From an uncultured Candidatus Babeliaceae bacterium (GTDB lineage Bacteria; Babelota; Babeliae; Babelales; Babelaceae): DNA of 64,000 bases. Every line of letters starts with the position of its first letter. The stretch's first letter is position 1. The position numbers were made by a program, and so were the translations under genes. Shown piece after piece: positions 1 through 64,000 of this stretch. The notes below the pieces were generated by a model, which saw only the letters and a list, made by a program, of their open reading frames with translations, was not told where the DNA came from and did no database searches. Location of the stretch: positions 736,001 to 800,000 of the forward strand of contig OY969927.1 in the NCBI GenBank assembly GCA_963704655.1. Reading direction: 5' to 3'.

Positions 1-406
1 ATAGTTTTGCAAACAAAAATACAGGAACTGCTGAAAGGCCGCCAGTAGAGACTACTTTTTCTGGATGCGTTTTTATATATAAAAAAAGCAATTTTGCAAA
101 AGCAAATGACCACACTGCTGCATGAAACGGGAACAGCCAGAATTTTTTGCGCTGAATATCTGGCAAATATAATGGGCAGTGAGTTAACCGTGCATGGTGA
201 GTGCCGTGCCCTTCGATACATTCACCTATCGGTGAACACTCAGGGTGCACGGTGTATCGAACCATCGCACTATCAATAATTTTTTTATCTAATGGACGGT
301 GCGTAGTGATAAACACCGCAGGTGCACCAGCCTGATGAGCAAGGGTAATTAAAGGCATAATATGGCCAGCAGATTTACCGCCCACATACCAAATACTTTT
401 ATTCAT
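1..406 (-). CDS. murG: MurG-like glycosyltransferase, 5' part (runs off window start), with a 26-codon repeat insertion
   Basis: Not in the ORF track. My translation from ATG 406 gives MNKSIWYVGGKSAGHIMP...HPEKVVSTGGLSAVPVFLFAKL, matching the MurG GGxxGH and PDxVxxxGG motifs. ATGA overlap with the upstream gene stop. Confidence 0.85.
   Translation of the reverse strand, partial: MNKSIWYVGGKSAGHIMPLITLAHQAGAPAVFITTHRPLDKKIIDSAMVRYTVHPECSPIGECIEGHGTHHARLTHCPLYLPDIQRKKFWLFPFHAAVWSFAFAKLLFLYIKTHPEKVVSTGGLSAVPVFLFAKL
188..265. repeat. Family A palindromic repeat, nested (copy within copy), in frame in murG
   Basis: ccgtgcatggtgagtg[ccgtgcccttcgatacattcacctatcggtgaacactcagggtgcacgg]tgtatcgaaccat; 78 bp. 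Confidence 0.9.
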
Positions 407-849
407 AATGTATCTTTACAACGTTGATAATAGGCAAGTAATGAATCTTGCAGCTCTTTATTAGCTAATTTTTGAACGGTTTTTAAAGCCTGTAAACTCG
501 GCTTTCGTGGTGCAGATTGATGCTCTATTTTTTTTTCCTTTGGTGCGCTTTGGCGCACTATTTTCATAACCCAAATACAGCGAATCGCTGTGAGCGTAAA
601 CCCTTCTGGGTAAAGTTTATATAAAGCACTGTTCATGCGCTGCAACATCATGCGGGATAATGCATGCAATTCATGCATCCAATGGCTATCATAGACTCCA
701 ATAATAACGGTCGAGCCATTAATTCGCTCAAGACGAGCACGGGTTGAAAGATCACCCATAATTGTTGACCATTCAGCTCGCAATTTCATTTGCCAGTCGT
801 GCTCAGTGCGTGATAAAATTTGATCAACTAAACTTGTTATTGGTTTCAT
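403..849 (-). CDS. DUF721/DciA-like protein
   Basis: W..IMG.L......L......V.IGV.DS.W..EL pattern; size and position next to holB. Confidence 0.65.
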   Translation of the reverse strand: MKPITSLVDQILSRTEHDWQMKLRAEWSTIMGDLSTRARLERINGSTVIIGVYDSHWMHELHALSRMMLQRMNSALYKLYPEGFTLTAIRCIWVMKIVRQSAPKEKKIEHQSAPRKPSLQALKTVQKLANKELQDSLLAYYQRCKDTL

Positions 850-855
850 AAGATA

Positions 856-1581
856 TTAGTTTAACAAACAAGAAAGATTAAGGTACACATTTCGCCAGAA
901 AATCTTACCACTTCCCGGCATAGGCAACTTTTCTAGACAACTATGCAAATAGTTTACTACCGGAAAATACGCACTATTTTTTAAACTTTCTTGCGTCCAA
1001 AAGGTAATAATATCATCAAGTAAAAGGCGTGATTCATAATCTGAAATTTTGGTGCGATCAAGCTGCTGATGAAACTGAATAATATCAGCGATATTTTTTT
1101 GGGTTAACAGACTAAACATCTCACGATACCCATTATCCTGAGCGTCTGACTTAAACTCAGTAACAACACAGCGGGATTTAACCGTTGGCAGAAATTCCTG
1201 CGGCCGATCGGTCAATAATAGCCAATGCCAACCTGCAGGTGGCTCTTCAAGTAATTTTAATAAACTATTGGCGCATGCATCTGATAGCTTTTCTGCTTGT
1301 GTTATCACACAAAAGAATGGTTCGCCTTGTGCGCGGACAATTGCTATTTTTGAAAAAACAACATCCAAATCCGCACGCGAATAGGTTGATTTAATAGTTG
1401 AAAGAATCATATAAGCATGAAACTGCTGATTTTCAATCTGCTTACAGATAGAACAACTTTTACAACCAAGTGAACGACAATATTCCCTTTGCACCAGCGC
1501 AACAGCCTGCGCTTTTAAAATATTCTGTGAACCGGTCCATAATTGTGCAGGGCTAGTTCTGGTTAATGCGCTATGATTCAT
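856..1581 (-). CDS. holB: DNA polymerase III delta' subunit
   Basis: CxxxGCxxCxxC zinc motif, ANSLLKLLEEPP, LPTVKSRC. Start moved to ATG 1581, just after the tmk stop. Confidence 0.9.
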   Translation of the reverse strand: MNHSALTRTSPAQLWTGSQNILKAQAVALVQREYCRSLGCKSCSICKQIENQQFHAYMILSTIKSTYSRADLDVVFSKIAIVRAQGEPFFCVITQAEKLSDACANSLLKLLEEPPAGWHWLLLTDRPQEFLPTVKSRCVVTEFKSDAQDNGYREMFSLLTQKNIADIIQFHQQLDRTKISDYESRLLLDDIITFWTQESLKNSAYFPVVNYLHSCLEKLPMPGSGKIFWRNVYLNLSCLLN

Positions 1582-1582
1582 A

Positions 1583-2206
1583 CTACTTTTTAAATCGCTT
1601 GTTAAGTTCAGCAAGAACTTGTATTGCCAATTCTGTTGGAGGCAGATGTGCATCAACCGTTAAAACATTATCTTTCGTAGCAAAAATCTTTTCAAAACCA
1701 TCAATAACACGCTCAAAAAAAATAGTTTTTTCACGTTCAAAGACGGTTAAAGCCTCATGCCGTTGCGCGATTCGCTTAAAAGCAGTTACCGCATCAATTT
1801 TACTATAGACAATAAGATCAGGGGTTATTCCCTGCATAACCCACTGGGTAACCCGTTCAATAAGGTTAAGATCGATCTCGCGACCATAGCCCTGGTACGC
1901 TCGCGAAGAATCTGCCATGCGGTCAGACAAGATGATTTTACCATCTTCTAATCCGGGCTTAATCACCTGCGTAATATGCTCTGCGCGGTCTGCCGCAAAA
2001 AGCAAGAACTCTGCTTGGGGAGTGAGCGTATATTCATGAACAATCGCTCTGATTTTCTGCCCAGCAGGAGTGCCTCCCGGCTCTTTAGTTAAAATTACCG
2101 GCACATGCAGCGCCTCTAGAGACCTAAAAACAAGCTTACTAAGCGTGCTTTTGCCACTACCATCTATGCCTTCAAACGCGATAAGAAATCCAGATTTTTT
2201 TTCCAT
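1583..2206 (-). CDS. tmk: Thymidylate kinase
   Basis: FEGIDGSGKST P-loop, TKEPGGT, LLFAADR, SDR, AYQG. Confidence 0.97.
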   Translation of the reverse strand: MEKKSGFLIAFEGIDGSGKSTLSKLVFRSLEALHVPVILTKEPGGTPAGQKIRAIVHEYTLTPQAEFLLFAADRAEHITQVIKPGLEDGKIILSDRMADSSRAYQGYGREIDLNLIERVTQWVMQGITPDLIVYSKIDAVTAFKRIAQRHEALTVFEREKTIFFERVIDGFEKIFATKDNVLTVDAHLPPTELAIQVLAELNKRFKK

Positions 2207-2263
2207 ATACTCAAACTATGTTACTATGATATATAATTAGAGTATCATATTTTAGAGATTTTT

Positions 2264-2449
2264 ATGAAAAAAGTTTGGATTAAACCCGGCTGCATCACCT
2301 GCGGCACCTGTGAATTTATCGCACCAGAAGTTTTTGAAGTAACTGATATCTGTCGAGTAAAAGAGAATGCACCTTTAGAAGAATCAGATGCGGCAATTAA
2401 GCAAGCAATTGCACAGTGTCCGGTGAATGTTATTGAAGGACAAGAATAA
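2264..2449 (+). CDS. Ferredoxin
   Basis: CITCGTC...APEVF...CPVNVI. Confidence 0.9.
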   Translation: MKKVWIKPGCITCGTCEFIAPEVFEVTDICRVKENAPLEESDAAIKQAIAQCPVNVIEGQE

Positions 2450-2463
2450 ACTGCGGCGCTCAA

Positions 2464-2522
2464 ATGGTTCGATTTCACTCACCACGAGCGGCCGCTCGCC
2501 CTGAGCATAGTCGAAGGGTGCG
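2464..2522. repeat. Family A inverted doublet, intergenic
   Basis: atggttcgatttcactcaccacgagcgg + ccgctcgccctgagcatagtcgaaggg. Confidence 0.9.
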
Positions 2523-2532
2523 AAAGAGTATA

Positions 2533-4077
2533 ATGGAAGAACTAACTCATTTTACAAGCTTATATAACGAACTTCTTGCACCAGCAGAACCACTTTATGC
2601 CGGGCAGATGCTCGCGCGTTCTGCGCAAAAATGGCCAGAACGCATAGCGCTTATCTGTAATAACGAGCAGATAACTTTTGACCAACTTTACCAAGAGGCA
2701 AGCGCTGTAAGTTATTTTTTGCAAGAACAGGGTATTAAACCACGTGATAAAGTGATGATTCTGTATGAAAATTCGCTTAATTTTTTTCGTGCTTACCATG
2801 GCGCCTGGCAAATGGGTGCGGTGGTTATTCCCGTTAACACCTTTATGCATGAACGCGAACTTGAACATGTTATGCACGACTGCCAGCCTACGGTTCTTAT
2901 CGTTTCAGAAAAACTGAGTGGTAAAGTTTCTCAACTTTATGGCAATGCACGCCTTATTATTACGCAAGAGCAACTTGCTACAATCTGCGCAGAGCCAAAA
3001 AAATTTACGCCAGTAGCGTTACAGCAAAAAGAACTTTCTGTTTTATTATACACTTCAGGAACAACAGGGATGCCCAAAGGGGTTATGCTCAGTTCATATA
3101 ACTGCATATATAATAGTATTCAAGGTATCGCCAAGTTTTCTTCACTTCCTGATGATAAAGTTTTATGCGCCTTGCCGCTGTTTCATAGCTTTATGCAAAA
3201 TGCCTGCGTCTGGAGCAGCTGCTTATTAGGTGCTGCAGTTATAGTGGTATCAAAGATTGACCGCAAAGCATTATTAGAAGGTATTGCACACAAACCTACC
3301 GTTGTTTTAGGAATTCCACAGCTTTTTGGTCTTTTTTGCTTATTAAAAAAGATAGACTTTTCCAGCGTTCGCTTTTTTATTTGTGGCGGGGACGCGTTAC
3401 CGGATAAAATTCGCAAATTCTTTGAACTTATCTATGGCAGGAAACTCTGTAACGGCTACGGGCTCAGTGAAGCATCACCCTTTATCAGTGTGGATCTTGA
3501 TGACACGCGCAGCGAAACCAACACGATTGGCAAGCCGCTTATTGGCATTTCTGTTCAATTACGCGACGAATCTGGCAAAGATATCTCAAAAACTGATATC
3601 GGCACTCTATGGGTAAAAGGTGACAATAACATGCTTGGTTACTATAACGCACCGGAAGCAACCGAAAAAATTTTACACGATGGCTGGCTCAATACAGGAG
3701 ATCTTGCGCGCATTAACAGTCAGGGCAAACTCGTTATCTGTGGCAGAGAAAAAGATCTCATTATTCATAAAGGGATAAAGATCTATCCGCAAGAAGTTGA
3801 AAATTGCCTTATGCAACATGAAGCCGTTCAAGCAGTGGGCGTTATCGGCGCACCAACAGAGAACGACGGCGAGATCCCTATAGCCTATATTGCTGCACGC
3901 GATTATGTAGATAAGCAAAATATACTTTCTGCAGAACTTCTTGAACTGTGTAGGCAGCATCTTGCTCCCTATAAAATCCCGCGCGCTTTTATTATCATCA
4001 AAGAGCTTCCTACAACAACAACAGGCAAAGTGGATAAAAAAGAATTACGGATATTGCATGCCCAAAAATTGAGTTAA
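2533..4077 (+). CDS. Long-chain fatty acid-CoA ligase / AMP-binding protein
   Basis: YTSGTTGMPKG, GYGLSE, TGD, GR.KDLII, GKVDK. Start placed at ATG 2533, after the repeat. Confidence 0.93.
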   Translation: MEELTHFTSLYNELLAPAEPLYAGQMLARSAQKWPERIALICNNEQITFDQLYQEASAVSYFLQEQGIKPRDKVMILYENSLNFFRAYHGAWQMGAVVIPVNTFMHERELEHVMHDCQPTVLIVSEKLSGKVSQLYGNARLIITQEQLATICAEPKKFTPVALQQKELSVLLYTSGTTGMPKGVMLSSYNCIYNSIQGIAKFSSLPDDKVLCALPLFHSFMQNACVWSSCLLGAAVIVVSKIDRKALLEGIAHKPTVVLGIPQLFGLFCLLKKIDFSSVRFFICGGDALPDKIRKFFELIYGRKLCNGYGLSEASPFISVDLDDTRSETNTIGKPLIGISVQLRDESGKDISKTDIGTLWVKGDNNMLGYYNAPEATEKILHDGWLNTGDLARINSQGKLVICGREKDLIIHKGIKIYPQEVENCLMQHEAVQAVGVIGAPTENDGEIPIAYIAARDYVDKQNILSAELLELCRQHLAPYKIPRAFIIIKELPTTTTGKVDKKELRILHAQKLS

Positions 4078-4090
4078 AAAATTACCCCAA

Positions 4091-4151
4091 CACTTCGACT
4101 TCGCTCAGTGTGAGCGGCCGCTCGTGGTGAGCGTAGTCGAATCCATGGCGG
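4091..4151. repeat. Family A inverted doublet, intergenic
   Basis: cacttcgacttcgctcagtgtgagcgg + ccgctcgtggtgagcgtagtcgaatccatg. Confidence 0.92.
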
Positions 4152-4164
4152 CAGCGAGTACATC

Positions 4165-5199
4165 ATGAAACATATAGTACATATCATAACTGGATTACAG
4201 CGTGGTGGCGCAGAGACAGTTTTGGTGACACTGGCAACTGAACTTGCACAAGAACCCTATAACTATAAACAAACTGTTATCTATTTTCATGACGGGCCAT
4301 TACGCGCGTCTTTAGAAAAATTGGGTATTACATGCTACAAAGCTTCTTATATCAGCGCATTTTGGCATATAAAACAACTCAAACCTGATGTAATTCACAG
4401 TTCTTTGTGGTCAGCTAATATTATCACCCGTTTATATGCAAAACTATTTTCTATCCCTGTTTACTGCGCATTACACACAGTAGCGCAACATAGCGGTAAT
4501 TTTAGAAATTATATCGATGCACTGTTCCCGTTTAAACCAACCAGATATATCGCAGTATCAAAAGACGTTAAAGATTCGTATGCCAAATTTTTACCCGCAC
4601 AAAAAATAACGGTGATTGAAAATGGCATACCTATGCCTGCCAACTTGCAAAAACCTGTTAACAAAAAATCAAACGAGTATACCATCGGTACCGTGGGCCG
4701 CTTTGTTGAAGTAAAAAATTATGACGTACTTATTGAGGCATTTGCTTTAATTCACAAAGAATTCCCTCATATAAGGTTAATGCTTGTTGGTCATGGCCCC
4801 CTAGAAGATCAACTTCTTAAACAAGCAGAAGCACTTAAAATTTCAGACGCCGTAACATTTGTTATTAATAAGCCAGCACAAGAGTTTTATAATAAGTTTG
4901 ATTGTTTTGTACAACCATCAAAACATGAGGGGTTATCAATAGCATTGCTTGAAGCATTACAAGCAACAATTCCTGTTATTGTTACCGGCATTAACCATAA
5001 CCATATCATTATCGAACATGAAAAATATGGGCTTGTTATTGAACCAAATTCTGTTTTCGAATTATATCAAGCATTAAAAAGATATATCTTAAACCCCGAG
5101 CTCGCGGATAAATATGCTCAAGATGGCAACAAATTTGTGCAGCAACACTTTTCTGCATGCGCAATGGCAAAAAAATACCATAAGCTATTTTGCAGCTAA
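4165..5199 (+). CDS. GT4-family glycosyltransferase
   Basis: GGAE, VIENG, VGR..K, EGLSIALLEA (EX7E). Confidence 0.92.
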   Translation: MKHIVHIITGLQRGGAETVLVTLATELAQEPYNYKQTVIYFHDGPLRASLEKLGITCYKASYISAFWHIKQLKPDVIHSSLWSANIITRLYAKLFSIPVYCALHTVAQHSGNFRNYIDALFPFKPTRYIAVSKDVKDSYAKFLPAQKITVIENGIPMPANLQKPVNKKSNEYTIGTVGRFVEVKNYDVLIEAFALIHKEFPHIRLMLVGHGPLEDQLLKQAEALKISDAVTFVINKPAQEFYNKFDCFVQPSKHEGLSIALLEALQATIPVIVTGINHNHIIIEHEKYGLVIEPNSVFELYQALKRYILNPELADKYAQDGNKFVQQHFSACAMAKKYHKLFCS

Positions 5200-5864
5200 C
5201 GGCACTCTTCACAATGAAGCGAAATAAGCTTAACCGCATATTCAATGTCATCTGTAATAATCGGCTCTACCAAATGAGTTTTTGATAAAAAGTTTTGCTC
5301 TTTTGCTTGATCAAAAAAGGCTTTGTACGGCTTCCAAAATTCAGAGCCAATAAGTACAACCGTTCTTCGCTTAATTTTGCCCGTTTGCATAAGGTTCATT
5401 AAATCAGAAAGCTCGTCCATGGTGCCAAGACCGCCCGGAAAGATAATAAAGCCGATAGAATAATCGATTAAAAGCCATTTACGGGCAAAAAAGTCACTCA
5501 CAGTAACCGATTCACCTGGACATGGGTTAGGCATATCTTCTGACTGCAACCCCGTTATAATAACTTTGAGTGTGCGCTGAATCCCATCGGGCGTTGCATG
5601 TGCACCACAATTTGCCGCCTCCATAATGCCCGGGCCACCGCCGGTGATAACAGAAATGTCGCTATGAATTAAAAGATGCGCGGCATGGGACGCCATGTCA
5701 CGGTAATAATCTTCATGATCAAAGTTTCTACTGCCACCAAAAATACTCACACATGGTTGAGGAAGTTTACCAATTTTCCATAACCCTTTAACAATTTGAA
5801 AATTTACACCTAGAAGTTGCAATGCAACTTTAAAACACATCCATAAACGTTTGGAAAGCTTCAT
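5196..5864 (-). CDS. LOG family nucleotide-binding protein
   Basis: ITGGGPGIMEAAN, FFARK, PGGLGTMDE. Confidence 0.93.
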   Translation of the reverse strand: MKLSKRLWMCFKVALQLLGVNFQIVKGLWKIGKLPQPCVSIFGGSRNFDHEDYYRDMASHAAHLLIHSDISVITGGGPGIMEAANCGAHATPDGIQRTLKVIITGLQSEDMPNPCPGESVTVSDFFARKWLLIDYSIGFIIFPGGLGTMDELSDLMNLMQTGKIKRRTVVLIGSEFWKPYKAFFDQAKEQNFLSKTHLVEPIITDDIEYAVKLISLHCEECR

Positions 5865-5922
5865 AATCGTCTTTCGTTTAATGTATACTCATACTACGCA
5901 TGATCAAAGCTAGGAAAATTGT

Positions 5923-7182
5923 ATGGTTACCTTTAAAAAATTCTTACTGTTAGTCATACCATGTTGTCTCATGGCAACACAACATCTTACGCAAGAATCG
6001 CAAGAAGCTCATGATATTTGGATGATCATCTTTGTTCATGGAACTTCTGGTGCACTAAGCAATGTCTCACTTTCAAATATTTATCGTGTCATGCTTGATG
6101 AAGTTGAAAACACCCCGTATGAAAAAGCAGTAGATCTGATCCGCTCAAACCCGTATATGTATCAAAATCAACCGATGCAAGAATATGGGCTGCACCCAGT
6201 TGATCATCTTAATAGAAAACCGGGGCAAGCGGCAGCATTATTTGCCCACATCTATGATTCTGTTTTACAAGAAACGTCACCAGCGCACAAGCACACGATC
6301 TATTACACCTACGGCTGGTCAGGCGTATTAAGTGAATCGATACGCTACAAAAATGCTTCACGCTTTTATCATGAACTTTTACTTGAACATAAAAAACAGT
6401 GTCTTAATCACCCAGGAAAAAATGTTAAAATCTGTATTGTTTCATATAGCCATGGCGGAACAGTTGCATTACAGCTTGCACGCGTCTTTGAAAAAGAGCG
6501 TGCGCACGAACCGCTTACTATCGATCTTTTAATAACGCTTGGAACACCCATACAAAAAGAAACTGACCATCTGGTAACACATCATATGTTTAAAAAGGTC
6601 TATCATATCTATTCGCGTGGTGACAAAGTACAAAAACTAGATTTTTTTTCATTCAGACGCTTTTTTTCTAAACGCCGATTTAATGACACAACGCGCTTTG
6701 TTACACCAGAAAAAGTTGTTCAAATTGAGCTACAGCTTAAACCTTCACGACGTGATTATAAAGAGCATGAAAAACCAAAATTTGTTAACCGCTCACCTGG
6801 ACACATTGAACTCTGGTTTTTTGGATGGACAGAAGGCATGTATCGGAAAAATTTCCCATTACATCCGCTGCCAACAGCATGCTTAGTTCCTGTTATTATT
6901 AAAGCGGCACAGCAAGCCATGCCGCATGAAAATGATCTGGTTATTGAGCTTTATCCACAAACAGAAAAATGTATTGTTAAAAAAAGACGCTACTTTAAAA
7001 AGGTACATGCTAACGGCATTAAGCATGCAACACTTGCAAAAATAAAAAAGACCGCACTTGATGAACGGCCAGAAACATTTTGCAGAAAAGAATATTTAAA
7101 TCATATGCATATGGCCATTAAACAGGCATATGGCACAGTAAGTGAAAAGCATACCAAGAAGATATGCGGATGCGATTCATAA
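5923..7182 (+). CDS. Exported alpha/beta-hydrolase-fold protein
   Basis: Signal peptide, IFVHGT, YGWSG, SYSHGG nucleophile elbow, LITLGTP. Confidence 0.7.
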   Translation: MVTFKKFLLLVIPCCLMATQHLTQESQEAHDIWMIIFVHGTSGALSNVSLSNIYRVMLDEVENTPYEKAVDLIRSNPYMYQNQPMQEYGLHPVDHLNRKPGQAAALFAHIYDSVLQETSPAHKHTIYYTYGWSGVLSESIRYKNASRFYHELLLEHKKQCLNHPGKNVKICIVSYSHGGTVALQLARVFEKERAHEPLTIDLLITLGTPIQKETDHLVTHHMFKKVYHIYSRGDKVQKLDFFSFRRFFSKRRFNDTTRFVTPEKVVQIELQLKPSRRDYKEHEKPKFVNRSPGHIELWFFGWTEGMYRKNFPLHPLPTACLVPVIIKAAQQAMPHENDLVIELYPQTEKCIVKKRRYFKKVHANGIKHATLAKIKKTALDERPETFCRKEYLNHMHMAIKQAYGTVSEKHTKKICGCDS

Positions 7183-7662
7183 TTATCGCTGTTGTCGACG
7201 CGCAGAATTATAAGCAAGTAATCCAGCAATGATAGATAGCCCCTCGCCTGTAGTAAGCACATTTGAACCACCAATAGAAACGCGTTCGGCTACCTTTAAA
7301 GCTGGGAATCCTACCGCAGCAGCAGCAAAACCCCAGGCAAAATATTTTCTAGTATCATCAGTCTCGCGAAGTTCTTGAAAAGCATCTCTTCCAAAAATAA
7401 CAACATTATCTGCAGAAGGGTAATTTAAAGCAAGATCTCCTAGTGCAAAGCACATGGCCCCAAAAGCCGATGCATCTGTAAAAGTAAAGGGATCATGCGA
7501 TATACCATGTACACATATCGAGGATGTCAATACGCCAAAAACAAGACCGCCTTCAAAAGCAGCTCTTCTATAACCATTTACATAATAACGGTCTCTATTA
7601 AAACCTACTTCTGTAGAAAATAGTGGCACAACAAATAAACTTAATAATATAAATTTTTTCAT
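7183..7662 (-). CDS. Hypothetical membrane/exported protein
   Basis: 159-aa ORF with MKK signal peptide and hydrophobic segments. Confidence 0.7.
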   Translation of the reverse strand: MKKFILLSLFVVPLFSTEVGFNRDRYYVNGYRRAAFEGGLVFGVLTSSICVHGISHDPFTFTDASAFGAMCFALGDLALNYPSADNVVIFGRDAFQELRETDDTRKYFAWGFAAAAVGFPALKVAERVSIGGSNVLTTGEGLSIIAGLLAYNSARRQQR

Positions 7663-7666
7663 AATG

Positions 7667-8473
7667 TTACTTTTTTAATAAATTCCAAATTTCAAGAAAA
7701 TCTTGCATGGCAAGTTGCTGTGAACGGAGTTCATGGTATTTTTCTGGGATACGCGCAAGATCAAATGTATATGTGGCCAAGCTGTTGCGCAATGTTCTGC
7801 GTGGTTGACTAAAGCACGCTTTTATAAATTTCCAAAAGCCGACTTCATCTGGAATTTCTGCAACATCTTTTTTAGGTTTAAAATACAAAAGACGTGAATC
7901 TACTTTAGGCGGCGGCACAAAGGCGCCGGGTTTAATGCGCTCCATGAGCTCAAGGTCAAAATAGTACTGGAAAAATAGTGAGACATAGCCGTAACCACGT
8001 CCCGATTTTTTTACGAGTTTCTGTGCGACTTCTTCTTGAATCATGACTACACCCTCTTGCAGTAAGTTTCTATTTTTTTGCAAAATATGCAAAATAGGAA
8101 ACGTGATAGAATACGGCAAGTTAGCAAGTAACACCCACGGTGCATGCGGCGCAAGGCGCGAAAAATCGGTATCCAAAATATTTTCTTGAAATATCGTCAT
8201 GCGTGGACTTGGATACTGACCCTGAACAAACTTTGCCCATTCAGGATCAATTTCAAAAATCCATAACCGTTCAATTGGTTGTTGCAAAATAGATTTTGTT
8301 AAAAATCCATCACCACAACCGATTTCAAAAACACTGGTAGTTTTAGTAAGGGTAACCCGCTCGATCATGCGATCAATAACTTTTTGATCACGCAAAAAGT
8401 GCTGGCCAAACTGTTTTTTAATAGCAATACCGTGTGCGACTGGGCGTATCTTTTTGTCTTTTTTGTTATACAT
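7667..8473 (-). CDS. rsmA: 16S rRNA adenine dimethyltransferase
   Basis: KKQFGQHFL, EIGCGDG, ANLPY, FVPPPKVDS. Confidence 0.97.
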   Translation of the reverse strand: MYNKKDKKIRPVAHGIAIKKQFGQHFLRDQKVIDRMIERVTLTKTTSVFEIGCGDGFLTKSILQQPIERLWIFEIDPEWAKFVQGQYPSPRMTIFQENILDTDFSRLAPHAPWVLLANLPYSITFPILHILQKNRNLLQEGVVMIQEEVAQKLVKKSGRGYGYVSLFFQYYFDLELMERIKPGAFVPPPKVDSRLLYFKPKKDVAEIPDEVGFWKFIKACFSQPRRTLRNSLATYTFDLARIPEKYHELRSQQLAMQDFLEIWNLLKK

Positions 8474-8494
8474 AATAATTTTTACATTCCATGT

Positions 8495-8548
8495 GTCACC
8501 CTGAGCATGTCTCAGGGTCTTTTACAATTACAAAGAGATCCTGAAACA
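8495..8548. repeat. GTCA-headed REP-like palindrome plus truncated inverted partner (family C)
   Basis: gtcaccctgagcatgtctcagggtct ... agatcctgaaaca. Confidence 0.6.
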
Positions 8549-8554
8549 TTTGCA

Positions 8555-9592
8555 TTATCTAATTAATGCTTCGCTGAAGAAATCTATATTTTCAAGTACT
8601 TTACCACCACCGTTAACCACACATAATAATGGATTTTCTGCAATACGCACCGGAAGGCCCGTCTCACGTGAGATAAGTTTATCTAATCCACGCAATAACG
8701 CACCACCACCAGAAAGTACTATACCATTATCAACTAAATCTGATGATAATTCGGGTGGTGTATTTTCTAATGCAACACGAACCGTGTCAATAATAGAAGA
8801 TATTGTTTCAAGTAACGCTTCATTAACTTCAGTGCTGGTAAACCAAATCGTTTTTGGAACGCCAGTAACAAGATCACGGCCTTTAACTTCCATACGTTCA
8901 ATATTACCTTCTAAAAGAACGGTACCGATTTGGATCTTAATCAATTCTGCTGTGCGTTCACCAATAAGTAAATTGTATTTACGTTTGATATATTGGACAA
9001 TCGCGCGGTCCATTTCATCGCCACCAACACGAACAGAACGACAAAAGACTACATTTTTTAAACTGATTACGGCAACTTCAGTAGTACCGCCACCGATATC
9101 TACAATAAAACTACCAACAGGCTCATGTACCGGAAGCCCCGCACCAATAGCAGCAGCCATAGGCTCCATAATGCAATATGCCTCACGAGCACCAGCATTT
9201 TTTGCACATTCTTTAATAGCACGCTGTTCAACTTGTGTAATTCCTGAAGGAACACCTATCACCATACGTGGACTTACGAGCGTACGACGGTTATCTTGAA
9301 CCTCTTTAATAAAGTACCGTAACATACTTTCAGTTAGATCGAAATTTGCGATCACCCCATCACGCATCGGGCGACAGGCAATAATAGTTTCTGGGGTTTT
9401 ACCAAGCATATCTTTTGCTCGACGGCCAGCTGCAAGAACCTGGTTTGTGTTTGCCTTAACAGCAACAACTGAAGGTTCGTTCAAAACAATGCCGCGATCG
9501 GGAACATAAACTACCGTGTTAGCTGTTCCAAGATCAATTGCTAGGTCGTTAGAAAAAAAACGAAATAATCTTGCGGGGAAAAAATTTACCAT
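8555..9592 (-). CDS. mreB: Rod shape-determining protein MreB
   Basis: AIDLGTANT, EPMAAAIGAG, DIGGGTTE, GGGALL. Confidence 0.98.
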   Translation of the reverse strand: MVNFFPARLFRFFSNDLAIDLGTANTVVYVPDRGIVLNEPSVVAVKANTNQVLAAGRRAKDMLGKTPETIIACRPMRDGVIANFDLTESMLRYFIKEVQDNRRTLVSPRMVIGVPSGITQVEQRAIKECAKNAGAREAYCIMEPMAAAIGAGLPVHEPVGSFIVDIGGGTTEVAVISLKNVVFCRSVRVGGDEMDRAIVQYIKRKYNLLIGERTAELIKIQIGTVLLEGNIERMEVKGRDLVTGVPKTIWFTSTEVNEALLETISSIIDTVRVALENTPPELSSDLVDNGIVLSGGGALLRGLDKLISRETGLPVRIAENPLLCVVNGGGKVLENIDFFSEALIR

Positions 9593-10875
9593 AATGTTGA
9601 CTCTACTGTTAATGAGATTCCAAAGGTTTTAGCGACTCTTTTTGTTATTAAAAATTGTACCGGGATATCGACTGCAAAGGTAATAATAGGCTTAAAGTTA
9701 CGCTCTTTGCTATCTTTTGCAAAATCATATAATGCTGCCACATTTACATACTCACTTGCCCATTGCGAACGTTTATTCATAAGTTCTATATTTGCGGGAG
9801 GCATGCCACAATTACGTAAATCACACCAATGATCCTCTTCATGGTAGACCAAAGTATACTGCGCTTGTAAACCAAAACCACTGCGAAGGCGCAATAATTG
9901 TCCATAAGGTGAGAATATCACCGTCACACCAGGATCAACTTTTGATGCACCAAAAAGAACGCCGTAATTATTTGGCTCGTTAAACTGGACCATGCGTCTG
10001 TTTGCGGTGCGTGCAAAGCGTTTGTTTATACGCAATAGCAGGCCAACACCCAAATTTTCTTTAAGTTCAAACTGCCCATCAAGCGATGCGAATATCCCCC
10101 AATGGCCATTGCCACCAAGTGGAATCGACGCAGGATTAAAATAATCAACAGATTGTGCAGTGGGGATAAGCACACCAAAATTAAAACCAAAGTCTAAATG
10201 GCGCAACTTATATTTATAATCATCCACTATACCCAAACGCAAATAGGCCTCAATATCACTAATGCCCACCGTAGTATATTCACGTGCACGTAAGCCCAAT
10301 ATATCTTGGATAAGATTATTTTCATCATACAAGTCAGTAAAATCTCCCGGCGTATAACTATTGAAATCAACTTTATTAGGTTGCAAATTAAGCCCAGTGG
10401 TAAGACGTGCCATGAAAAAATTGAAGCCCCAACTAAAATAACGTGTAATGGGTTGGTAAAAAGTAAAACCAAGACCTTGCCCACGAATAATACCTTCCAT
10501 GGACCATTTTAATGCCGAGCTTGCACCAATAAGATCTGATCTAAAGGTACTTTGGCTTGTGAGCCCTACATATTTTAATGCGTTATCTAAAGTAATCTGA
10601 TTATACACGCCGTTTATATTAAAAAGCGGAATATCACCTTCTGTAGCAAAGCCGCCCGGTTCTTGTTCACCAAACTCTTCAAAAAAAGATTGCTCGCCTA
10701 CCCATACAAATGGTTGAATCATAAGCTGACCATAGGCATCAGGCTTTTTTACCAATAATTTTTGTAGCTCAGGAAGATACTGATTGTCATATACCATCGC
10801 TTGCAACAAGAGGTGCGAAAAGCATACGATGACGGCTAGAACATAGCGAAAAAGTATAAAATATTTTTTTTCCAT
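9586..10875 (-). CDS. Exported protein, distant member of the 53.5/61.5/63.1-kb paralog family (putative outer-membrane beta-barrel)
   Basis: Start reset to MEKKYF (ATG 10875). Motifs GISDIE, GVLIPT, GGNGHWGI; ends in an aromatic residue. Confidence 0.7.
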   Translation of the reverse strand: MEKKYFILFRYVLAVIVCFSHLLLQAMVYDNQYLPELQKLLVKKPDAYGQLMIQPFVWVGEQSFFEEFGEQEPGGFATEGDIPLFNINGVYNQITLDNALKYVGLTSQSTFRSDLIGASSALKWSMEGIIRGQGLGFTFYQPITRYFSWGFNFFMARLTTGLNLQPNKVDFNSYTPGDFTDLYDENNLIQDILGLRAREYTTVGISDIEAYLRLGIVDDYKYKLRHLDFGFNFGVLIPTAQSVDYFNPASIPLGGNGHWGIFASLDGQFELKENLGVGLLLRINKRFARTANRRMVQFNEPNNYGVLFGASKVDPGVTVIFSPYGQLLRLRSGFGLQAQYTLVYHEEDHWCDLRNCGMPPANIELMNKRSQWASEYVNVAALYDFAKDSKERNFKPIITFAVDIPVQFLITKRVAKTFGISLTVESTLW

Positions 10876-10923
10876 TACCCTGTTTTTTCCTAGTAAAGTC
10901 TTGTTATGCCGCAAAATTTTCTT

Positions 10924-11043
10924 CGCTAATCCCTCGATCCAGCTTCCGACTACGCCGAGGCTTCGACGGACAGGCAGGATGCACTGAACTGGCCTGCCAT
11001 CTGTAGCTTGCCAAGCCGGAAGGCCTGGATAAGCGAAAGATGG
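10924..11043. repeat. Repeat cluster 3' of tRNA: family A copy interrupted by family B (10945-10974), plus a second family B copy (10993-11043)
   Basis: Reverse complement gtgcatcctg[cctgtccgtcgaagcctcggcgtagtcgga]agctggatcgagggattagcg; and cctgccatctgtagctt...aagcgaaagatgg. Confidence 0.85.
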
Positions 11044-11132
11044 AGGAGAGAGGGGGATTCGAACCCCCGATTCCTTGTAACAGGAATAACCGCTTTCGAG
11101 ACGGCCGCTTTCAACCACTCAGCCATCTCTCC
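11041..11132 (-). tRNA. tRNA-Ser(CGA)
   Basis: GGAGAGATGGCTGAGTGGTTGAAAGC, anticodon loop CT-CGA-AA, long variable arm, GGTTCGAATCC, encoded CCA. Confidence 0.96.
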
Positions 11133-11251
11133 ATTGCATCAAAACGCTGCATAACGTAATACACTCTAGAATACCCGATGTATTATTTTTTTAAAGTGAC
11201 GCCTGATTTTTTTCATGGTAATATCTAACAACCATAAAAAGGGGAAATCGC

Positions 11252-12769
11252 ATGAAACCCATATCTGTTCAGATGTATATCATAGTTTTTATAGGATTTT
11301 TTGGTATGAAAGAAAGTTTCTCAGCTCAACAAATAAATTTACCCAATACAAGCATACAGGCAGTTGTTCTTGCTGCAGGCAAATCAACCCGTTTTGCCAT
11401 GGGAAGTTCAAAGTTGGCATTCCCATTAAGTGGGCAACCAATGGTACTTTATCCTTTATCAATTCTTGAATCACTTTCAATCCCAACAATTGTCGTAACA
11501 GGCTATCAGCAAGAACTCATTAAACAGATTATTACCGAAAAAACAAAGTTAACTCCTCTTTTTGTTGAACAGACAATTCAAAAAGGTACTGGCCATGCAG
11601 TTGCATGCACTAAAGCGTCATGGCAAGCAGATCATATTCTCATTATCAACGGCGATATGCCCCTTATTACCACTGAACTTATTGCACAGTTGATACATGA
11701 ACACGTTGTTACTCATGCAACTATTTCGTTTGTTATCGCACCATGTAATGAACAGCCAAATGGTTATGGAAAAGTAATTCGTGCAGACAATAGCGTACAA
11801 ATTATCGAAGCACGGGATTTTAAAGGAACTGCACAAGAAGGCCGTTTTATTAATGCAGGCATTTATATAATAAACACAAATTTTTTAAGTGCTGAAATCG
11901 AAAAACTTGCACTTCATGAAAATTCACAAGAATGGTACGTCACCGATATTATAGCAGCAGCAAGTGATACAGGCCATCGTGTACATACCCTTGAAACAGA
12001 TTTTGACACTATTCGCGGCATTAACACCATCAGCGAATTAGCAACGGCAGAAAAAATTATTCGTGAACGTATCATTCATGAATGGATGAAAAAAGGCGTC
12101 TATTTTGAACAACCAGAGACAACCATTATTGAGCAATCGGTAACCATTGGGGTTGGCACGCGCATCGGCGCAGGCGTACATTTATTACAAAATACACGCA
12201 TAGGCGCTCGCTGCACCATTGGCAACTATAGCTCGATATCTAAGAGTATTTTGGCCGATCAAGTGACTGTTTTACCTCACTGTGTTATTACCGATTCAGA
12301 AATTTATGATCATGCAAGCGTTGGCCCATTTGCCCACTTACGTAATGTACACTCGCTTCACCAAAACGCCTGCATTGGCAACTTTGTTGAAGTAAGTAAT
12401 AGCACTATCGGCGCAGGCTCCAAGGCAAAACATCTTTCATATATCGGCAATGCAAACATTGCAGAGCAGGTCAACATCGGCGCTGGAACAATAACCTGCA
12501 ATTATGACGGCTTTCAAAAGCATGTCACTACCATAGAAAAAAATGTAAAAATCGGTAGCAACAATTCACTTGTTGCGCCCGTTACTATCGGTCATGATGC
12601 TATAACCGGCGCAGGCTCTGTGATAACCAGCGATGTACCACCCTTTGCACTTGGCATTGCACGTGCACACCAAGTTAATAAAGAGCATTATGCACAACGC
12701 CTTAACGAATCACGATCATTTCTTGGTGCAATAAAAGCAGATACACCACAGTCGCACAATGAAAAATAA
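11252..12769 (+). CDS. glmU: Bifunctional UDP-GlcNAc pyrophosphorylase / GlcN-1-P acetyltransferase
   Basis: VLAAGKSTR, GTGHAV, GDMP, hexapeptide repeats, HLSYIG, GAGTITCNYDG. Start uncertain. Confidence 0.96.
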   Translation: MKPISVQMYIIVFIGFFGMKESFSAQQINLPNTSIQAVVLAAGKSTRFAMGSSKLAFPLSGQPMVLYPLSILESLSIPTIVVTGYQQELIKQIITEKTKLTPLFVEQTIQKGTGHAVACTKASWQADHILIINGDMPLITTELIAQLIHEHVVTHATISFVIAPCNEQPNGYGKVIRADNSVQIIEARDFKGTAQEGRFINAGIYIINTNFLSAEIEKLALHENSQEWYVTDIIAAASDTGHRVHTLETDFDTIRGINTISELATAEKIIRERIIHEWMKKGVYFEQPETTIIEQSVTIGVGTRIGAGVHLLQNTRIGARCTIGNYSSISKSILADQVTVLPHCVITDSEIYDHASVGPFAHLRNVHSLHQNACIGNFVEVSNSTIGAGSKAKHLSYIGNANIAEQVNIGAGTITCNYDGFQKHVTTIEKNVKIGSNNSLVAPVTIGHDAITGAGSVITSDVPPFALGIARAHQVNKEHYAQRLNESRSFLGAIKADTPQSHNEK

Positions 12770-12794
12770 AATTGTCTTTATACACACAACTTAC

Positions 12795-12830
12795 GGCCGC
12801 TCATCCTGAGCTCGTCGAAGGGTTAAGCGG
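12795..12830 (+). repeat. Family A single copy, intergenic
   Basis: ggccgctcatcctgagctcgtcgaagggttaagcgg. Confidence 0.92.
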
Positions 12831-12834
12831 CATT

Positions 12835-14070
12835 ATGATAAAATTCATTCACACAGCAGATATCCATTTCGGGATGGAAAATTATGGCAAGATCGACCCA
12901 AAAACGGGTATCCATTCACGCCTAATCGATTTTCAAAAAGCATTGCATGAATGCATCGACCGAGCGATAGCTGAAGATGTAGATTTTTTTATGTTTTCTG
13001 GTGATGCCTACAAAACACCAAACCCGTCACCAACGCATCAGAGGCTTTTGAGCGAATGCTTTTTTAGATTATTTAAGCATAATATTCCTATCGTTATGGT
13101 AATAGGCAATCACGACCATCCACTGACATTTGGTAAATCACACGCACTTGAAATATTTGGGCAACTGCCACTTGAAGGGTTTCATGTTATCAGCAAGCCA
13201 GAAAATATTTTACTGCAAACAAAAAATGGGCCCGTTCAGATTACGGGCATTCCGTGGCCGACGCGCGCACAAGTGAGTTTATCACATGAGCACCAAAGCA
13301 GAACAGCAGCACAACTTACTGAACTTATCAGCAATGGCATTGCAGATATTATAAGAAACTGCGCAGAGAAACTTAATCCAGAAATTCCAGCAATTTTAGC
13401 CGGACATTTAACCGTCAGCTCAGGGATATTTTCAGGGTCTGAAAAGCGTGCCGTATATGGCAATGACCCTGTTTTATTACCGTCACAACTTGCGATAGAA
13501 CCCTATGAATATGTTGCATTGGGCCATTTACACCGGTACCAAAATTTAAACCCAAATGCGCATCCGGCAATTGTTTATTCTGGCTCTATAGAGCGCATAG
13601 ATTTTGGTGAACGCAAAGAAGAAAAAGGGTTTTGCTTAGTAACTATTCATGAAAAAAATAATACAACACATGAATTTATCAAAGTCACTACGCGCCCATT
13701 TATACAAATCGAAATCACCCTTAACGATGACTCAAGTCACACAGAACAGATATTGGCTGAGCTGCGTAAACACCCTATTGCCAATACTGTGCTTAAGATC
13801 GTCTACACACTTCCAGCACATATTAAAGACCGTGTTGATGCACATGTCATTCATAATGCCTGTGAATCTGCACATTATATTGTAGGCATATTCCCGATTC
13901 GCCCTATAATAATTAAAGAATCACGCGCTGCACTTAAAGTTGATATGAATCTGCAAGAGCTTATGCAAAGTTACTGTTCAACAAAGCCTGAATATGCGCC
14001 GCTACAAGACGATATGATCAAAAAAGCACTTGAACTTGCCCATGAGCTTGAACAAGAAGAACATAATTAA
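12835..14070 (+). CDS. sbcD: SbcD/Mre11 nuclease subunit
   Basis: IHTADIHFG, SGD, GNHD, ALGHLH, YSGS. Start at ATG 12835, after the repeat. Confidence 0.93.
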   Translation: MIKFIHTADIHFGMENYGKIDPKTGIHSRLIDFQKALHECIDRAIAEDVDFFMFSGDAYKTPNPSPTHQRLLSECFFRLFKHNIPIVMVIGNHDHPLTFGKSHALEIFGQLPLEGFHVISKPENILLQTKNGPVQITGIPWPTRAQVSLSHEHQSRTAAQLTELISNGIADIIRNCAEKLNPEIPAILAGHLTVSSGIFSGSEKRAVYGNDPVLLPSQLAIEPYEYVALGHLHRYQNLNPNAHPAIVYSGSIERIDFGERKEEKGFCLVTIHEKNNTTHEFIKVTTRPFIQIEITLNDDSSHTEQILAELRKHPIANTVLKIVYTLPAHIKDRVDAHVIHNACESAHYIVGIFPIRPIIIKESRAALKVDMNLQELMQSYCSTKPEYAPLQDDMIKKALELAHELEQEEHN

Positions 14071-14094
14071 ATATGTTCATTAAGCCGATTATCT

Positions 14095-14616
14095 TTAAAC
14101 CAAATCAGGAGCGTTTTGTTGACGACCCTCTAGATATTCTTCAAGAGAACCACCCAAAATCTGGAACCCCAAAAGTGCGCCACCCTTCAATAACATCATC
14201 GAAGCCTTGGCCGCATCTTCTGGCGAGGATATTCCGATAATCCCATTTGCCATGTGAGAAGTTAAGATTCCCCATTCAAGCCCTGCTAAAAAATAGATAT
14301 TAAAGAGTTTATCGTTTTTATACTGTAGTCTTGCAGGTGTTCCGAAGCGCTCACGCCAGTACTTATCTTTTATTGAGAAAGCCAAACACACTGCAAGAGG
14401 CGTAATAACTACCGAAGATGCTGGTGATTCGCCCCTTTCAACTCTTGTACAACCAAATGCAGCGCTTCCACATGCAATACCCCATGATAATCCGTACCCT
14501 TTAATCGACTCCATTTTTGAATTGACTCTATCTATTTCTGCGATTTCTGCACAAAAAGCTTGCATTGTGACATGAGCGATAATAATGAGCACTAAAGATT
14601 TTAAACATATTTTCAT
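14095..14616 (-). CDS. Hypothetical exported/membrane protein
   Basis: 173-aa ORF with signal peptide. Confidence 0.65.
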   Translation of the reverse strand: MKICLKSLVLIIIAHVTMQAFCAEIAEIDRVNSKMESIKGYGLSWGIACGSAAFGCTRVERGESPASSVVITPLAVCLAFSIKDKYWRERFGTPARLQYKNDKLFNIYFLAGLEWGILTSHMANGIIGISSPEDAAKASMMLLKGGALLGFQILGGSLEEYLEGRQQNAPDLV

Positions 14617-14713
14617 GCGATAAACCTATAATTTAATATAAAAAAACTTACATTAAATTATATCTTTAATGTACGCCATGGCAAGGTAACAACAAAAACA
14701 TTCTAGATCTAAT

Positions 14714-15481
14714 TTACTCGCAAGCATTAACAGGCAACTGTAATTTTTTATCTTTCAGTGATAAACAAATAGATCGTTTTTTATTAAAATCATCATCATT
14801 TCCGATAAGAAGACTTGGAAGCAATACCATCAAGGTGGGAGCTTTTATCACAAAAGCTGAAAGAAGATCATCGCTATTTACTCGACCGGAAGAAGCAGCC
14901 GTTTTAAGTGCAAAATGTGTTAGAGCCGATAACCCAACACCTACGCAAAATGACGAAGTTAAGAAACTATTTCTTTTAGGCAAATCGTCAAGAACAATAT
15001 TTTGCGCACTAAGTTTTTCTCTTAATGAACGCTCTAGTTGTTGTAATTGTATATACTTATTTTTTTGATCAACCATGCACTTTCGTAACTGCAATGTAAT
15101 AAAAATTGCAGAAGCCAGATCTCTAACCGTATCGGCATCCAAAAGATCAGCCCTGTCTTTTACTGCTACATATTTAAATAAAATCGGCACCCACACCCCA
15201 AAAGTAGCGCCATGAAGAACCATCTTATTCACACCAATTTCACGCCGCTCTAAAGCAATTGTGTGGCATGCACGAATATCACGTTCTTGTTCTTCATTAA
15301 GATCCTGCATCGCGTTTTGTTTTCTTTCAAAAAGAACTTTATTTTCAAAAGCACTATTCACCAGCCTATTATATTCAAGAATCTTACATTCTCTTACAGC
15401 CACTTGGTTATCTTTATTAAGAGCAGATAGAGCTACGGTAAGGCAAAGAGCTAATGATAGTATAAATACTTTACTTTTCAT
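14714..15481 (-). CDS. Hypothetical exported/membrane protein
   Basis: 255-aa ORF with signal peptide, coiled coil and hydrophobic pairs. Confidence 0.65.
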   Translation of the reverse strand: MKSKVFILSLALCLTVALSALNKDNQVAVRECKILEYNRLVNSAFENKVLFERKQNAMQDLNEEQERDIRACHTIALERREIGVNKMVLHGATFGVWVPILFKYVAVKDRADLLDADTVRDLASAIFITLQLRKCMVDQKNKYIQLQQLERSLREKLSAQNIVLDDLPKRNSFLTSSFCVGVGLSALTHFALKTAASSGRVNSDDLLSAFVIKAPTLMVLLPSLLIGNDDDFNKKRSICLSLKDKKLQLPVNACE

Positions 15482-15499
15482 AAGGGTCCCTAATATGTG

Positions 15500-15799
15500 T
15501 TATTTTTGTTTTTTTCGTTGTAAAGATAATCTTCTATTATCAAGATTTTTTTGATAGAGCGCTAAAACCACCCCTGAAATAGCACTCAAACTAAATGATA
15601 TGATTGCAACATCATCAAAACCGATATTATACGTTCGCAGCGCTCCAACAGCAAGCGTTGCAGCTGAAAATGCTAAGCCTACTCTGGCTCTTTTTACTTG
15701 ACGGTCTATATCATGATAGCTTGAATCAAACCCATAGATTGAAACTGAAAAGAGTACTAATAGGTACAGCAGCAATCTATTTTTCACTATAAAACCCAA
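15500..15799 (-). CDS. Small hypothetical membrane protein
   Basis: Signal peptide plus two TM segments and a basic tail; start uncertain. Confidence 0.6.
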   Translation of the reverse strand: MGFIVKNRLLLYLLVLFSVSIYGFDSSYHDIDRQVKRARVGLAFSAATLAVGALRTYNIGFDDVAIISFSLSAISGVVLALYQKNLDNRRLSLQRKKQK

Positions 15800-15860
15800 A
15801 TAATAAAACTTTTTTTACACCATAATAGTATAATTAAGTTTAAGGATTCTTCAAAACAGT

Positions 15861-16739
15861 TCAAATCATTTCATTTGATTCAAGCACTTTTGCATCTTCT
15901 GGATGTGTAAAACGAATAGTAGCCTGCGATAATAAGAGTGAGTAATAGGCTTCAAAGACCTCTTTAAGGCGTTCTTGGCGCATTTTTGTTACTATCTCCA
16001 TATAACAGTCATCAAACGGCATAACTTGCGCAGGTGTTTTTTTGATCAAACGAGTGATCTCAAAACCACCATCAATGGCTTCAGTAAAGACGATATCACG
16101 CTCTTTATGAGTTGTAAGCGCTTTGCGGTCATCTGCAATTTCAGACTCTTTAAGCTCAAATGGCTCATCAAACTGTACATCTTTATCAAGATTAATAGTT
16201 TTAAGATACTCAGAAAGTTTTTTATTACCTAACTGTTCCTGAGAAATAAAAGCGGTAGCAATAGTATACGTAGCTTCAACTTGAGGTGGATTTTCTTTAT
16301 AACGCTCTTCTGCCTGTGCTCGAGAAACGATCATACGCTTGTCTGATTTCACACGAAATTCAACTACTTGCTCAATCATTTGGCGGGCACGTAGATATTC
16401 AAGAGCCTCTGCATAGGTGTAACCGGCTTCTCTAAAAAGATCTTCTACCGCTTTACGTGAGAGCCTGTTCTGTTTTTGAATATTTTCAATATACTTTTCA
16501 GCTTCTTGCTGCGTGACAATAATTTTATGATATAACGCATCAAGCTGCATCAGTTTATTTAAAATCACTTCACGCAATGTTTGCATGTGCCCATCAAGAG
16601 CTGGACGAATATCAGAGGCTAAAATAGCAACGGTTCCCATTTCATGATAAATAATTACCACAATTTCGTTAACCAGTTGCATACGCGCTGGCAGCGAGAA
16701 TGCTATAAAACATGCAAAAAACTTGAGAAATTTATTCAT
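15861..16739 (-). CDS. SurA N-terminal-domain chaperone-like protein
   Basis: Signal peptide; VNEIVVII..., IENIQKQNRLS...L...GYT pattern. Confidence 0.7.
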   Translation of the reverse strand: MNKFLKFFACFIAFSLPARMQLVNEIVVIIYHEMGTVAILASDIRPALDGHMQTLREVILNKLMQLDALYHKIIVTQQEAEKYIENIQKQNRLSRKAVEDLFREAGYTYAEALEYLRARQMIEQVVEFRVKSDKRMIVSRAQAEERYKENPPQVEATYTIATAFISQEQLGNKKLSEYLKTINLDKDVQFDEPFELKESEIADDRKALTTHKERDIVFTEAIDGGFEITRLIKKTPAQVMPFDDCYMEIVTKMRQERLKEVFEAYYSLLLSQATIRFTHPEDAKVLESNEMI

Positions 16740-16761
16740 ACAACTACAGCCCTGAGTATAT

Positions 16762-16798
16762 AAAAAAAAGCGGGAACATATTAATAATATGTTCCCGC
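16762..16798 (-). terminator. Intrinsic terminator
   Basis: gcgggaacatatt-aat-aatatgttcccgc followed by a T-run on the minus strand. Confidence 0.75.
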
Positions 16799-16839
16799 AT
16801 AGTATACGTTACTTAGCGCTTGTTTTCAAGTACGGCCGC

Positions 16840-16921
16840 TCCCTCGATACATTCTACTTCGTAGAACACTCGGGATGCACGGATTATGGCCGCTCATCCT
16901 GAGCATGTCGAAGGGTTAGCG
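16840..16921. repeat. Family A inverted doublet, intergenic
   Basis: tccctcgatacattctacttcgtagaacactcgggatgcacgg + ggccgctcatcctgagcatgtcgaagggttagcg. Confidence 0.92.
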
Positions 16922-16940
16922 AGAACTAATTACCCTTGAA

Positions 16941-17984
16941 CTACGCTTTAAGTTGTTTTGGCGCAACAACTGCTTCTTGCACAGGCATTTCTTGCGCAGG
17001 TGCTGACTGAACGTCACTTTTTACCAGTTGCATAATGTTATCGCGATGAACAACTGCACCGTATTTCTGTTTTAATTCATCCATAGTTTTGGTAACTGCT
17101 TTTCCAAGCTCATTACGAATTAAGAATGATTTAACGGCTTGCTGAACTTCTGGATCACTATATGGTTTGAAGGTATCTTTTTGGATTGCAGTTGCTTTAA
17201 TAACCGCAAACTTACCGTTAGCAAGTTTTACTACTTCAACATGTGGTACCGAAGTATAACCCATTACTTTGCTGCGAATATGTTCGTCAACTTCCATAGA
17301 ACGTGGGCTTACTAAACCTAAATCTTTAACTTTACGTTGACCATCTTTTGCAACTTTTGCAAAATCCTGTTTTTGTGCACTTGCTGCAAGTGATTTTGCT
17401 TCAGATTCTTTTCCAGCTTCGATCATCTGAACAGAAACACCGCCAACTTTATCAATAAACGGTGCACGTTTAAAGATTGCTACACGGTCACGATTTTCTT
17501 CGTAATATTTCTGAGCAACTGCATCGGTAACTTCTTGCTCAATTTTTTTGTATAAATCAGACTGGAAGATACTGTTTTTAAGTTGAGTTTCAACCGCTTC
17601 ATGTGCTTGTTTTGCAGCCATTTTATATTCTTCAGATTCTAAAAGGCCTGCATCTTTAACGTAGTGGCTCACTAATAACTCAGCAAGCATTGCATCAGCA
17701 AACTGGTCATAGAACGCCTGTTGTTGGTCTGCTGGAAGCCCTGAAAGTGCTTGTTGAATATCAGGACGCGCCATACAAAGTTGGCTAAATTTATTTTCAA
17801 AATCACGTTGTGTTAATGCTGGTTTACCATCAAGCGAGATACAACACGGTGAACCATCGGTGCCATGATCGTGCCCACTTGTGCATGTTGTGCATGAGTG
17901 TGAAAACCATGATTTCCAATCACATGCTGGGAGCATCATCAATGCACTTACCAGAAAAACTATACTTAAAAATCTTTTTGTCAT
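16941..17984 (-). CDS. PrsA/PpiC-like foldase lipoprotein
   Basis: Lipobox LPAC, KYYEEN, FAKVAK...DLG pattern; His/Cys-rich N-terminal linker. Confidence 0.7.
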   Translation of the reverse strand: MTKRFLSIVFLVSALMMLPACDWKSWFSHSCTTCTSGHDHGTDGSPCCISLDGKPALTQRDFENKFSQLCMARPDIQQALSGLPADQQQAFYDQFADAMLAELLVSHYVKDAGLLESEEYKMAAKQAHEAVETQLKNSIFQSDLYKKIEQEVTDAVAQKYYEENRDRVAIFKRAPFIDKVGGVSVQMIEAGKESEAKSLAASAQKQDFAKVAKDGQRKVKDLGLVSPRSMEVDEHIRSKVMGYTSVPHVEVVKLANGKFAVIKATAIQKDTFKPYSDPEVQQAVKSFLIRNELGKAVTKTMDELKQKYGAVVHRDNIMQLVKSDVQSAPAQEMPVQEAVVAPKQLKA

Positions 17985-18006
17985 ACTTGTCCTTTAAATT
18001 TTAAGG

Positions 18007-18065
18007 CCTGCCCGCCATAGCCTTTTATATTAACAACTTAAGAATAAATGCGAGGCGACGGCTGG
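18007..18065 (+). repeat. Family B copy with expanded AT-rich loop
   Basis: cctgcccgccatagcct...aggcgacggctgg. Confidence 0.7.
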
Positions 18066-18244
18066 GTTATATTACCAATTGCCACTGTGTAGGTTACCAT
18101 AGGGAATAAATATTTACAAAAAAATGCTCTTTATAAACTCAATCTCATTTTTCTTGAAATTTTCTTATAAATAAGATTATTTTATTAAAAACCTGTATTA
18201 AGAATCTTCAGCATATCTTACGGCAGCGGCCATGAAAGAATTTT

Positions 18245-19201
18245 ATGAAAAAAAACAAATTTATAGTTAAACAGCTATTTTACTCAACTCTCCTTTTTAT
18301 CCCATTTTCTTGCTCATATAGTCTTTTTGAAGGCGCTCTAGAAGATAAAAATGCTCAAGGGTATGTAGCCATCAAATTTGCATCAGCGGAATGGGGCGAT
18401 CCCAAGCAATATGAAAATGCTGTGTGGCAAAATGTAACTATTCCAACAGAAGTACTTAAAGAAGCATACAACGTACCATTAAATGGATATAGTAAAGTAA
18501 AAATTACTTTACCAAAAAGCACATCTAACCCCACTGGAGAATATTCAGTTCAATACATGACAACGCTTGAAAAACCAAAGGCTGCCTATATGAGTCATTC
18601 TGAGGGGTTAACAACCATTGTGCAAAAAGGTTGGATGAGCGATACAAAATTATACTTTTCAACTCTATTTTTTGATACAAAAAAAGATTTCGATGAGTTC
18701 TTTCAAAATTTAATAAACAAAACTAAAAAAGATCCTACAAAATATATCGCAGTAAAACCGGCTGATGCTCAGTGGGGCGACGAAATAAAAAATGAAAATG
18801 AAATATTAAGTATGGAGATACAAAGACAAATATTGGAATCTGCGTACAAAGTAAAATACAGTGGTTTTTCGCATCATAGAGAAGAATCTCCAAGAGGTTG
18901 GTTAGGCCAGCCTTCAAAAAAATCAACAATACTCGTCCTGGAGACCCTCGAAACACCTAAAACTACCAACATATTTGATCCATATGCCGAAATAGAAACA
19001 ACTATTTTCATTAATAATAAAGAACTAAAATACACAACTCGCTTTTTCGATAATTATCAAGATTTACAGCAGTTTTATAAAAACCCTCCAAAAGAAACTC
19101 AAAAGAAAGAAAGTGTAGATATTAAAGCTTTAACAAAGTTGTTCAACGATTTCACAAAAAACATAAGTGTTCTTTATATACAAACACGTTATTTAAAATA
19201 A
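18245..19201 (+). CDS. Hypothetical exported protein with two tandem ~125-aa repeats
   Basis: YVAIKFASAEWGD / YIAVKPADAQWGD and TLEKPK / TLETPK. Confidence 0.75.
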   Translation: MKKNKFIVKQLFYSTLLFIPFSCSYSLFEGALEDKNAQGYVAIKFASAEWGDPKQYENAVWQNVTIPTEVLKEAYNVPLNGYSKVKITLPKSTSNPTGEYSVQYMTTLEKPKAAYMSHSEGLTTIVQKGWMSDTKLYFSTLFFDTKKDFDEFFQNLINKTKKDPTKYIAVKPADAQWGDEIKNENEILSMEIQRQILESAYKVKYSGFSHHREESPRGWLGQPSKKSTILVLETLETPKTTNIFDPYAEIETTIFINNKELKYTTRFFDNYQDLQQFYKNPPKETQKKESVDIKALTKLFNDFTKNISVLYIQTRYLK

Positions 19202-19840
19202 CTAATTGGTAACCTTGCAGACTACTAAAAGTTCAACTGAAGCGGCACCGTTTTTATATAATTCGCGCGCGGCGGCGGCTGCCGTTGCGCCCGTTGTATA
19301 TAAATCGTCAATTAAGAGTATTTTTTTATTATGTAAAGAAAAAGCACACGTAAATGCATCTTGAAGATTCTCTTTTCGCTCGGGCGCAGAGAGTGTTGAT
19401 TGAAAAGCCGTATTTTTGGTTCGTTTTAAAAGTGGCATTACCGGTTTATGCAAAACCCGTGCAATTTTTTGGGCTAATATTTCTGCTTGATTAAATCCAC
19501 GCCAGATTTTCCGTTGCCAATGCAGTGGAATCGGCACAATATAATCACAGGATAATGTTTGATTTTTAACATACTCAGAAAGCAAAAAAGCCATTTGGTC
19601 TATCGGTATCCGCTGGCTATTTAATTTTGCCTGAATTAACTTTTCCATAGGCTTTTGATACGCCGTAAAGGCATGTACGGTTATGTGGCGTGATGCTGTT
19701 ATAGAAATAGTTTGTGAAAATATTTTTGGTAATGCATCTAAACATTCAGTGCACAACACCGTGTGATGTGATAATAATAGTTCACACCCTACGCAATAGG
19801 GCGGGGATAGTATGTTTTTAAAAATGGTGAGTATGCGCAT
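19202..19840 (-). CDS. comF: ComF-family phosphoribosyltransferase
   Basis: CxxC..CxxC, VPIPLH, RGFNQA, LIDDLYTTGAT. Confidence 0.93.
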   Translation of the reverse strand: MRILTIFKNILSPPYCVGCELLLSHHTVLCTECLDALPKIFSQTISITASRHITVHAFTAYQKPMEKLIQAKLNSQRIPIDQMAFLLSEYVKNQTLSCDYIVPIPLHWQRKIWRGFNQAEILAQKIARVLHKPVMPLLKRTKNTAFQSTLSAPERKENLQDAFTCAFSLHNKKILLIDDLYTTGATAAAAARELYKNGAASVELLVVCKVTN

Positions 19841-19851
19841 GTGCCGGTATA

Positions 19852-20313
19852 TTACTCTTGTAATGTGGCAATAATGCATATCACGCCGACAACAATTGCT
19901 GCATCTGCAATATTAAAAACGGGTAACGCGTAATGGTTAACATGAAAAACAATAAAATCTATAACACCATTATACAATGCGCGGTCGATTAAATTGCCCG
20001 TTGCGCCAGCAATAACCAGTAACTCTGGGTAAATCGAAAAACCCTTAATAAAACGAAAGACGGTGTATCCAACAAGTAAAACTATCAGCAGTGAAATGGC
20101 AACAGAAAGCGCAATAAAAAAAGGCTGTGTTGCATGGTGAAAAATGCCCCATGAAATGCCCCGGTTGGTAAGTACTTCAAGAGAAACATACTGATTTAAC
20201 ACAATCTCTTTGGTTGCTGTCTTTAATGCCCACTGCTTACTAAAAAAATCTATAGCAAGGACAAAGGTGAAAAAAGAAAGCGCGCCAAAAACTGAAAAGA
20301 TTTTTTTCATCAT
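19852..20313 (-). CDS. lspA: Signal peptidase II
   Basis: NRGISWG, GNLIDR, GVIDFI, FNIAD. Confidence 0.96.
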   Translation of the reverse strand: MMKKIFSVFGALSFFTFVLAIDFFSKQWALKTATKEIVLNQYVSLEVLTNRGISWGIFHHATQPFFIALSVAISLLIVLLVGYTVFRFIKGFSIYPELLVIAGATGNLIDRALYNGVIDFIVFHVNHYALPVFNIADAAIVVGVICIIATLQE

Positions 20314-22682
20314 CGAACAGTTACTCCTAAGGCATGAACAGCTGCAGTAACCGCAGCGCGTAACTGGTCAATCTCTTGTTTAGAAAAAGTTTTTTCTTCA
20401 TCAACTGCTTTATAACGTAACGTTACTGCACGCTCAGAAACCCATTCCGGTTTTTCAAAGTAATCAACCAACTGCACGTGATATATGCGTGCGTCTACCA
20501 CCGCTATTGCTTGCTCAATTGCATCAACTGAAACGGCAAATGGCACGAGTAAACTGATATCTGTAGTAACAGGCTGGTATGCTGAAAGCGGGGTGAATGT
20601 TACCAACTCTTTATGCGCTTGTAATAATACATCAAGTTCAATTTCAAAAATAAACGCATGGCCCGTAGTAAATGCACGCATGCTGTCTGGCCTTACACAA
20701 CCTGCATAGCCGATAACTTTATCATTAAAAACTAACTCTGCTGTTTGATGCGGATGATAGAACACAGCAAGGTCAGATTCAGGCTTTCTCCAAACTATTG
20801 GCAATGAAAGTAACTTAAAGATTTGAGAAACTTTTTCTTTATATTCATAAAAATTAAGCTCAGTTGCTTGATACCAAATACCTGCAAAAGATGATTGTTC
20901 AACTGGTTTATTATTAATTTTTTTCCAAATATTATTTATCTCAAAAAATGCCATACGGTCATGTTCATAGACATTTTGTTCAATATTTTTAAAAAGATGT
21001 GGAATCAGTGACGAAACTAAGCTTGTCCAATGTTCTGAAACGGGGTTTGCAACAGCATAAGCCGTATCGGATAAAAGTTTACTCAAACCCACTTTTTCTA
21101 AAAATTGATTATCATAAAATGCATAGTTACTTACTTCATGCATGTTAAAACCAAATGCACACAGGCGCTTAAGCGCACGACGCATCATAATATAATCGGT
21201 AGAAAATGGCTTCATAACCCGCGAAGGCAATTGCATTGCAAGATTATTAAAGCCGATAAAACGCGCAATCTCTTCAACAATGTCCTCTGCGATAGTAATG
21301 TCTTTTGTTGCGCGAAAACTTGGCACGCTTATCGTGAACTCTGCACCAGTAGCAGTGTCTTTTTGTTGTACGCCAAAGCCCAACGCACTTAAGATAGTGT
21401 AAATATGATCTGCAGAAACATGAGTTCCAATACGATCAGAAACAAACGTCTGCGTAAAACGTATACTTTTTTCTTGAGGAACTTCACCAAGCGACATAAT
21501 TGCTTGCGCACTTTGATAGACTACATCATGGATATCTAAAAGATGTAAAAAGCGTGTTATAGCTTGCGTGTTATATAAAGGATCGAGTGATTTTTCAAAT
21601 CTTGTGGAAGACTCTGTACGGACCTTATGCTTAATTGATGATTTACGGATAGCTGCTGCAGCATATGATGCCGATTCAATAAAAAGCGCGGCTGTTTTTC
21701 TGGTTACACTAGAACCTTTACCGCCCATAATTCCTGCAAGACCTAAAATCTTTTGGCCATCACTGATAACCATATCAGTATCAACTAAGGTAATAGTTGC
21801 ACCATCAAGAAGTAATAACTTCTCACCCGAGGTTGCTTGCTCGACCTTAAGAACATCGCCTGTAATATATGCAGCATCAAATGCGTGCATTGGTTGGCCG
21901 ATATCATACATAACATAATTTGTAGTATCAACAATGCCATTTATAGGCTTTGCATCAATGGCACATAAGCGAAAGAGCATATCGGGAAATGAGGCAACAT
22001 AGGTGATTTTCGGGATACTTAAGCCTGCTATGCGTTTGCAATTTCGCTCCCCGATCACACTGAGCGAAGTCGAAGCGTTCTCCAAACCGATGGTGTTGCC
22101 TGCAACAGCGGGCGTGCTTTGGGTGAACGAGCGTATCGCTTTTTGAGCAAATATATACTCTTCTGGCAATAATTCTAAGCCATAAAGTGCTCCAACTTCA
22201 CGGGCAAAACCTCTGTGTCCCCATAAATCTGGTCTATGCGTTAATGCTTTGTTATCAAAAGTTAAAATATAGTCCCATGCAGGGATCGCGCTTTTCCAAG
22301 CGCCAGCTTTTTGTGCTTCAGGCACCCAGACAGCAGGAACAAGACCATCTTTTTCAGCATGCAGGTCACGCAGCGAAAGATAGGTAAACATATCGCCCTG
22401 CTTGAGTATCAAACAGCTGTCACCAACAGCCAGGTCTGTACGCGGGGGTAAGGTGATCTCTTTATGTAACTCGACAATTGAAAGCGTACAAGCGGTATCT
22501 TGTTTAATAACAGTACCTAAAAAAATCTTATCTAATGGATAGGTAATTTTTTCAACATGTTCTACTTCAGCAACAGTAGCTCCGATACGTTCAAAAAAGT
22601 TGCCCTTTTCAAACTCAGACTGAAACTCAGAAAATGGGTTTTTCTTAATATGACTAAACAACCAAGAAAGAGATAGCTTCAT
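20310..22682 (-). CDS. pheT: Phenylalanine-tRNA ligase beta subunit
   Basis: HRPDLWGHRGFARE, GQPMHAFD, GIMGG, STRFEK, EEIAR. Confidence 0.96.
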   Translation of the reverse strand: MKLSLSWLFSHIKKNPFSEFQSEFEKGNFFERIGATVAEVEHVEKITYPLDKIFLGTVIKQDTACTLSIVELHKEITLPPRTDLAVGDSCLILKQGDMFTYLSLRDLHAEKDGLVPAVWVPEAQKAGAWKSAIPAWDYILTFDNKALTHRPDLWGHRGFAREVGALYGLELLPEEYIFAQKAIRSFTQSTPAVAGNTIGLENASTSLSVIGERNCKRIAGLSIPKITYVASFPDMLFRLCAIDAKPINGIVDTTNYVMYDIGQPMHAFDAAYITGDVLKVEQATSGEKLLLLDGATITLVDTDMVISDGQKILGLAGIMGGKGSSVTRKTAALFIESASYAAAAIRKSSIKHKVRTESSTRFEKSLDPLYNTQAITRFLHLLDIHDVVYQSAQAIMSLGEVPQEKSIRFTQTFVSDRIGTHVSADHIYTILSALGFGVQQKDTATGAEFTISVPSFRATKDITIAEDIVEEIARFIGFNNLAMQLPSRVMKPFSTDYIMMRRALKRLCAFGFNMHEVSNYAFYDNQFLEKVGLSKLLSDTAYAVANPVSEHWTSLVSSLIPHLFKNIEQNVYEHDRMAFFEINNIWKKINNKPVEQSSFAGIWYQATELNFYEYKEKVSQIFKLLSLPIVWRKPESDLAVFYHPHQTAELVFNDKVIGYAGCVRPDSMRAFTTGHAFIFEIELDVLLQAHKELVTFTPLSAYQPVTTDISLLVPFAVSVDAIEQAIAVVDARIYHVQLVDYFEKPEWVSERAVTLRYKAVDEEKTFSKQEIDQLRAAVTAAVHALGVTVR
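22051..22079 (+). repeat. Family A copy in frame in pheT
   Basis: ccgatcacactgagcgaagtcgaagcgt, near-identical to the reverse complement of 4091-4117. Confidence 0.8.
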
Positions 22683-22720
22683 GTATTTACGACCTAACTT
22701 TAAAGAACTTAATAATCCGC

Positions 22721-22786
22721 CCGCATGGATTCGACTACGCTCACCACGAGCGGACGCTCATCCTGAGCCTGTCGAAGGGTTAGCGG
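22721..22786. repeat. Family A inverted doublet, intergenic
   Basis: ccgcatggattcgactacgctcaccacgagcgg + cgctcatcctgagcctgtcgaagggttagcgg. Confidence 0.93.
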
Positions 22787-22867
22787 GTCAATGAAAGTCT
22801 GCTATATATCTAGTAAAGTTTACGCAAAAATTGTAAAACGATCAATCTATGGTAAAATTATATCATT

Positions 22868-23782
22868 ATGAAAACTATACTACTTTATTACAAATATACC
22901 GATGTCGAATTTCCTGCGCAGCAAGTAAAACTTCAAAAAGAGCTCTGCGCACGCTTAGGTCTCAAGGGACGTATCATTATTGCTACTGAAGGAATTAATG
23001 GCACTGTTGCCGGAACCCAGGAAGCTTGTGATGCTTATATTGAGCACATGAACGCTCACCCACTTTTTTTTGGCATTGATTTTAAAATCAGCCAGTGTGA
23101 AGGCGAGCCGTTCCCCCGCATGCGAATTGTTGAAAAAGAAGAGATCACTCGCATGGGCAAAAGTCCCAAAGAAATCTCTTATAAAGATACTGGGACGCAT
23201 TTAACCCCACAACAAGCACATGACCTTATTGCCAACAATAAAGATCTACTTATCTTAGATGGCAGAAACGCTTACGAGGCTGCTATTGGTAAATTTGTAG
23301 GAGCCATTGTGCCTGATATTGAGACCTTTAGAGAATTTCCTGATTATATAGATAAAAACCAAGATATGTTTAAAGATAAAGAGGTCTTTATGTACTGCAC
23401 CGGCGGCATCCGCTGCGAGCGCGCAACTGCTTACTTAAAAAGTAAAGGTGTTGCAAAAGAAGTATATCACGTAACTGGTGGTATTGACCGTTATGCTCAG
23501 GCGTATCCTGACGGATACTTTAGGGGCAAAAATTATGTCTTTGATGGCCGCATAGCCGTTCCTGTTAATAACGATATTCTGAGTACCTGTGCACTTTGTT
23601 CACAAGCAGCTGACGATTATTACAACTGTGTCTATGCTGGCTGCAACAAACAGCTTATTATTTGCCCACCATGTGTACAAGAACATAATGCAACCTGTAG
23701 CGAAAAGTGTAAACAACTGATTTTAGATAACCCTGCACTTATGCGCATTATCCCGCACAAAACAGCAACATGCGCTCGCTAG
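22868..23782 (+). CDS. trhO: Rhodanese-domain tRNA U34 hydroxylase (TrhO/UPF0176)
   Basis: LLYYKY, EGINGT, MYCTGGIRCE, YVFDGR. Confidence 0.9.
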   Translation: MKTILLYYKYTDVEFPAQQVKLQKELCARLGLKGRIIIATEGINGTVAGTQEACDAYIEHMNAHPLFFGIDFKISQCEGEPFPRMRIVEKEEITRMGKSPKEISYKDTGTHLTPQQAHDLIANNKDLLILDGRNAYEAAIGKFVGAIVPDIETFREFPDYIDKNQDMFKDKEVFMYCTGGIRCERATAYLKSKGVAKEVYHVTGGIDRYAQAYPDGYFRGKNYVFDGRIAVPVNNDILSTCALCSQAADDYYNCVYAGCNKQLIICPPCVQEHNATCSEKCKQLILDNPALMRIIPHKTATCAR

Positions 23783-24807
23783 AAAACCTGATTCAACAGA
23801 ACGCTCCACTGGCAGACAAAAACTGGTTTAAAACAGGCGGGCCTGCAGAGTTTTATGCAGAGCCACAAACACCACAAGAATTTGCTGCAGCTATTATATT
23901 CGCACGCGAACACAGTTTGCCTATTACATTATTAGGCGAAGGCGCTAACGTACTTATCAGCGATGCGGGAATTTCTGGGCTTGTTATTCGCCCCGCTTTA
24001 AAAGAAATTATATTCGAAACATGTTCAAACGCCGTGCACCCTGCCTGTCCGTCGAAGCCTTGGCGAAGTCGGAAGTGTTCACCGCAGGTGAATGTATCGA
24101 AGGGGCAGAATATCTGGGTTACAGCGCAGGCAGGCGTGAGTATGCATGAACTTATCGATGCTTGCTTAGCGCAAGGCGCATTAGGCTTAGAAGAATTTAG
24201 TGGGATACCCGGAACAGTTGGCGGGTCAGTTTTTATCAATATCCATTATTTTGAATTTTTATTAAGCAAGTTTATTACTCAAGCGACAGTTATTAACGCC
24301 ACAACCGGCGAGCTGCTTTCAGTTGACCATGCATGGTTTAATTTTAGTTATAACTATTCAATGTTACATGAAAATAATTACTATCTAGTAGATGCTACGT
24401 TTAAACTTAAACGTGCTGAATCGCCTTTAGATGTTGCGTTTGCGCAAGGGCGCAGAAAAGAGATTATTCGCCACAGAGCAGCTCGATACCCAAATGCGGG
24501 AACTTGTGGCAGTTTTTTTAGAAACTTTTATCCGCAAGAAGTTACGCTTGAAAGCTTAGGAAAAAAACTAATCTATGTTGCTTATTATTTAGATAAAATT
24601 GGTGTTAAAGGCGCACTTTCATGCGGCGGTGCAACGGTGTCTTACCAGCATGCAAATATGCTCGTTAACTCTGGCAATGCCTCCACTGCCGACTTAATAA
24701 CTCTTGCACGCACCATGCAAGAAAAAGTCCGTGATGCTTATGGCATTACGCCACAGCCGGAATGCAGATTATTAGGTTTTGAAAAATACCCATTACTATC
24801 CTATTAA
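23770..24807 (+). CDS. murB: UDP-N-acetylmuramate dehydrogenase with in-frame repeat insertion
   Basis: FKTGGPA, GEGANVL, GIPGTVGG, GSFFRN, HANMLVN. Confidence 0.96.
   Translation: MRSLENLIQQNAPLADKNWFKTGGPAEFYAEPQTPQEFAAAIIFAREHSLPITLLGEGANVLISDAGISGLVIRPALKEIIFETCSNAVHPACPSKPWRSRKCSPQVNVSKGQNIWVTAQAGVSMHELIDACLAQGALGLEEFSGIPGTVGGSVFINIHYFEFLLSKFITQATVINATTGELLSVDHAWFNFSYNYSMLHENNYYLVDATFKLKRAESPLDVAFAQGRRKEIIRHRAARYPNAGTCGSFFRNFYPQEVTLESLGKKLIYVAYYLDKIGVKGALSCGGATVSYQHANMLVNSGNASTADLITLARTMQEKVRDAYGITPQPECRLLGFEKYPLLSY
24031..24105 (+). repeat. Family A copy interrupted by family B (24044-24073), in frame in murB
   Basis: gccgtgcaccctg[cctgtccgtcgaagccttggcgaagtcgga]agtgttcaccgcaggtgaatgtatcgaagggg. 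Confidence 0.92.
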
Positions 24808-26309
24808 GCTTCATTAATTTCCTTAATAACAAACATATTAGCGTTATTAAGTTTTTGAAAAGCTTCATTTGCACTAGCATAATTCTCAGGATTTTTATCA
24901 GGATGAACTTTCAAAGACAATATCCTAAATGCTCTATTAACATCATCTATTGTTGCTTTATGAGAAACGCCCAAAATCTCATAAGGATTTTTAGTATTTA
25001 GGATCCGTGTTATCGCTTGATCTTGAGTTTCATTTTTTAATTCAGAACTCATAGAACTTTCAGCTTCAAATGATTTTTTATAAGCATCTTTTAACACATT
25101 CACGTCCCATATTTTGGCGACCTTGCCAAGAGACAAAGTAATTATTTTTTTATCTGAAGGTGAAAATTTTACAGACAAAACTTTATACTCACCGCCAAAT
25201 GGATTAAAGCTTGTCAGAGTCTTGTGAGTTTGTACATCTTGTATAGTAACCGTTTCATTTTCACCTACCAAGATAACCATATCACCATGATATGAAAATA
25301 TTGTCTTGCTTGAATCATAAGCTTCATGTCCAAGAATTTTATAAAGATTGCCTAAAGCTGTACCTATATTGCCATCCCAAACTCCGATAAAGCCATCAGG
25401 TGTGTAGGTAAGAATTTTAGTTCCATCTGCTGAAAAAGCTATAGTCGGTCTATCTTCTTCGGGATTACTTACTTCTTTTTCTTTAACAAGTGTGGCTATC
25501 TTTTGACCTGCCTCTACTGACCATAATACTATCGGGCCATAATACTTTTGCCCTGAAATGGTCTGCACAGCACTGGTGAGTAGTTTTATGCCATCGGGTG
25601 AAAAGTGCGCTATATTTACGTTTGGAAAGGTATGCAAACTGGTGCCGGTAGCAACATCCCATATTTTTGCAACGCTTTGTTTTTTTGCAACATCTTGTGC
25701 TACGGTAAGGAGCTTACTTGCATCAGAAGAAAATTCTATAACACTAACCGCTTTAGGCGTCGCAATTGCCGCCTGCTTTTTGCCTATAGAAGGCATAGCC
25801 CCTGAAGATGTTTCAGGCGCCTTAAGAGCCTCGTAAGCTTTAAGACTAAGTAAGCTTCCCCCTGTTGCAACATCCCAAATTTTAACTATTCCATCTTCTG
25901 CTCCTGTTGCAAGCTTTAGATCATCGTGAGAAAAACTTACTTTATTAATTTTTTTTGGATGAGCATTAAAAGTACTTATCATGCTACCAGTTCCGGTATC
26001 CCACAAAATAACTGTCCCATTTGAAGATCCAGTAACAATTTTTTTACCATCATGCGAAAATGCCGCAACCACAACAGGACTACTATGATCAAGCTTATAT
26101 ATAAGTTTGCCAGTTTGCGCATCAAAAAGATCTGCGCTGTTTCCCTCACCAGGGGTTAAAATTTGCTTTTCATCTGGGCTAAAAAATGCGAATAATATCA
26201 TAGCATTATTTGAAATTGTTACTACAGGTGAAATATCCTGCATCCCACAAAGCTGTTGAGCCATGCCCAGCAAAACAAGAATAAAAACATTAAGAATATT
26301 TTTTTTCAT
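24804..26309 (-). CDS. Signal peptide + WD40 repeats + C-terminal DnaJ domain
   Basis: Multiple FSxDG...KIWD repeats; NPYEILGV...HPDKN. Confidence 0.9.
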   Translation of the reverse strand: MKKNILNVFILVLLGMAQQLCGMQDISPVVTISNNAMILFAFFSPDEKQILTPGEGNSADLFDAQTGKLIYKLDHSSPVVVAAFSHDGKKIVTGSSNGTVILWDTGTGSMISTFNAHPKKINKVSFSHDDLKLATGAEDGIVKIWDVATGGSLLSLKAYEALKAPETSSGAMPSIGKKQAAIATPKAVSVIEFSSDASKLLTVAQDVAKKQSVAKIWDVATGTSLHTFPNVNIAHFSPDGIKLLTSAVQTISGQKYYGPIVLWSVEAGQKIATLVKEKEVSNPEEDRPTIAFSADGTKILTYTPDGFIGVWDGNIGTALGNLYKILGHEAYDSSKTIFSYHGDMVILVGENETVTIQDVQTHKTLTSFNPFGGEYKVLSVKFSPSDKKIITLSLGKVAKIWDVNVLKDAYKKSFEAESSMSSELKNETQDQAITRILNTKNPYEILGVSHKATIDDVNRAFRILSLKVHPDKNPENYASANEAFQKLNNANMFVIKEINEA

Positions 26310-26334
26310 AGCTATCCTATTATTTTAACAGTTA

Positions 26335-27045
26335 CTAAGTTCTTGCTCTTTTTGATGAGCTTTCTTCTACAGATTCTATTTTTCTTTTATTTTCAAGATT
26401 TGTTAACCCATCTTTTGCTTTTTGCAATAGAGTATCAACGTTAATACCAAAATCTTCTTCAATTGATTTTTTTTCATCTTCGTCAAATTTGTTTTCTTCA
26501 ATAGCATCGATAGTTTTTCGATAGAGTTCTTGAGCATTGGCATCGGATAAGCGTTCATATTTTTCTTGAAGATCAATAGCTTGCTTATAAGGCTGCAAAA
26601 AATAATCAACAGTCCCATCTTCATAATCAGATTCATAATTATCTATAAGCTCAAGCATTAAATGTGTCGGCTCGGGATATAATGTGAAAAAAGAATCATC
26701 AAAGCGTGGAGTGTCTTGCATCAACTCTGCATACAGCAAATCTGCAAGTCTCTTACGCGCCTTGAAAAGCGTTTCATCATCAACATTTTTTGGGGTTTTA
26801 CCGGCTCTTACAATTTTTGTATAAGCTTTTAATATATCAAGTAAAGCCGCATCACGCTCAGGACCAGGAGAAGAATACTCAGCCACATCATAGCTGTCTT
26901 CAACTTCATCATAACGTTGTTTATAAAATTCCTTAGGGTCAAAAATTTCTTGCTCTTCTTGCTCTTCTTGCTCTTGCAAAGCATTTAGCGCTGATGCTGC
27001 GCCTAAAAAGGCTATTGCTAAAAATAAAAAATTCTTTTTCATCAC
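26335..27045 (-). CDS. Acidic hypothetical exported protein
   Basis: Signal peptide, QEE repeats. Confidence 0.75.
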   Translation of the reverse strand: MMKKNFLFLAIAFLGAASALNALQEQEEQEEQEIFDPKEFYKQRYDEVEDSYDVAEYSSPGPERDAALLDILKAYTKIVRAGKTPKNVDDETLFKARKRLADLLYAELMQDTPRFDDSFFTLYPEPTHLMLELIDNYESDYEDGTVDYFLQPYKQAIDLQEKYERLSDANAQELYRKTIDAIEENKFDEDEKKSIEEDFGINVDTLLQKAKDGLTNLENKRKIESVEESSSKRART

Positions 27046-27217
27046 TTTTCCCCTATATTATTAACAGAATTTATATTTCTTAATACCAATATAGCATTAT
27101 TCGTATTGTAAAATAAATGGTTTTAATAAAAAAGCTAAACATTATTATGATATATATAAAAAAATATATCTTTAATGCCGATCTGAACAGCAAAAATATA
27201 AATCTTTTAGGCTTCTC

Positions 27218-27247
27218 TTGACTTTTAAATAATTTCAAATATATAAT
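27218..27247 (+). promoter_or_regulatory. Putative sigma70 promoter
   Basis: TTGACT-18 nt-TATAAT in an AT-rich divergent gap. Confidence 0.5.
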
Positions 27248-27297
27248 TATTATAAGTGCTGGATTATGAATTCAAAAAAGAAATTACAGGGATTATA

Positions 27298-28707
27298 ATG
27301 AAAAAGCCCGCTCTATTTTTAGCAGCGCTTACTGCCACATTCAATATTTTTGGTTATAGCATTATGCTGCCTGAAGGCATCTGTAATGCAACCGAAATTT
27401 CTGCAAAAATGGGCTGCGGCAAGAATAAACTCACCTTTGATTCAAAAAACCCTGTTTTTTTGATACTTATTCATGGAACTTTTTCTGAAGATGAAAAATT
27501 TTTAGATTCTATTGCGCTCAATAAAGACCTTATTCCTCAAGGTTTTTTTGAAAACAAAGAATACAATAACAGCTTACCTATTAAGCTTACCTATAGCTGG
27601 AGCGGAAAAAACTCTGACAGCGCTCGCATCAGCGCAGGAAAAACTTTAGCAAATAAGCTCGATTTTATTAATTTACAATGCAAACAAGAAAAAGTTGAAC
27701 CGAAAATTATCCTCATGGCACACAGTCATGGTGGAAACATATCGGCTGTTGCAAGTAACTTAGTAACCAAGCCTATAGATTGCGCAATTTTCTTAGCTGC
27801 ACCAGTATTACGTTACGATCAAAAAGTTAAATCTAACTCAGAAAACGACCTTTATCTGCCAAAAGCGATTAAAGAACTTTTTCTTTTTTATTCAATGCAA
27901 GATTTTGTTCAAACAGCCGGAGCTCTTACCAGCAATTTCAAAAGACGTTATGGCCCAATAACAGGGATTAATCTCTATAATGTGAGACTCTTACTTAATG
28001 GCCAAGAGCCATTGCACACGGAGCTTTATAACCAAATTATTGAAGATCATATATTAGATCTTTGCTCAGTAATCAAAAAAAATTATAAAAAAAATAAAAA
28101 TCTTATAGCAAACATCGCGCCAAAAAATCCAAACGCTGACAAACTTATAGCTATAAAGAAATATGACCCGACAACAACAAACCCATTTACCGGCAAATCT
28201 ACCGATGGCTTATGGGAAAATTGGGAAGAATTCACTTATGAAACGGGTGAACCTAATGAAGCTGAAATCAGCGATGCTGCACGCTTTACCTTTAACAACT
28301 TCTACCACACAGAATTTTTAGATACCACACCACTTTTAGATAGAACCTTGAAAACTATTCAAAAGGTTACCTGTATAGAAGTTATTGGACAAGCTGGGGC
28401 ATTACTTAAAAAGTTGCCCGCAAGTACCTTAAAAGGCGCTTCGCAAATGTGCTGCCAATTTGACGAATTCAAAAAAAAGCATCCGAATGCAACCCAGGCA
28501 TTAAGTTGTCCAGCAGAGCCAACATCAACAGCGCAAGCACCACTTTCATCTGAAGAAAATAGAGACCTTTGTCTTAATCTTTTTGGTCCACTTGGCAGAA
28601 CTCTTGGTGGTTTGCCCGAATCTGCAAAAAATGATCTTAAGACAAGATGCTGTTTGCCAGACTTTATGGCAAAGCACCCGAATGCATCGAAAACAATTGG
28701 TTGTTAA
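27298..28707 (+). CDS. Exported alpha/beta hydrolase with duplicated Cys-rich C-terminal module
   Basis: LIHGT, YSWSG, AHSHGG. Start at ATG 27298. Confidence 0.75.
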   Translation: MKKPALFLAALTATFNIFGYSIMLPEGICNATEISAKMGCGKNKLTFDSKNPVFLILIHGTFSEDEKFLDSIALNKDLIPQGFFENKEYNNSLPIKLTYSWSGKNSDSARISAGKTLANKLDFINLQCKQEKVEPKIILMAHSHGGNISAVASNLVTKPIDCAIFLAAPVLRYDQKVKSNSENDLYLPKAIKELFLFYSMQDFVQTAGALTSNFKRRYGPITGINLYNVRLLLNGQEPLHTELYNQIIEDHILDLCSVIKKNYKKNKNLIANIAPKNPNADKLIAIKKYDPTTTNPFTGKSTDGLWENWEEFTYETGEPNEAEISDAARFTFNNFYHTEFLDTTPLLDRTLKTIQKVTCIEVIGQAGALLKKLPASTLKGASQMCCQFDEFKKKHPNATQALSCPAEPTSTAQAPLSSEENRDLCLNLFGPLGRTLGGLPESAKNDLKTRCCLPDFMAKHPNASKTIGC

Positions 28708-28709
28708 TT

Positions 28710-31067
28710 TTACCACGTAAAGCGGGCTTCGACTTCACCACCAAAGTCACCACGCTCGTCGCGCATGCCACGAAGCGTTATTTCGTCAGTTGGCTTATAA
28801 GCAACTTCAATAAGTACGTCTTCACTTAAACTAAAGTTTTGTTGAATTAATGCACTTAAATTTTCATTTACTTCTATTGCAAGGGCTGCACGAAGACCGC
28901 CACGGCTTGTCTGGTCACTAAAACGGGGAACAATTTTTACATTTTGCAATGGCCCGAGCCAATTTTTAAATCCGTCAGATTCAGTGAACTCATCTGAAGA
29001 ACCAACGATGAGTTTTTCAACCATCCCCATAGAAGATAACGGCATCACCAACGATAGCGAACTATCTGGCGACCCACCAAATAAAAGGCCTATAATTTGT
29101 TCTTCTTGCAAATTCGGAGTTGACTGAAAGGAAATAACTGGGTTTTGAGCCGTGCCATCAACCGTTAATGTTATTGCATAATTTTTTATTACCGCAGTTG
29201 CACATAGCTCAATTGCCGGGTCGTCACGTTCATTATCAACAAAAAATATTTTTCCATATTGAATCTCAAGCGGCTTATAAGGAAAGTTTAATGTTCCTTG
29301 CAATAACTCAATGTGCCCATAGAGTTGCGGCTGCGCGATAGTACCAAGCACCTGCAATTTAACCTGTGCGCGCGCTTGTAAAAATGGAGTTTTTATTTCA
29401 ACGGGCTCATATGAATGTATCGTTACATCAAGGTCTGCTGTCTGCGCCAGTGGGTGACTTTCAAAAGGGTTAATGGTTGCAGCAACAATATCATTACCTA
29501 CGCCACCAGAAAATGGATTGTTTCGAATGTGACATTTTTTTATCGTACAAATACCTTGTACCTTTGATCTAGATTCTTTTTGGTATTCAAGAACACACGC
29601 ACCAGAAAGCTGTGCAAAAAAATCTTTTGCTCGGTTAATAAAAAAGTCCTGCATCATGATCGGCACATGCGCAGACTGCACGTTATTGTGCGCATCAAAA
29701 CCAAGCGTACTTATGCCACTTATTAATCTGCCACGGTCCGTCTGCAACGTCGTGTCACGTAACAAAAGATACGTTCTATCAGAAGCATATAATGCAGTAG
29801 TATGAAGCGAACGTAAAAAATTATAGGTGTAAGGAATCCGAACATGTAGCCCAGAAAGATCTAGTTCACTCTGCCAATATTTTGTAGTTCGCATGCCCTT
29901 TACAATAAAGGGTGCTTGGTACTGTAACAAATCACCATATGGAGATAGTAACTTGAGATACTCCTGTGGCACTATGTTCTTTTGCAAAAGGGAATAAAAA
30001 AAGTCTGTTGCGCCGCTTACTGTATAGCGACTATCATAATATATCTGTGCTTCTAGTTTATGCTTATTATCATCATGAATAGTTACCTTTACATGGTCAG
30101 GCTGTGAATCATAATCTAAATTAAATAATAACGATTGTAGCGTAATAGATGCTGTGCCCTGAAGATCTGTCGCTACTGATAGCGTGCCGGCAGAAGTTAT
30201 TGCATTAAACTGATACGCATTTTTTGGTGCGATAGTTTTTGAAAGGCTAAGTTCAGTTTTTTGATCATCGTCCTTAAATGAAACTGATACATTATTATCT
30301 TGCACATCAGCACAAATTTTACCCGGGCACCACGAATCTTCTAAAGGATTACGTAACATAATGGTGCCATGTATATCTGTAAACGCCTTTTTTGTGCCCA
30401 TATCAGTAACTCTTTTTATCAATAGCCTTAGGTCCCGAGCAAGAAATTGATTCTTATAAGCGATATGATCTTGGGTAATAGTAAGACCGATATGTTGGTG
30501 ATTATCAATAAGATCTATAGCGCCGCTTACATTACATTCAAGGGCCGTGTCCGCATTAACATGAAGCGTAATTTTAGCATGCGGTATATGCAACTTTTCA
30601 GGAATAATAGGTATCACCATAACCTTTTCACGAATAAATGCCTGAACATGATCCACAATGGCAACCTTACCATCAACAACCTGCGTATCGATTTGCATAT
30701 CACCACAGGTAATAGTAAGAACAACCAGCTTCTCTAAAAAGAGTTTTGCCCAATTAACCGTTACAGTTATACTATCGCTTGTCCAAAACCAATCACGCCC
30801 TTTTTCAGGAAGCACCGTTACGTCAGTTAAAAAGATACTACCATGGAGTATATCTAGACGATCGACTTGCGCATTAAAATCGCAGTCAAAAGCTTTACTT
30901 GTGCCTTGGCAAATAGCTGTTTCAAGATATTCGATTGTTACCGGGTCATGCATAACGATAAACAAAGATGCAAGCACTGTTAAACATATTGCACTTATAA
31001 AAGCAATCAAAAACTGCACAAAAAATATACTATATTGTACCAATAACTTTATTAATAACTTTGCCAT
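28710..31067 (-). CDS. TamB/AsmA-like protein
   Basis: N-terminal anchor, beta-rich body, TamB-like C-terminus (GT..QP.LYG.IEL, STPNL.EEQI..LLFG). Confidence 0.8.
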   Translation of the reverse strand: MAKLLIKLLVQYSIFFVQFLIAFISAICLTVLASLFIVMHDPVTIEYLETAICQGTSKAFDCDFNAQVDRLDILHGSIFLTDVTVLPEKGRDWFWTSDSITVTVNWAKLFLEKLVVLTITCGDMQIDTQVVDGKVAIVDHVQAFIREKVMVIPIIPEKLHIPHAKITLHVNADTALECNVSGAIDLIDNHQHIGLTITQDHIAYKNQFLARDLRLLIKRVTDMGTKKAFTDIHGTIMLRNPLEDSWCPGKICADVQDNNVSVSFKDDDQKTELSLSKTIAPKNAYQFNAITSAGTLSVATDLQGTASITLQSLLFNLDYDSQPDHVKVTIHDDNKHKLEAQIYYDSRYTVSGATDFFYSLLQKNIVPQEYLKLLSPYGDLLQYQAPFIVKGMRTTKYWQSELDLSGLHVRIPYTYNFLRSLHTTALYASDRTYLLLRDTTLQTDRGRLISGISTLGFDAHNNVQSAHVPIMMQDFFINRAKDFFAQLSGACVLEYQKESRSKVQGICTIKKCHIRNNPFSGGVGNDIVAATINPFESHPLAQTADLDVTIHSYEPVEIKTPFLQARAQVKLQVLGTIAQPQLYGHIELLQGTLNFPYKPLEIQYGKIFFVDNERDDPAIELCATAVIKNYAITLTVDGTAQNPVISFQSTPNLQEEQIIGLLFGGSPDSSLSLVMPLSSMGMVEKLIVGSSDEFTESDGFKNWLGPLQNVKIVPRFSDQTSRGGLRAALAIEVNENLSALIQQNFSLSEDVLIEVAYKPTDEITLRGMRDERGDFGGEVEARFTW

Positions 31068-31552
31068 ACACTATTACGATAACGGTAAACACGAATATAA
31101 GAAAATGCTGAAACGGGGGTAGTTAATGCGTACTGTTCATATCCGTCTGTTATATACAGTGTTCCAGACTGTAACGTGCCATCAGGATGCGCACCTATCT
31201 TTTTATCTACAAAAGTAACCATTTGTGTAACAAGCTTTTGTGGTGAAGATGGCGGCCCATATACATCAGGTAATACCCCAAATCTAAAACCATCTTGCAA
31301 AGCATAACGACTGCCGTCATATATTAATGCTGAATTTACTTCATCAATAGTAATTTTTTGCTCTTTTTTTAAGCACGTTGCACGTGTTGCCGCAGTACGC
31401 AGCAACAGGCTCAACACAGCAACATCAGTAGCAAAAGAAGTGCCCTTAACGACATTATAACTTATAAATCCGATTGTAGAACAAACAAGTATTAACGTTA
31501 TTACCAGCATCAACTCAAACAGCATGAACCCTTGTCTGGCCATTCGAGCCAT
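31052..31552 (-). CDS. Type IV pilin / T2SS pseudopilin-like protein
   Basis: MARMARQG|FMLFELMLVI prepilin motif. Its ATG overlaps the upstream stop (TAATG). Confidence 0.85.
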   Translation of the reverse strand: MARMARQGFMLFELMLVITLILVCSTIGFISYNVVKGTSFATDVAVLSLLLRTAATRATCLKKEQKITIDEVNSALIYDGSRYALQDGFRFGVLPDVYGPPSSPQKLVTQMVTFVDKKIGAHPDGTLQSGTLYITDGYEQYALTTPVSAFSYIRVYRYRNSVWQSY

Positions 31553-32044
31553 TATTCGATTCCCTCTTGCGAAACTATGAAATCTGCATCGCAGCCGCTC
31601 GTGGTGAGCGTAGTCGAATCCATGCGGCAAGATTCTTCATTTTTGAATCCACCCCAACCATTACGTATTAATATCTCTTTTTTCTGACGCGTCCAGCGCT
31701 TTATTTTATGCTCTGCCACAAATGCCTCATCGCGTGTTTGAAATAACTCAAAATATTTTAATGTAACGGGTAGTCTATTTAATGTGTAACCCTTATACTT
31801 GCCTTCATTATGTTCGCATACCCTTTGTTCTAAATTATCTGTATGCCCAATATAATAAGAACCATCAGCACATTGAACGATATAAAAATAAAAACCTTCA
31901 TTCATGATTTACCAAATTTTTTTAGGCCGCATGGATTCGACTACGCTCACCACGAGCGGCCTGTTAAAGTGATTTTATTATAGATAAATTACAATTAATA
32001 ATTTTCTGTCTTGGTAGAAAAACATTATTCGATTCCCTCTTGCG
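31550..32044. mobile_element. GIY-YIG cassette with 35-bp inverted repeats (31594-31628, 31926-31960) and 22-bp direct repeats (31550-31571, 32023-32044)
   Basis: IR gccgctcgtggtgagcgtagtcgaatccatgcggc, exact inverse at the other side; DR cattattcgattccctcttgcg twice. Mobility is inferred. Confidence 0.8.
31552..31905 (-). CDS. Small GIY-YIG nuclease (UPF0213/YhbQ-like)
   Basis: YFYIVQCADGSYYIGHT...R..EH...YT..R.P......E......A...E..IK.W.R.KK. Confidence 0.93.
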   Translation of the reverse strand: MNEGFYFYIVQCADGSYYIGHTDNLEQRVCEHNEGKYKGYTLNRLPVTLKYFELFQTRDEAFVAEHKIKRWTRQKKEILIRNGWGGFKNEESCRMDSTTLTTSGCDADFIVSQEGIE

Positions 32045-33734
32045 TAGTAGCAACAGAAAGAACTTCTTCAATAGTAGTAATACCCTTTTTAATTTTCTCG
32101 ATACCATCATGCACCAACAATGTCATACCATCTTTTAAAGCGGCATCTTGTATGAGTGCAGTATCAGCGCGTTCAATAGTTAAACGTGCAATAGCATTAG
32201 TCATAACCATAATTTCAAATAATGGGATTCGGCCACTGTACCCTGTGTTTAAGCATTCATGACAACCGACCGGATTATAGAAAGTTATCTTACCCGCTTC
32301 TTCTGGAGTTATCCCAATACGTTTAAGCACTTGCGGTGTCGGTACATATTTTTGTTTACATGACGGGCACAATTTTCTTACAAGCCGTTGTGCTAAAATA
32401 GCAACAACCGATGACGCGATTAAAAAGGGCTCGATACCCATATCTATAAGTCGGGTTATACTTGCAGCGGAACTATTGGTATGTAACGTTGTTAATACTA
32501 AATGGCCCGTTAATGATGCCTGAATAGCAATTTGCGCCGTCTCTTGGTCACGCGTTTCACCGATCATGACAATGTCAGGATCTTGTCGCAAAATTGAGCG
32601 CAGTGCCGCGGCAAAAGTAAGGCCAATTTTATCCTGCACCTGCACTTGCCCGATGCCTGCCATCTGATATTCAACCGGATCTTCAACGGTTACAATATTA
32701 ACATCAGGACTATTTAATTTATTTAAAACAGCATACAAAGTAGAAGTTTTACCAGAACCGGTAGGCCCTGTTACCAAGATAATACCATTTGGTTGTTCGA
32801 TAGACTGCATTAAAATTCTATAATCTCGGTCGCTTAAGCCAAGTTCATTAAGCTGCTTAAATGTTTTTGCTTTATCCAAAAGACGCATTACAATACGCTC
32901 GCCATACACAGTGGGCAGCACCGAAACACGAATATCAATTGCTCTATCGGCGATTTTAATCTGTATACGGCCATCTTGAGGATGGCGCTTTTCGGCAATA
33001 TTAAGATTTGCCATAATTTTTATACGTGATGCAATTGCGGCTTGCGCACGCTTTGGCGGTGTAATGCTTGGGTATAAAATCCCGTCAATGCGGTAACGAA
33101 CACGCAACTCTTTTTCAAAGGGTTCGATATGAATATCAGAAGCTTCCTGCTTTACGCCTTGGTACAAAATATGGTTCACCAATTTAATAATCGGCGCTTC
33201 ACTTGCCATTCCAAGAATATCTTCTTCATTAATTGCAGCAAAATCTAAAGCTGAAGTAAACTCTTTTTCCTCTTCTAGACCCTCGATAACCTCTTTAGAA
33301 CTTTCATAGGGATAAAATTTATTAATAGCTTCAACAATTATTGCTTGCGGCGCAACAGCAACATCATAGGGAATCTTAAGTAATAAACTGAGTTCATCAA
33401 GTGGTTGAAAATTAAAGGGGTTTGCACACAAAAGCGTAACAGCGTTATCTGTGCCCATTTTGATAGGCATAATAGCCTGCTCACGTAAAAACTTAAGGGG
33501 AATTTGTGAAATAACATCTGGGTCCGTCATCTGCTCGGTTACTTCAGCGACGTAGGGGCACTCAAATTTTTCTGCCAAAGCTTGAGCTAAATGCTGTTCA
33601 CTGACACCAAAATCTCGTGAGCACTTAAAAAAGTTTTGGGATTTTTCATCACAGGCAGCCGAAAGCGCAGCTGATTTTTCTTTATCAAGAAAGTTTTTAT
33701 CTAAAAGAATCTGAACAATACTTTTTTTTATCAT
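32025..33734 (-). CDS. gspE: GspE/PilB secretion or pilus ATPase
   Basis: ASDIHIEP, PQDGR, GPTGSGKT, LRQDPD, CxxC motifs. Confidence 0.93.
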   Translation of the reverse strand: MIKKSIVQILLDKNFLDKEKSAALSAACDEKSQNFFKCSRDFGVSEQHLAQALAEKFECPYVAEVTEQMTDPDVISQIPLKFLREQAIMPIKMGTDNAVTLLCANPFNFQPLDELSLLLKIPYDVAVAPQAIIVEAINKFYPYESSKEVIEGLEEEKEFTSALDFAAINEEDILGMASEAPIIKLVNHILYQGVKQEASDIHIEPFEKELRVRYRIDGILYPSITPPKRAQAAIASRIKIMANLNIAEKRHPQDGRIQIKIADRAIDIRVSVLPTVYGERIVMRLLDKAKTFKQLNELGLSDRDYRILMQSIEQPNGIILVTGPTGSGKTSTLYAVLNKLNSPDVNIVTVEDPVEYQMAGIGQVQVQDKIGLTFAAALRSILRQDPDIVMIGETRDQETAQIAIQASLTGHLVLTTLHTNSSAASITRLIDMGIEPFLIASSVVAILAQRLVRKLCPSCKQKYVPTPQVLKRIGITPEEAGKITFYNPVGCHECLNTGYSGRIPLFEIMVMTNAIARLTIERADTALIQDAALKDGMTLLVHDGIEKIKKGITTIEEVLSVATTQEGIE

Positions 33735-33806
33735 ACAAAATGCCCAAGCTTTAAAAAAAATAATTTTTTTATTAAGCTTAACGCACTTTTTCTCATGACA
33801 CCAGAG

Positions 33807-34607
33807 TTACTTGCAGATCTGAACTAATACCTCTTTTATCCAATAATAATAGTCTTTATCAGCATAATTTTGGTTTTTTATACTATCCCATCGGTCCGTA
33901 GGATCAACAATCTTAACAAATGGCCCTTCAATATCTACTGCCAAAGAAAAAACTTTTTTAATTTCAAACTTAAAATCACTACTTCCAGAAAGTTCTTCAA
34001 TTTTTTGCATGACACGTCTTCTTATTTCATAGTCAGCTTTGACATCTCTATTAATAATATCTCTATGATATATACACGTGCCCAAACAAGACATAACTTG
34101 CTGATACACGCCCATGGGGACAGTGGAACCATCACGCAAAGTAACCATGATGCACTTTCTCACCGGCAGTTCTAGTGAACGCTTTACTGGTTCTACGACA
34201 GGATCATTTTCTGGTAATAGATTTTGCAACTCACTTCTTAATGGGTTAACTAAATGGGCTTGCGGCTTGAGCACTATACTTAACGCTACAATTTCTTGAA
34301 TAGAACAATTAACAAACTTACCATCAGGCTTAATAAGACCTGCTGTTTCAAATATTGTGCCAAATTTAGGAACTAATTTCCAATGTCGATTTGTTGATAA
34401 TCCGGCCAACTGATATAAAGCACAAGGATCTTTACCAATTTCGTCTAAAGAATCCCTAACCATTTCAACCAAAAATTTAGAAACCATTCGATTATTTCTT
34501 AACGTTATCAGAGTATCTTGAGAAAAGATTATGTGAGTAAAAAATAAAGAGCAAAGAACAATACGATAGAGTATGAAATTTTTGTTAAAATCAAATGAAC
34601 CAAACAT
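33807..34607 (-). CDS. Hypothetical protein with internal duplication
   Basis: 266-aa ORF; ITLRNN...LVNP and VTLRDG...IVDP halves. Confidence 0.65.
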   Translation of the reverse strand: MFGSFDFNKNFILYRIVLCSLFFTHIIFSQDTLITLRNNRMVSKFLVEMVRDSLDEIGKDPCALYQLAGLSTNRHWKLVPKFGTIFETAGLIKPDGKFVNCSIQEIVALSIVLKPQAHLVNPLRSELQNLLPENDPVVEPVKRSLELPVRKCIMVTLRDGSTVPMGVYQQVMSCLGTCIYHRDIINRDVKADYEIRRRVMQKIEELSGSSDFKFEIKKVFSLAVDIEGPFVKIVDPTDRWDSIKNQNYADKDYYYWIKEVLVQICK

Positions 34608-34608
34608 A

Positions 34609-35733
34609 TTAAATTTTATCTTCCAAAATGGCGTTTCTATAGCTTTTCATAAGATTTACCATAAATCTTACATTATGTATAGTTGCCAACGTATAGGCTG
34701 TAAGCTCGTGAGCCTTAAATAAATGGTGCAGATATGCGCGTGAATGATGCACACAGGTGTAACAGTCACATGTTTCATCGATAGGAGAAAAATCCTGTTT
34801 ATAGCGCCCTTGCGCAATAGTAAGATTACCAGTAGTAGTATATAAAAGACCATGTCGCGCGCATTTGGTTGGATGGGAACTATCAAAAGTGTCTATTCCC
34901 AGTGGCACAGCTATCTCTAGTGACGGCAAATCTGCAATACCCAAAAGATGGTTCGGTTTATCATAGGGCATATGCGGCATAAGCGCGGTGAGCATCTCAA
35001 GCATTTCATTTCGGTTTTTCCCTAAACTGCCTCCAATAGCAAAACCATCAAAGGGCATCTGGCAAAGTGTATCAACACTATGCTTGCGCATTTCAGGATC
35101 AATGCCACCATGAATAACTGAGTACATAGATTGATAACCTGGATTTTTAAGATGCTCCTCTAGTGAGCGCTTTTCCCAGCGGTGGGTACGCTCAAGTGAT
35201 CTTTTTAAATCTGCTTTCTGCATATGATACGGTGGCAATTCATCAAGCGGAATAATAATATCTGCACCCAATTTTTTTTGTGCCTGCACAGATGTTTCTG
35301 GCGTTAACATGATAAGTTTTCCATCACGGTATGACCGAAACAGAACACCCTCTTCGGTAATTTTTTTTACGCCGCCCTCATTTTTTTTTGTGCCGGCGCT
35401 TTTAAGCTCTTGGGCAACACCGCCATAGGCTAAACTAAATACTTGAAAACCACCTGAATCAGTAATAATAGGCTTTGAGCGTTTCATAAACTGGTGCAGG
35501 CCACCACCGGCAGCAACAATATCTTCACCAGGGTGCAACATTAAATGGTAGGTATTACAAAAGAGTAAATCAATATCAAGAGCATCAATATGGTCGGCAG
35601 TAAGCGCTTTTAATGATGCATTTGTAGCAACAGGAACAAAGTTTGGCGTTTCGATAATGCCATGTTCGGTATGAATTCTGCCAACACGTGCGCGGGATTT
35701 TTTAGATTGATGTACTATCTCAAATTTTAGCAT
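34609..35733 (-). CDS. tgt: tRNA-guanine transglycosylase
   Basis: NTYHL, TDSGGFQVFSL, GIDTFD, CDCYTC...H zinc site. Confidence 0.97.
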   Translation of the reverse strand: MLKFEIVHQSKKSRARVGRIHTEHGIIETPNFVPVATNASLKALTADHIDALDIDLLFCNTYHLMLHPGEDIVAAGGGLHQFMKRSKPIITDSGGFQVFSLAYGGVAQELKSAGTKKNEGGVKKITEEGVLFRSYRDGKLIMLTPETSVQAQKKLGADIIIPLDELPPYHMQKADLKRSLERTHRWEKRSLEEHLKNPGYQSMYSVIHGGIDPEMRKHSVDTLCQMPFDGFAIGGSLGKNRNEMLEMLTALMPHMPYDKPNHLLGIADLPSLEIAVPLGIDTFDSSHPTKCARHGLLYTTTGNLTIAQGRYKQDFSPIDETCDCYTCVHHSRAYLHHLFKAHELTAYTLATIHNVRFMVNLMKSYRNAILEDKI

Positions 35734-36400
35734 AACCGAACCATTCTAAAGCTTTTTTACACATAACTAAAAGCGGTGTCATACAGATAATGGTAACAGC
35801 TTTAATTGCATAACTTACCGTAATAACTTCACTTACATTATCAATAATACCATACAGACCAAGTATCGTAAAAAGTATAGTATCTAATAACTGTGTAACA
35901 AGCACCACGCCATAGTTTCGCACAATAAAATAATGGCCATCAAATTTTCTTTTAAAATAATCATAGAGATAATATTCTATGCTTTCTATAAGCATATACG
36001 TAAATAATGACGCGGCTAAAATGCGTGGCATCTGTCCCAAGATAGCGACAAAGTGCACGTGCTGAACGTCACAAGTTGATGGCACATATGCAAGCTGCAG
36101 CCACGTGATAATCGTGTAAAACAGCACTATCCCAAAACTTAAATAAACAGTTTTACGGGCAATTGCTGCGCCATAATATTCGCGCAAAAGATTTATCCCA
36201 AGCACTGCACCAATGCCAAGAGCATCTGCTGTTGTTGCATTTAGACCACAAAGCATCATCTGCTTTGTCACAAAGAGGTTCATGAGCACTACTTGCAAAC
36301 AGACAAGCGCGGTCAGCGCGGTTGCAGAAAAATAAAGCGCTATAATTGAGCTGAATGCTATAAAAATAATTGAAAGTAAAAAAATTATCTCATTAATCAT
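35720..36400 (-). CDS. Queuosine-precursor transporter (YhhQ/VUT family)
   Basis: About 6 TM segments; NL...K, EYYG...A, PRI..AS, RN......Q..DT; overlaps tgt. Confidence 0.85.
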   Translation of the reverse strand: MINEIIFLLSIIFIAFSSIIALYFSATALTALVCLQVVLMNLFVTKQMMLCGLNATTADALGIGAVLGINLLREYYGAAIARKTVYLSFGIVLFYTIITWLQLAYVPSTCDVQHVHFVAILGQMPRILAASLFTYMLIESIEYYLYDYFKRKFDGHYFIVRNYGVVLVTQLLDTILFTILGLYGIIDNVSEVITVSYAIKAVTIICMTPLLVMCKKALEWFGYAKI

Positions 36401-37706
36401 TCAAAGTAACTTTCTTGATCTGATGATCCTGCACAAGAGTAGCTAAATCTGTAACTGCTTTATTTCTTGGTAAAGCTTCATGGCCAGCATGTGGCGCGGA
36501 AAGTGATGATAGTTTACTATTTCGTTTAAATTGAAGCTTTGATTTACAAAACTCTTCCATTGTTTCTAACTTCAGATTTTCATTGGCAGAGGCTTCAATG
36601 TCGGCAAAGTCAGCCTTGAACGTACCAATCTTACTCTGAAGCATTGATATTTTGTCTTGATAATTATTAAATTGAGCACCTGAAGTAGACAACTCCTGAT
36701 AATCAGCATCAAGCGCTGAAAAAATCAACAACTTTCCATATTCTCTTAACGCATCATATTCTTTAGTAAAATTTTGATACTTTTCAACTTCATCAGACAG
36801 CCCTTGCTGCTCAGAAAATAGCTCTTTAAACCGTTCCAATGGTGAAAGAAACTTATGTACTTCTTTTTCAATTTCACCAGAAGACAAATCCGCAAAAGAC
36901 TCTTCAATCGACTTAAAATCAGTTTCTGCAATCTTAATAGAAACTGGTGCAACCAAGTCTCTTCTTTGTTTACGCACTTTTTCTATAAATTCAGCTGACT
37001 GTGAAACATCAAGTCCCTTTTCTAAAGTCTCTAGACGGGTATTTAATGAATCTACAACCGATGCAAAATCATCTAAAGACCTATCGCGCATGTGGATATC
37101 AAAGTTTTCACAGACATACCCTAAGTAAGGTAAAAGTAATTTTATTGTTTTACATTTATGCCTATTAATATCTTTATCCCAATTTTTTAAAAGCTGCGTT
37201 TTTTGCTTTTTTAATATTGAAAGCTTATCATAGAATCCAGAAAGTTCACTTTCAAGGGCAAATAATGTTTTAACATCGAGCAGTCCTTGAATTTTTTCTT
37301 CTAAAAAACTTGTTTCAGATGTTTTTTCAACTTCAATTTTTCTAGACAGCACGATACTGATTGATTCACGAACGCGGTCACAATCATCTAGTAGACCAAT
37401 AACCCTTTCTTTAATCTTACCATCTTCTGAATCAAAAATTATTTCTAAAGCGCCAGATAGAGTTTCCGTTTCAAAAATTTCTGTATCTTCTCTTTCTTCA
37501 TCAGCAAAAGGGCAACTAGGGGCTGAATGTGTCCGTTTAGTAACTGCGCCCGGTGCAACTTTTTTAGACGCTCCGCCATTCATTAACGCATACTCCATAT
37601 AACTTTTCGCCCTAGGCGCACTGGGCTGAATTTCTTTTTTACTAAAATCTAAAGAAAATGAAAGAGTTGGCACCAAAGCCATCACCAAAAACAGTATATT
37701 TTTCAT
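36393..37706 (-). CDS. Hypothetical exported coiled-coil protein
   Basis: Signal peptide, helical and charged. Confidence 0.75.
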   Translation of the reverse strand: MKNILFLVMALVPTLSFSLDFSKKEIQPSAPRAKSYMEYALMNGGASKKVAPGAVTKRTHSAPSCPFADEEREDTEIFETETLSGALEIIFDSEDGKIKERVIGLLDDCDRVRESISIVLSRKIEVEKTSETSFLEEKIQGLLDVKTLFALESELSGFYDKLSILKKQKTQLLKNWDKDINRHKCKTIKLLLPYLGYVCENFDIHMRDRSLDDFASVVDSLNTRLETLEKGLDVSQSAEFIEKVRKQRRDLVAPVSIKIAETDFKSIEESFADLSSGEIEKEVHKFLSPLERFKELFSEQQGLSDEVEKYQNFTKEYDALREYGKLLIFSALDADYQELSTSGAQFNNYQDKISMLQSKIGTFKADFADIEASANENLKLETMEEFCKSKLQFKRNSKLSSLSAPHAGHEALPRNKAVTDLATLVQDHQIKKVTLND

Positions 37707-37711
37707 AAAAT

Positions 37712-38335
37712 TTATCTCAGAATCGTTATAACCATATCAAAAATTAACGCGACAAACATAAGCCCGTCAATGCGGTCCAGAATGCCGCCATGGCCCGGTA
37801 AAAGAGTTCCCGAATCTTTAAGCCCTGCTAACCTTTTTAAATACGATTCAAAAAGATCACCTAAAAAGGCCAAAAACCCAGTAAAACTAGCTACCAGGTA
37901 GAGAGTTATCATAGCACAAGAACAGCTCTTCAGCAATAAAAAATAACTAAAAGCGCCTATAAATCCAGCAAAAATTACGCCACCAATCAGCCCTTGCCAC
38001 GTTTTTCCGGCACTGATAGTTGGGGCAATTTTTCGGGTACCAAACAAGTTTCCAAAAATATAACCGCCCGTATCATAACTTGCAACAACAATAACAAGCC
38101 AAGCCCAAAGCATAGGGTCCTGCAGATACAAGTGCATAAATGCAAGAAATGGCACTATAGGGTAAAGGGGCGTTAACCACCAAAGTTTAAATCGGGGCCA
38201 TTCCACAACCAAGATATACAATAAAACAAACCCAAGCAGCACCGTAAAAAGCGTAGAAGATAAAAAATAAAATGCGCAACAAGCGCTACTTATCAAGATA
38301 GCAGTAGTAATCGCACGAGGAATTAAATCTTTCAT
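37712..38335 (-). CDS. cdsA: Phosphatidate cytidylyltransferase
   Basis: DTGGY, ISAGKTWQG, GDLFES..KR..G.KDSG..LPGHGG.LDR.D. Confidence 0.96.
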   Translation of the reverse strand: MKDLIPRAITTAILISSACCAFYFLSSTLFTVLLGFVLLYILVVEWPRFKLWWLTPLYPIVPFLAFMHLYLQDPMLWAWLVIVVASYDTGGYIFGNLFGTRKIAPTISAGKTWQGLIGGVIFAGFIGAFSYFLLLKSCSCAMITLYLVASFTGFLAFLGDLFESYLKRLAGLKDSGTLLPGHGGILDRIDGLMFVALIFDMVITILR

Positions 38336-38712
38336 ATAACACTTTCAGACGCAGTAAAGGCATTAGGGATAAAGGTGATATCAAATGTATTGTCTTCCAT
38401 ATTAGGCTCAACAAGGGCAACATCAAATCGTAATACATGTTCAGTGTACTTGTTCTTAGCCGCATAGTGCAACGCAGTGGCGATAATTTTTCTTTGTTTA
38501 GAACGGTCAACCACTAAAGAAAGATTAAAATATCGCTTGCTGCGCATTTTAACTTCAACAAACGAAACCACTTCAGCTTTGCGAGCAATAATATCAATTT
38601 CGCCAGCTCTTATACAATAATTCCGCGCGCAGACAGTGTAACCCTGCTCAATAAGATAATCGACAACCATCTGTTCGGCTTGGTAGCCACGGCCCTGAAT
38701 CTCAGTTTTCAT
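38332..38712 (-). CDS. yraN: YraN-family endonuclease-like protein
   Basis: G..AE, RNY, GEIDIIA, FVEVK, RFDV. Confidence 0.93.
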   Translation of the reverse strand: MKTEIQGRGYQAEQMVVDYLIEQGYTVCARNYCIRAGEIDIIARKAEVVSFVEVKMRSKRYFNLSLVVDRSKQRKIIATALHYAAKNKYTEHVLRFDVALVEPNMEDNTFDITFIPNAFTASESVI

Positions 38713-39544
38713 AATCAGTAGCAAGTAAGGTAATTGCTTTAACTAAAAGTTCATTTTTTTCAGCAACATTTTCTGCATCAAGTTCTTTAAGCTGCAAGCA
38801 CAATTCAATCAAAGCATCTTTTGCCGTTGAACTTATATTTTTTTGATGTTCAAGTAACTTTTCAACCAGATACGTAAAACGCATCTGCGCAGCCGTTAAA
38901 GCTTCTGCCATTTGGTTAATTCGGTACTTTTGCATATAAAAATCCATGCGCAAAAACTCTGCTTCAAATAAAAGCTTGTAACAATAGTCTTGGATAGTTT
39001 CAAGACTTTCTAAATATGTTATTTCATGAGGGAACTCTTTTAAGAAATCTTGAACCAATTTAAGGGTCTTTTCTGTCATCTCTTGGTCATGCTCAGCGTC
39101 AGAGCAGTCCCAATAATGGGCCAATATTTGACGATAAAGTGCCTCTTTTTTAAACTCAACACCTGGATATTCACGAACAAGTTGTTCAAACAGCTCACGT
39201 GCTTTTTCTAGTCTGCCCATGGCCAATTGAATGGTTGCCAACTCATAAAGACAGTCTGCGCGCTCCTGGTAATTGTCACTGAGCTTCATAATGCGCGCAA
39301 GAGCTTTTTCAATAAGCTCAATCTCATCCCGCTGCTCAAAATAAATACGCGCTGCACGAACTTCTTGAAGTGTCATATTTTTAATATTTTTTTTGGTAGC
39401 TTGCGCCGGCTCTACGGACTTGTCATCAAAATGTTCTGCCCGCTCTGTTTTATACGTGGTTCTATAGGCTTGATAGGGCCGCTTGCCACACCCGGTCAAG
39501 AATATAAAAACTAAAGCGAGAAGCGTTAACGATAATTTTTTCAT
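38702..39544 (-). CDS. bamD: BamD-like TPR lipoprotein
   Basis: Lipobox LTGC, TPR, EYP, DQ..T......F...FP. Confidence 0.8.
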   Translation of the reverse strand: MKKLSLTLLALVFIFLTGCGKRPYQAYRTTYKTERAEHFDDKSVEPAQATKKNIKNMTLQEVRAARIYFEQRDEIELIEKALARIMKLSDNYQERADCLYELATIQLAMGRLEKARELFEQLVREYPGVEFKKEALYRQILAHYWDCSDAEHDQEMTEKTLKLVQDFLKEFPHEITYLESLETIQDYCYKLLFEAEFLRMDFYMQKYRINQMAEALTAAQMRFTYLVEKLLEHQKNISSTAKDALIELCLQLKELDAENVAEKNELLVKAITLLATDYEN

Positions 39545-39630
39545 ATGTTTTACAACCTTATTCAACAAATACTAGTACTTTGAGCGTACCATCTTGGCAA
39601 AAAGCTGTAAATCACGGTAGACTAAAAGTT

Positions 39631-40350
39631 ATGGATAAAAAAATAAAAGCATGGGTTAAGTCCCTGCACTCACCAAAAACCCGTAAGCCTACCGGCTGTT
39701 GCATCGTTGAAGGGCTACGCACCTTCACCACTTTTTTACATTCGGTACATGTACTCAAAGATCTCTATGTAACGCAAAAAGCATTAAAAAATTCTGGCAA
39801 AGCGCTGGAAATGCATCATTATACCATTATCTCTGATACTGATATGGAGCAAATAAGTGCCGCAACAACCCCCAGTGGTATTTTAGCCATTTTTGAAATT
39901 AATCCGATAAAGGCACCTCTTGGTGCAGGGATAGTATGCGCTCGCCTTCAAGACCCAGGAAATGCAGGAACCTTAATCCGCACCTGTGCAGCACTTAACA
40001 AAAAGAGCGTTGTCTTTGTTGAAAGCGTTGACCCCTGGAGCCCAAAGGTTATTCAAGCAAGCGCTGGCACTATAGCACAAATGAATATTCATGAACTTTC
40101 GTGGCACGGGTTACAGCAGCAAAAAAATAATGTCCCGCTTTATGCATTGGTAACGCAGTATGGCCAACAACCAACAGTTGCACATGCCGATGGCCTTTTT
40201 GTGGTAGGCAACGAAGCTAATGGCATCCCGCCTGAATGGATTAAAGATTGTGACCAAAAAATCACCCTTTCAATGCCAGGAAATACTGAAAGCCTTAATG
40301 CTGCAGTTGCAGGCTCAATTGCGTTATACGAAACTCTTTTAAATAAGTAA
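39631..40350 (+). CDS. TrmH/SpoU RNA methyltransferase
   Basis: QDPGNAGTLIR, GNEANG, ESLNAAVA. Confidence 0.95.
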   Translation: MDKKIKAWVKSLHSPKTRKPTGCCIVEGLRTFTTFLHSVHVLKDLYVTQKALKNSGKALEMHHYTIISDTDMEQISAATTPSGILAIFEINPIKAPLGAGIVCARLQDPGNAGTLIRTCAALNKKSVVFVESVDPWSPKVIQASAGTIAQMNIHELSWHGLQQQKNNVPLYALVTQYGQQPTVAHADGLFVVGNEANGIPPEWIKDCDQKITLSMPGNTESLNAAVAGSIALYETLLNK

Positions 40351-40354
40351 ACCT

Positions 40355-41647
40355 ATGAACTCAAATAAACTATCTTTACGCTCAGCGATCTTTATCAATC
40401 TTAATATAATTCTTGGTACCGGGATCTTTATTAATAGCGCAAAACTTGCAAACCATATGGGCCCATGGGGCGCATTAAGCTACGCTACTGTTGGCGTACT
40501 TTTACTCCCCCTTATTCTTGCCATGGCACAGTTAGTAAAAATTCACAAGGGCGGCTCATTTTATGATTACGCGGCCGGTATTCACCCTTTTGTCGGTTTT
40601 ATCAGCCAATGGTGTTACTTTGTCGGCAAGCTTGCTGCCTGTACACTCGGAATTCATATTTTTGTTTCGTTAATGCAAACGATATTTGTGCCCTTACAAG
40701 GTTTTTCACCCATACTATTAGATAGTGGCGTAGTAGCGCTTTTTACCATGCTTAATATGCTTAACTTGCGTATTAATAAGTCTATACAAATAGGTTTTTT
40801 TGTTCTTAAAATGATCCCCATCCTGTTTGTTGTTATCACGGGGATTATCTATTTTTCACCAGAATATTTAATTAATATCCCCCTTAATACCGACCAACTT
40901 TTTGTTACAATTCCCTTTGCGCTCTATGCATTTACGGGCTTTGAAGCAACATGTTCATTAATTCACACGCTTGAAAACCCAGAAACTGACGGACCTAAAG
41001 CGATATTATACTCATATGGCCTCAGTGTTTTGATTGCAGTAACATTTCAAACTCTTTTGTATGCTTTAATCGGGCCTGAGTTAGCCCTGGCAGAGAGTTT
41101 TTTAAACACGTTTCCCCTGGTGTTTAAATTTATATTTTCAAACCTTTTGATTAAACAGTATGGCATTATTTTGATACACACGGCCATTGCTTGTTCTGCA
41201 CTAGGCGCTGCCTATGGCGTTATGTTCAGCAACGCCTGGAACTTATTTACTCTTGCAGAAAAAAGACTCTTGGGGAAAAATTCACCAGCATTATGGCTTT
41301 CAAAAAGTAATGTGCCGTATATATGCATTATCACCGAAGCGCTTATTATTTTAAGCTATTTGCAGTATACGCAAGGCGCGCAGGTTCCCTTACAACAAAC
41401 AAACACATTAGCATTAACGATAACATTTACACTCAGCGTGCTCGGGCTTGTTTTGTATAGCTTAAAAAGCGGGTATCAAAAATTACTCTTGGCACTTTTA
41501 GCATCGGCAAGCTGCATACTCTTATTAGGCTTTTTAATTAAAAACTTTATGCATTACCAAACATTGCCAAGTGCACCATTTTTAGTGCTTGTGGTAATGG
41601 GCATCATAGTTTTTTTAACGAACTTTAAGCAGCATCAGCGCGCATAA
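40355..41647 (+). CDS. APC-family amino acid permease
   Basis: GTGIF, GGSFYDY, AFTGFE, about 12 TM segments. Confidence 0.9.
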   Translation: MNSNKLSLRSAIFINLNIILGTGIFINSAKLANHMGPWGALSYATVGVLLLPLILAMAQLVKIHKGGSFYDYAAGIHPFVGFISQWCYFVGKLAACTLGIHIFVSLMQTIFVPLQGFSPILLDSGVVALFTMLNMLNLRINKSIQIGFFVLKMIPILFVVITGIIYFSPEYLINIPLNTDQLFVTIPFALYAFTGFEATCSLIHTLENPETDGPKAILYSYGLSVLIAVTFQTLLYALIGPELALAESFLNTFPLVFKFIFSNLLIKQYGIILIHTAIACSALGAAYGVMFSNAWNLFTLAEKRLLGKNSPALWLSKSNVPYICIITEALIILSYLQYTQGAQVPLQQTNTLALTITFTLSVLGLVLYSLKSGYQKLLLALLASASCILLLGFLIKNFMHYQTLPSAPFLVLVVMGIIVFLTNFKQHQRA

Positions 41648-42676
41648 ACAAACAATCATAGTAATAATGCTGGCCCGAATAGTGATCTTCATTTCTGGCC
41701 AGCCAAGTTTTTCATAATGGTGATGAATCGGCGCAATTTTAAAAACTCTCTTTTTAAAGAGTTTATAACCAGTAACTTGAATAATCACCGATAACGTTTC
41801 ACCCACAAATACAATTCCAGAAAGCGCCAAGAGCAGTTCTTGCTTGGTAAACAGCGCAATAAGCCCCAGTGTTGCGCCCAAAGACAACGCCCCAACATCG
41901 CCCATGAAGATCTGTGCAGGATAGGTGTTGTACCATAAAAATCCTAAACAGGCGCCGATTAAAATGACGGCAATAATGGCTACTTCAGCGGTTCCCACAA
42001 AAGGTATATGTAAGTAATGTGCAAAAACAGTATGTCCTGCACAATAGGCAATTAATGCAAACGTTGCAAAATTCGGTAACAATGCACTCACTGCAAGGCC
42101 ATCAAGACCATCGGTTAAATTAACCGCGTTACAGGTGCCCACAATAATAAAAAGCGCCCAGGCAAAATACCATGGCCCAAGGTCTGGATTTAAATCTTTA
42201 AAGACGGGAACACACAAAGTTGTTGTTGGGTTTAATAAAAAATACCATAACGTTAAAACTATCGTGCCCGCTATAAGCTGCGCTACCCACTTTTTAATCT
42301 CAGAGATCCCTTTTTTATGCCTGATCTTGCTCCAGTCATCCCAAAAGCCAATTGCGGCAAACAGCACCAACGTTGTTAAAATTATATACACATGAGGATC
42401 GCTTAAATTGCACCACAAAAGAATTGTGCTCACAACTACACTCACAATAAAGAGTCCGCCCATTGTTGGCGTGTTATGTTTTGCCTTATGGTTATCCGGA
42501 GTAAACTCACGCACCCCAGAACGGAAAAACTTTTTTGAGTGTTCTATAAACCAGGTACCAAAGATAAAAGAAAGCGCTAATGCGGTTATGAATGCCGCCA
42601 TGGCGCGGAAGCTGATCGATTCAACCACGCGGAAAAAGCGGATATAGTGCGAAAAATACAACAAAAGATGATACAT
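41615..42676 (-). CDS. mraY: Phospho-MurNAc-pentapeptide transferase
   Basis: TPTMGG, NAVNLTDGLDGL, FMGDVG, APIHHH. Confidence 0.98.
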   Translation of the reverse strand: MYHLLLYFSHYIRFFRVVESISFRAMAAFITALALSFIFGTWFIEHSKKFFRSGVREFTPDNHKAKHNTPTMGGLFIVSVVVSTILLWCNLSDPHVYIILTTLVLFAAIGFWDDWSKIRHKKGISEIKKWVAQLIAGTIVLTLWYFLLNPTTTLCVPVFKDLNPDLGPWYFAWALFIIVGTCNAVNLTDGLDGLAVSALLPNFATFALIAYCAGHTVFAHYLHIPFVGTAEVAIIAVILIGACLGFLWYNTYPAQIFMGDVGALSLGATLGLIALFTKQELLLALSGIVFVGETLSVIIQVTGYKLFKKRVFKIAPIHHHYEKLGWPEMKITIRASIITMIVCLCALMLLKVR

Positions 42677-42786
42677 TTATGTGTCCCCTTAATATTTTTT
42701 GGTAGTAAAGAACTTTAATAAGAATTAAGTTACGTGTAAACTATAGTAAAGTTTATATACATACAACATTTTTATAAAGCAAAACC

Positions 42787-43428
42787 ATGAATTCAAAAAG
42801 TATTAAAAAAAGTTTATTTTGGTGCGTTCTTAGTTGCATAAGTATTACTCAAGCTATGGATAGAACGTTACTTGAGCAGCCTGCAATACAAGAATACATA
42901 GAATCCCTTGCAAATGAAGCCTTAGTCAGAAAGAGCGTCTATGTGCTACCACCAGAGCAAGAAGATGCTATTCCAGAAATTGAACAATTCGATATGGCAG
43001 CCTACGTAGAAAAATTTAAAAATGGAATACCAGAAGGTGGCCAAGATTATCTACAAAATTCTGCAGCTGGATTCTTTGACGAAGATTTTAAAAAATATCG
43101 TTGTTTTGTTATTCCTGGGGCACAAGCAGAAGAATTAACTATTCAAGAGTTTCTGCAAAGAACAGAAGTTGCTAACCGCGCAGAATACTTAAGCGACTTA
43201 ATCGATGATTTGAATGCGCTTAAGGCTTTAGATATGGCCTTTTCATTGAAATTTGATGAATGGGCCGCTGCTGACTACCCCTCTGATTTTGGCGATCAGT
43301 TTGAATCCGATGACGATTTTGATGAAAATGATCCAATTCAAACATTACATGATACTTTAACTCTTGTAAAACCTGCGGTTATTCAAGAGATACTTAATCG
43401 GGTAAATACAGAACAAATGGCACTTTAA
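42787..43428 (+). CDS. Acidic hypothetical exported protein
   Basis: Signal peptide ending in AM. Confidence 0.7.
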   Translation: MNSKSIKKSLFWCVLSCISITQAMDRTLLEQPAIQEYIESLANEALVRKSVYVLPPEQEDAIPEIEQFDMAAYVEKFKNGIPEGGQDYLQNSAAGFFDEDFKKYRCFVIPGAQAEELTIQEFLQRTEVANRAEYLSDLIDDLNALKALDMAFSLKFDEWAAADYPSDFGDQFESDDDFDENDPIQTLHDTLTLVKPAVIQEILNRVNTEQMAL

Positions 43429-43467
43429 CATTTGCTGCTTAAAAAAATTCTTAATCAGAAAGCCATT

Positions 43468-43893
43468 ATGAAAAAAAAATTATTTTTATTAATAAGTATA
43501 TTACCTGCCATGTATGCAGCAGAACAGCCAAAAGCGCATAAGCAGACTCACTATGGACTCATAGTTGAAGATTTACCAAACGAAGATGAAGCTGATTACC
43601 CTGCACCTATTTTTTATGTAAAGGCAGCCGAGCTTGAATCGGAAAAAAAAGCTAGACTACAAACGTTTCACAACATGCTGCTTGACCCCTATTTTCAAGC
43701 TGAAGCGCTTCCTGAAGAAGAAATTCGCGATGCCTTAGAGCGAGAAAAAAGACATATTGATTTGACAACCATACCACTTAACCCTAACCAAGCGCCTGAA
43801 AAAGTATCATACCAAGAAATACCAAAAGAATTTCTAAATACATTATTACAAAAAGCTGTAAACAATTCAGGCAATAACCCAAAAGGTCTTTAA
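43468..43893 (+). CDS. Hypothetical exported protein
   Basis: MKKKLFLL signal peptide; start at ATG 43468. Confidence 0.65.
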   Translation: MKKKLFLLISILPAMYAAEQPKAHKQTHYGLIVEDLPNEDEADYPAPIFYVKAAELESEKKARLQTFHNMLLDPYFQAEALPEEEIRDALEREKRHIDLTTIPLNPNQAPEKVSYQEIPKEFLNTLLQKAVNNSGNNPKGL

Positions 43894-43970
43894 TAAGCAT
43901 GTAGTTAGGTGTAAACTAACATAGGTTTACATAAGAAATTCAATTTCAACAAAAAACAAAGTGTTTTTAC

Positions 43971-44000
43971 TTGACTTCCAATAACCCCTTTAGGTAAAAT
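43971..44000 (+). promoter_or_regulatory. Putative sigma70 promoter
   Basis: TTGACT-18 nt-TAAAAT, 40 nt upstream of ATG. Confidence 0.5.
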
Positions 44001-44039
44001 GTATATTAGAAATAAATTAAACAAAAGGATAAAGTTTTA

Positions 44040-45170
44040 ATGAAAAATTCACTCTATGCACTTTTCTTTACCAGCTTAGCTGCTTTCCCTGCATCTCAAT
44101 TGTTCTGCAGCGAAAGCTCAAGGCTCTCGCCAGAACAGCTGAAACTCTTTGCTTCAACTAATACGTATAAGGGACAAGAGATAACCCCGGGAAATATTCG
44201 TCAACTCATGCCACAAAAATCCCCTAAAGTAAGCAATTTTATCAGATCATGGCTAGAACGCCACGAGGACCTTGCCAAGGTTATGTCAGGCGCTGAAGCC
44301 TTTACGGGCGACAACCCTGTTATTACTCAGGATGCCCAGGGCCGTGGGGAATATTTCAAACAGACTCAAGAACGTATTGAACAAGAAGGCTTCAAAAATT
44401 TAAGCTCTTCAAGCAATACCGTTATCGAAATAGACGATTTAGTTGTTAAAGCTGGTAGCATTCCAAACAGACACAAAAATCTGGATGCCGAATTTGGAAA
44501 AGAATATGGAGATCAAATAACAGCTGCAGAATTAGAAGATTTTAACCAAAACCGAGGCGGAAGAACATTCCAGACAATAAGCAGAGCCGCAACCTATTTA
44601 CGCGGCATTGAGGCCAAAGAGCTTTTCAATCTTGACTGCACAACCTTTACAGAAACTGATCTCGTGAATATTCCTGGAAGGCCGGAGGAAGTTGCCGATA
44701 CAAATTATGTAACAGTTGAAAAAAAAGTTAAACCTGTTGCCGATTTACAAAACCATGCCCTTGCGTTAGATGAAGAAATCATGAGACAATCGCTCATTCT
44801 TATCGCATATACAGGTTTATGGAATATGGTCGGCTCTGGTGGCAACATCTTTGTGGTAAAAGATCCAGAAACGGGCAAATTGATAGCGTGTCACCACGAT
44901 TTAGAACAGCCTAATTTCCATCGCAAACCTTCAAAATTCCTAAATAACGATGTTGATAAATATGTTGCAAATATCCAACACGGCTGGGGCACTTATGGGT
45001 CACAGATTATTCAACCCTATGCTGAAAAAGTTGAAAAAAATATCGATTACACTGATATGCCAGAAGACCAAAAAGAATTACTCAAACAACTTCTTCGCGA
45101 TCGCGTTGCAACACTGCTAAAAACAAAGGCCGCAATCGAAGCTGAGCTATCCGAACACCTACCAAAATAA
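44040..45170 (+). CDS. Exported hypothetical protein, possibly kinase-like fold
   Basis: Signal peptide; LVVK, YVTVEKK, GNIFV, HDLEQ spacing. Confidence 0.6.
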   Translation: MKNSLYALFFTSLAAFPASQLFCSESSRLSPEQLKLFASTNTYKGQEITPGNIRQLMPQKSPKVSNFIRSWLERHEDLAKVMSGAEAFTGDNPVITQDAQGRGEYFKQTQERIEQEGFKNLSSSSNTVIEIDDLVVKAGSIPNRHKNLDAEFGKEYGDQITAAELEDFNQNRGGRTFQTISRAATYLRGIEAKELFNLDCTTFTETDLVNIPGRPEEVADTNYVTVEKKVKPVADLQNHALALDEEIMRQSLILIAYTGLWNMVGSGGNIFVVKDPETGKLIACHHDLEQPNFHRKPSKFLNNDVDKYVANIQHGWGTYGSQIIQPYAEKVEKNIDYTDMPEDQKELLKQLLRDRVATLLKTKAAIEAELSEHLPK

Positions 45171-45246
45171 TACAGATAGAATTTATTATTGCTAAAGTTC
45201 TGATGTTCCCCTTATACTTATACCTGAATACTATAAGGGGAATATC

Positions 45247-46038
45247 ATGATTAACTATTTCAGAAAATTTCTAGCTGCAATCTGCGTAACGCTTCTTGCC
45301 TTTCCGCTTGCAAGCTTTAAACTCGATCGGGTCATTTTAGCAACGGATGAAAATCCAACCTATATCCAATTTTGGCCGGTAACTTCAAGCATGTGGCAGC
45401 AAATAGTTCAGACAAGGCCAACGCTTGCGCTGATTGCTCACGATTATAGTAAATTAGACAATGGAACTGGCGATGTTGTCAGATTTGACCCCATTCCTGG
45501 AATACCAACCTGGTTTCAGGCACAAGTAATAAGAATTCTACTCCCAGCATTATTCCCTGAAGATGTTTGTATTATAAGCGATATTGATATGATTCCGTTG
45601 CAAAAAAACTATTTTACCGATTCTGTTGCACATCTGCCTTTAGACCATTTTGCTGTGTACAGAGACAAAGCCTATGGGCACCATGCCCCAAAGTACCCCA
45701 TGTGTTATGTAGCAGCTCAAGGGAAAGTCTTTGCCGAAATATTTAATGTTTATACCAAAGAAGATATTATTCTTAAAATCAAAGAATGGTATGCGCATGG
45801 CCATGGCTGGGTAACTGATGAAAAGATGCTTCACAGGCACCTTACTCAGTGGCACAAATTTTCAACTCACTGTAGCCTGCTTGGCCATGATGGTGGGCCA
45901 CGCATCGACCGCAGCAACTGGCAATACGATCCCGCGAAACTAAAAAATGGGCACTATATCGATTCCCATATGGTGCGGCCGTATCATAACCATAAAGACA
46001 AAATCGACACGCTTATCGCCGACTGCCTTGCTAAATAG
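45247..46038 (+). CDS. Exported protein, possible GT-A glycosyltransferase-like
   Basis: IISDIDMIP DxD motif, W.TDE, DSH. Confidence 0.55.
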   Translation: MINYFRKFLAAICVTLLAFPLASFKLDRVILATDENPTYIQFWPVTSSMWQQIVQTRPTLALIAHDYSKLDNGTGDVVRFDPIPGIPTWFQAQVIRILLPALFPEDVCIISDIDMIPLQKNYFTDSVAHLPLDHFAVYRDKAYGHHAPKYPMCYVAAQGKVFAEIFNVYTKEDIILKIKEWYAHGHGWVTDEKMLHRHLTQWHKFSTHCSLLGHDGGPRIDRSNWQYDPAKLKNGHYIDSHMVRPYHNHKDKIDTLIADCLAK

Positions 46039-46135
46039 TAGTAACTAACTGGGAAAAATCTTTAATAAGAGTAAAATTATAAGTAAACTAAGTTAGTTTA
46101 TAAAAATTTAATCTTTAAGAAGATATTGGGCCCAT

Positions 46136-48697
46136 ATGGAAAAAAAGTACGATCATCAGATTAATGAACCTAGAATAAAAGCCTTTTGGCACGAAGATGC
46201 CACCTACACCCTAGCACCTGAACAACTAGATGATCGACCTCTTTTTAGTATAGACACTCCCCCGCCTACCGTTTCAGGCTCACTACATATTGGCCATATA
46301 TTTTCCTATACGCATACCGATCTAATCGCGCGCTATAAGCGCATGAGCGGATACGCCGTATTCTATCCATTTGGCTTTGATGATAACGGGTTGCCCACAG
46401 AGCGCTTTGTTGAAAAAAAGAAAAGTATTACGGCTTTTAGCGTGGGCCGTTCAGAATTTATTAAACTCTGTCTTGCAGAAACGGTTGAAGTTGAAAAAAA
46501 ATTCCAAGATTTGTGGCAGACTATCGGCCTTTCAATCGATTGGAACCATTGGTATTCAACCATCGACGCACGAACACGCAAAATCTCACAAGAATCGTTT
46601 ATCGATTTATATAGTAAAAAATATGTCTATCGCAAGCAAGAACCGGCACTTTATTGCACCACTTGTTACACTTCTGTAGCTCAAGCAGAACTTGATGATG
46701 CAGAAAAAGAAACATTCATGACCACTATCGCCTTTACCGGCGCCGATGGTTCGGTGTTGCCTATAGCAACAACACGTCCAGAATTTTTAGGCGCATGCCT
46801 GGCAGTTTTATATAACCCAGAAGATGGCCGTTATAAGCATTTAAAAGGCACCGTTGCAAGCGTGCCACTTTATGGAACTACCGTTCCGTTATTGCCCGAA
46901 GAAACGGTTAAAATAGATAAAGGCACTGGGCTTGTTATGTGTTGCTCTTTTGGAGACACTACGGATATTGAATGGATCAAAAAACTTAATCTCACCATTA
47001 AGCCAATTTTGCAAAAAGATGGCCGCTTTCAGGCTGATTTAGAGTATATTGGTGGCCTAAAAGTTAAACCTGCCCGTGAAAAAATTCTTGCTGAACTTGC
47101 AACACAAAATTTGATTATTGAACAAAAGAAGCTTGTTCATAATGTCAATATTCATGAACGCTGCAAAAATGAAATAGAGTTTTTAAGTTTACCGCAGTGG
47201 TTTATCGATATTAAATCACATAAAGAAGATTTTCTTGCTATGGGCCGCCAAGTTATGTGGCACCCAGAATATATGAAATCACGATATGACAACTGGGTAG
47301 AGCATATCAATTGGGACTGGTGCATTTCGCGTCAGCGCTTTTTTGGAATTCCGTTTCCTTGCTGGCACTGCACAACCTGCGGTACCGTTATTTTTGCAGA
47401 AGAATCACAATTACCGATAGATCCACAAGAAACACCTTACCATAAACCATGCCCGCAATGTGGCAGCACAGAAATTGTACCTGATATGGATGTTATGGAC
47501 ACGTGGAACACGTCGTCATTAACGCCACAGATTGCTGCAGAGATGTTTAAAAAGGCGTACCCAAAAACCCATAAAACGTTATTGCCGATGAGCATGCGCC
47601 CGCAGGCACATGATATTATCCGCACGTGGGCATTTGATACCATTGTTAAATCGTGGATGCGCGACAAACATATTCCATGGCACGATATTGTTATCTCTGG
47701 CCATGTGCAAACAAATGATAAACAAAAGATCTCTAAATCGCAGGGCAATTCACCACTTGAACCAGAAAACTTGCTTAAAACGTACCCTGCCGATGTAATT
47801 CGTTACTGGACCGCCGGTGCTCAGTTAGGAACAGACACCGCGTTTTCTGAAAACCAGTTTAAAATTGGCCAACGATTAATTGTTAAACTCTGGAACGCCT
47901 GTTTATTTATTAAAGAACATGGTACCCCGCTAACCCTTCGACAAGCTCAGGATGAGCGGGTCTTTAGTGCTGAGCATTCGTCGAAGCATCAGGATGAGCG
48001 AGGGGAGGCCGCTCGTGGTGAGCGAAGTCGAATCCATTTGAGCGGACTTGTAATCCCGCAGGACACCATTAATAAATGGATCTTGCACCAAGCGACAGAA
48101 ACATTTGGTGCCTATAAAAATGCATTTGATGATTACCATTTTCATAAAGCGCTTGAAAGTGTCGAAAAGTTCTTTTGGAACGATTTTTGTGATAACTATC
48201 TTGAACTGGTTAAAGATCAATTTTTCAACCCGGCAAACTATAGCCCAGAACTTATAGCAGAAACACAGGCCGTTTTATATAAAGTCGGTTTTGAATTGAT
48301 ACAATGGTATGCGCCGTTCTTGCCGTATATCACCGAAACCATTTATCAAGAATTATATAAAGAAAACTACAAAGTAACATCGCTGCACCAAACAACGTAT
48401 AGTTCAGAACATGACCATTATGATTATGTTCATGAAGTTAAAGTTGTTGAGCTCTTACTGCTGGCAGTACAGCACGTACGTAAAATTAAAACTGATGCTG
48501 CCGTATCGCTTAAAACAGATATCAAGCTTTTAACTATCCACTGCACCGCGGAGCAGGAAAAACAGCTTGCAACGGTTGAAAAAATATTAGCCGGTGTTGC
48601 ACGCGCACAAGAGATACGTTATACAACAGTAAAACTTGAACAAGAAGTTTCACTTATTGATAATCAGGGCATTTACTCAATGGTAATTGATTTATGA
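46136..48697 (+). CDS. valS: Valine-tRNA ligase (short, archaeal-like type) with in-frame repeat insertion
   Basis: DTPPPTVSGSLHIGH, DWCISRQR, PQAHDIIRTW, KISKS. Confidence 0.97.
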   Translation: MEKKYDHQINEPRIKAFWHEDATYTLAPEQLDDRPLFSIDTPPPTVSGSLHIGHIFSYTHTDLIARYKRMSGYAVFYPFGFDDNGLPTERFVEKKKSITAFSVGRSEFIKLCLAETVEVEKKFQDLWQTIGLSIDWNHWYSTIDARTRKISQESFIDLYSKKYVYRKQEPALYCTTCYTSVAQAELDDAEKETFMTTIAFTGADGSVLPIATTRPEFLGACLAVLYNPEDGRYKHLKGTVASVPLYGTTVPLLPEETVKIDKGTGLVMCCSFGDTTDIEWIKKLNLTIKPILQKDGRFQADLEYIGGLKVKPAREKILAELATQNLIIEQKKLVHNVNIHERCKNEIEFLSLPQWFIDIKSHKEDFLAMGRQVMWHPEYMKSRYDNWVEHINWDWCISRQRFFGIPFPCWHCTTCGTVIFAEESQLPIDPQETPYHKPCPQCGSTEIVPDMDVMDTWNTSSLTPQIAAEMFKKAYPKTHKTLLPMSMRPQAHDIIRTWAFDTIVKSWMRDKHIPWHDIVISGHVQTNDKQKISKSQGNSPLEPENLLKTYPADVIRYWTAGAQLGTDTAFSENQFKIGQRLIVKLWNACLFIKEHGTPLTLRQAQDERVFSAEHSSKHQDERGEAARGERSRIHLSGLVIPQDTINKWILHQATETFGAYKNAFDDYHFHKALESVEKFFWNDFCDNYLELVKDQFFNPANYSPELIAETQAVLYKVGFELIQWYAPFLPYITETIYQELYKENYKVTSLHQTTYSSEHDHYDYVHEVKVVELLLLAVQHVRKIKTDAAVSLKTDIKLLTIHCTAEQEKQLATVEKILAGVARAQEIRYTTVKLEQEVSLIDNQGIYSMVIDL
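47927..48045. repeat. Family A composite (three units) in frame in valS
   Basis: ccgctaacccttcgacaagctcaggatgagcgg..tgctgagcattcgtcgaagcatcaggatgagcg..gccgctcgtggtgagcgaagtcgaatccat. Confidence 0.93.
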
Positions 48698-49149
48698 TTC
48701 ATATAAAAAACAGCCAACGAAAAATAGCCATTAGCGCAGATCAGCTCAAAACTGATCTGCAGATTATTTTAAACGCGCTTAATTATGCTGATTTTGATAT
48801 CTCGGTTTTAATTACCACCAATAAAACTATTCGTGAATATAATCGCGACTATCGCCATAAAGACAAAGCCACAGATATTCTGTCGTTTCCTTACCACCCA
48901 GAACTCAAGGCGGGCAAACGGATAAAAGTTAAAGAGGAAGAAGATAAAAATCTAGGCGATCTTATAATTTCAGCTGAATATGTCACCAAAGACGCCAAAG
49001 AACTTAACGTAACCTTTGAAACACGCATAAAAAAATTGCTTGTACACGGCGTGTGCCACTTGCTTGGTTATGACCATATAATCGATGCAGACTGGCGCCG
49101 CATGCGGGCAAAAGAAGGCTTTTTATTAAAGAAAATATTAAACCAATAA
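48694..49149 (+). CDS. ybeY: rRNA maturation endoribonuclease YbeY
   Basis: TDILSF, LGDLII, HGVCHLLGYDH. Confidence 0.97.
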   Translation: MIHIKNSQRKIAISADQLKTDLQIILNALNYADFDISVLITTNKTIREYNRDYRHKDKATDILSFPYHPELKAGKRIKVKEEEDKNLGDLIISAEYVTKDAKELNVTFETRIKKLLVHGVCHLLGYDHIIDADWRRMRAKEGFLLKKILNQ

Positions 49150-49160
49150 CTTTATAAACT

Positions 49161-50084
49161 ATGAACACGATAAAAAATTTATCATTTCTTATGTTCTTTA
49201 TTACTTGTTCTACCGGACATGCTATGGAACAAATAAACATGAATATCACCACGATTTCTCGGAAAGAAGCATTAAAGAAAATCCCACCCCAGGATCGCTT
49301 TCCATTTATAGAAAGCACATTCAAACGAAATTCTTCTGAAATTACTTATCAATGTGAAGAGCCACATTTTACTATCACACTCCCAACCGGAAAATTATTC
49401 AAAAATGTAGTAGCGCTTCACCCAGTCACCGCGCAGTTTGCCGCAGAAGGGGATCCGATAGACTACAAAAGATCTTTAATTATAGGCAGTTTATTTGATG
49501 GTCGCATAAGCAAAACAGTCCCCTATCAACCTAATGTTGCGTTTGAAGAATTAAAATTCAGCCCAGATGCGCAAAAAGTTATTGGCATAAGCAATAACAT
49601 TATAATAATAATTTACTTCAATAGTTCTGCTCAAACCTTCCTATATCTTATGCGCCCCGCGCCCATAGTGACTTTTTGCACTAACCCCAGAAATGAAGAA
49701 TTGTCTTTCAGCCTTACAAACAACACTATTGAAAAATATTTACTAGATGAAGCCTTGGATAAAGCCCCGTTAGGTTATACAAAATTTAGTGGTAAATCTT
49801 GTATAACTAATCACCCAGCCAAACAGATCTGTTTTGGCCCTGATTCAGAAATTATAGGGATAAATTCATCGGGAGTTATACGCCATCTTTTTGATGATCC
49901 TGAAAAAGGTATAAACATTGAACATCACACATTCACATTCCCAGAAGAAACTCCTGGATTTGAGCATATAAAACAACTATACAATACAGGCAAAGATGAC
50001 TTTGTTTTTGTAACTCAAGATGAAGAATCCGAAACTCAATTTTTCTCATTAAAAATTACCAAAAAACATGAACCCGAAGATTAG
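49161..50084 (+). CDS. Exported beta-propeller-like hypothetical protein
   Basis: Signal peptide, FSPD motif; paralog of the next gene. Confidence 0.65.
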   Translation: MNTIKNLSFLMFFITCSTGHAMEQINMNITTISRKEALKKIPPQDRFPFIESTFKRNSSEITYQCEEPHFTITLPTGKLFKNVVALHPVTAQFAAEGDPIDYKRSLIIGSLFDGRISKTVPYQPNVAFEELKFSPDAQKVIGISNNIIIIIYFNSSAQTFLYLMRPAPIVTFCTNPRNEELSFSLTNNTIEKYLLDEALDKAPLGYTKFSGKSCITNHPAKQICFGPDSEIIGINSSGVIRHLFDDPEKGINIEHHTFTFPEETPGFEHIKQLYNTGKDDFVFVTQDEESETQFFSLKITKKHEPED

Positions 50085-50104
50085 GGGTTCAAGGCTTGAG
50101 CCCT
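50084..50104. terminator. Hairpin after stop codon
   Basis: ggggttcaa-ggc-ttgagccct; no clear U-tract. Confidence 0.4.
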
Positions 50105-50196
50105 GAATAAAAAAATTACTTGTGCACAGCGCTGGTGATTTGCTAAACTATTAACAATATTATCGATAAGGAATGAACAAAGCATAAAGGATATTT

Positions 50197-50838
50197 GTGA
50201 ATTACGTTAAAGCAGTACTCATACTTTTATCCACCGGTTCATGCTTTATAACAAACACAATGATCCCAGATGATCTTCAAATGGTTACCATTCCTGATGG
50301 CGAGGGCACTTTAAAAAAAACTTCACAGCTAGTCGCTTATCTTGCCAGCAAATCGACATCAAAACCACATATTGCCAAAAAATTTATCGGCATTGAAAAA
50401 AATACGGTATCGCTGTATTATCCAGATAAAGTGCTTGAGTTTAATTTCTCCTGTAAAATATCTTCCTGTTGCATAAGCCCGGATAATAAACGTGTTGCTT
50501 TAAGCCTTGAAGACAAAACGATTCATTCATTTCCTATGCCAGAAAATAATGCTACCGCAATTAAAACAGACATTATTAAAAGTGCAGAGCATCCGACACA
50601 CCATATCTGTTTTGGGCAAAATTCAACCCTTGTGACCATTAATCACCATGAAATTATATGCGCCACCTTTGATTCCCCAAATCCTCAACATGCTCGATTT
50701 GGATTAGAAGATTTTGACAAATTCGGACCCATCATCACCATTTGCCCGACCGATTCTCCTGATGAATTTATTGTTAGTACAAAAAAAGAAAACGAAAAAA
50801 CTCAGTATCACTCTCTGAAACTACTGCGCAAAAAATAA
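50197..50838 (+). CDS. Exported beta-propeller-like hypothetical protein
   Basis: HPTHHICFG matches HPAKQICFG of the previous gene; GTG start. Confidence 0.65.
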   Translation: MNYVKAVLILLSTGSCFITNTMIPDDLQMVTIPDGEGTLKKTSQLVAYLASKSTSKPHIAKKFIGIEKNTVSLYYPDKVLEFNFSCKISSCCISPDNKRVALSLEDKTIHSFPMPENNATAIKTDIIKSAEHPTHHICFGQNSTLVTINHHEIICATFDSPNPQHARFGLEDFDKFGPIITICPTDSPDEFIVSTKKENEKTQYHSLKLLRKK

Positions 50839-50839
50839 T

Positions 50840-51283
50840 TTATAACGGGCACGTCTTAAAATGCTGCTCGAAATCTTTTTTTATTTCTGGCGAAGTATCC
50901 CGACATAAAAATTTAATCCAAGAGCCAAAAAACGAACATGTTGATTGGGCATCACGCTCATGTTCATCTATCTGCAGCCGTCGAGAACGTTTTATAGCAA
51001 CTTGTGGAGCAAAAGTTTCTTCATGTGCCTGTTCCAAATTATTAATTTTTCTCTGTTGCGCTGCAATAACAATATCTTTTGCCGCATTTTCAGCTTTTAA
51101 CCCATCAGTTTTTCTGGCATGTTCCTGAGAAAAATAGATCCCCGTGCCAACACAGCCAACCAGAGCACCAAGAGTAAAGAGCGCAATGTGCTCAATAGCA
51201 CGCTCATCGATTTCAGCATGCACCGGCAGACACGCAAAAAAGGCAACGGTAATAAGGGACAATTTTTTATAACATTTTTCCAT
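50840..51283 (-). CDS. Signal + TM + coiled-coil hypothetical protein
   Basis: PVHA signal end, Gly-rich TM segment, heptads. Confidence 0.7.
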   Translation of the reverse strand: MEKCYKKLSLITVAFFACLPVHAEIDERAIEHIALFTLGALVGCVGTGIYFSQEHARKTDGLKAENAAKDIVIAAQQRKINNLEQAHEETFAPQVAIKRSRRLQIDEHERDAQSTCSFFGSWIKFLCRDTSPEIKKDFEQHFKTCPL

Positions 51284-51358
51284 AGAAACCTCCTCATTTC
51301 TTTATAAATACCATGAATATATATTCCAAAACAATAATGTACCCTAATTATTATAAAT

Positions 51359-51391
51359 AAAAAGGGCCAGTTATAAAACTGGCCCCTTTTT
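51359..51391. terminator. Intrinsic terminator, potentially bidirectional
   Basis: aaaaagggccagtt-ataa-aactggccccttttt. Confidence 0.8.
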
Positions 51392-51417
51392 AAAATTCAA
51401 AAGAATGTTATAGACAA

Positions 51418-51954
51418 TTAATAGTTATTGCCTTCATTGTCATCACCAAACAGTTTGACAAGTCTTTCATAGGTTTCATGAGCTTTTGATTCCATTTTAT
51501 CAAAAAGATCATTTAAAGTATGAGCTTGAACAACATCATGTGCATTATGTTTTTTAAAATCATTAAATTTGTTGCGCAAATCAGTGATATCTTTCTTGGT
51601 CGTGGCAAAAGCCTTTTTTACTTCTTCCCTGTTTGAACCATTACATGAATTTAAAGATGCATTACACGCGTTAAGTTTACTCTCTAATTCAGTCACTTTT
51701 TTTAAAAGAGCCTTATTTTCTTGACGAGGCTCTGCAAGCTTAGTTTCTAATGCAGTTATTTCTTGAGTTAACGAATCAACCTGTTGCTGGTGTCGTGATC
51801 GCAGATAAAGATTCACAGTTGCACCACCTACAACGAGACAACCAAAGCCTACAACAGCATTAACAATTAAGTCTTCTTGTGCACTTGCATGAACAGGGCT
51901 GACCACCAAACCACCTGTTAATAACAGCAATGATAATTTTTTAGATATTTGCAT
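51418..51954 (-). CDS. Signal + TM + coiled-coil hypothetical protein
   Basis: Start at ATG 51954 after RBS gagagga; PVHA signal end. Confidence 0.7.
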   Translation of the reverse strand: MQISKKLSLLLLTGGLVVSPVHASAQEDLIVNAVVGFGCLVVGGATVNLYLRSRHQQQVDSLTQEITALETKLAEPRQENKALLKKVTELESKLNACNASLNSCNGSNREEVKKAFATTKKDITDLRNKFNDFKKHNAHDVVQAHTLNDLFDKMESKAHETYERLVKLFGDDNEGNNY

Positions 51955-52036
51955 ATCGAATCCTCTCTCTTGTTGAAAATAATTAAACAATTAACAAATC
52001 ATTAAAGATTACATCGCCTGCAAATAAATAACAATA

Positions 52037-53344
52037 TCAAATATGCTGGATAATATCGCGCTGAGGGACTTTAACCTCAATACCTGTGGTCATATTTTTA
52101 ATAGTTGCCATGCCAGAGGCCTGTTCATCGGCCCCAATAAGAATAGCCCATTTTGCGCCCATTTTATCAGCAGCTTTAAACATACTTTTAATAGATGATT
52201 TATCTAAAATAATATCGGCACAGATATGTTCGGCATGAAGCATTTGCACAATCTGCAACCCTAAATTTCTTTGTTCAGCTGTTAAGGGAATAATAACTGT
52301 AAGCGCCGGTTGAGTATCATGACCAACTAAACTTTTTTGCGATTCAAGCAACAACTGTAACCGTTCAAGGCCAACAGCGGCACCGATAGACGGGTAGTCA
52401 TGTTTAGCCCCAATTTGCGTTGCAAGCGAATCATAACGGCCACCGCCACAGAAGGTGTTTTGCGCGCCCAAGCCATCAGAAGAAACAGAAACAAACTCAA
52501 AGACCGTTTTATTGTAATAGTCTAATCCGCGAACCAACGTCGGCTTAACAGAATAGGTTATAGAAAGTTCTTCAAGAATATTTTTTAGCTGTTGCCATTC
52601 AAGTGCAGATTCTTGTGCCATGGTATCAATAATAGTAGGCGCTGTTGCAAAGAGTTTGTGGCAGCTTTCCTGCTTGCAATCAAAAACACGCATAATATTA
52701 GTGTTCATGCGATGCTTACACAAATCACATAATTCTGTAATATGCTTTTCAAGAAACTTTTTAAGAACTTTTTGATATGCTGCACGGTCTTCACGCGTGC
52801 CAAGGTAATTGATTAAAAGAGCATAACCTTCAATTTTTAAAACATTCATAAAAAGGGCATCGAGCATCGCGATAAAAAGGGCATCCTGCAAAATTGAATC
52901 AGAGCCGATTATCTCCATGCTCATTTGATGAAACTGGCGATAGCGCCCTTTTTGTGGGCGTTCATGCCTAAATGCGGGCCCAACAGAAAAAACTTTCCAT
53001 GGCGTATCTTGAATGCCGGCATTAATAAATGCGCGCATAATACTTGCAGTAAGTTCGGGGCGAAGACACATTTTATCTGAATCGGCGCTAGCTGAATCGC
53101 CCCCCCGCTCATCCTGAGCTTGTCGAAGGGTTAGCGCAACGTCTGAAAGTACCCGATACATCTCCTTGCTGACAACGTCAGTTTCAAGGCCCAATGACCG
53201 CTTAAAAAGTTCAAGTGGCTCGATTAAGGGAGTGGATATTTCATGAAAATTATAATCCAAAAGATGTTTTTTTGCCTTTTGGATTATCCAATTATATAAA
53301 GAAAGATCAAGAAAATCTTGTGTACCCTTAATACGCGTAATCAT
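52037..53344 (-). CDS. hisS: Histidine-tRNA ligase with in-frame repeat insertion
   Basis: KGTQD, KEMY, LRPE.TA, FRHERPQKGRYRQF, RGLDYY, GGGRYD. Confidence 0.98.
   Translation of the reverse strand: MITRIKGTQDFLDLSLYNWIIQKAKKHLLDYNFHEISTPLIEPLELFKRSLGLETDVVSKEMYRVLSDVALTLRQAQDERGGDSASADSDKMCLRPELTASIMRAFINAGIQDTPWKVFSVGPAFRHERPQKGRYRQFHQMSMEIIGSDSILQDALFIAMLDALFMNVLKIEGYALLINYLGTREDRAAYQKVLKKFLEKHITELCDLCKHRMNTNIMRVFDCKQESCHKLFATAPTIIDTMAQESALEWQQLKNILEELSITYSVKPTLVRGLDYYNKTVFEFVSVSSDGLGAQNTFCGGGRYDSLATQIGAKHDYPSIGAAVGLERLQLLLESQKSLVGHDTQPALTVIIPLTAEQRNLGLQIVQMLHAEHICADIILDKSSIKSMFKAADKMGAKWAILIGADEQASGMATIKNMTTGIEVKVPQRDIIQHI
53105..53136 (+). repeat. Family A copy in frame in hisS
   Basis: ccgctcatcctgagcttgtcgaagggttagcg, exact reverse complement of valS 47928-47959. 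Confidence 0.95.
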
Positions 53345-53495
53345 GAACGGCCCTTGGTAAAAAATAATTTTTTAATAATTCTAGTATAGCATACTTAAGT
53401 AGTGCGCAAAAACGCACCAACTATTCTTGACTTTATCCAGGTAGACATAGTAGAACTGTTACCATACCCTATTAACCCATTCAAAAAGGAGAAGT

Positions 53496-55088
53496 ATGAA
53501 TTTCAAACAGTTAGGTTCTATAAGCCTACTTGCACTGACGGCGACCAGCAATATTTCAAGCTGGTATCAAGCAGTTTCAAGTAAAACTTATTATAGTAAT
53601 ATTCAATTGTGGGAAATTGGTAAACCAACCAAAGAAATATTCTTTAATACCGAACGCATGCAAGAACGTGAAGACGGCTGGTGCGGTGGATTTGAAATCG
53701 CAGGATATGGCGGTCAATCAACCAACTCAAGCAAACTTAATTCATACTTCATGCCTTATGGTAAATGTTCTTTAAATGTCATTGAAGGTATTCCATTAGG
53801 AACATCTCCTTGGGTTAACCCAGCAGATGGCACCACCAACCGCGATATCGAAGCACGTAACTTTAACATCGAAACAGTTAACGGCGCAAATGGGGAAGAT
53901 GGACAACAGTACATGGGTACCATCACCTTTAACCCTAAACAAACCATTGCCGGTGTCGGCTTCTGCTTTAGACAATCATTCTGGAAGGACCACCGCGGCG
54001 TACCAACAATCTGGGGCGAAATTTCATTCCCGGTTCAGTATGTAAAAAACGAAATGAACCTGTGTGAAAATGTCACCCAAACAGGCGGCGGCGCATCAGA
54101 CACTGTCGGTCTTGATAACTCACTTCACGTGGGCACCATGCAGGCTGCATTTGCACAAACAAACTGGCTCTATGGCAAAGTCGACAATAGCAAAGATCTC
54201 AGCACATGGGGCGTTGCAGATGTTGAATTACGCGTAGGCTATAACTCTATCAACACAGACTGCTGCGATTTGAATGCCTATCTTGGTGTGGTAATTCCAA
54301 GCGGAACAAAAATCGACCAATGCAATGCTGCATATATGTTTAACTCGGTAATTGGTAATAACCACCACGTTGGTATCTTATACGGTACACACTTTGGTTA
54401 TGAACTGTATGGCAAAGGCGATCATATGCTCCGCATGGAACTTGATATGTCAAGCAAATACCTTTTCTCTAACCACCAATGGCGTTCATTTGATTTAGTT
54501 GGTCAAGAATGGAGCCGTTACCTTGAAGTGTACACAGATGTAAACCAAGCAACTGCTGCTGATTCTGCAGTTCCACCACTTACTGTTAATAGTGGTACAT
54601 CTGGTATCAACGTCTTTACTCGCCGCTTACGTGTTTCACCACGTTTTGCAACCAATATCAATACCGCACTTAACTATTCATACAGATCAGTCGATTTTGA
54701 ATTTGGTTACAACTTATTCACCCGTCAAGCAGAAAAAGTTGAGTTCCCACGCAACTGTTGTGTCGATTTCCCACTTACTGTAGCGGTAAAAGATATTAAT
54801 GGTACTGGTGGCACAAATATTGCACGTACTATTAAAAATGATTTTGGCGGATCAGTTACAACTCTTGCAAACTATGCACAAAACGTTATTCAATTACCTG
54901 AATTGAATCTTGATTCTGCTGCGCACCCTGCATTAATCACCAACACTATTTATGGTGGCGTTGATTACAATACAGAATGCTGGACGGTCCCAATGTTCTT
55001 TGGTGTTGCTGGCATGTACGAATTTTGTAGCATGAACAGCTCGATTGACCGTTGGAACGTGTTAGGCAAATTCGGCATTACTTATTAA
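53496..55088 (+). CDS. Exported paralog-family protein (putative outer-membrane beta-barrel)
   Basis: Signal peptide, EARNFNI, NWLYGKVD, GNNHH, ends GKFGITY. Confidence 0.8.
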   Translation: MNFKQLGSISLLALTATSNISSWYQAVSSKTYYSNIQLWEIGKPTKEIFFNTERMQEREDGWCGGFEIAGYGGQSTNSSKLNSYFMPYGKCSLNVIEGIPLGTSPWVNPADGTTNRDIEARNFNIETVNGANGEDGQQYMGTITFNPKQTIAGVGFCFRQSFWKDHRGVPTIWGEISFPVQYVKNEMNLCENVTQTGGGASDTVGLDNSLHVGTMQAAFAQTNWLYGKVDNSKDLSTWGVADVELRVGYNSINTDCCDLNAYLGVVIPSGTKIDQCNAAYMFNSVIGNNHHVGILYGTHFGYELYGKGDHMLRMELDMSSKYLFSNHQWRSFDLVGQEWSRYLEVYTDVNQATAADSAVPPLTVNSGTSGINVFTRRLRVSPRFATNINTALNYSYRSVDFEFGYNLFTRQAEKVEFPRNCCVDFPLTVAVKDINGTGGTNIARTIKNDFGGSVTTLANYAQNVIQLPELNLDSAAHPALITNTIYGGVDYNTECWTVPMFFGVAGMYEFCSMNSSIDRWNVLGKFGITY

Positions 55089-55120
55089 TGAGTATTTTTA
55101 AAATACAAAGGAATTAATTT

Positions 55121-56974
55121 ATGAAATCGATAAAAAGTTTATTAACCTTGTGGTGCTGCTTAATTGCAGCACCATTTGCACTCGATGCAAAGGTTCTGAC
55201 TACAGCGCAAGCTCAGGCAAACCTTGATACCGCAATTGCGGCATTTAAAAAAGATCAAACAAACCCAGCGCTTGCACAACAAGTACTTAACAGTTACGCA
55301 CCTATTCAAGGCGCTCAAATAAAAGCTAATGCTGATGCAAAACTTAAAAAAGAGCTGGGCAAAACTATTAAACAAGTAGAGCAAATAGTCACAGGAGCAA
55401 AAGCTGCTGAGATTAAAAAATCTACACCTGGAATAAGCACCTCTGATGCCGCAGCTGAAGCTGAGGTACAAGAAATTATGGTACTAGCAAAAAACCTTCT
55501 TGATAACTATGATGATCAAGGAATAAATTCTGCAACTTTAAATGATATTAATGAATATTATGCTGCATTAACCGAACTCAGCAAACGAATTGATGGCTCT
55601 CCTTACAAAGCTAAGCTTGCAGAAACTCAAAATAAACTTAATGCACAACTTTCTAAGGTAACAATAAGAATAGCAACACTTTCAGTGCCTGCGCCTACAG
55701 CAGCGCCTGCAATACCTGCAGGAGCGCCAGTAGCACCTCCAGCAGCACCTGCAGCAATACCCGCAGCACCTCCTGCACCTCCAGTACCAGCAGCAGCAGC
55801 TCCAGGAAAAGGCAAGTCTGATTATCAAATTGAACTTGCAAGAATAAAACCATTAGTTAAGGCTGCATATGATAAAGCTCTAGATGTAATCAAAAAATAT
55901 GAAACGGCTAACGCCTCCAACTTTAATCAAGGCTTAGGCTCAGTTTCAACTACACGATGGGCAACTCAGCTTGAAAAAGAAAATGCATTACAACTTATTG
56001 CTGAAGTCAAAAAACTTATCTCAGAAATAACTGCATTAGTTAATAAAGTTGACACGAAGTTCAACGGAAACTTATACGATATGATGCATACTAGCGATAT
56101 TTACATTGACTGCATCGTAAAAGCTGATAGAGACAAAGAAGCTGAGCAATGGAAAGAACAAAAAGCTGATTTACTCAGCTTTATTGCTAGGTACAATTCA
56201 GATGTTGCTGGAGTTGAAAAACTGGAAACCGCAATAAATGCATATACACCAAAAGGTACCATTCAGCGTCCTGAGATAATTAGCAAATACACCGAGCCAG
56301 CTCTTAAAAAAGTAGAAGATATAAACTCGTTATACAACCAAGTTTCCAAACTTAATTTTGTTACAAAATACTCAGTTACCGCATATGCTTCAAAAGACCA
56401 AACAGAAGAGGCTCTGAAAAAAATAGCGCAGATACGTAAGCTCAATGATGAAATACCTGTAATATTAGAACCTCTAGACAAAGCTAATGCTCATAAACCA
56501 TTTAATCAATTCTTAACAGGTGATTACTTCCGTAGTCTTATCACGGCAGATGAAAATCTACGTCCTGATGAATATAAACAACAAGAAAAAGAGCTCCAAG
56601 ATAAACTAAACACCTACGAAAAAGCAATGAAAGCACTTGATGGTTTAGAGAAAGATGCTAACCAACGCTTGCAAAATATTGCTGCTGATGAAGCTGCCAA
56701 AAAAGGCGCTCCAGTAGCACCCCCAGCACCTCCAGTAGCAACAGCACCAGCAGCGGGCAAAGTTACCGTTAAAGGCATTGAGGTCAGTGATGAAATGTTC
56801 AAAAGCGATGATGCTGCAGAAGTTTCACGTAAATTAGGTGAGCTAGCTGATGAAGATATAAAAGCGCATAAAGGACAAATTATAAAAGCACTAACCGATA
56901 AAATTAGCGCAACAAGTGACCAAGTTCAAAAAGAACTCATTCAGAAAGAATTAGCTGAAATTGAAAAAATATAG
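55121..56974 (+). CDS. Exported helical protein with Pro/Ala-rich linkers
   Basis: Signal peptide; two GAPVAPP-containing tracts. Confidence 0.8.
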   Translation: MKSIKSLLTLWCCLIAAPFALDAKVLTTAQAQANLDTAIAAFKKDQTNPALAQQVLNSYAPIQGAQIKANADAKLKKELGKTIKQVEQIVTGAKAAEIKKSTPGISTSDAAAEAEVQEIMVLAKNLLDNYDDQGINSATLNDINEYYAALTELSKRIDGSPYKAKLAETQNKLNAQLSKVTIRIATLSVPAPTAAPAIPAGAPVAPPAAPAAIPAAPPAPPVPAAAAPGKGKSDYQIELARIKPLVKAAYDKALDVIKKYETANASNFNQGLGSVSTTRWATQLEKENALQLIAEVKKLISEITALVNKVDTKFNGNLYDMMHTSDIYIDCIVKADRDKEAEQWKEQKADLLSFIARYNSDVAGVEKLETAINAYTPKGTIQRPEIISKYTEPALKKVEDINSLYNQVSKLNFVTKYSVTAYASKDQTEEALKKIAQIRKLNDEIPVILEPLDKANAHKPFNQFLTGDYFRSLITADENLRPDEYKQQEKELQDKLNTYEKAMKALDGLEKDANQRLQNIAADEAAKKGAPVAPPAPPVATAPAAGKVTVKGIEVSDEMFKSDDAAEVSRKLGELADEDIKAHKGQIIKALTDKISATSDQVQKELIQKELAEIEKI

Positions 56975-56999
56975 ATTCCAGTGACTTAAGGAAAAAAAA

Positions 57000-57443
57000 A
57001 TGAACTATAAATTATTTTTTTTATGCTTCCTCTTTTTCAGAGCATACTCAGATTATACCGCTCTTCAGCTTTTCTTGCTTGCAACAAATCCTAATGATGC
57101 TGCTGCAATTTATGCAAATATTAAACCTGAAGAGCTCAGCAAAAGTCGCCCTGGGAAATCGAAAGCGGCTACTCCCGAAGTTCAGGCAGCTATTCAAAAA
57201 AAACCTGCTGGCGGCGGCGCTGCTCCGGCTGATTGCTTAACAAAAGAAGATCTTAAAGCCATTGAAGCAAAATATGGCACGCTGCCTACTAATGTTAACA
57301 CTCCTGCTTTAGCAAAAGCTGCATTAGTTGAAATCGCCAAACCAGGAAATACGCTTGGCCAATTATTAGGAGAAATCTGCCAAAATTCAAAAGACGCAGA
57401 TGATGTTAGAGAGGCAATAGGTAAAATTACACCCAAGGCGTAA
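57000..57443 (+). CDS. Hypothetical exported protein
   Basis: 147-aa ORF with RBS and hydrophobic N-terminus. Confidence 0.7.
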   Translation: MNYKLFFLCFLFFRAYSDYTALQLFLLATNPNDAAAIYANIKPEELSKSRPGKSKAATPEVQAAIQKKPAGGGAAPADCLTKEDLKAIEAKYGTLPTNVNTPALAKAALVEIAKPGNTLGQLLGEICQNSKDADDVREAIGKITPKA

Positions 57444-57458
57444 ACAACAATTTTAACC

Positions 57459-57493
57459 GGCGAGGGCTCAGGCAACTGGGCTCTCGCCTTTTT
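57459..57493 (+). terminator. Intrinsic terminator
   Basis: ggcgagggctcag-gcaa-ctgggctctcgcc-ttttt. Confidence 0.85.
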
Positions 57494-57524
57494 GTAGAAA
57501 AATTTATACATAAGGGGAAAAGAG

Positions 57525-58382
57525 ATGTTAAAAGAGTTTATGGCGCTGAGTCTTTTTACTCATGGGATATTAGAACAGTTAAGATTAGAAAAGTTAAAGA
57601 CACCTGCAGCGGTTCCTACAACAACAGCATCAGCAGTTGTTTCTGTAGAGTCCATCAAGCAAAAAATTAATGCGGGGCAAATCTTAAATAGTGATGAAAT
57701 TTATGATTTATTAGATTTCATTGATGAAGCGGGAAAATCACGACAAGAATTGGTAGAAAATCTTAGCATATTGGAAAAGCTTGAAGCACTTCTTCTTAAA
57801 AACAAGATTGACACCTATAATAAATCAATAACTGGAATTAAAAATGGTATACGTGCTGATATGCAAATTCTTGAAAGAAAAGAAGGCCTACAAGGCTTAG
57901 CCAAAAAGCCCGTTAGCGAGCCTCTGACAAAAGAGGAAATAGAAAAAGAGCTGAGCTCGATGAAGCCAGAAGAGCGTGCTGCATTATTAAAAGAACTTGG
58001 TATATCAGAAGAAGAAGCTAGTGCAACAAAAGTTCAACCTGCACCTGGACTAGAAGAACTTTTAAAACCTGCGCAAGCCACACCAGGCGTTGTAACTCGC
58101 ACACAGCCACAACAAAAAATCGATCTATCAACTAAAACCGATGCTGATTTACGTAAAATCCAAAATGATCTGTTAGATGGCCTTAAAGGGCAAGACAAAG
58201 ACGCATTTATTGAAAATAATCGTGAAATGGCAATAGCTTTGCGTAAAGTATATTCAGAAAAGGCAAAAAAAGTTAAAGAGGCGTTAAAAACTTCTGAGGG
58301 AGAAAAGCAAATAAAGCTTACAGTTCAGAAAAATAAATTGGAAGAAACAATACGCGATATAAGTCAAGGCTTCAAATTATAA
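57525..58382 (+). CDS. Hypothetical Lys/Glu-rich helical protein
   Basis: 285-aa ORF, RBS aagggg. Confidence 0.75.
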   Translation: MLKEFMALSLFTHGILEQLRLEKLKTPAAVPTTTASAVVSVESIKQKINAGQILNSDEIYDLLDFIDEAGKSRQELVENLSILEKLEALLLKNKIDTYNKSITGIKNGIRADMQILERKEGLQGLAKKPVSEPLTKEEIEKELSSMKPEERAALLKELGISEEEASATKVQPAPGLEELLKPAQATPGVVTRTQPQQKIDLSTKTDADLRKIQNDLLDGLKGQDKDAFIENNREMAIALRKVYSEKAKKVKEALKTSEGEKQIKLTVQKNKLEETIRDISQGFKL

Positions 58383-58406
58383 TATAACGTGCCTTTAATT
58401 ACTCAA

Positions 58407-58595
58407 TCCTTCGATACATTTTGCTTGCGCAAAACACTCAGGATGCACGGATTAAAGGCCCGCTCACCCAGAGTACTTCGATGCAGTTCATCCTGAGTAA
58501 AATAGTGCGTAAACGCACCAATCGAAGGGCTCAGTATAAACTTCGTCGAGTCGCCTGTCAGCCGCCGCTCATCCTGAGCCTGTCGAAGGGTTGCG
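58407..58595. repeat. Largest family A cluster (about four units, partly nested), intergenic
   Basis: tccttcgatac..actcaggatgcacgg; ccgctcacccagag..[ttcatcctgag..tcgaaggg]..gtcgag; gccgctcatcctgagcctgtcgaaggg. Confidence 0.88.
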
Positions 58596-58727
58596 CAGGC
58601 TGGAAAGGGTTGGGGATATATTGGTATTATAAGTATAAATTAGGGAGTTTTGACTAGAGGGCCATTCAGTTTCTTTAAAAGCTAGTAAAAAGTGTAACCA
58701 TATGTTCTAAAAAAAAAGGAAGAATTT

Positions 58728-60230
58728 ATGAAAAATTCAATAAAATTTATGCTGATTTTCTCATCTTTAACCGCGGCATCAGCACTTGTTGCATTGCAGC
58801 CAGCGGATGTTTTGAGCCAAGCAAGAGCATTTACAAAAGAGTACACCAAGGTGCAAAAAACCAGCGAAGTAGATCTAATTAATAAATTCACAAATGAAAA
58901 CAGGGCTCGGGCAAAAGAGCATTTCGACAAGCTGTTTTCGCTTAATCCAAACCAACTAGATCAACAACAAGCCGAACTTAAAGAGAACCTGATACAATTT
59001 TTTATTCAAAATTTCAGTTTTACTAATCCAAGGAATATAGTAGAAGGATTCATAAAAGAAGGTAAAGATTTTAATGAAAAAAACTTTGAAAAGCAAACAA
59101 ATTTGACTGCCCCAGAACTACTTCCAAAAGAAGCTCAAATCCGCAAAGAGCGGTTAGAAGAAGCTTCTGACTATTTTTCTAAGTTTGATCGCGCAACTCA
59201 ACAAACGTTGCTGAATGATTTTCAGCTAGCAACAGCAAATATGAAGAGATCCATAGATATTATCAATCAAAAAATTGGCGGGCAATCAAAACCAGCAGCT
59301 TCTGCTACGCAAACAATTTCGAACCTGCCACCATTGTCAGAATTCCCAACATCTGAACAATTGACTGAAGCCAGTTACGCATTAACCGACCTTAGGAATT
59401 TCTATGCAGGTATTGGACATGGGGACGCTCTTGATTTCTATAACCGAATAGAACGGCTTAATCCGCAGGTCATGAATAATGATAAAAAAACAAGAATACT
59501 CCAGTATATTAATTTTGATTATAATTTACAGAAGGCCATAGGGGCACCGCAACAGCAAGATTATGCCTCGTATTCACCAGAAGATAAGAAGCTTTTACTG
59601 AAATTTGAAAGCATTGATAATGCATTTAACCACAATAGATATAATCAGGAAAAAGCCATACCTACATTACTAACAGGAAAAGATCTATCAACTTTAGATT
59701 CTTACATCAATGGAAATAACGACCTTATCAAAAGAGCGAAAGAATCAAAAGCAAAAATAAAAAATAGCAAGATAACCCTGCCAGACAATATCTCTAAAGA
59801 TGGATATTTTGATGCTGTTATAAATTATTACACTGAGAATAATAAGAAATTAGAACAGAAAAAAGCCCAATTAACTTCTTTACCGGCTTCTTGGCAAGCC
59901 CCAAAAGGTGTTGTTACCCGTGCACAGATACCAACTACCCCAGGTAGCAAAGCAGACTTAGAAATCGCTGTTCAGGAATATTCAAAGAATGCAAAAGAAT
60001 TAGCGACAAAGGCTAAAAACGCAAGTAACTTAGATGTGAACACCCTTCAGCAACTTATACAAGAAGGTAATGCTCAAGTAAAAAATGGTGTTGATTTATA
60101 CAAAAAAGCAAGAGATTCTGCAAAAGCAGAACTTAAAAATACCGTTATGACAGCCAGCAGTAGTTTAAGCAACTCAGTAAATTCACTTAAAACTTCTCTT
60201 AAAATTGTGCAATTACCGAAATTTGATTAA
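58728..60230 (+). CDS. Hypothetical exported helical protein
   Basis: 500-aa ORF with signal peptide. Confidence 0.8.
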   Translation: MKNSIKFMLIFSSLTAASALVALQPADVLSQARAFTKEYTKVQKTSEVDLINKFTNENRARAKEHFDKLFSLNPNQLDQQQAELKENLIQFFIQNFSFTNPRNIVEGFIKEGKDFNEKNFEKQTNLTAPELLPKEAQIRKERLEEASDYFSKFDRATQQTLLNDFQLATANMKRSIDIINQKIGGQSKPAASATQTISNLPPLSEFPTSEQLTEASYALTDLRNFYAGIGHGDALDFYNRIERLNPQVMNNDKKTRILQYINFDYNLQKAIGAPQQQDYASYSPEDKKLLLKFESIDNAFNHNRYNQEKAIPTLLTGKDLSTLDSYINGNNDLIKRAKESKAKIKNSKITLPDNISKDGYFDAVINYYTENNKKLEQKKAQLTSLPASWQAPKGVVTRAQIPTTPGSKADLEIAVQEYSKNAKELATKAKNASNLDVNTLQQLIQEGNAQVKNGVDLYKKARDSAKAELKNTVMTASSSLSNSVNSLKTSLKIVQLPKFD

Positions 60231-60258
60231 AAAATCATACCCACAATTTAAAACCAAT

Positions 60259-60287
60259 GGGCTCGAGGATAACTCGGGCCCTTTTTT
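60259..60287 (+). terminator. Intrinsic terminator
   Basis: gggctcgag-gataa-ctcgggccc-tttttt. Confidence 0.85.
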
Positions 60288-60367
60288 AATACTTATTTTT
60301 AACGTACCCACACCCGATTCTCAGTAAGCACTTGTTTTTTATGTAAAGTCATTCTAAACTTCCGCTT

Positions 60368-61399
60368 ATGAAGCACACTATACTCGTTACCGGTGGCGCA
60401 GGGTACATCGGCTCACACACTGTCCAAGAGCTTATTGATCATAACTACCACGTAGTTGTAATTGATAGAACATGCTCTTTTGAAATTAATCACCCGAATA
60501 TCACCTATTTTCAATGCGATATAGCCGATACTCAAGCGGTAAAAACAATTTTAAATCATTACACCATTGATGCGGTTGTCCACTGTGCTGCATCAATAGA
60601 AGTCGGCGCCTCAGTAGTAAACCCTGCAGAATATTATGAGAATAATGTTATAAAAACTTTGATGCTACTCGATACGTTGCGTAAACAAGATATAAACAAA
60701 ATTGTCTTTTCTTCAAGCGCTGCGGTATATGGCATTCCACAACAGCTGCCTCTTAAAGAAACACACTCCTGCAACCCCATAAACCCCTATGGCAGAACAA
60801 AATATATTATTGAGCAGATATTAAGCGATTATCAAAAAGCGTACAATTTAGAATACGTAGCGTTGCGTTATTTTAATGCGGCCGGCGCTTGGCCAGAATA
60901 TAATCTGGGTGAACGGCATGAACCAGAAACACATCTTATCCCGCGCATTTTACAAGCAGTTTTAGATAATAAAAAATTCACACTTTTTGGCAATGACTAC
61001 GAAACTCCTGATGGCACGTGTGTACGTGATTATGTGCATGTACGCGATATTGCACAAGCACATAGACTCGCGTTGGAATTTTTATTTAATAAACATAAAA
61101 GCGCAATTATCAATTTAGGAACAGCTCGTGGATTTTCAATTCAAGAAATTATCACCAGTGTCGAACAGGTTACTAAAAAAAAGATCGCCATAAAACATAT
61201 GCCACGCAGAGCGGGTGACCCTGCTTATCTTATTGCCGACAATGGCTTGGCGCATGAACTTTTAGATTGGCGACCATTACATAGTGATATCACCAGCATT
61301 ATTGCCAGCGCATATGAATTTTATATACAAAAATCTCATAAAATAGTTAATATACGGCCGTACAATGCGTCCGCTAACCCTTGCGTAGGCTCAGGATGA
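60368..61399 (+). CDS. galE: UDP-glucose 4-epimerase
   Basis: GGAGYIGSH, FSSSAAVYG, YGRTK, LRYFN, DGTCVRDYVH. Confidence 0.97.
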   Translation: MKHTILVTGGAGYIGSHTVQELIDHNYHVVVIDRTCSFEINHPNITYFQCDIADTQAVKTILNHYTIDAVVHCAASIEVGASVVNPAEYYENNVIKTLMLLDTLRKQDINKIVFSSSAAVYGIPQQLPLKETHSCNPINPYGRTKYIIEQILSDYQKAYNLEYVALRYFNAAGAWPEYNLGERHEPETHLIPRILQAVLDNKKFTLFGNDYETPDGTCVRDYVHVRDIAQAHRLALEFLFNKHKSAIINLGTARGFSIQEIITSVEQVTKKKIAIKHMPRRAGDPAYLIADNGLAHELLDWRPLHSDITSIIASAYEFYIQKSHKIVNIRPYNASANPCVGSG

Positions 61400-61439
61400 G
61401 CGAGCGTTTACTGCTGAGTCGAAGCATCAGGGTGCACGG
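61371..61439. repeat. Family A composite overlapping the galE stop
   Basis: ccgctaacccttgcgtaggctcaggaTGAgcg..tgctgagtcgaagcatcagggtgcacgg. Confidence 0.88.
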
Positions 61440-61473
61440 GTGTATAACCAGCATCAAATCAATTTAGGGTAAC

Positions 61474-63006
61474 ATGAAAAAAAAAATAATTAAGTTAGTT
61501 CTTATAGTGATAGCGCCAGCTATTAAAGCAGATGATTTTGCATGTCATTCATTTTTTACGGTGCACCCGCAATTTAGACTTGTATCGCCAGAAAAAGAGG
61601 CGCTCTTTCGTAACGACAGAATGCTCTTGCGTGAAGGTGGCATAGAAGGAACCATACAGACAGTATTCTATGGCGGACAATCTAACAACGATCTTGAATT
61701 AAATAAATATTTCTTACCATCAAATAAAACAGCATTAAATGCACAAGAATATAAATCGCCTAACTTTACCCAAGATGGCATTTTCGTCAAGGACCTTGAG
61801 GCACGTAACTTTAATATCGCCACAAACCCAAATTCAGGCACCACATTTAAAAGTACCATTCTTTTCAGACCGCAACAAACAAGCTTTGGTATAGGGTTTT
61901 CGTGGATTCAAAACCTCTGGCATGACAGCCAGGATGTTCCACGTATCTGGGCAGAAGTTTCGTTCCCGGTGCAGTATATAAAAAATGAAATGAAATTAAA
62001 CGAATTTGTTGTTAATGACGGCGGCGGCCCAAATGGTCAAATAGGCTTAGACGGCGCGCCACATGTTGCAAATATGAGAGAGGCATTTAAGCAACCAAAC
62101 TGGCTCTATGGCAAAGTTGATAACTGTGCCGACCTTTCTACATGGGGCGTTTCTGATATTGAACTTACTGTTGGTTATAATGCATTCACCTGCCAAACAT
62201 GTGATTTTAATGCTTATGCTGGGCTTGTTATACCCACAGGAACAAAAATTAACCAAAAAAATGCTGCTTATATGTGGCGCCCCGTTGTGGGAAATAATCA
62301 CCACTGGGGCATTCTTTTTGGCGCACACGCAGGCTTTATTGTGTTTGAACATAAACTCCATAAAATCGATTTAGAGTTTGATGCAGAGGGCCAGTATCTT
62401 TTTAAAAATACACAGTGGCGCTCATTTGATTTAGTACAACAGGAGCAATGGAGCAGATACCTTGAAGTGTATCAAAATCTTGCACAAGCAACTGAAGCTG
62501 CTGGATACCCGGCACCATTAAACATGAATGCTGGCACATCGGGGATAAATGTATTTACCACATGTGCACAAGTGCATCCAAAGTTCACGCTTAATACCAA
62601 TAGCGGCTTTATTTACACCTGGAAGGGACTGCAAGCAGAGTTTGGTTTTAATTTTTTTACGCGTGAAGCAGAAGAAATTACTAAATGTTCATGGAATACT
62701 GACGTAGCAATTAAAAATATAGATGGTGAAGGTGAAACAACTATTGCACGCACCATAAAAAATAATTTTACTGGCTCTGCAATTACGCTTGCAAACTATA
62801 CCACACTTACCTTGGCAGATTTAGATCTGAATTCCGCGGCACACCCAACAACACTTACACACACAGTATACACAGCACTTGGTTGGAACTGGGATGATAT
62901 CGCCATTCCTGTCTTTATTGGCGCCGGTGCTTCATACGAATTTACAACGGTAACCTGCGCACTTGATCGCTGGTTGATATTTGGTAAAGTTGGTATTTCA
63001 TTTTAA
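61474..63006 (+). CDS. Exported paralog-family protein (putative outer-membrane beta-barrel)
   Basis: Collinear with the 53496 gene; ends GKVGISF. Confidence 0.8.
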   Translation: MKKKIIKLVLIVIAPAIKADDFACHSFFTVHPQFRLVSPEKEALFRNDRMLLREGGIEGTIQTVFYGGQSNNDLELNKYFLPSNKTALNAQEYKSPNFTQDGIFVKDLEARNFNIATNPNSGTTFKSTILFRPQQTSFGIGFSWIQNLWHDSQDVPRIWAEVSFPVQYIKNEMKLNEFVVNDGGGPNGQIGLDGAPHVANMREAFKQPNWLYGKVDNCADLSTWGVSDIELTVGYNAFTCQTCDFNAYAGLVIPTGTKINQKNAAYMWRPVVGNNHHWGILFGAHAGFIVFEHKLHKIDLEFDAEGQYLFKNTQWRSFDLVQQEQWSRYLEVYQNLAQATEAAGYPAPLNMNAGTSGINVFTTCAQVHPKFTLNTNSGFIYTWKGLQAEFGFNFFTREAEEITKCSWNTDVAIKNIDGEGETTIARTIKNNFTGSAITLANYTTLTLADLDLNSAAHPTTLTHTVYTALGWNWDDIAIPVFIGAGASYEFTTVTCALDRWLIFGKVGISF

Positions 63007-63075
63007 TTGTTGACATAGTGAGCAAAATTTCAGTAAAACAAACTCATAGTCTTACCATTTTTTTCAAGGAGAAGT

Positions 63076-64000
63076 ATGAAGAGAAAATTAGTCGCGTTAG
63101 CACTGTTAGTTGCTGCGCCCGCAGTTCATGCGGATGATTTTGCTGGCCATTCATTTTTTACGGTTCGGCCACAATTTAGGTTAGTGTCACCAGAAAAAGA
63201 AGCGCTCTTTAGAAACGACCGCATGCAATTGAAAGACGGTGGCATTGAAGGAACCTGCCAAGTTGTTGTTTACGGCGGCCAATCAAATAACGGTTGTGCC
63301 ATAAACCAATATTTCTTGCCGTCCAATAAAACCTCATTAAATGTCCAAGAATATAAAACACCATTCTTTACACAAGACGGACAACCATCTAAAGATCTAG
63401 AGGCACGTAACTTTAATATCGTTACCAGCTCAGTAACTGAAACATTCAGAAGTAACATCGCATTTAATCCACAACAAACATCATTTGGTATCGGCTATAG
63501 CTGGATCCAAAACATTTGGCATGACTGCGACGGAGTTCCACGTGTTTGGGGCGAAATCTCATTCCCTGTACAATATATAAAAAATGAGATGAACTTACGT
63601 GAAAACGTTCTCAATGACGGCGGCGGCGCAGACGGCAATGTCGGCTTAGATGGCGCACAGCATGTTGGAAACATGACAGAAGCATTTGCACAATCAAACT
63701 GGCTCTATGGCAAAGTTAACAACTGTGCGGACCTTTCTGTATGGGGTGTTTCTGATGTAGAAATTACCTTTGGTTACAATGCGCTCTTTTCTGAAACCTG
63801 TGACTTTAATGCCTATGTCGGCTTTGTTGCACCTACAGGAACAAAGATCGATCAAAAAAATGCGGCATACATTTGGCGCCCTGTTATCGGGAACAACCAC
63901 CACTGGGGCGTGCTTTTCGGCGCACATGCATGTTTTTACTTGTATGAATGCGGACTACACAACCTTCGTTTAGAATTTGATGCTGAAGGCCAATATCTTT
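63076..64000 (+). CDS. Third close paralog, truncated by the window end
   Basis: Not in the ORF track. ATG 63076 after aaggag; MKRKLVALALLVAAPAVHADDFAGHSFFTVRPQFRLVSPEKEALFRNDRM. Confidence 0.88.
   Translation, partial: MKRKLVALALLVAAPAVHADDFAGHSFFTVRPQFRLVSPEKEALFRNDRMQLKDGGIEGTCQVVVYGGQSNNGCAINQYFLPSNKTSLNVQEYKTPFFTQDGQPSKDLEARNFNIVTSSVTETFRSNIAFNPQQTSFGIGYSWIQNIWHDCDGVPRVWGEISFPVQYIKNEMNLRENVLNDGGGADGNVGLDGAQHVGNMTEAFAQSNWLYGKVNNCADLSVWGVSDVEITFGYNALFSETCDFNAYVGFVAPTGTKIDQKNAAYIWRPVIGNNHHWGVLFGAHACFYLYECGLHNLRLEFDAEGQYL

Follow-up and report, generated by a model that had tools for sequence, protein, structure and literature searches.

A dispersed hairpin repeat with covarying stems around a GAG...CGA core is associated with a small GIY-YIG nuclease gene

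Repeat units and a nuclease cassette in a Babeliaceae contig

The window analysed here, a 64,000-nt stretch of contig OY969927.1 from an uncultured Candidatus Babeliaceae (Dependentiae) bacterium, harbours a dispersed family of hairpin repeats and a small single-domain GIY-YIG nuclease gene (Table 1). Short units follow the pattern CCGCTC-R-NNN-T-GAG-(5-6 nt)-CGA-A-N'N'N' and number 17 (R1 matches), next to about six long units with an extra hairpin in place of the loop. Counting GAG..CGA hairpins that have four or more Watson-Crick flanking pairs and loops no longer than 30 nt gives 12, compared with a mean of 1.75 (sd 1.20, maximum 6) in 100 dinucleotide-preserving shuffles of the window. 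In two cases one unit is inserted into the loop of another.

All examples cited in the initial annotation were recovered: CCT-GAG..CGA-AGG at about 12803-12822 and 53111-53130, ATGGT..ACCAT at 194-265, where the 56-nt 'loop' is an inverted long unit, ACACT..AGTGT at 4090-4111(-), TGCT..AGCA at 47968-47988 and 61412-61426, TCCC..GGGA at 16840-16875(-), and the loop hairpins TTCACC/GGTGAA at 209-245(-), TTCTAC/GTAGAA at 16840-16875(-) and TTTTGC/GCAAAA at 58406-58444(-). The core, initially described as invariant, is strongly conserved with exceptions: unit 61365-61411 has no CGA, and tagged copies in other genomes include nine single-substitution core variants, each seen once, versus 61 distinct intact copies. 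The additional outer stem is present in the window as GCCGC/GCGGC, CCGCT/AGCGG and CCGTGC/GCACGG, whereas in other genomes this region is a conserved and mostly unpaired 5' tag, CCG(C/T)TC, with a 3' GAGCG partner in only 27 of 166 copies.

Table 1. Repeat units and nuclease cassette in the 64-kb window
Positions	Strand	Feature	Basis
194-265	outer +, inner -	nested long units, in frame in glycosyltransferase-28-like ORF; outer ATGGT GAG..CGA ACCAT, inner inverted 209-245	sequence
2452-2531	2452-2499 -, 2484-2531 +	head-to-head short units with common GAGCGGCCGCTC, upstream of acyl-CoA ligase gene	R1 29.3, 41.6 bits
4078-4157	4078-4125 -, 4110-4157 +	head-to-head short units, intergenic	R1 35.0, 35.8 bits
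10943-10984	-	GAG-less composite repeat, second copy (93% complementary to 24034-24075)	inverted-repeat pair I5
12789-12835	+	single short unit, between glmU and sbcD	R1 41.1 bits
16840-16928	16840-16875 -, 16882-16928 +	long unit (TTCTAC/GTAGAA) beside short unit, intergenic	R1 match, sequence
22043-22090	+	short unit in frame in pheT, antisense	R1 30.3 bits; pheT ORF 20310-22682(-) continuous
22714-22792		head-to-head short units, between divergent pheT and trhO	R1 33.7, 41.2 bits
24021-24106	+	composite insert in frame in murB: GAG-less repeat 24034-24075 and long-unit 3' half 24074-24106 (TTCACC/GGTGAA)	inverted-repeat pairs I5, I19
31550-31571		22-nt direct repeat, downstream copy; gives GIY-YIG ORF a false ...SQEGIE* tail	
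31552-31905	-	small single-domain GIY-YIG nuclease gene	Pfam PF01541, E=6.1e-17, aa 5-76
31587-31634	+	short unit directly past GIY-YIG domain, reverse relative to gene	R1 32.6 bits
31920-31967	-	short unit (type GTGGT..ATCCAT) directly upstream of GIY-YIG start codon, forward relative to gene	R1 32.9 bits
32023-32044		22-nt perfect direct repeat, upstream copy; real 3' end of pilB/gspE-type ATPase gene (...TTQEGIE*)	repeat search D1, spacing 473; translation
47921-48048	47921-47967 -, 47966-48000 +, 48001-48048 +	three units in frame in valS	R1 matches
53097-53143	+	short unit in frame in hisS, antisense, encodes ..ALTLRQAQDER..	R1 48.1 bits
58406-58603	58406-58444 -, 58474-58536 - (inner unit +), 58557-58603 +	intergenic cluster: long unit, nested pair, short unit	R1, sequence
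61365-61426	61365-61411 -, 61412-61426 +	decayed short unit, CGA lost, and minimal unit TGCT GAG T CGA AGCA; overlap galE 3' end	R1 20.8 bits

Most unit sites are intergenic, while 5 of 15 lie in frame inside conserved genes (hisS, murB, valS, pheT and the glycosyltransferase-28-like ORF). The unit sequence is open in three of six reading frames, and the intragenic copies are read in various frames and orientations, giving peptides of the LRQAQDER, MDSTTLTTSG and PELVEG types. The murB insert adds about 29 residues compared with PDB 3tx1, the ValS profile match covers 837 aa of the ORF versus 791 profile positions, and the hisS unit accounts for 12+7 extra residues relative to E. coli HisRS (1htt). 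This last insert is absent in more distant Dependentiae orthologues, so that HisS occurs with and without the palindrome. A second unit insertion, lacking in the hisS of the window, is found in orthologues that are 87-92% identical, and in one orthologue the same insertion site holds another type of unit.

The true GIY-YIG protein comprises about 90 aa, the final ~27 codons of the mechanical ORF being the downstream unit and the duplicated end of pilB/gspE. Its nearest solved structures are the UPF0213 proteins 1ywl and 1zg2 in the PDB (E about 1e-14), B. subtilis yazA is 48% identical, and close homologues measure 87-99 aa. The catalytic-core residues Y8, Y18, G20, R28 and E65 are invariant across 32 sequences. 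The two units around the gene form the arms of a perfect 35-nt inverted repeat (31594-31628/31926-31960), and the unit-GIY-YIG-unit cassette as a whole sits between the two copies of the 22-nt direct repeat, a candidate target duplication. Neither the nuclease gene nor the in-frame insertions figured in the initial annotation. Together with the second insertion and the site variation in HisS orthologues, the direct repeat around the cassette constitutes a sign of mobility.

Covariation, folding and association with the nuclease gene in other genomes

An exact-pattern scan with one genome per species places the short unit in at least eight phyla. Across 166 distinct copies in other genomes, pairing at the three free stem positions is found in 162, 158 and 157 cases when G.T is included, and in 162, 154 (+4 G.T) and 145 (+12 G.T) by Watson-Crick pairs only. 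The pair types at these positions are CG/GC, CG/GC/AT/TA and TA/CG/GC/TG, respectively, and shifting the 3' partner by a single base reduces pairing to 116, 65 and 21 of 166. The fourth stem position is conserved as R/Y and shows no covariation. In alignment A1, which combines 16 window units with a random choice of 132 of the 166 outside copies, 84.1% of the cells are paired versus 68.3% in shuffles. The covariation score of A1 is 0.403 compared with 0.131 in shuffles, is reached by none of 500 shuffles and drops to at most 0.141 with slid partners. The compensatory variation of the stems around the asymmetric core, as initially claimed, is real and extends far beyond the window.

DNA folding of the units gave z-scores of only -0.1 to -2.65, and of the five units for which the GAG strand was folded, two had a competing hairpin, GCTC-N5-GAGC, as their minimum-energy structure. 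The context 5'-T-GA-G/5'-C-GA-A is favoured for sheared tandem G.A pairs, and the unit core has this same context. The core may contain G.A pairs. We further infer that single-stranded DNA would be the active form of the units; covariation alone fits single-stranded DNA, RNA or cruciform extrusion equally. At the three covarying positions of the 166 copies 16 G.T/T.G wobble cells face 7 A.C/C.A cells, which is weak evidence for strand specificity. Of the strand-specific protein recognition proposed at the outset, the strand-specific part gains little from the wobble pairs, while a role in protein recognition is likely because the units are tightly associated with the small GIY-YIG nuclease gene.

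This association was followed in other genomes. A GIY-YIG gene lies within about 100 nt of units at 3 of 129 motif-selected loci (L046, L106 and the decayed copy L062), with inverted arms of 28-42 nt on either side of the gene; such a proportion is expected for dispersed repeats and, taken alone, is weak evidence. Records from Sphingomonas, Novosphingobium and Methylobacterium show units flanking the gene. When plasmid or chromid records were selected by the protein instead, two of the three examined (out of 10 hits) carried flanking units: short ones in Sphingomonas parapaucimobilis, and long ones with a loop hairpin in Methylobacterium bullatum, where, as in the window, a whole extra hairpin takes the place of the loop. 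The third, plasmid record L132, contained no units. Hairpin-forming inverted repeats stand on both sides of the gene in L046, L106, L062, L130 and L131.

The association is further visible in the proteins themselves. Peptides encoded by the forward unit (SLSK/ELVE) or the reverse unit (FDKL/RQAQ/STSS) occur in N- or C-terminal extensions of 56 of the 167 nearest homologues, 55 of them among the 138 homologues of at least 105 aa. Residue shuffles of the 167 yielded a mean of 1.7 proteins with a unit peptide (maximum 6 in 200), and 3 of 119 HisS homologues used as a control contained one. No unit peptide was seen in the remaining 111 homologues; such a peptide is detectable only where the called ORF continues into a flank whose frame is open. 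Past the domain, the first unit is in reverse orientation in 42 of 49 proteins; ahead of it, the closest unit is in forward orientation in 8 of 12. Only 1 of the 167 bears a peptide of canonical NTS origin.

Relation to known repeat systems

The closest known system is formed by the Ssn single-strand nucleases and their NTS/SRM hairpins (Chenal et al., Nat Commun 2025, PMC11893778). As described there, Ssn proteins are single-domain GIY-YIG enzymes of about 94 aa, defined by CDD cd10448 or by membership of the SsnA clade (blastp against N. meningitidis SsnA, E<1e-10), which bind and cut a hairpin repeat only as single-stranded DNA and on only one strand; their genes are flanked by these repeats, and the authors note an insertion-sequence-like architecture. 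The system described here likewise combines a protein of about 90 aa (PF01541; Tyr, Tyr-x-Gly, Arg and Glu intact) with hairpin-forming inverted repeats on both sides of its gene (20-50 nt for Ssn), a repeat dispersed in many copies and oriented by a conserved unpaired 5' tag, and an occurrence across many phyla. The repeats themselves differ. According to PMC11893778, NTS/SRM consists of CGTC, ATTCCCGCG..CGCGGGAAT and CYRG with a fully paired stem, whereas the window unit is composed of CCG(C/T)TC, R, three variable base pairs, T:A and GAG..CGA with two purine-purine oppositions. The SRM consensus HGTCWYN(0-2)YYVSBRHN(0-5)WNVSBRGN(0-2)RNCYNB has no match on either strand of the window (mean 0.2 in 50 block shuffles), and GTCGAA and TTCGAC are absent from ten spreadsheets of PMC11893778. 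NTS copies are given there as rarely inside genes (2% in N. meningitidis), compared with the 5 of 15 sites found here. Babela massiliensis, the sole Dependentiae genome in the Ssn table of that paper, is scored without SRM and without SsnA.

REP/REPIN-RAYT and IS200/IS605 systems are similar in having short tagged hairpin repeats, often as inverted doublets, and a single-copy gene flanked by repeats that are recognised as folded single strands (PMC3116915; Ton-Hoang, Nunvar and He as cited in PMC11893778). Inverted doublets of the units also occur in other genomes. Unlike in RAYT systems, the flanked gene encodes a GIY-YIG nuclease and not an HUH/Y1 transposase, and there is no GTAG tag. IS200/IS605 elements are not known to make a target duplication, whereas a 22-nt direct repeat brackets the GIY-YIG cassette. 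The GTAG/CGTC REP superfamilies, which include Neisseria dRS3 and Rickettsia RPE-4/RPE-6, are described by Di Nocera et al. (2013, PMC3733652) as tagged palindromes of many phyla, mostly head-to-head dimers, with some copies inside genes, tRNA synthetase genes included, where they add 20-80 residues. The units resemble them in these respects. Comparison with the text descriptions in that paper, REP catalogues having been named initially as a place to look, shows that the units do not carry the catalogued tags and do not follow the CGTC-family rules (CGTC tag, 8-9 bp stems starting AT, CCA tail). The search reported there dropped repeats with more than one stem mismatch, a filter that would exclude the GAG/CGA core. 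With the coding palindromes of the Rickettsia RPE type the units share in-frame palindromic inserts in conserved genes that are absent from orthologues.

The comparison with Rfam, likewise suggested initially, identified only a tRNA-Ser at gathering score in the window, and no unit reaches the gathering score of any family; matches at relaxed thresholds are sub-threshold only. The consensus of RF02901 (AaHKsRNA41, Aggregatibacter sRNA 41), a species-level sRNA entry and not a repeat family, holds an inverted pair of GCUGAGCUUGCCGAAGC-type hairpins and matches units of other genomes at 20-40 bits, the gathering score being 97. In the window it gave no match.

Proposed role of the repeats

The repeats probably serve as cognate DNA hairpins for a small, Ssn-like GIY-YIG nuclease with a single domain. 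That they instead act as RNA, as REP-like transcript hairpins that stabilise, terminate or process mRNA or as small RNAs with the GIY-YIG gene as a mere neighbour, is unlikely. The excess of G.T (G.U) over A.C cells on the GAG strand, the sub-threshold RF02901 matches of up to 39.7 bits and the argument of Di Nocera et al. that many REPs are transcribed (PMC3733652) would agree with this reading; however, units stand in both orientations relative to host genes (two sense and one antisense in valS, antisense in hisS and pheT), no T-run was seen 3' of them, and Rfam assigns those of the window to no family at gathering score. Moreover, the partner belongs to a DNA nuclease family whose studied members leave RNA untouched, as stated in PMC11893778. 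A slightly less probable alternative sees REP/REPIN-type elements moved by another enzyme, for instance a RAYT or IS200-IS605 Y1 transposase elsewhere in the genome, with the GIY-YIG gene as preferred landing site or passenger. The REPIN-like doublets (2452-2531, 4078-4157 and 22714-22792), the REP-like combination of hairpin and 5' tag and the two nested units are in line with it. Yet no transposase family was found in 60 window ORFs (NCBIfam) or 33 (Pfam), which include no Y1 (IS200-like) transposase flanked by units, and the units have neither the GTAG nor the CGTC tag of the catalogued superfamilies as given in PMC3733652. The association of gene and units also recurs across phyla with consistent orientation, which a passive landing site does not predict.

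The overall palindromic form of the units and their very wide distribution could also mean that a host protein (gyrase, a nucleoid protein or a regulator, for example) binds the core as duplex DNA, with the stem symmetry owed to a dimeric binder. We regard this as very improbable: the centre GAG...CGA is not palindromic and the arms are free to vary while complementary, which points to a folded strand and not to a sequence read on the duplex, and a whole extra hairpin can stand in for the loop. Least plausible of all is selection on the encoded peptide, as in a protein-level repeat of the coding-palindrome type. In-frame sites in conserved genes and the three open frames would fit, but the majority of sites lie between genes, copies within genes differ in the frame and orientation in which they are read, and peptide selection does not predict compensatory nucleotide change.

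In the nuclease-based model one strand of the unit comprises the 5' tag CCG(C/T)TC, three free compensating base pairs, a fixed T:A pair and the GAG...CGA core, which encloses either a loop of 5-6 nt or an additional hairpin. On becoming single-stranded, this DNA strand would fold, and its shape, tag and core would be recognised by the nuclease, which would introduce a nick close by; binding, cleavage and mobilisation of the units by the GIY-YIG protein are predicted on this basis. The nuclease gene between two inverted units may represent the autonomous form of an insertion-sequence-like element, with the dispersed units as its non-autonomous copies. Such copies would build up between genes, and in frame inside essential genes where all reading frames stay open.

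Hairpin units with a compensating stem and a conserved core

Hairpins with a GAG..CGA core, at least four flanking Watson-Crick pairs and a loop not exceeding 30 nt occur 12 times in the window, compared with 1.75 +/- 1.20 (maximum 6) in 100 dinucleotide-preserving shuffles, and the positions of all examples listed in the initial annotation are confirmed in the sequence. A covariance model finds 17 short units, which read CCGCTC-R-NNN-T-GAG-C-N2-3-GT-CGA-A-N'N'N', where NNN is variable and N'N'N' is its complement. Four long units, with the loop GAG-TG-(6-bp hairpin)-TGTAT-CGA, are matched by a simple pattern; in addition, murB contains half a unit, and there is a second nested pair. Nesting of one unit in another is seen twice (see table), while head-to-head pairs, whose partners share the palindrome GAGCGGCCGCTC, are frequent. 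The units lie in a gene-dense segment of a bacterial chromosome (64 kb, ~39% G+C) with the housekeeping genes holB, tmk, rsmA, mreB, glmU, sbcD, pheT, murB, tgt, mraY, valS, ybeY, hisS and galE, a GspE/PilB-type ATPase gene and many ORFs without any family match. Among the HisS matches listed, the nearest relatives that bear a name carry the labels Candidatus Babeliaceae, Babeliales and Dependentiae, and the source is accordingly taken to be a bacterium of the Babeliaceae (Dependentiae).

Coordinates of the cassette, of selected repeats and of further features in the window
Feature	Position	Remarks
GIY-YIG ORF	31552-31905(-)	nuclease domain alone, aa 5-76 (Pfam, E=6e-17)
Inverted repeat	31594-31628 / 31926-31960	35 nt, 100% complementary; each arm is a type-B unit
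Direct repeat	31550-31571 and 32023-32044	22 nt, perfect
Cassette neighbours	31052-33734, 19202-19879	pilin-like ORF on one side, PilB/GspE ATPase gene on the other; comF-family gene nearby
Nested units	194-265; 58474-58536	whole opposite-orientation unit serves as 'loop' of another
Units with tag (C)GCTC complementary to core GAGC(G), examples	53102-53138, 4086-4116	
42-nt repeat GTGCAYCCTGCCTGTCCGTCGAAGCC... without GAG	10943-10984 and 24034-24075	two copies, 93% complementary; one joined to a half long unit within murB
Paralogous ORFs	53496-55088, 61474-63006, 63076-63999	three, ~510-530 aa; 63-76% DNA identity over stretches; no NCBIfam or Pfam matches
Periodic repeat	55697-55811 and 56711-56762	9/12-nt period, rich in Pro/Ala codons; within ORF 55121-56974 (no family match)
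WD40-DnaJ ORF	24804-26309(-)	eukaryote-like WD40 repeats and C-terminal DnaJ domain in one protein
tRNA-Ser(CGA)	11041-11132(-)	
Mechanical ORF	9586-11118	5' end overlaps the tRNA, so the true start must be further downstream

As the window copies comprise few subtypes, we scanned other genomes with the stem left free, using the pattern CCGCTCNNNNTGAGCN{2,3}GTCGAA. Tag and core are fixed in this pattern (17 bases), and the evidence therefore comes from the free positions only. At least 129 stretches matched. The 80 titled loci among the matches listed, which are hence not quantitative, comprise 37 from Chloroflexota (mostly Dehalococcoidia), 26 from Alphaproteobacteria (mostly Sphingomonadales), 7 from Beta/Gammaproteobacteria, 3 from Acidobacteriota, 2 each from Elusimicrobia and Myxococcota, and 1 each from Desulfobulbaceae, Binatia and Dependentiae. 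For the 166 distinct copies with enough flank, stem positions 1-3 pair with the 3' flank in 162, 154 (plus 4 G.T) and 145 (plus 12 G.T) copies, respectively, with two to four pair types at each position, and sliding the partner by one base reduces pairing to 116, 65 and 21. At stem position 4 a 5' purine faces a 3' pyrimidine in near-independent combinations, which shows that this position is conserved rather than paired.

The compensatory stem changes claimed in the initial annotation are borne out by an alignment of 16 window units with 132 randomly chosen copies of the 166 from other genomes. Here 84.1% of the cells are paired, as against 68.3% in shuffles, and the covariation score of 0.403 compares with 0.131 in shuffles, none of 500 reaching it, and with at most 0.141 for slid partners. 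The actual helix thus consists of the three variable pairs and T:A, followed by the oppositions G/A and A/G and by G:C. The core had been described as invariant: in tagged copies whose 3-bp stem is perfect, it is intact in 61 distinct sequences, while nine carry a single core substitution, each seen once. GAG/CGA is therefore strongly conserved but not absolutely invariant. Copies outside the scan pattern give the tag as CCG(C/T)TC. The repeat family, with its compensating stem and conserved asymmetric core, is thus real and very widespread. A search of the 129 loci for long-type units (GAGTG..TGTATCGA) gave one match, probably by chance.

Calculated DNA folding energies do not single out the units (z-scores between -0.1 and -2.65). 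In some units the predicted minimum-energy fold is a hairpin between tag and core, GCTC-N5-GAGC, and this competing hairpin may reflect an alternative conformation or arise as a by-product from the unit's internal repeat. As both of its partners are conserved, covariation neither supports nor excludes it.

The GIY-YIG cassette and its counterparts in other genomes

A small GIY-YIG nuclease gene lies exactly between the arms of the best nearby inverted repeat, both of which are units. Close homologues of its product have 87-99 amino acids, and the ORF extends to 117 only because of read-through into the downstream unit. The closest named relative comes from a 'candidate division TM6' genome, the nearest solved structures carry the UPF0213 label, and B. 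subtilis yazA gives a 48% match. A direct repeat encloses the entire cassette, in which an AT-rich leader is followed by the gene with one unit on either side. Its upstream copy is the true 3' end of a pilB/gspE-type gene (...TTQEGIE*), and the repeat looks like a target duplication from cassette insertion. No Y1 transposase was found among the window ORFs scanned (60 with NCBIfam, 33 with Pfam). In Neisseria, the hairpin-cutting GIY-YIG nuclease SsnA modulates natural transformation, and the pilin, PilB and comF surroundings of the cassette may therefore not be accidental.

The association of gene and unit was analysed from both sides. When all stop-to-stop ORFs of the 129 motif-selected loci were searched locally and iteratively, GIY-YIG genes emerged at three loci, L046, L106 and, in decayed form, L062, each within ~100 nt of units and between inverted arms of 28-42 nt; long direct repeats were looked for around these three genes and none was seen. 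Starting from the protein, tblastn on plasmid records gave 10 matches, three of which were inspected. In Sphingomonas parapaucimobilis a head-to-head unit pair lies upstream of the gene annotated as 'GIY-YIG nuclease family protein' and a reversed unit lies downstream of it, and in Methylobacterium bullatum two long units with a 6-bp hairpin loop lie on either side of the gene. No units are present at the gene of Sphingomonas paeninsulae, which looks broken.

The association is also seen in the protein sequences themselves. An exhaustive profile-free search with the GIY-YIG protein yields 8,851 cluster representatives with E<=1e-3, of which 1,439 reach E<=1e-10. Peptides translated from units (SLSK- or ELVE- for a forward unit; FDKL-, RQAQ- or STSS- for a reversed one) are present in 56 of the 167 nearest homologues (19 + 148), compared with an average of 1.7 in residue shuffles, while in the HisS control they occur in 3 of 119 homologues, all at the HisS insertion site. 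Of 49 proteins with a unit past the domain, 42 have the first such unit reversed, and of 12 with a unit before it, 8 have the nearest one forward, which matches the inverted layout of the window cassette. In only one of the 167 does a tail derive from the canonical NTS repeat, the target of the Ssn nucleases. The units are best explained as putative recognition hairpins of the Ssn-like GIY-YIG single-strand nuclease cassette present in the window, and they are probably also non-autonomous copies of such a cassette.

Units inside conserved genes

Five of the 15 insertion sites in the window are inside conserved genes with the frame kept open, namely a GT28-like ORF, pheT, murB, valS and hisS, and the intragenic units occur in both orientations relative to the mRNA. 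Three units add ~46 residues to the valS product and MurB has ~29 extra residues, while the hisS product, compared with E. coli HisRS, carries 12+7 extra residues including LTLRQAQDER.

We aligned 21 of 120 listed HisS relatives. Extra residues at the site used in the window are confined, among these 21, to the eight closest (77-100% identity), and in several of these the inserts look decayed. In one close relative the shared site holds another type of unit (peptide MDSTTLTTSG), and two orthologues of 87-92% identity have one more unit-like insert (…AHPERVEG…) at a second site, where the window protein has none. LRQAQ-type inserts are also present at the first site in two distant relatives of ~54% identity, so that the inserts at the shared site may reflect a hot spot or an ancient insertion (relatives with a second insert, another unit type or a distant LRQAQ insert: P0171, P0172, P0207, P0280).

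Relation to Ssn systems and other repeat families

The Ssn proteins (Chenal et al., Nat Commun 2025, PMC11893778) are described in that paper as single-domain GIY-YIG nucleases of ~94 aa (CDD cd10448), whose target is the hairpin repeat NTS (CGTCATTCCCGCGMAVGCGGGAATCYRG); they bind it and cut next to it, on ssDNA only and on one strand only. They were presented as the first site-specific nucleases to cut single-stranded DNA exclusively; 'SRM' repeats flank their genes in many phyla, and the authors liken NTS-ssnA-NTS to an insertion sequence. The available text of one later preprint names SsnA solely as benchmark loci. The window cassette shares the gene-repeat architecture but has another hairpin. 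The degenerate SRM pattern given in PMC11893778 has no match in the window, its 10 spreadsheets lack GTCGAA and TTCGAC, and the single Dependentiae genome in its table is scored without SRM and without SsnA. The GAG/CGA unit is not described in its main text and 10 spreadsheets, although further flanking motifs obtained by the authors with glam2 might appear in the supplements. Literature searches (unit peptides, 13-nt strings, Dependentiae palindromic repeats, tandem G.A with REP, SsnA papers from 2024 on) likewise returned no description of the unit.

REPs are sorted into GTAG- and CGTC-tagged superfamilies in the text of Di Nocera et al. 2013 (PMC3733652), a survey that dropped repeats with more than one stem mismatch; the window units carry neither tag. 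A repeat of the form GTC-ATTCY-GAG-loop-CGA-RGAAT-CT, present at five loci (L006, L030, L041, L068, L076), combines the tag and AT-start stem of the CGTC/NTS type with the GAG..CGA core, and by its sequence may be a hybrid linking the two hairpin classes. At gathering scores Rfam finds tRNA alone in the window, and relaxed searches (47880-48080; 20 loci) gave only sub-threshold or chance matches to miRNA models, RF02901 and leader models. The sub-threshold matches to RF02901 (Aggregatibacter sRNA 41) are inverted unit pairs at L128, L081, L115 and L106. As the RF02901 consensus contains the same hairpin pair, this entry may derive from a copy of the GAG/CGA repeat.

Compared with the described Ssn systems, new aspects are the different hairpin design, the host lineage, the unusually high frequency of in-frame insertions and first indications of a target duplication. 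In a joint reading, which we regard as tentative and rather doubtful as a whole, the cassette would be a new class of autonomous mobile element with a ~90-aa GIY-YIG single-strand nuclease as 'transposase', making a long (22-bp) target duplication and seeding hairpin-only derivatives. In Babeliaceae its activity would be recent, with in-frame colonisation of aminoacyl-tRNA synthetase and cell-wall genes, and its nuclease subfamily, separate from SsnA, would have its own recognition code, a tandem purine-purine core kept in at least eight phyla.

The recognition hairpins characterised so far are of the NTS/CGTC type only. The GAG/CGA unit would represent a second design found in many phyla, with free stems, a core of two purine-purine oppositions and a matched nuclease subfamily. 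Unit and nuclease together offer a ready test of how so small a protein reads DNA shape and might serve as a new enzyme/site pair in ssDNA tools. The clearest hints so far of cassette movement are the 22-bp direct repeat and the presence or absence of units among orthologues of 87-92% identity. For the organism, the window shows that hairpins of this kind can become established in frame within essential genes of a reduced genome of intracellular type, much as in Rickettsia.

Follow-up and report, generated by a model that had tools for sequence, protein, structure and literature searches.

A small GIY-YIG nuclease ORF that is bracketed by a perfect 35-nt inverted repeat in the 64-kb stretch of DNA analysed here (hereafter, the window) raises the question of whether the enzyme and the repeat belong together. 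The two arms (31594-31628 and 31926-31960) are 35 nt each, inverted and 100% complementary, with 297 nt between them, and an earlier interpretation made from the letters alone (the sequence-only reading) had correctly placed the core of the nuclease ORF (Pfam E=6e-17) between them. The gene upstream, which encodes an ATPase of type II/IV secretion (32025..33734, - strand; Pfam T2SSE E=5e-140, MshEN E=1e-12), terminates in ...QEGIE and its stop within the first copy of a direct repeat (32023..32044), which holds the final five codons and TAA of this gene plus an overlapping ATG. An AT-rich spacer of 62 nt (31961..32022, - strand; read from the sequence) then follows as part of the cassette, ahead of the first hairpin, and contains a TATAAT hexamer (31977-31982, - strand) that might serve as a promoter, a role that we only infer because a scan of the cassette gave no promoter site above the shuffle level (2 promoter-like sites versus 2.6 expected); the same scan gave 0 terminators. 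The upstream hairpin arm (31926..31960, - strand) is forward on the sense strand of the gene (CCGCTC..GAGCGTAGTCGAA..) and is located 20 nt 5' of the ATG of the 117-aa nuclease ORF (31552..31905, - strand), the core of which spans approximately residues 1-90 (31636-31905). The downstream arm (31594..31628, + strand) is forward on the + strand of the window, that is, reverse on the sense strand of the gene, and is followed by a 22-nt spacer (31572..31593, - strand; also read from the sequence) and the second direct-repeat copy (31550..31571). This copy includes the ATG with which the downstream host gene starts as well as AAGAGGGAA, which resembles a Shine-Dalgarno sequence, and its TAA is now the stop of the GIY-YIG ORF. 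The downstream gene is a 166-aa ORF (31052..31552, - strand) for which a Pfam search up to E<=10 gave nothing, and its hydrophobic N-terminus (MARMARQGFMLFELMLVITLI...) suggests that it is pilin-like.

The whole 451-bp cassette, in the order spacer, hairpin, gene, hairpin and spacer, was inserted at the TAATG stop/start overlap of the ATPase gene and the next gene, and the insertion duplicated 22 bp, so that both host genes stayed intact. The resulting 22-nt direct repeat is perfect (31550-31571 = 32023-32044; 2 matches versus 0.00 expected). Because the duplication lies 22 and 62 nt beyond the arms, the inserted unit was not simply bounded by hairpin-adjacent cuts. Note that the direct repeat was unmentioned in the sequence-only reading and coincides exactly with the borders given there (31550..32044).

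That reading had left room for the association of a GIY-YIG nuclease with hairpins to be new, which does not hold. Chenal et al. 2025 (Nat Commun 16:2388, PMC11893778) described the Ssn family of single-domain GIY-YIG nucleases, with dispersed NTS/SRM hairpins on either flank of the nuclease genes, and their Discussion already compares the Ssn layout with IS200/IS605 and with REP/BIME and REP-RAYT. In that paper, such tiny proteins can act on ssDNA in a sequence-specific manner as nucleases, and their pairing with hairpins of the genome is defined through one hairpin type; SsnA binds its hairpin solely as ssDNA and cuts just upstream, and cutting is lost in the Y6A, Y17A or E64A variants (PMC11893778). 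The SRM, published as HGTCWYN(0-2)YYVSBRHN(0-5)WNVSBRGN(0-2)RNCYNB, is present in 71% of Ssn homologue regions, only 2% of NTS lie within genes in N. meningitidis, the Ssn family is a clade nearly synonymous with CDD cd10448, and insertion of the cassette as a unit is hypothesised only (PMC11893778).

We compared the window nuclease with these and other relatives. The ORF at 31552-31905 matched Pfam GIY-YIG (PF01541; E=6e-17) over residues 5-76 as the sole domain found, and no family for it was found in NCBIfam and PADLOC. Its database relatives (n=19) are mostly 87-99 aa and can be aligned only to residues 1 to ~92, so that the last ~25 residues of the 117-aa ORF are, as judged from this alignment, read-through of the downstream arm and the duplicated host sequence. 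The protein thus has the single-domain format of Ssn (~90-100 aa) and retains the catalytic Tyr/Tyr/Glu positions: Y8, Y17, Y18, R28, H32 and E65 are invariant in an alignment of 20 sequences (A1), and Y6, Y17 and E64 of SsnA correspond to window Y8 (with Y6), Y17/Y18 and E65, matched by position only. On the other hand, its best structural relatives are the UPF0213 entries of the PDB (1ywl, E=1.1e-14; 1zg2, E=3.5e-14); against these chains, the window protein scores 57 bits and the protein of the Azospirillum locus L084 scores 27 bits. The latter is the one SRM-flanked Ssn-type protein compared, and its clade stands proxy here for CDD cd10448. Identity of the window protein is 48% with B. subtilis YazA and 36% with the L084 protein. 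In the tree, 27 relatives of the L084 protein are split, by a branch with an SH-aLRT of 100, from a clade of 105 rows in which the window protein is grouped with YazA and every GTCGAA-flanked locus. Judged from these sequence relationships, the window nuclease belongs to a branch that is separate from the SRM-flanked Ssn-type branch and closer to UPF0213/YazA.

The hairpin family in the window follows the formula CCGYTC-stem-GAGC(N2-3)GTCGAA-stem', with a conserved 5' flank (CCGYTC), a variable but complementary 4-5-bp stem, and a conserved loop (GAGC-(N2-3)-GTCGA). Set beside the roughly 14 loci at which the sequence-only reading had counted relatives of the arm, a search with the loop pattern GAGC-N2-3-GTCGAA gave 14 matches in the window versus 0.09 expected (0/100 shuffles reach 14), at 10 places, besides which there are more degenerate relatives at 10943-10984, 24021-24106 and 61371-61422. 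With up to 3 mismatches, the 35-mer arm itself had 4 matches in the window versus 0.00 expected (100 shuffles). The gene-less copy given as exact over 33 bp (22721-22753) is so, with the 2 mismatches of 22720-22754 at its ends, 4117-4151 carries 3 mismatches close to its 3' end, and 48006-48037 differs by one base and is thus not quite the same sequence that it was described as.

Gene-less units occur as doublets, as solos and within genes. Three intergenic doublets are present, all in reverse/forward order, at 2468..2520, at 4090..4152 (abutting at GAGCGGCCGCTC; the right half is of the cassette arm type) and at 22719..22787 (33 nt of the left half are identical to the cassette arm). Over the loci described below and the window pooled, doublet order was not fixed (forward/reverse 15, reverse/forward 9). 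Intergenic solo hairpins are located at 12785..12825, 16878..16921 and 58553..58593 (all + strand), and single units lie in the PheT ORF (unit 22051..22079, + strand; ORF 20310-22682, - strand) and near the 5' end of the histidyl-tRNA synthetase ORF as called (unit 53093..53136, + strand; ORF 52037-53344, - strand). A hairpin cluster at 47926..48053 is in frame in a class I aminoacyl-tRNA synthetase ORF (46136-48697, + strand), between the catalytic and anticodon-binding domains; in all, the ORFs with in-frame palindromic units in the window are those of this synthetase, PheT, HisRS and MurB, in contrast to the 2% of NTS found within genes in N. meningitidis. The solo units of the window were all forward on the + strand (6/6), three being sense and three antisense to local genes; across loci, forward units were on the C-rich strand in 22 cases versus 13 on the G-rich strand, a bias that is not significant and comes from units that are not independent. 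As ssDNA, the upstream arm folded at -9.7 kcal/mol (z=-2.3) and the downstream arm at -7.2 kcal/mol (z=-0.65), and single-arm energies were not clearly better than those of shuffles (z -0.65 to -2.5); the doublets at 4090..4152 and 22719..22787 reached -17.5 (z=-3.0) and -17.4 kcal/mol (z=-2.6), respectively. At gathering score, Rfam gave one tRNA and nothing else in the window, and the published SRM and dRS3 patterns had 0 matches there.

Next to the gene, the pairing with the hairpin recurs widely among 79 independent homologous loci sampled from at least 8 phyla plus Babeliales. A flanking inverted repeat with a score of at least 15 was found in 53/79 loci versus 20/4017 control positions, and the density of the loop motif was 1.81/kb within 500 bp of the gene versus 0.058/kb farther out, a 31-fold difference, as the sequence-only reading had anticipated for the flanks of homologs. 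It had also held that close homologs without repeats, or conserved in synteny, would speak against the association; 64/79 loci have the motif within 500 bp of the nuclease gene, but 15/79 are without it, 19 loci of the Sphingomonadales share one context and 7 another, and B. subtilis yazA lies in the syntenic operon trmNF-yazA-rsmI with no flanking hairpins. The layout is oriented by the conserved 5' flank, as in Ssn, where the gene is likewise bracketed on both sides by a genome-dispersed hairpin: a forward unit upstream and a reverse unit downstream were present in 46/79 loci, and a forward upstream arm was counted in 37 loci, versus a reverse one in 1. Both arms had an identical stem in 21/48 cassettes versus 162/2256 cross-pairs. 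Among 144 distinct units, 66.9% of stem cells were paired versus 53.7% after shuffling (0/500 shuffles reach this), and the covariation score was 0.383 versus 0.172 for shuffled and 0.07-0.16 for slid partners; the inner stem pairs were CG 92/GC 37, CG 76/GC 52 and UA 65/CG 32/GC 24, and G-T/G-U pairs were tolerated. An asymmetry between G-T and A-C mismatches was set aside as a signal, as it merely reflects which 5'-side base is conserved. The window hairpin fails the SRM pattern, and this pattern was also not enriched around the homologs (2/79 loci within 500 bp; 0.020/kb near versus 0.018/kb far), while four copies were found around L084 as a control. The association of gene and hairpin and its orientation are therefore conserved across phyla, with a covarying stem, and are not a local coincidence.

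Footprints of insertion were visible in three cassettes, with junction duplications of 22-35 nt: that of the window (22 nt), L052 (31 nt with 1 mismatch, between HsdM and HsdS) and L060 (20 nt perfect, or 31/35, at the pheT start). Direct repeats with a score of at least 16 occurred at 8/3734 control positions. Other than in the window, long target duplications were seen in 2/53 inverted-repeat cassettes and were absent in 49/53; none was found at L080, L081 and L084. The direct repeats of L019 and L040 (score of at least 16) consist of hairpin sequence and were rejected as target duplications. Annotated plasmid copies are sited between nrdR and an RNA methyltransferase gene, rnc and era, and sufB and sufC, and the synteny of the 19 and 7 Sphingomonadales loci indicates that movement of the cassette is rare. 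The term 'target site duplication' is absent from the text of the Ssn paper, and the three junction duplications, which appear to be new, are the first direct sequence footprints found of such a cassette inserting as a unit.

Several other explanations have to be weighed against a functional pairing. The nuclease could be a housekeeping enzyme of the UPF0213/YazA type for repair or ssDNA processing, with REP-like hairpins accumulating alongside independently as terminators, mRNA stabilisers or nucleoid sites; the 48% identity to YazA with its hairpin-free operon, the UPF0213 proteins as best structural relatives and the shared contexts of the 19 and 7 Sphingomonadales loci would all fit. We nevertheless consider this unlikely, given that hairpins lying beside the gene by chance would account neither for a 31-fold enrichment there, in 64/79 loci of many phyla, nor for the fixed forward/reverse layout (37:1; 46/79), and given that the hairpins move with the gene inside a duplicated insertion. 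The loop is moreover kept from the AT-rich window (33-43% G+C in 2-kb steps) to the Sphingomonads, whose genomes are G+C-rich. The hairpins might instead act in transcripts, as UTR structures, attenuators or small RNAs that control the nuclease or other genes, and be untouched as DNA, an idea to which the position of the cassette arms in likely 5' and 3' untranslated regions and the tolerance of G-T/G-U pairs lend some weight. This is distinctly improbable in our view: SsnA, the characterised relative, does not bind RNA (PMC11893778), the six window solos are split between three sense and three antisense, units are found inside coding frames, no T-run of the terminator kind follows the arms, and Rfam matched nothing but a tRNA at gathering score.

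Very improbable indeed is a free-standing homing endonuclease that cuts empty dsDNA operon junctions and is copied by repair together with incidental hairpins. GIY-YIG domains do drive homing, and the insertions are at tight gene junctions, but enzymes of the I-TevI type combine a catalytic with a separate DNA-binding domain and are found in introns or free-standing in phage DNA, whereas the window protein is a bare catalytic core of ~90 aa with no DNA-binding domain, is set among chromosomal housekeeping genes and had no match to the group I intron endonuclease family of NCBIfam. The insertion sites (T2SSE/pilin-like, hsdM/hsdS, pheT, nrdR, rnc/era) are unrelated in sequence, hundreds of gene-less hairpins would be left unexplained, and a target duplication would be unexpected, as homing to our knowledge leaves none.

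Other systems share parts of this architecture. REP repeats reportedly come with RAYT transposases (work attributed to Nunvar et al. 2010, and the REPIN work), and the likeness that the sequence-only reading saw is real in that an enzyme gene is flanked by inverted copies of a short dispersed palindrome, which is spread as solos and inverted doublets, and that members of a family stably keep the gene in synteny. The enzyme is however GIY-YIG and not HUH/Y1: no Y1 transposase, and as that reading had noted no transposase or integrase, was found among the 58 window ORFs scanned with Pfam, many of which matched no family. UPF0213 proteins of the YazA/YhbQ-like kind (B. subtilis YazA, E. faecalis EF2693, B. 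halodurans BH0048) are closest in sequence, size and single-domain structure, but YazA is in a conserved hairpin-free operon, while the gene in the window was inserted, has hairpins on its flanks and shows a duplicated target. Rickettsia palindromic elements are short repeats that have entered essential protein-coding genes without breaking the reading frame, similar to the units in the class I aaRS, PheT, HisRS and MurB here; their sequence is unrelated to the window hairpin, and we know of no enzyme that accompanies them. Penelope-like elements are GIY-YIG retroelements, which resemble the cassette as mobile GIY-YIG nucleases with long, variable target duplications, but the window cassette has no reverse transcriptase and a bacterial host, so that the likeness is limited to the nuclease fold and duplication lengths. 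Overall, the sequence-only reading is partly supported.

Taken together, the locus is probably a nuclease-hairpin cassette of the Ssn kind, that is, a stand-alone ~90-aa GIY-YIG nuclease gene between inverted copies of the DNA hairpin that is presumably its cognate. By analogy to SsnA, the nuclease would recognise the forward hairpin through its loop and 5' flank, solely in single-stranded DNA, and would cut a few nucleotides 5' of it; such cuts would fall at both cassette borders, because each strand has a forward hairpin at its own 5' cassette end. The same hairpin family is also scattered through the genome, as seen in these 64 kb of it, as solos, doublets and in-frame copies in essential genes. 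By the same analogy, the nuclease may bind, nick or spread the hairpin, and its activity may either disperse the gene-less hairpins too or mainly restrict or edit incoming or replicating ssDNA.

What appears to be new relative to Ssn is the hairpin and the nuclease branch. Literature searches found the hairpin strings in no paper, nothing relevant on UPF0213/YhbQ/YazA/COG2827 with GIY-YIG or on Dependentiae with repeats or GIY-YIG, and no Ssn follow-up since 2025 beyond the original paper. In the searchable part of its supplements there is no hairpin string, no contig accession of the loci and no Dependentiae entry (PMC11893778). The window and 64/79 related loci thus present another hairpin, with a conserved loop of 11-12 nt, and another branch of the protein family than the one hairpin type of the Ssn paper, which adds to the candidate pairs of enzyme and site from which ssDNA tools could be developed.

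A more far-reaching possibility, which we put forward tentatively and hold to be rather doubtful, is a second, independent partnership beside Ssn/NTS, in which a UPF0213-like branch and its own deeply conserved hairpin (CCGYTC-stem-GAGCYTGTCGA-stem') would move as a unit between phyla and insert at tight operon junctions with a 22-35 bp duplication, and in which the nuclease would multiply gene-less hairpins, including in-frame ones. In that case, nucleases directed to ssDNA hairpins would have evolved repeatedly as a general means of seeding REP-like repeats in bacterial genomes, and UPF0213, an uncharacterised family, would acquire a biochemical function. For the Ssn-kind cassette itself, the long-uncharacterised UPF0213-like proteins gain a testable candidate substrate, and since its hairpins are in frame in aminoacyl-tRNA synthetase genes of a reduced genome, probably one of the Dependentiae, they shape protein sequences too.

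The nuclease gene of the window (31552-31905, minus strand) was confirmed as a GIY-YIG gene by Pfam (E=6e-17, residues 5-76), and the inverted repeat that brackets it, as claimed in the sequence-only reading, is perfect over 35 nt (31594-31628 versus 31926-31960), its arms standing 297 nt apart. That reading did not include a perfect 22-nt direct repeat, CGCAAGAGGGAATCGAATAATG, at 31550-31571 and 32023-32044, the exact borders of the stretch it had singled out. On the gene's strand, the order is a 22-nt direct repeat, an AT-rich spacer of 62 nt containing the hexamer TATAAT, the 35-nt forward hairpin, 20 nt leading up to the ATG, the nuclease core of about 90 codons, the 35-nt reverse hairpin, a 22-nt spacer and the second 22-nt direct repeat, so that the duplicated target sits 22 and 62 nt beyond the hairpin arms. 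The gene for a type II/IV secretion ATPase (32025-33734; T2SSE E=5e-140) ends in the upstream copy of the direct repeat, which provides its final codons (..QEGIE) and TAA stop; the downstream copy provides the ATG start of the following ORF (31052-31552) together with a Shine-Dalgarno-like sequence, indicating that the original junction was a TAATG stop/start overlap. A 451-bp cassette was inserted at this junction and duplicated 22 bp of it, with both host genes kept intact. Lacking a stop codon of its own, the nuclease ORF reads across the reverse hairpin into the duplicated TAA; because of this read-through, the protein has 117 aa, versus 87-99 aa in most relatives. The ORF ends (31552-31554) in the duplicated TAATG, having taken over the stop/start overlap with the downstream gene, and the two are possibly coupled in translation through it.

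The cassette arms represent one subtype within a family of modular repeats, for which 219 distinct units, taken from the window and from related loci, give the consensus CCGYTC-R-N-S-S-T-GAGC-YT-GTCGA-A-S-S-N-Y. The loop pattern GAGC-N2-3-GTCGAA has 14 matches in the window versus 0.09 expected, and the 35-mer itself has 4 at ≤3 mismatches versus 0.00 expected; among the dispersed copies reported earlier, that at 22720-22754 matches exactly across 33 nt, that at 4117-4151 differs near its end and that at 48006-48037 by one base. The stem adjoining the loop varies in sequence and keeps its pairing, with CG, GC and UA interchanging freely at the inner pairs. Over 144 distinct units, 66.9% of cells were paired versus 53.7% after shuffling (none of 500 shuffles equalled it), and the covariation score was 0.383 versus 0.172 for shuffled units and 0.07-0.16 when partners were slid. 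GCTC-N5-GAGC could form a small competing hairpin, whose two sides are invariant and therefore show no covariation. The advantage over shuffles in folding is weak for single arms (z -0.65 to -2.5) and larger for doublets (z about -2.6 to -3.2). The unit is directional, its CCGYTC 5' flank being much more strongly conserved than the 3' partner.

Solo hairpins of the window were located at 12785-12825, 16878-16921 and 58553-58593, and gene-less doublets at 2468-2520, 4090-4152 and 22719-22787. The gene-less doublets are of the reverse|forward type, with CCGCTC ends abutting to give GAGCGGCCGCTC palindromes (4112-4123, 2488-2499); across the loci and the window, both arrangements occur (forward|reverse 15, reverse|forward 9). 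Six solo units (2503, 12808, 16901, 22062, 53116, 58576) are all forward on the plus strand, whose GC skew is negative across the entire window; in other loci, the strand bias of forward units (22 versus 13) was not significant. Two-tier hairpins, in which an outer hairpin has a complete inner GAGC..GTCGA hairpin exactly in its loop spacer, gave 27 pattern matches, some overlapping, in the related loci L007, L011, L012, L014, L016, L018, L019, L021, L025, L066, L052 (10284, 10401) and L059 (10200). The loop spacer itself may, to judge from such sequences, be a site of insertion or expansion. In L069, from a Coxiellaceae MAG, an 85-nt inverted repeat surrounds the nuclease gene (9901-9985 and 10284-10368), and its hairpin keeps CCGTTCGCCCTGAG...TCGAAGGGC with the loop core swapped for an unrelated inner palindrome.

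Hairpin units were also found inside coding genes, namely the PheT (unit 22051-22079 in ORF 20310-22682), MurB (24021-24106 in 23770-24807), HisRS (53093-53136 in 52037-53344) and class I aminoacyl-tRNA synthetase (47926-48053 in 46136-48697) ORFs. The units in the last translate in frame as PLTLRQAQDERVFSAEHSSKHQDERGEAARGERSRIHLSGL, adding ~41 aa between the catalytic and anticodon-binding domains, and resemble Rickettsia palindromic elements in being an in-frame repeat stretch. The window otherwise contains housekeeping genes. In a 501-aa ORF (24804-26309, minus strand), WD40 repeats occur together with a DnaJ domain at the C terminus; this architecture is eukaryote-like and consistent with an intracellular lifestyle. 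Three ORFs of about 510-530 aa (53496-55088, 61474-63006 and 63076-63999, the last running past the window end) are paralogues, with 63-76% nucleotide identity over several hundred bases; Pfam at E≤1e-8 matched neither of the first two. Another ORF unmatched in Pfam (55121-56974; 617 aa) includes an Ala/Pro-rich segment with a periodic repeat of 9/12 nt (55697-55811).

We then examined the flanks of homologues for inverted repeats, as the sequence-only reading had proposed. Scanning of species-representative genomes with a protein alignment matched at least 602 stretches, 565 of which tblastn confirmed; from these, the 79 best loci (43-60% identity) were used, and the source genome was not among the genomes scanned. 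An inverted-repeat score ≥15 across the gene was obtained in 53 of these 79 best loci versus 20 of 4017 sliding controls, and 51 of the loci with ≥10 controls scored above every control. The loop motif matched 177 times within 500 bp of the gene (1.81/kb) versus 68 times in the rest of the flanks (0.058/kb); it was present near the gene in 64 of the 79 and absent there in 15. On the gene's strand, the upstream arm was forward in 37 loci versus reverse in 1, and 46 of the 79 had the forward-upstream, reverse-downstream layout. Both arms of a cassette shared the same variable stem in 21 of 48 cases (162 of 2256 cross-pairs). Positive loci were found in Pseudomonadota (37/48), Chloroflexota (13/15), Thermodesulfobacteriota, Nitrospirota, Myxococcota, Binatota, Bacteroidota and Campylobacterota, and all six loci without a phylum label were positive, including two from Babeliales (L003, L028). 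These results show that a conserved, oriented hairpin is tied to one nuclease branch.

A comparable system was described by Chenal et al. (2025; PMC11893778). According to that paper, Ssn nucleases are single-domain GIY-YIG proteins of cd10448 (94 aa in N. meningitidis) that bind their own hairpin repeat (NTS; wider pattern SRM) as ssDNA only, cut a few nucleotides upstream of it and are inactive on the reverse strand, dsDNA and RNA; SRM occurs in 71% of homologue regions and on both sides in 42%. Its Discussion likens NTS-ssnA-NTS to an insertion sequence and compares it with IS200/IS605 and REP/BIME-associated transposases, so the central idea of the sequence-only reading, a REP-like system with a GIY-YIG enzyme, was already published. 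The SRM pattern had no match in the 64-kb window and occurred within 500 bp of the gene in 2 of the 79 best loci, without enrichment; as a control, it was found four times around the nuclease gene of L084, a cassette located on an Azospirillum plasmid with sufB and sufC on either side. The window protein shares 36% identity with the L084 protein and 48% with B. subtilis YazA, and PDB UPF0213 chains gave 57 bits with it versus 27 bits with L084. The nearest named relative of the window nuclease is from candidate division TM6, which, along with the housekeeping genes and the WD40-DnaJ ORF, makes a Dependentiae-like host probable. In a tree of 132 rows (a quick search on 93 columns, poorly resolved within clades), a branch with SH-aLRT 100 split 27 rows, comprising L084, a random sample of 25 of its 120 listed relatives and one paralogue, from 105 that include the window protein, all 67 GTCGAA-flanked proteins, YazA and two Legionella plasmid proteins. 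On the Sphingomonadaceae contig of L013, another small GIY-YIG gene (19565-19876) falls in the SRM-type clade, with neither motif nearby. The supplement of PMC11893778 lists cd10448 homologues without SRM enrichment in Vineibacter terrae and Niabella drilacis (0.63x and 0.96x), and loci from these species (L062, L077) carry the GTCGAA hairpin, the correspondence being at species level only. Hairpin strings had no match in the literature searched, and UPF0213, YhbQ, YazA, COG2827 and target site duplication are unmentioned in the main text of PMC11893778.

By analogy with SsnA, the nuclease would recognise the forward hairpin in ssDNA by its loop and CCGYTC flank and would cut just 5' of it. 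On each strand, a forward hairpin stands at that strand's 5' end of the cassette, so both borders could be nicked. In one reading, the long duplications may reflect breaks staggered by 22-35 nt. Beyond the arms, long direct repeats of host sequence were found in the window and in 2 of 53 inverted-repeat cassettes, while a direct-repeat score ≥16 was reached at 8 of 3734 control positions. In L052, the repeat (9864-9894 and 10482-10512; 31 nt, 1 mismatch) contains the ATGA stop/start overlap of HsdM and HsdS, and in L060 (4410-4444 and 4915-4949; 20 nt perfect, 31/35 over the longer stretch) it contains the ATG and first codons of pheT. In all three cases, the duplication restores the start of the downstream gene, and the cassette is shown to insert as one unit. 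Among annotated copies on plasmids, L080, which has hairpins, is placed between nrdR and an RNA methyltransferase gene, whereas L081, placed between rnc and era, is decayed and has no hairpin. By genomic context, 83 loci formed 49 groups: 43 loci were singletons, one context was common to 19 Sphingomonadales loci, a second to 7 more and a third to 6 Chloroflexota loci, and such conserved contexts argue against frequent movement. The grouping indicates that the cassette is stable within families and placed differently between them, as RAYT genes likewise are.

Follow-up and report, generated by a model that had tools for sequence, protein, structure and literature searches.

A GIY-YIG nuclease gene between inverted hairpin repeats as a probable insertion, bounded by a 22-bp direct repeat, at the gspE-pilin gene overlap of a Babeliaceae bacterium

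Elements of the IS200/IS605 type are small, carry hairpins internal to their ends, act on single-stranded DNA (ssDNA) through a Y1 transposase and make no target duplication. A different nuclease has been paired with a hairpin repeat in the SsnA/NTS modules of Chenal et al. (Nat Commun 2025; PMC11893778). In the main text of that article, whose Discussion cites IS200/IS605, SsnA is a site-specific nuclease that cleaves only ssDNA, beside the hairpin, and the layout NTS-ssnA-NTS is called 'identical to' that of an insertion sequence (IS). The same main text notes this IS-like appearance and gives no evidence that the module moves; it contains neither 'direct repeat' nor 'target site', and hence no insertion footprint is reported there. 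It was the sole relevant match in our literature searches for GIY-YIG nucleases with palindromic repeats, and in a 2026 preprint SsnA loci serve as a benchmark only. For RAYT genes and REP or REPIN repeats, the cited parts of PMC2817692, PMC3116915 and PMC3337134 describe a nuclease-type gene between inverted, GC-rich palindromic repeats.

Here we analysed a locus of this architecture in a Babeliaceae genome, within a 64-kb stretch of DNA that we call the window. An exact 22-bp direct repeat (31550-31571 and 32023-32044, 473 bp from start to start) encloses 451 bp, which hold a 117-aa GIY-YIG nuclease ORF flanked by perfect 35-nt inverted repeats. The features of the locus are as follows.

28710..31067, minus strand: tamB-like gene, overlapping the end of the pilin gene
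31052..31552, minus strand: prepilin/pseudopilin-like gene, starting MARMARQGFMLFELMLV...; its place directly downstream of gspE is conserved in relatives
31550..31571, minus strand: direct repeat copy B, which closes the nuclease read-through tail (QEGIE*) and includes a Shine-Dalgarno-like GAGG and the start ATG for the prepilin-like gene
31572..31593: unique flank of 22 bp between the downstream arm and copy B
31594..31628: downstream inverted-repeat arm, a type-1 hairpin-repeat unit within the ORF tail, 3' of the nuclease domain; coding strand GGATTCGAC...GAGCGG
31552..31905, minus strand: Ssn-like minimal GIY-YIG nuclease ORF of 117 aa, with the domain in residues 1-89 (31639-31905)
31555..31638, minus strand: nuclease ORF tail, residues 90-117, a read-through of the downstream repeat arm; its stop (31552-31554) is the duplicated gspE stop
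31926..31960: upstream inverted-repeat arm, a type-1 hairpin-repeat unit 20 nt 5' of the nuclease ATG; coding strand CCGCTC...GTCGAATCC
31961..32022: unique AT-rich flank (19% GC) of 62 bp between copy A and the upstream arm
32023..32044, minus strand: direct repeat copy A, with the last five codons of gspE (QEGIE), the TAA stop and the duplicated ATG (TAATG)
32025..33734, minus strand: gspE, type II secretion ATPase, scoring above the curated cut-off of TIGR02533

An earlier note on this DNA had claimed the 22-bp direct repeat together with its position and 473-bp spacing, and the exact search reproduced all of these, with two copies of the 22-mer in the window and only two. No third copy appeared in the window when up to three mismatches were allowed, and none of 100 dinucleotide shuffles produced two matches. 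For 2000 random pairs of 80-nt flanks drawn from the window, the shared word was usually 6-8 nt long, with a maximum of 15 nt that was reached once. The bases flanking the two copies differ on each side, and the repeat is therefore exactly 22 bp long. Its content also agrees with that note: on the minus strand both copies read QEGIE, a stop codon and the stop/ATG overlap TAATG, with GspE ending in ...ATTQEGIE* on one copy and the GIY-YIG ORF ending in ...VSQEGIE* on the other. The ATG of copy A now opens a 15-codon sORF only (32025-31978). Equally, the direct repeats were found to lie 22 and 62 bp outside the inverted repeats, as had been described, and the 62-bp flank has no match elsewhere in the window.

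To place the junction in context, we examined 80 related GspE loci and judged synteny on the best 15, which are of Babeliales/Dependentiae. The alignment to related genomes that had been proposed earlier as a check did recover an empty gspE-pilin site. In eight of these 15 best loci (L001, L002, L003, L004, L006, L007, L009 and L012) the pilin gene lies at or overlaps the gspE stop, with no cassette; in L015 it is 3.2 kb from gspE, across a run of N. No GIY-YIG gene was found in any of the 80 loci. Where relatives have the tamB-like gene (L001, L003, L007 and L009), it likewise comes after the pilin gene. These empty-site relatives are distant, with 54-71% GspE identity (70-71% in the closest), and none belongs to the species or genus of the window. 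The earlier note had predicted that a gspE-TAATG-pilin junction would return once one repeat unit was taken away, and L004 has this junction as such, reading gspE...TAATG...MARKGFML with the same stop/start overlap. The GspE C-termini of relatives (SQEGVSV, SQDGVAV, SQDVEV) show that a QEGIE-type end is native to GspE, and the repeat is therefore target sequence. Taken together, the cassette-free loci uphold the claim of an insertion at the gspE-stop/pilin-start junction that left both genes intact.

The 451 bp are probably a nuclease-plus-cognate-repeat module that was inserted once at the gspE-pilin overlap and duplicated 22 bp of its target. The order of events would be reversed if the common ancestor already had the module and the relatives had lost it by precise deletion, through recombination of one 22-bp repeat with the other. 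Direct repeats of 22 bp that are 473 bp apart can support precise deletion, and all the empty sites come from distant relatives. Against this, an independent precise loss would be needed in eight of eight syntenic relatives, and the 22-bp and 35-nt repeats would have to stay 100% identical over 30-46% GspE protein divergence. The repeat family is moreover nearly absent from the relatives (three loose motif matches in L001-L017 versus 15 in the window), and we regard an ancestral arrangement as very unlikely.

In the insertion that we favour, the module, with its 62 and 22 bp of unique flank, would have entered the one-base stop/start overlap (TAATG) of gspE and the prepilin-like gene and would have duplicated 22 bp of the target. 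The duplicated stretch comprises the final five gspE codons with their stop, and also the GAGG and ATG of the pilin gene, and so each gene kept a complete copy of the signals it needs. The GAGG falls within the -20 to -4 window of the pilin ATG; a Shine-Dalgarno-like 4-mer of this kind is present in 18 of 56 ORFs, compared with 7.6% of random 17-mers. The nuclease ORF has no stop of its own and ends on the duplicated TAA, so that ribosomes terminate on the pilin start, as they did on gspE before. Translational coupling would therefore be retained via the nuclease ORF, and the event may have been kept by selection because the duplication happened to span both signals. Promoter-like sites in the cassette numbered 2, with 5.4 expected, and there were no terminator-like sites. 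A site chosen by the nuclease for its resemblance to the repeat arm was considered and rejected: target and arm aligned locally with a score of 14, a value reached by 11.8% of 5000 random 62-nt windows and hence not significant.

The protein itself matches the Pfam GIY-YIG domain (6e-17, residues 5-76), with no second domain and no DNA-binding extension, and keeps all 17 invariant columns of a 20-sequence alignment. Its nearest solved structures, 1ywl and 1zg2 (E about 1e-14), are bacterial Slx1-like/UPF0213 proteins according to the cited part of PMC1564403. This group (YazA, YhbQ) shares the minimal domain and holds the closest solved sequence relatives; B. subtilis yazA is 48% identical to the window nuclease, and the yazA-type genes of Bacillus and Listeria among the plasmid matches appear to be of the housekeeping type. 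Homologues are 87-99 aa long and stop after ...GF-KK, and the window ORF runs on for 28 codons. The additional 28 residues come from translation through the repeat and into the duplicated target. Extended ends were also found in 26 of the 113 homologues that have both anchor motifs, and 14 of the 26 translate repeat units (PSTSSGRT, LRQAQG...). No second copy of the nuclease gene was detected in the window by tblastn.

GIY-YIG, the domain matched in Pfam, is a classical homing-endonuclease fold, and the site lies between two conserved genes, where phage endonucleases of the Seg type also sit. A free-standing endonuclease of this kind might have cut the empty junction, with the cassette then copied from a bearing relative by double-strand-break repair. 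Copying through flanking homology, however, leaves no target duplication, and the protein is a single domain without the NUMOD-like second domain or other DNA-binding extension, as are its homologues of 87-99 aa. It reached 14 bits against the 56-bit cut-off of TIGR01453, the NCBIfam model for group I intron endonucleases. A group I intron or other RNA family was ruled out, as no Rfam match exceeded the gathering score; the single match, to a snoRNA, had an E-value of 0.4 and lay below it. Arms made of a dispersed repeat are likewise a trait of Ssn and RAYT systems and not of homing endonucleases. We therefore rejected a free-standing homing endonuclease, and homing as the origin of the cassette is extremely unlikely.

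The two arms (31594-31628 and 31926-31960) are 35 nt long, 100% complementary and 297 nt apart. At the RNA level, a stem of 35 bp is predicted. They belong to a GC-rich hairpin repeat with the pattern TTCGAC-N2-3-GCTCA-N3-5-GAGCG, of which the 64-kb window, the unit of counting here and not the whole genome, holds 15 loose and 13 strict motif matches, mostly as REPIN-like doublets, with singlets besides. The strict motif did not occur in 100 shuffles. Several of the other copies stand apart from any nuclease gene or lie inside protein-coding genes:

2466..2520: gene-less inverted doublet of a type-1-like and a variant unit
4090..4151: gene-less inverted doublet, with a long hairpin as its ssDNA fold (-16.6 kcal/mol, z -3.35)
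22720..22780: gene-less inverted doublet of a type-1 and a type-2 unit
47927..48045: three repeat units in frame within a class I aminoacyl-tRNA synthetase ORF (46136-48697)
53106..53126: type-2 unit in frame within the histidyl-tRNA synthetase ORF (52037-53344)

Short palindromes are tolerated in frame inside essential protein-coding genes in the case of Rickettsia palindromic elements (RPEs). The in-frame units in the two tRNA synthetase genes resemble these in position and are of a different sequence family; to our knowledge, RPEs are not tied to a flanked nuclease gene.

The suggestion that the inverted repeats are IS-like element ends did not hold, since each arm is a copy of a hairpin repeat that is spread over the genome and is gene-less at other places in the window. 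The architecture of a nuclease plus its cognate, dispersed repeat also accounts for the gaps between the direct and the inverted repeats. A classical IS was rejected on two further grounds: the only ORF with a domain is the GIY-YIG one, with no DDE, HUH, serine or tyrosine transposase, and the arms are set back from the direct repeats by unique flanks of 22 and 62 bp. The duplicated target sequence is 22 bp long, compared with the short duplication of fixed length made by a classical IS. The cassette is probably an insertion, and it is not an IS.

The layout of the module is the SsnA/NTS architecture and is analogous to RAYT/REP. As in SsnA/NTS, a single-domain GIY-YIG protein of about 90-100 aa (here an 89-aa domain, with homologues of 87-99 aa) is encoded by a gene flanked 5' and 3' by inverted hairpin repeats that are also dispersed in the genome; 'Ssn-like' refers here to this architecture and the Pfam domain, the criterion for the Ssn family being CDD cd10448 or a BLASTP E<1e-10 to N. 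meningitidis SsnA (CAX49033.1), and strand-specific cleavage of ssDNA beside the repeat, with dsDNA and RNA left uncut, being a further trait of that family. Two differences set the locus apart, namely a repeat without a match to the published SRM motif, and a 22-bp duplication for which relatives offer an empty site. In the window and in three loci with nuclease homologues (L081-L083), the search motif published for SRM gave no matches, although two NTS consensus instances are recognised by this expression, and the hairpin repeat is therefore not classifiable as SRM by that definition. Text searches of the literature for the repeat sequence also returned no match. RAYT/REPIN systems share a single-copy gene whose flanking repeat is dispersed between genes, often as inverted doublets like the three listed above. 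A RAYT is, however, a homologue of HUH/Y1 transposases, whereas the protein here is GIY-YIG only, without known strand-transfer chemistry, and gave no HUH/Y1 match in Pfam or NCBIfam. With IS200/IS605 the locus shares hairpins that lie inside the element and not at its ends, and differs in its 22-bp duplication and its GIY-YIG nuclease. By analogy with SsnA, the nuclease may cut its flanking repeat as ssDNA.

As the earlier note had it, the 22 bp could be a target duplication or an att-like core, and the sequence would fit either. Integration into a gene 3' end, with a replacement copy borne by the element, is a classical pattern. Here a small circle would have carried the 22 bp as its att core and joined it to the gspE 3' end through a tyrosine or serine recombinase supplied in trans, in the manner of a cis-mobilisable CIME-like element. 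The repeat is exact, is long for a target duplication and makes the target gene whole again at its 3' end, a behaviour typical of att cores situated at the ends of genes. Nevertheless, neither an integrase nor a transposase family was matched among the 59 window ORFs scanned, and the element is too small for more than one 89-aa nuclease. The 22-mer is without dyad symmetry or fold. Its content is native to the host, with the GspE C-terminus homologous in relatives and the pilin start as in L004, and so an integrating element must already have carried host sequence. Site-specific integration is therefore very unlikely, and we prefer the target duplication.

We then turned to nuclease homologues elsewhere. 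Plasmid records matched the window protein in ten cases and the Sphingomonas protein in three, and three homologue loci (L081-L083) were inspected. In L081, from Sphingomonas, the homologue is flanked by the same repeat type in the same orientation; the strict motif has five matches in this 3.3-kb locus and a single one in the other 82 loci (about 924 kb). The end of the L081 nuclease ORF overlaps the following gene as GTGA, and the two stop/start overlaps of this locus, there and at the nrdR stop, share only 6 nt (GAGTGA). No other Sphingomonas record with an empty nrdR-methyltransferase site was found, and the Paracoccus neighbourhood differs. The 27-nt repeat of L082 is itself a hairpin repeat unit. 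L083 lies between rnc and era and is decayed, with an in-frame TAA in the YIG motif. None of the three loci has a non-repeat duplication comparable to the 22 bp, and at nine other repeat clusters of the window the longest flanking direct repeat was 8 nt, within the null range. The earlier note had proposed a check of other cassette copies for similar direct repeats; none was found at these sites, and the 22-bp duplication therefore looks like a one-off event and not a hallmark of the family.

The genome is apparently known from assemblies only, which leaves room for a repeat-bounded segment misplaced by the assembler. Such an artefact would need both junctions to be falsely joined, each at the same 22-mer, yet the locus has three ORFs that are open and in the correct phase. 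The identical 117-aa protein, including the tail that spans the junction, was also found on three contigs (the longest of 1,307,222 bp), perhaps copies of one assembly. A misassembly has accordingly only a very slight probability, and the insertion stands as the preferred account.

How the 22 bp arose is a separate question. They may have formed at insertion, when a staggered break was filled in or a template was switched. Target duplications of 22 bp are not known to us from any bacterial transposition system, nor is transposase-like activity known for this nuclease family; a GIY-YIG nuclease only cuts. It is a bold and rather unlikely proposal that the module is an autonomous mobile element of an undescribed kind, whose minimal GIY-YIG ssDNA nuclease would move both its own gene and the hairpin repeats. 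If this were true, the 22 bp would be the first direct transposition footprint of an Ssn-type module, and entry would take place at staggered single-strand breaks or by template switching at forks, leaving long duplications that vary in length. The in-frame hairpins in the two tRNA synthetase genes would then also be due to this pair of nuclease and repeat, and the repeat type would define a second clade, present in more than one phylum and invisible to the published SRM motif.

The locus offers a before-and-after picture, with an empty gspE-TAATG-pilin junction in relatives and a filled one here, bounded by a perfect target duplication. It may represent a rare insertion footprint of a nuclease-plus-repeat module and so bear on how such modules move; the duplication, if confirmed, would be a handle on the insertion mechanism. 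It also indicates that an insertion between two translationally coupled genes can be neutral when the duplication carries the upstream stop together with the downstream ribosome-binding site and start, and here the inserted nuclease ORF would take over the coupling role between gspE and the pilin gene. The repeat type associated with this nuclease clade escapes the published motif and is present in Dependentiae and Sphingomonas as well as in the tails of many homologues from metagenomes, and such modules may therefore be more widespread than is now recognised.

The 451-bp cassette between gspE and the pilin-like gene is bounded by two exact copies of a 22-bp sequence, and a recheck showed that the repeats, arms, ORF ends and spacings read from the sequence in the earlier note were all correct. 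The features, in window positions, are:

31550-31571 and 32023-32044: 22-bp direct repeat, 473 bp from start to start
31594-31628 and 31926-31960: inverted-repeat arms, 35 nt each, perfectly complementary, 22 and 62 bp inside the direct repeats
32025-33734, minus strand: gspE, protein C-terminus ...ATTQEGIE and stop
31552-31905, minus strand: cassette ORF, 117 aa, C-terminus ...VSQEGIE and stop
31052-31552, minus strand: pilin-like ORF, 166 aa, N-terminus MARMARQGFMLFELMLV

No third copy of the 22-mer was found in the 64-kb window with up to 3 mismatches allowed, and none of 100 shuffled sequences held two matches. Among 2000 random pairs of 80-nt window flanks, the longest common word was mostly 6-8 nt (15 nt once). 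Since the neighbouring bases are unlike on both sides of the two copies, the repeat is exactly 22 bp; that it is an artefact of misassembly is very improbable. The gspE product scored 652 bits on TIGR02533 (GspE; cut-off 630) and carries Pfam T2SSE and MshEN domains. The pilin-like ORF, followed by a TamB-like gene, gave weak matches to prepilin-type N-termini only (NF007862, 1.8e-4, under cut-off) and is conserved directly after gspE in relatives, with an N-terminus of the type G-F/Y-x-L-x-E. The cassette ORF has a GIY-YIG domain (PF01541, 6e-17, residues 5-76) and no other. Its closest named homologue is from candidate division TM6, and its nearest solved relatives are the UPF0213 proteins 1ywl (E 6e-15) and 1zg2 (E 1e-13), described by Dunin-Horkawicz et al. 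(PMC1564403) as the minimal bacterial Slx1-like form. Elsewhere in the window, a 501-aa ORF (24804-26309, minus strand) has WD40 repeats and, at its C-terminus, a DnaJ domain, an arrangement resembling that of eukaryotic proteins.

Five codons of gspE with their stop fall within each 22-bp copy, as do an ATG and, 9-12 nt ahead of it, GAGG. An SD-like 4-mer occupies that upstream position in 18 of 56 ORFs of the window (random 17-mers, 7.6%), and a duplication shorter than 22 bp would have removed the gspE end or the pilin ribosome-binding site. The stops of both gspE and the cassette ORF overlap an ATG as TAATG, that of the lower copy being the pilin start. At the point where homologues terminate (...GF-KK and stop), the cassette ORF has no stop codon and continues for 28 extra codons, first through the downstream arm, then through the 22-bp flank, to finish on the duplicated QEGIE and stop, a stretch with stops in both other frames. 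As 29% of random 29-codon frames in the window are open, the chance that the tail is open in just the frame leading to the duplicated stop is roughly one in ten, which at most hints at selection for restored coupling. The two arms are predicted to pair in RNA as a 35-bp stem around the nuclease ORF (MFE -149 kcal/mol, z -6.9), a possible RNase III substrate that could split the gspE and pilin messages. The duplicated ATG at the gspE stop opens just a 15-codon sORF (MFFYQDRKLLIVIYL; 31978-32025, minus strand) within the 62-bp flank. GC content is 33.7% in the nuclease domain (31639-31905) and 19.4% in that flank, compared with 39.8% in gspE, 38.9% in the pilin gene and 38.9% in the whole window.

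Further copies of the arm sequence lie at 4117-4151, 22720-22754 and 48006-48037, with a diverged one at 2466-2493. A strict expression of the unit (TTCGAC-N2-3-GCTCA-N3-5-GA-R-CG) gave 13 copies in the window and none in 100 shuffles. A looser one (TCGA...C-T/A-C...GAGCG) gave 15 copies in the window versus 3 in L001-L017, loci of relatives from a GspE genome scan. The two main types are type 1, with a CACCAC loop (six copies, both arms among them), and type 2, with a CAGGAT loop (seven copies). When the six type-1 copies were aligned, likeness was limited to a stretch of about 30 nt. Type-1 copies lying outside the cassette directly adjoin a second, inverted unit, and such doublets fold as long ssDNA hairpins (-16.6 kcal/mol, z -3.35, for that at 4088-4152). 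Because the arms are a dispersed repeat and the cassette flanks of 62 bp and 22 bp are unique sequence, the cassette is a small nuclease gene with a copy of an apparently genome-wide hairpin repeat on either side. An IS-like reading, with the inverted repeats as element ends, gives way to a putative Ssn/RAYT-like nuclease-repeat module, since arm units recur without the gene.

Units also lie in frame within two genes. Three occupy 47927-48045 of a class I aminoacyl-tRNA synthetase (46136-48697, plus strand), adding about 40 residues (PLTLRQAQDER...GERSRIHLSGL) that separate the catalytic domain from the anticodon-binding one; alignment with solved IleRS is interrupted exactly at these units, which resemble the in-frame Rickettsia palindromic elements. 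A type-2 unit (53106-53126) in the histidyl-tRNA synthetase gene (52037-53344, minus strand) has the frame and orientation seen in the class I gene and contributes to about 18 residues (LTLRQAQDERG...) inserted by comparison with solved HisRS 4e51.

The GspE scan, in a collection outside which the window's own genome falls, gave 80 loci, largely from Babeliales/Dependentiae assemblies, the best at 54-71% identity. Together with the TM6 homologue of the nuclease, these loci assign the window to that phylum. The empty gspE-pilin site proposed for searching was found in 8 of the 15 best loci (L001, L002, L003, L004, L006, L007, L009, L012), where a pilin homologue lies at or overlaps the gspE stop; six of the 15 have no pilin homologue. 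A GIY-YIG match at E <= 1e-3 is absent from all 80 loci. In L004, stop and ATG overlap by one base (...SQDVEV-TAATG-GCG..., then MARKGFMLLEL), the very junction expected on removal of one repeat unit. GspE C-termini in relatives read SQEGVSV, SQDGVAV and SQDVEV, so QEGIE is the native GspE end and the repeat a target sequence present twice, not element-borne. The comparison with distant relatives supports the insertion, and its occurrence in the window's lineage is the simplest reading; that the module was ancestral and repeatedly lost in relatives is decidedly unlikely. Identity at 22/22 and 35/35 positions would argue against great age; selection acts on the two direct-repeat copies, and the nuclease system may itself maintain the likeness of the arms. 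The locus with the highest GspE identity (L015; 71%, partial gene) has a gspE-pilin gap of 3.2 kb (1157-4311) that contains other ORFs and a stretch of N; the arrangement at this junction varies among the relatives. Downstream of gspE, L013 (7880-13023; MKNLKRKIIFILSLAFGLNF...) and L002 (7441-9349; MEEYMKKSIISLLLCLSV...) have paralogous ORFs in tandem, their N-termini nearly identical. Directly after the 22-bp repeat, the window's pilin ORF starts MAR-MAR (31535-31552, minus strand), two 9-nt units 7/9 alike and each opening with ATG, where L004 has one MARKGF; a small tandem duplication or a junction scar could account for this, and the pilin gene may ancestrally have started at the second ATG.

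A tblastn search of plasmid records with the window nuclease returned 10 records. In Sphingomonas parapaucimobilis (L081; NZ_CP155752.1, 1340-1830), a homologue 47% identical lies between nrdR and an RNA methyltransferase gene, flanked by like units (TTCGACTTCGCTCAG...GAACG) oriented to the gene as in the window; its ORF likewise continues through the unit downstream and stops at a GTGA shared with the annotated gene that follows. GAGTGA occurs there at the nrdR and nuclease stops, 472 bp apart, too short for a duplication call. The strict motif matched five times in this locus (3.3 kb) versus a single match in the remaining 82 loci, which total about 924 kb, and the repeat type appears to travel with the window's nuclease clade. 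A Methylobacterium locus (L082) has another hairpin unit in a like layout. In S. paeninsulae (L083; NZ_CP032828.1, 1495-1773), rnc and era, which are usually adjacent, are separated by a decayed copy whose reading frame has a TAA at the YIG tyrosine. A profile search found at least 7981 clusters at E <= 1e-5 among 8000 candidates scored. Of 123 homologue sequences fetched, 113 held both anchor motifs; 26 of these have extended ends, 14 of which translate such units (PSTSSGRT, TLRQAQG..., FDRLRT), and by eye several more are near variants.

As to mechanism, no recombinase matched among the 59 window ORFs scanned, no fold was found in the 22-mer, and neither an RNA family nor a terminator in the cassette; integration at an att-like core by a recombinase acting in trans is unlikely. 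A target resembling the repeat arm was rejected (p about 0.12). Since the Neisseria nuclease cuts only a few nucleotides from its hairpin (PMC11893778), not 22 or 62 nt, the insert boundaries are by analogy unlikely to be nuclease cuts. Homing is highly improbable. Flanking duplications were absent from the other nine repeat clusters in the window, and the similar direct repeats sought at other cassette copies did not appear at the three other homologue loci. With no recombinase, no arm-like target, boundaries that are probably not nuclease cuts and no further duplications, we favour a single illegitimate insertion: a 451-bp piece, the module with its native flanks, would have entered at a staggered break followed by fill-in, or via template switching during replication, and been retained since the duplication spared both genes.

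In the main text of Chenal et al. (Nat Commun 2025, PMC11893778), SsnA of Neisseria meningitidis is a 94-aa single-domain GIY-YIG protein that binds the NTS hairpin repeat and cuts beside it, acting only on ssDNA and on just one strand. Three further species have homologues that treat their respective repeats likewise, repeats of this kind flank most homologues, and the family is defined by CDD family cd10448. The window module is alike in architecture, by which we liken it to Ssn/RAYT-like nuclease-repeat modules. The terms 'direct repeat' and 'target site' are absent from that main text, and within the literature covered, which took in this main text, we found no earlier report of an insertion footprint at such a module. 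The published degenerate SRM motif matches two NTS consensus instances but nothing in the window or the three homologue loci; new here is a repeat type that this motif misses.

Follow-up and report, generated by a model that had tools for sequence, protein, structure and literature searches.

A GIY-YIG nuclease gene inserted with inverted hairpin repeats next to a gspE-like gene in a Babeliaceae bacterium: a possible sister of the Ssn/SRM system

In REP and REPIN systems, the gene for a RAYT, which is a transposase of the HUH/Y1 type, is described as bracketed by repeats thought to be its substrate, and gene-less doublets of the repeat are also found. A further group of short palindromes, REPs with a terminal CGTC tag, was reported by Di Nocera et al. 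(2013; PMC3733652) to have no dedicated transposase. These REPs are mostly extragenic and occur singly, as dimers or in clusters, and sometimes within ORFs (PMC3733652). More recently, Chenal et al. (2025; PMC11893778) demonstrated site-specific cleavage of ssDNA by the Ssn family (cd10448) of GIY-YIG nucleases, single-domain proteins of approximately 90–100 aa whose genes lie between oriented hairpin repeats that are also dispersed in the genome. Each Ssn homolog has a repeat variant of its own, and presence of the gene goes with repeat abundance; NTS-ssnA-NTS is likened there to the IS200/IS605 and REP systems, and that the repeat-ssnA-repeat unit is or has been mobile is offered as a hypothesis only (PMC11893778). 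The locus described here resembles all three groups in the layout and dispersal of its repeats.

The DNA analysed, referred to as the window, is a stretch of 64,000 nucleotides from the genome of an uncultured member of the Babeliaceae (G000; 1.30 Mb, 96 % complete). The features of the nuclease locus are listed below.

31052–31552, minus strand: host gene 3′ of the insertion, pseudopilin-like, 166 aa; weak NCBIfam pilin matches below cut-off; abuts gspE in congeners.
31550–31571, minus strand: downstream copy of a 22-bp direct repeat, identical to 32023–32044; single copy in congeners.
31552–31905, minus strand: GIY-YIG nuclease ORF, 117 aa; core at approximately 31636–31905 (90 aa), with a tail running through the arm and the direct repeat.
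31572–31593, no strand: 22-bp spacer from direct repeat to arm, unique in the genome (next-best match, 13 bp).
31594–31628, plus strand: repeat arm 3′ of the nuclease core, a CGCTC-tagged imperfect hairpin with its 5′ end outward.
31926–31960, minus strand: repeat arm 5′ of the nuclease start codon, the exact inverse of 31594–31628.
31961–32022, no strand: AT-rich spacer of 62 bp, unique in the genome; promoter matches not above chance.
32023–32044, minus strand: upstream copy of the 22-bp direct repeat; forms the 3′ terminus, stop codon included, of the gspE-like ATPase gene.
32025–33734, minus strand: host gene 5′ of the insertion, GspE/PilB-type ATPase (TIGR02533 above cut-off, PF00437).

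A sequence-only reading of the window had described a 117-aa GIY-YIG ORF with its nuclease core between inverted 35-bp sequences, and this was confirmed, the two arms being exact reverse complements of one another, 297 nt apart. Since the outer ends, 31550–31571 and 32023–32044, form an exact 22-bp direct repeat, the insert is 473 bp long. The downstream copy holds a purine-rich stretch and the ATG of the pseudopilin gene as well as the final codons of the nuclease ORF with its stop. Both congeners searched (2/2) have an empty gspE/pilin junction, with a single copy of the sequence and an overlap between the gspE stop and the pilin ATG. The gspE 3′ region was found in 24 of the 25 family members searched, and a GIY-YIG gene was present at the junction in none of the 24. 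The 473-bp cassette has been inserted here, with 22 bp duplicated in such a way that the end of gspE and the start of the pilin gene are both kept. A contig of sequencing run X2, approximately 88 % alike over 32023–32111, has an alignment that starts exactly where the direct repeat does, its 152 preceding letters being left unplaced; this is possibly an empty site in a relative.

The arms sit 22 and 62 bp inside the boundaries of the insertion. Neither spacer has a source elsewhere in the genome, and a promoter scan of the 62-bp spacer returned 2 sites against 3.0 expected. Unlike an IS or a MITE, which has inverted repeats at its ends and a target duplication of fixed length, the cassette shows neither property. 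No transposase or integrase family was found among the 59 ORFs of the window compared with Pfam (short alternative-frame ORFs were left out), as had been claimed. Elsewhere in the window, paralogous ORFs of ~510–530 aa without a Pfam match and a Pro/Ala-rich ORF of 617 aa occupy 53496–63741, and a WD40 beta-propeller ORF (24804–26309; Pfam WD40 matches) ends in what we take to be a C-terminal J-domain motif.

PF01541 is the sole domain of the 117-aa ORF (E 6e-17, residues 5–76). As the final ~27 residues are encoded by the right arm and the direct repeat, the nuclease proper comprises only ~90 residues. Residues Y8, Y18, G20, R28, H32, Y40 and E65 of the core are conserved in an alignment of 107 rows; Y18 was part of the pattern used in the locus search, whereas R28, H32 and E65 lay outside the pattern. 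The focal clade is like Ssn in that the protein is small and single-domain and the catalytic Tyr, Tyr and Glu are present, E65 being equated with SsnA E64 by position. With dN/dS values of 0.04–0.34 in 11 pairs, the catalytic residues are intact and under purifying selection in the clade.

The predicted model of the core has a pLDDT of 91.5, and searches of solved structures by sequence and by fold placed the UPF0213 (YazA/YhbQ) proteins 1YWL and 1ZG2 at the top and Slx1 next. Identities are 29–48 % to nine YazA/YhbQ-type proteins and 31–40 % to the Ssn family, and the UPF0213 profile outscored the Ssn-type profile in 107/107 cases (profile scores 89.7 for UPF0213 vs 58.6 for Ssn). In a tree, the Ssn-type rows stood alone on one side of a branch with support of 100 and a length of 3.1, Ssn being represented there by SRM-flanked genes, including one from A. 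lipoferum 4B, whose genome was among those that served to define SRM, with SsnA itself outside the set. These were quick trees from which four fragments were left out; they joined the focal clade to Ssn with support of 97, and an alternative tree joining it to the housekeeping UPF0213 proteins was not rejected (p-AU 0.70) and had the higher likelihood. An Atlas search with the nuclease returned GIY-YIG clusters only, and a DNA search of E. coli genomes returned nothing useful.

The repeat has the consensus CG[CT]TC-N4-TGAG-loop-CGAA and then the complement of the stem; TGAG and CGAA are invariant, loops are 3–44 nt long, and the stem has a fixed two-base mismatch (TC to GA). Its core, TGAGC-N3-4-GTCGAA, occurs 65 times in the genome (0, 0 and 2 times in three shuffles), and a broader pattern finds 170 units in 131 loci against 11–14 in shuffles. 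Like the CGTC REPs, the repeat is dispersed and for the most part extragenic: 31 of the 131 loci are inside ORFs of at least 120 aa, which make up 85 % of the genome. The three bases 5′ of TGAG pair with the three 3′ of CGAA at all three positions in 189 of 318 distinct units, the shuffle baseline for the same 318 having a mean of 51 and a maximum of 66, and the stem variants include TCC/GGA, TGG/CCA, GGC/GCC and CAC/GTG. Because folding of single units with ViennaRNA was no better than for shuffles (z −1.05 to +0.52, 6/6 units), support for the hairpin rests on this co-variation of the stem.

The published repeats differ in form. CGTC REPs have stems of 8–9 bp and loops of 4–5 bp (PMC3733652), whereas the repeat examined here has an extra tag base, the two-base mismatch and the longer range of loops, and so lacks the combination of a terminal CGTC, TGTC or CCTC tag with a fully paired 8–9-bp stem by which those REPs are recognized. 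The tag of the Ssn repeat is HGTC rather than CG[CT]TC, and its stem is not broken by TC-to-GA. Two repeat types are found in G000 that differ both in the tag and in the TC-to-GA of the 3′ arm, and the two differences are linked (47 GA-type, 4 perfect-type, 0 and 0 crossed). The gene-less copies and relatives in the window include the following.

2458–2525, no strand: gene-less back-to-back doublet.
4084–4151, no strand: gene-less back-to-back doublet; the copy near 4117 shares 31 bp with the cassette arm.
8492–8524, plus strand: perfect-stem, TGTC-tagged relative, the type that brackets a truncated Ssn-like gene in G000.
22719–22787, no strand: gene-less back-to-back doublet; 33 bp shared exactly with the arm at 22721–22753.
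47926–48042, no strand: three-unit cluster, in frame in a class I tRNA-synthetase ORF (46136–48697), presumably ValRS.

The broader pattern finds 20 units in 13 clusters in the window, in line with the roughly 14 loci that the sequence-only reading had counted. The gene-less copies that it placed at 22721–22753 and 4118–4146 are also real, with 33 and 31 bp shared exactly; a third, at 48008–48037, is present but has one internal mismatch to the arm, and its longest exact stretch is 17 bp. One repeat unit (53104–53135) lies inside a histidyl-tRNA-synthetase ORF. A second GC-rich palindromic family, seen as an inverted pair at 10943–10984 and 24034–24075, is often nested in or beside the main repeat.

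Among the ten PF01541 matches in G000 are UvrC, five genes of the focal clade (one broken), one truncated Ssn-like gene and three genes of another type adjacent to tRNA genes. All five focal-clade genes (5/5) are flanked on either side by the repeat, in a variant particular to each gene, and no inverted pair flanks UvrC or the three tRNA-adjacent matches. The latter lie directly behind tRNA-Arg or tRNA-Glu (G000 near 231546, 1291165 and 1292088; L001:1249–1740, L008:1367–1746, and L010). The truncated Ssn-like gene (G000 303638–303784; L009) lies between copies of the perfect-stem TGTC-tagged repeat, a form that the published SRM pattern does not detect, and three true SRM hairpins in G000 are all away from GIY-YIG genes. 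In contrast to YazA/YhbQ-type genes, which have a conserved housekeeping context (methyltransferase-yazA-rsmI) and a flanking repeat at 0/9 loci, the five G000 copies have unrelated neighbours. The clade gene was found in 4/20 genomes of the family and neighbours are not shared among copies. A RAYT is described as a single-copy, mostly vertically inherited transposase; the enzyme here is, by comparison, a GIY-YIG protein that is multi-copy and patchy.

To see how general the pairing is, 80 homolog loci were taken from GTDB (Dependentiae, Sphingomonadales, Chloroflexota, Myxococcota, Burkholderiales and others), 76 of them with full flanks. An inverted flank match scoring at least 14 was present at 49/76 of these loci and at 1/76 when shuffled. 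The repeat motif, written after the flanks had been seen, points inward on both sides at 55/75 GTDB loci and is found on at least one side at 73/75, compared with 3/70 windows 1.2 kb away and with 22 and 27 of 75 in the opposite orientation. Two class-level sets of loci had the motif on both sides at 15/26 and 32/57, and on either side at 46/57 in the second. The arms are often identical within a locus and different between loci. The SRM pattern was absent from the flanks of focal-clade genes in both sets searched (0/76 and 0/57 loci) and from the vicinity of every GIY-YIG gene in G000; in the positive control, locus L042, it was found twice on each side. From 150 proteins gathered without DNA patterns, 78 contained repeat-derived peptide 6-mers against 0 in the reversed control.

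Gene presence and repeat number were compared over 151 genomes of the class, which are related, so that kinship inflates any test, and which overlap with the GTDB locus set. At least four repeats were found in 45/50 genomes with the gene and in 21/101 without it, the median counts being 38.5 and 0, and 20 of the 21 genomes with at least 50 repeats carry the gene. The exceptions are 15/101 genomes without a detected gene that have at least 10 repeats and 5/50 with the gene that have fewer than four. None of the computable observations that the sequence-only reading held would count against it (close homologs without flanking repeats or in housekeeping synteny, repeat-rich relatives without the gene) holds in strong form, the repeat-rich genomes without a detected gene notwithstanding. 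The pairing of gene and repeat is real and general, with an inward orientation and a multi-copy, patchy distribution. At L027, L036, L059 and L061, inverted arms of 93–185 bp surround the gene, in some cases running past the repeat into the flank, a pattern suggestive of copying by fold-back or template switching.

Direct repeats of host sequence lying outside the hairpin repeats were found at six focal-clade and two Ssn-type loci among 128 (control 0/101), and at 9/57 further loci of the class (control 0/120) after removal of two duplicate loci and one short locus. These cases were sorted by hand from 25 and 18 flagged loci, 17 and 9 being dropped as copies of the repeat itself. A screen with heavier masking (7/107), which hid known cases, was superseded by the 128-locus screen. 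Gene-less clusters had a flanking duplication in 6/242 cases (control 0/272), five of the six from G000; a looser gene-less pattern that took in flanks (1/301 vs 1/600) was superseded by this tightened pattern. Hence, no duplication is detectable at most cassettes and at ~97 % of gene-less clusters. In the focal clade the duplications are 16–85 bp long and often cover gene ends, starts or promoter-like stretches. Lengths that vary over this range led us to reject a target-site duplication of fixed length. The grpE and prfA sites are empty in both congeners, and a single gene-less unit in G000 (192740–192772; L257) immediately follows the prfA stop codon, and the gene end is duplicated there exactly over 22 bp. 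Tandem arrays of the repeat with its flank at L270, L268, L287 and L305 point to recurrent events at a single site; the one at L270 includes three versions of a gene-end-like stretch.

Where the duplicated sequence is coding, 14/19 differences between the copies are synonymous against ~20 % expected (5/5, 4/4, 1/1, 1/4, 2/3, 1/1 and 0/1 per case, the frames of the last three being read by hand), and at grpE the displaced copy retains codons common to the congeners. Simple decay after duplication was rejected on the ground that the differences are mostly synonymous, and this bias suggests instead that two alleles were joined by recombination rather than that a transposase duplicated its target. 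One copy lies 4–11 nt from the 5′ end of the unit in 11/18 cases (read by hand, with no control), and the cut made by SsnA relative to its motif is near this same distance (PMC11893778). The focal cassette departs from this pattern: no second allele can be seen between its two identical direct repeats, and their distances from the arms, 22 and 62 bp, exceed the short gap.

Our preferred reading is that the cassette belongs to a sister system of Ssn/SRM in which a strand-specific ssDNA nuclease makes a cut and host recombination then spreads the repeats and the cassette; we give this a probability of about 0.5. The register of the repeat sets GA opposite GA on one strand only. Tandem G·A pairs are stable in DNA, and the T-GA-G/C-GA-A register may form them on one strand and so mark that strand. 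Comparison with SsnA makes it likely that only one strand of the repeat is bound, in ssDNA form, and that the cut falls a few nucleotides to its 5′ side. That the enzyme is not a transposase, and that its cut together with host recombination spreads the repeat or cassette, is drawn from the scars, and here we see the balance as roughly even. The cut would leave a free end in donor ssDNA, the donor's other end would pair with a homologous host gene by way of host recombination, and the cut end would be joined off-register. In homology-facilitated illegitimate recombination, likewise, one end is homologous and the other is joined off-register (PMC3240628). The repeat or the whole cassette would thereby bring in the end of a donor gene, displacing the resident gene end as a direct repeat of 16–85 bp, and selection would retain events that spare gene ends, ribosome-binding sites and promoters. 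DprA and a ComEC-like ORF are present in G000, and no match to the IS110 family was found there. Free-standing GIY-YIG mobile ORFs of fungal mitochondria also bring a replacement gene end. They resemble the present case in that a nuclease cassette lies by a gene end and the resident end is displaced as a diverged duplicate; they differ in that they are homing endonucleases whose presumed target is a single site in dsDNA, whereas here there are many unrelated sites and the likely substrate is a dispersed ssDNA hairpin.

Other readings of the same observations were weighed. The gene may be domesticated or a passenger: cutting of the repeat would be mainly a host function, such as limiting the integration of incoming ssDNA, the repeats would owe their spread to something else, whether a tyrosine or phage recombinase or host repair, and the gene would move when lying between two of them. 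This would fit the purifying selection, the two tyrosine recombinases present in G000, the repeat-rich genomes without a detected gene, and the reports that SsnA lowers transformation by NTS-bearing DNA and that dRS3 has been described as a phage recombinase target (PMC11893778). Five copies at unrelated sites of a 1.3-Mb genome, one of them broken, look selfish, as do the patchy presence in the family and the unshared neighbours, which are not those of a housekeeping gene. The repeat type also tracks the nuclease type within one genome, and we consider this explanation unlikely.

Two-allele duplications of variable length are also what would be predicted if a nicked cassette were freed as a small circle with a piece of host gene and re-entered another allele by a single crossover. 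In E. coli conjugation, most of the homology-facilitated illegitimate events that were sought proved to be single-crossover circle duplications (PMC3240628). A circle would account for the distance of both ends from the arms at the focal locus, and the 14 back-to-back doublets of G000, their 5′ ends joined, resemble circle junctions. Yet no circle or junction read was seen among the contigs of the sequencing runs, which were sparse and did not span the cassette, and duplications of 16–30 bp are short for RecA. GIY-YIG enzymes hydrolyse and are not known to ligate. We regard the circle as improbable.

The sequence-only reading had proposed a candidate autonomous element similar to REP/RAYT, in which the GIY-YIG enzyme may bind or nick the hairpin and spread it and the gene-less doublets would be non-autonomous forms. 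Taken as a transposon, its protein would be a transposase acting on the inverted arms as ends. That the focal cassette did insert, that arms are often identical within and different between loci, and that no Y1 transposase is found in the genome (0 PF01797 matches in G000) all speak for this. However, the arms are not the ends of the insertion, lying inside it on both sides, the duplications vary in length and often join two alleles, and the G000 paralogs are 48–61 % identical to the focal protein, with no near-identical recent copies. The two-unit gene-less clusters of G000 are mostly oriented opposite to the cassette (14 back-to-back and only 2 inward), which does not support a reading of these doublets as deletion derivatives of it; inward gene-less pairs with short spacers, favouring the transposase, are nonetheless common in 400-kb samples of relatives (12 in G139 and 9 in G113). 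The GIY-YIG fold is not known to carry out strand transfer, and a transposase seems improbable. Finally, the duplications could be assembly chimeras of co-occurring strains, most of the genomes being metagenome-assembled and mixed strains being able to give two-allele repeats, but this is very improbable given that duplications occur in many separate assemblies, that a contig of run X4 (whose source may be the window's own) covers 31948–32202 across the spacer/direct-repeat junction with no differences, and that the link between gene and repeat is independent of the duplications.

A REP-like layout with a GIY-YIG enzyme is not new: layout, ssDNA cleavage and the analogy to REP and IS200 were all published in 2025 for Ssn (PMC11893778). 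The UPF0213-like clade with its repeat is, judged from sequence comparison, a different variant of that layout. The words ‘duplication’, ‘direct repeat’, ‘UPF0213’ and ‘cd10456’ do not occur in the main text of the Ssn paper, whose Fig. 5a may include the focal clade, and three repeat words are absent from the text of its 14 supplements (PMC11893778). Similarly, ‘GIY’ is absent from the text, figures apart, of Di Nocera et al. (PMC3733652). In the literature searched, outside which most subscription papers fall, PMC11893778 was the only paper on GIY-YIG genes with hairpin repeats, and no description of the focal clade, its repeat or the duplications was found there.

Extended to its full scope, the preferred reading becomes a tentative proposal, one that we hold to be less likely than not: a widespread minimal selfish element, with neither transposase nor integrase, whose 90-residue GIY-YIG enzyme reads a tandem-G·A hairpin on one strand and makes its cut immediately 5′ of that hairpin. 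By way of host recombination the cut would drive the cassette and gene-less repeats into new chromosomes, with gene ends replaced and duplications of two alleles left behind. In combination with Ssn/SRM, this would then be the missing mobilising enzyme of the CGTC-type REP superfamily. Which agent spreads the CGTC-type REPs was left open by Di Nocera et al. (2013; PMC3733652), and the pair of filled and empty sites described here, with the scars at related loci, separates transposition from recombination-assisted spread and makes the question testable. The present analysis adds an insertion with a 22-bp duplication, empty sites in congeners, and the co-occurrence of gene and repeat over 151 genomes. 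If the enzyme cuts as predicted, the site-specific ssDNA nucleases would comprise a second clade, one with another target, that is present in several phyla and was missed by the published SRM pattern.
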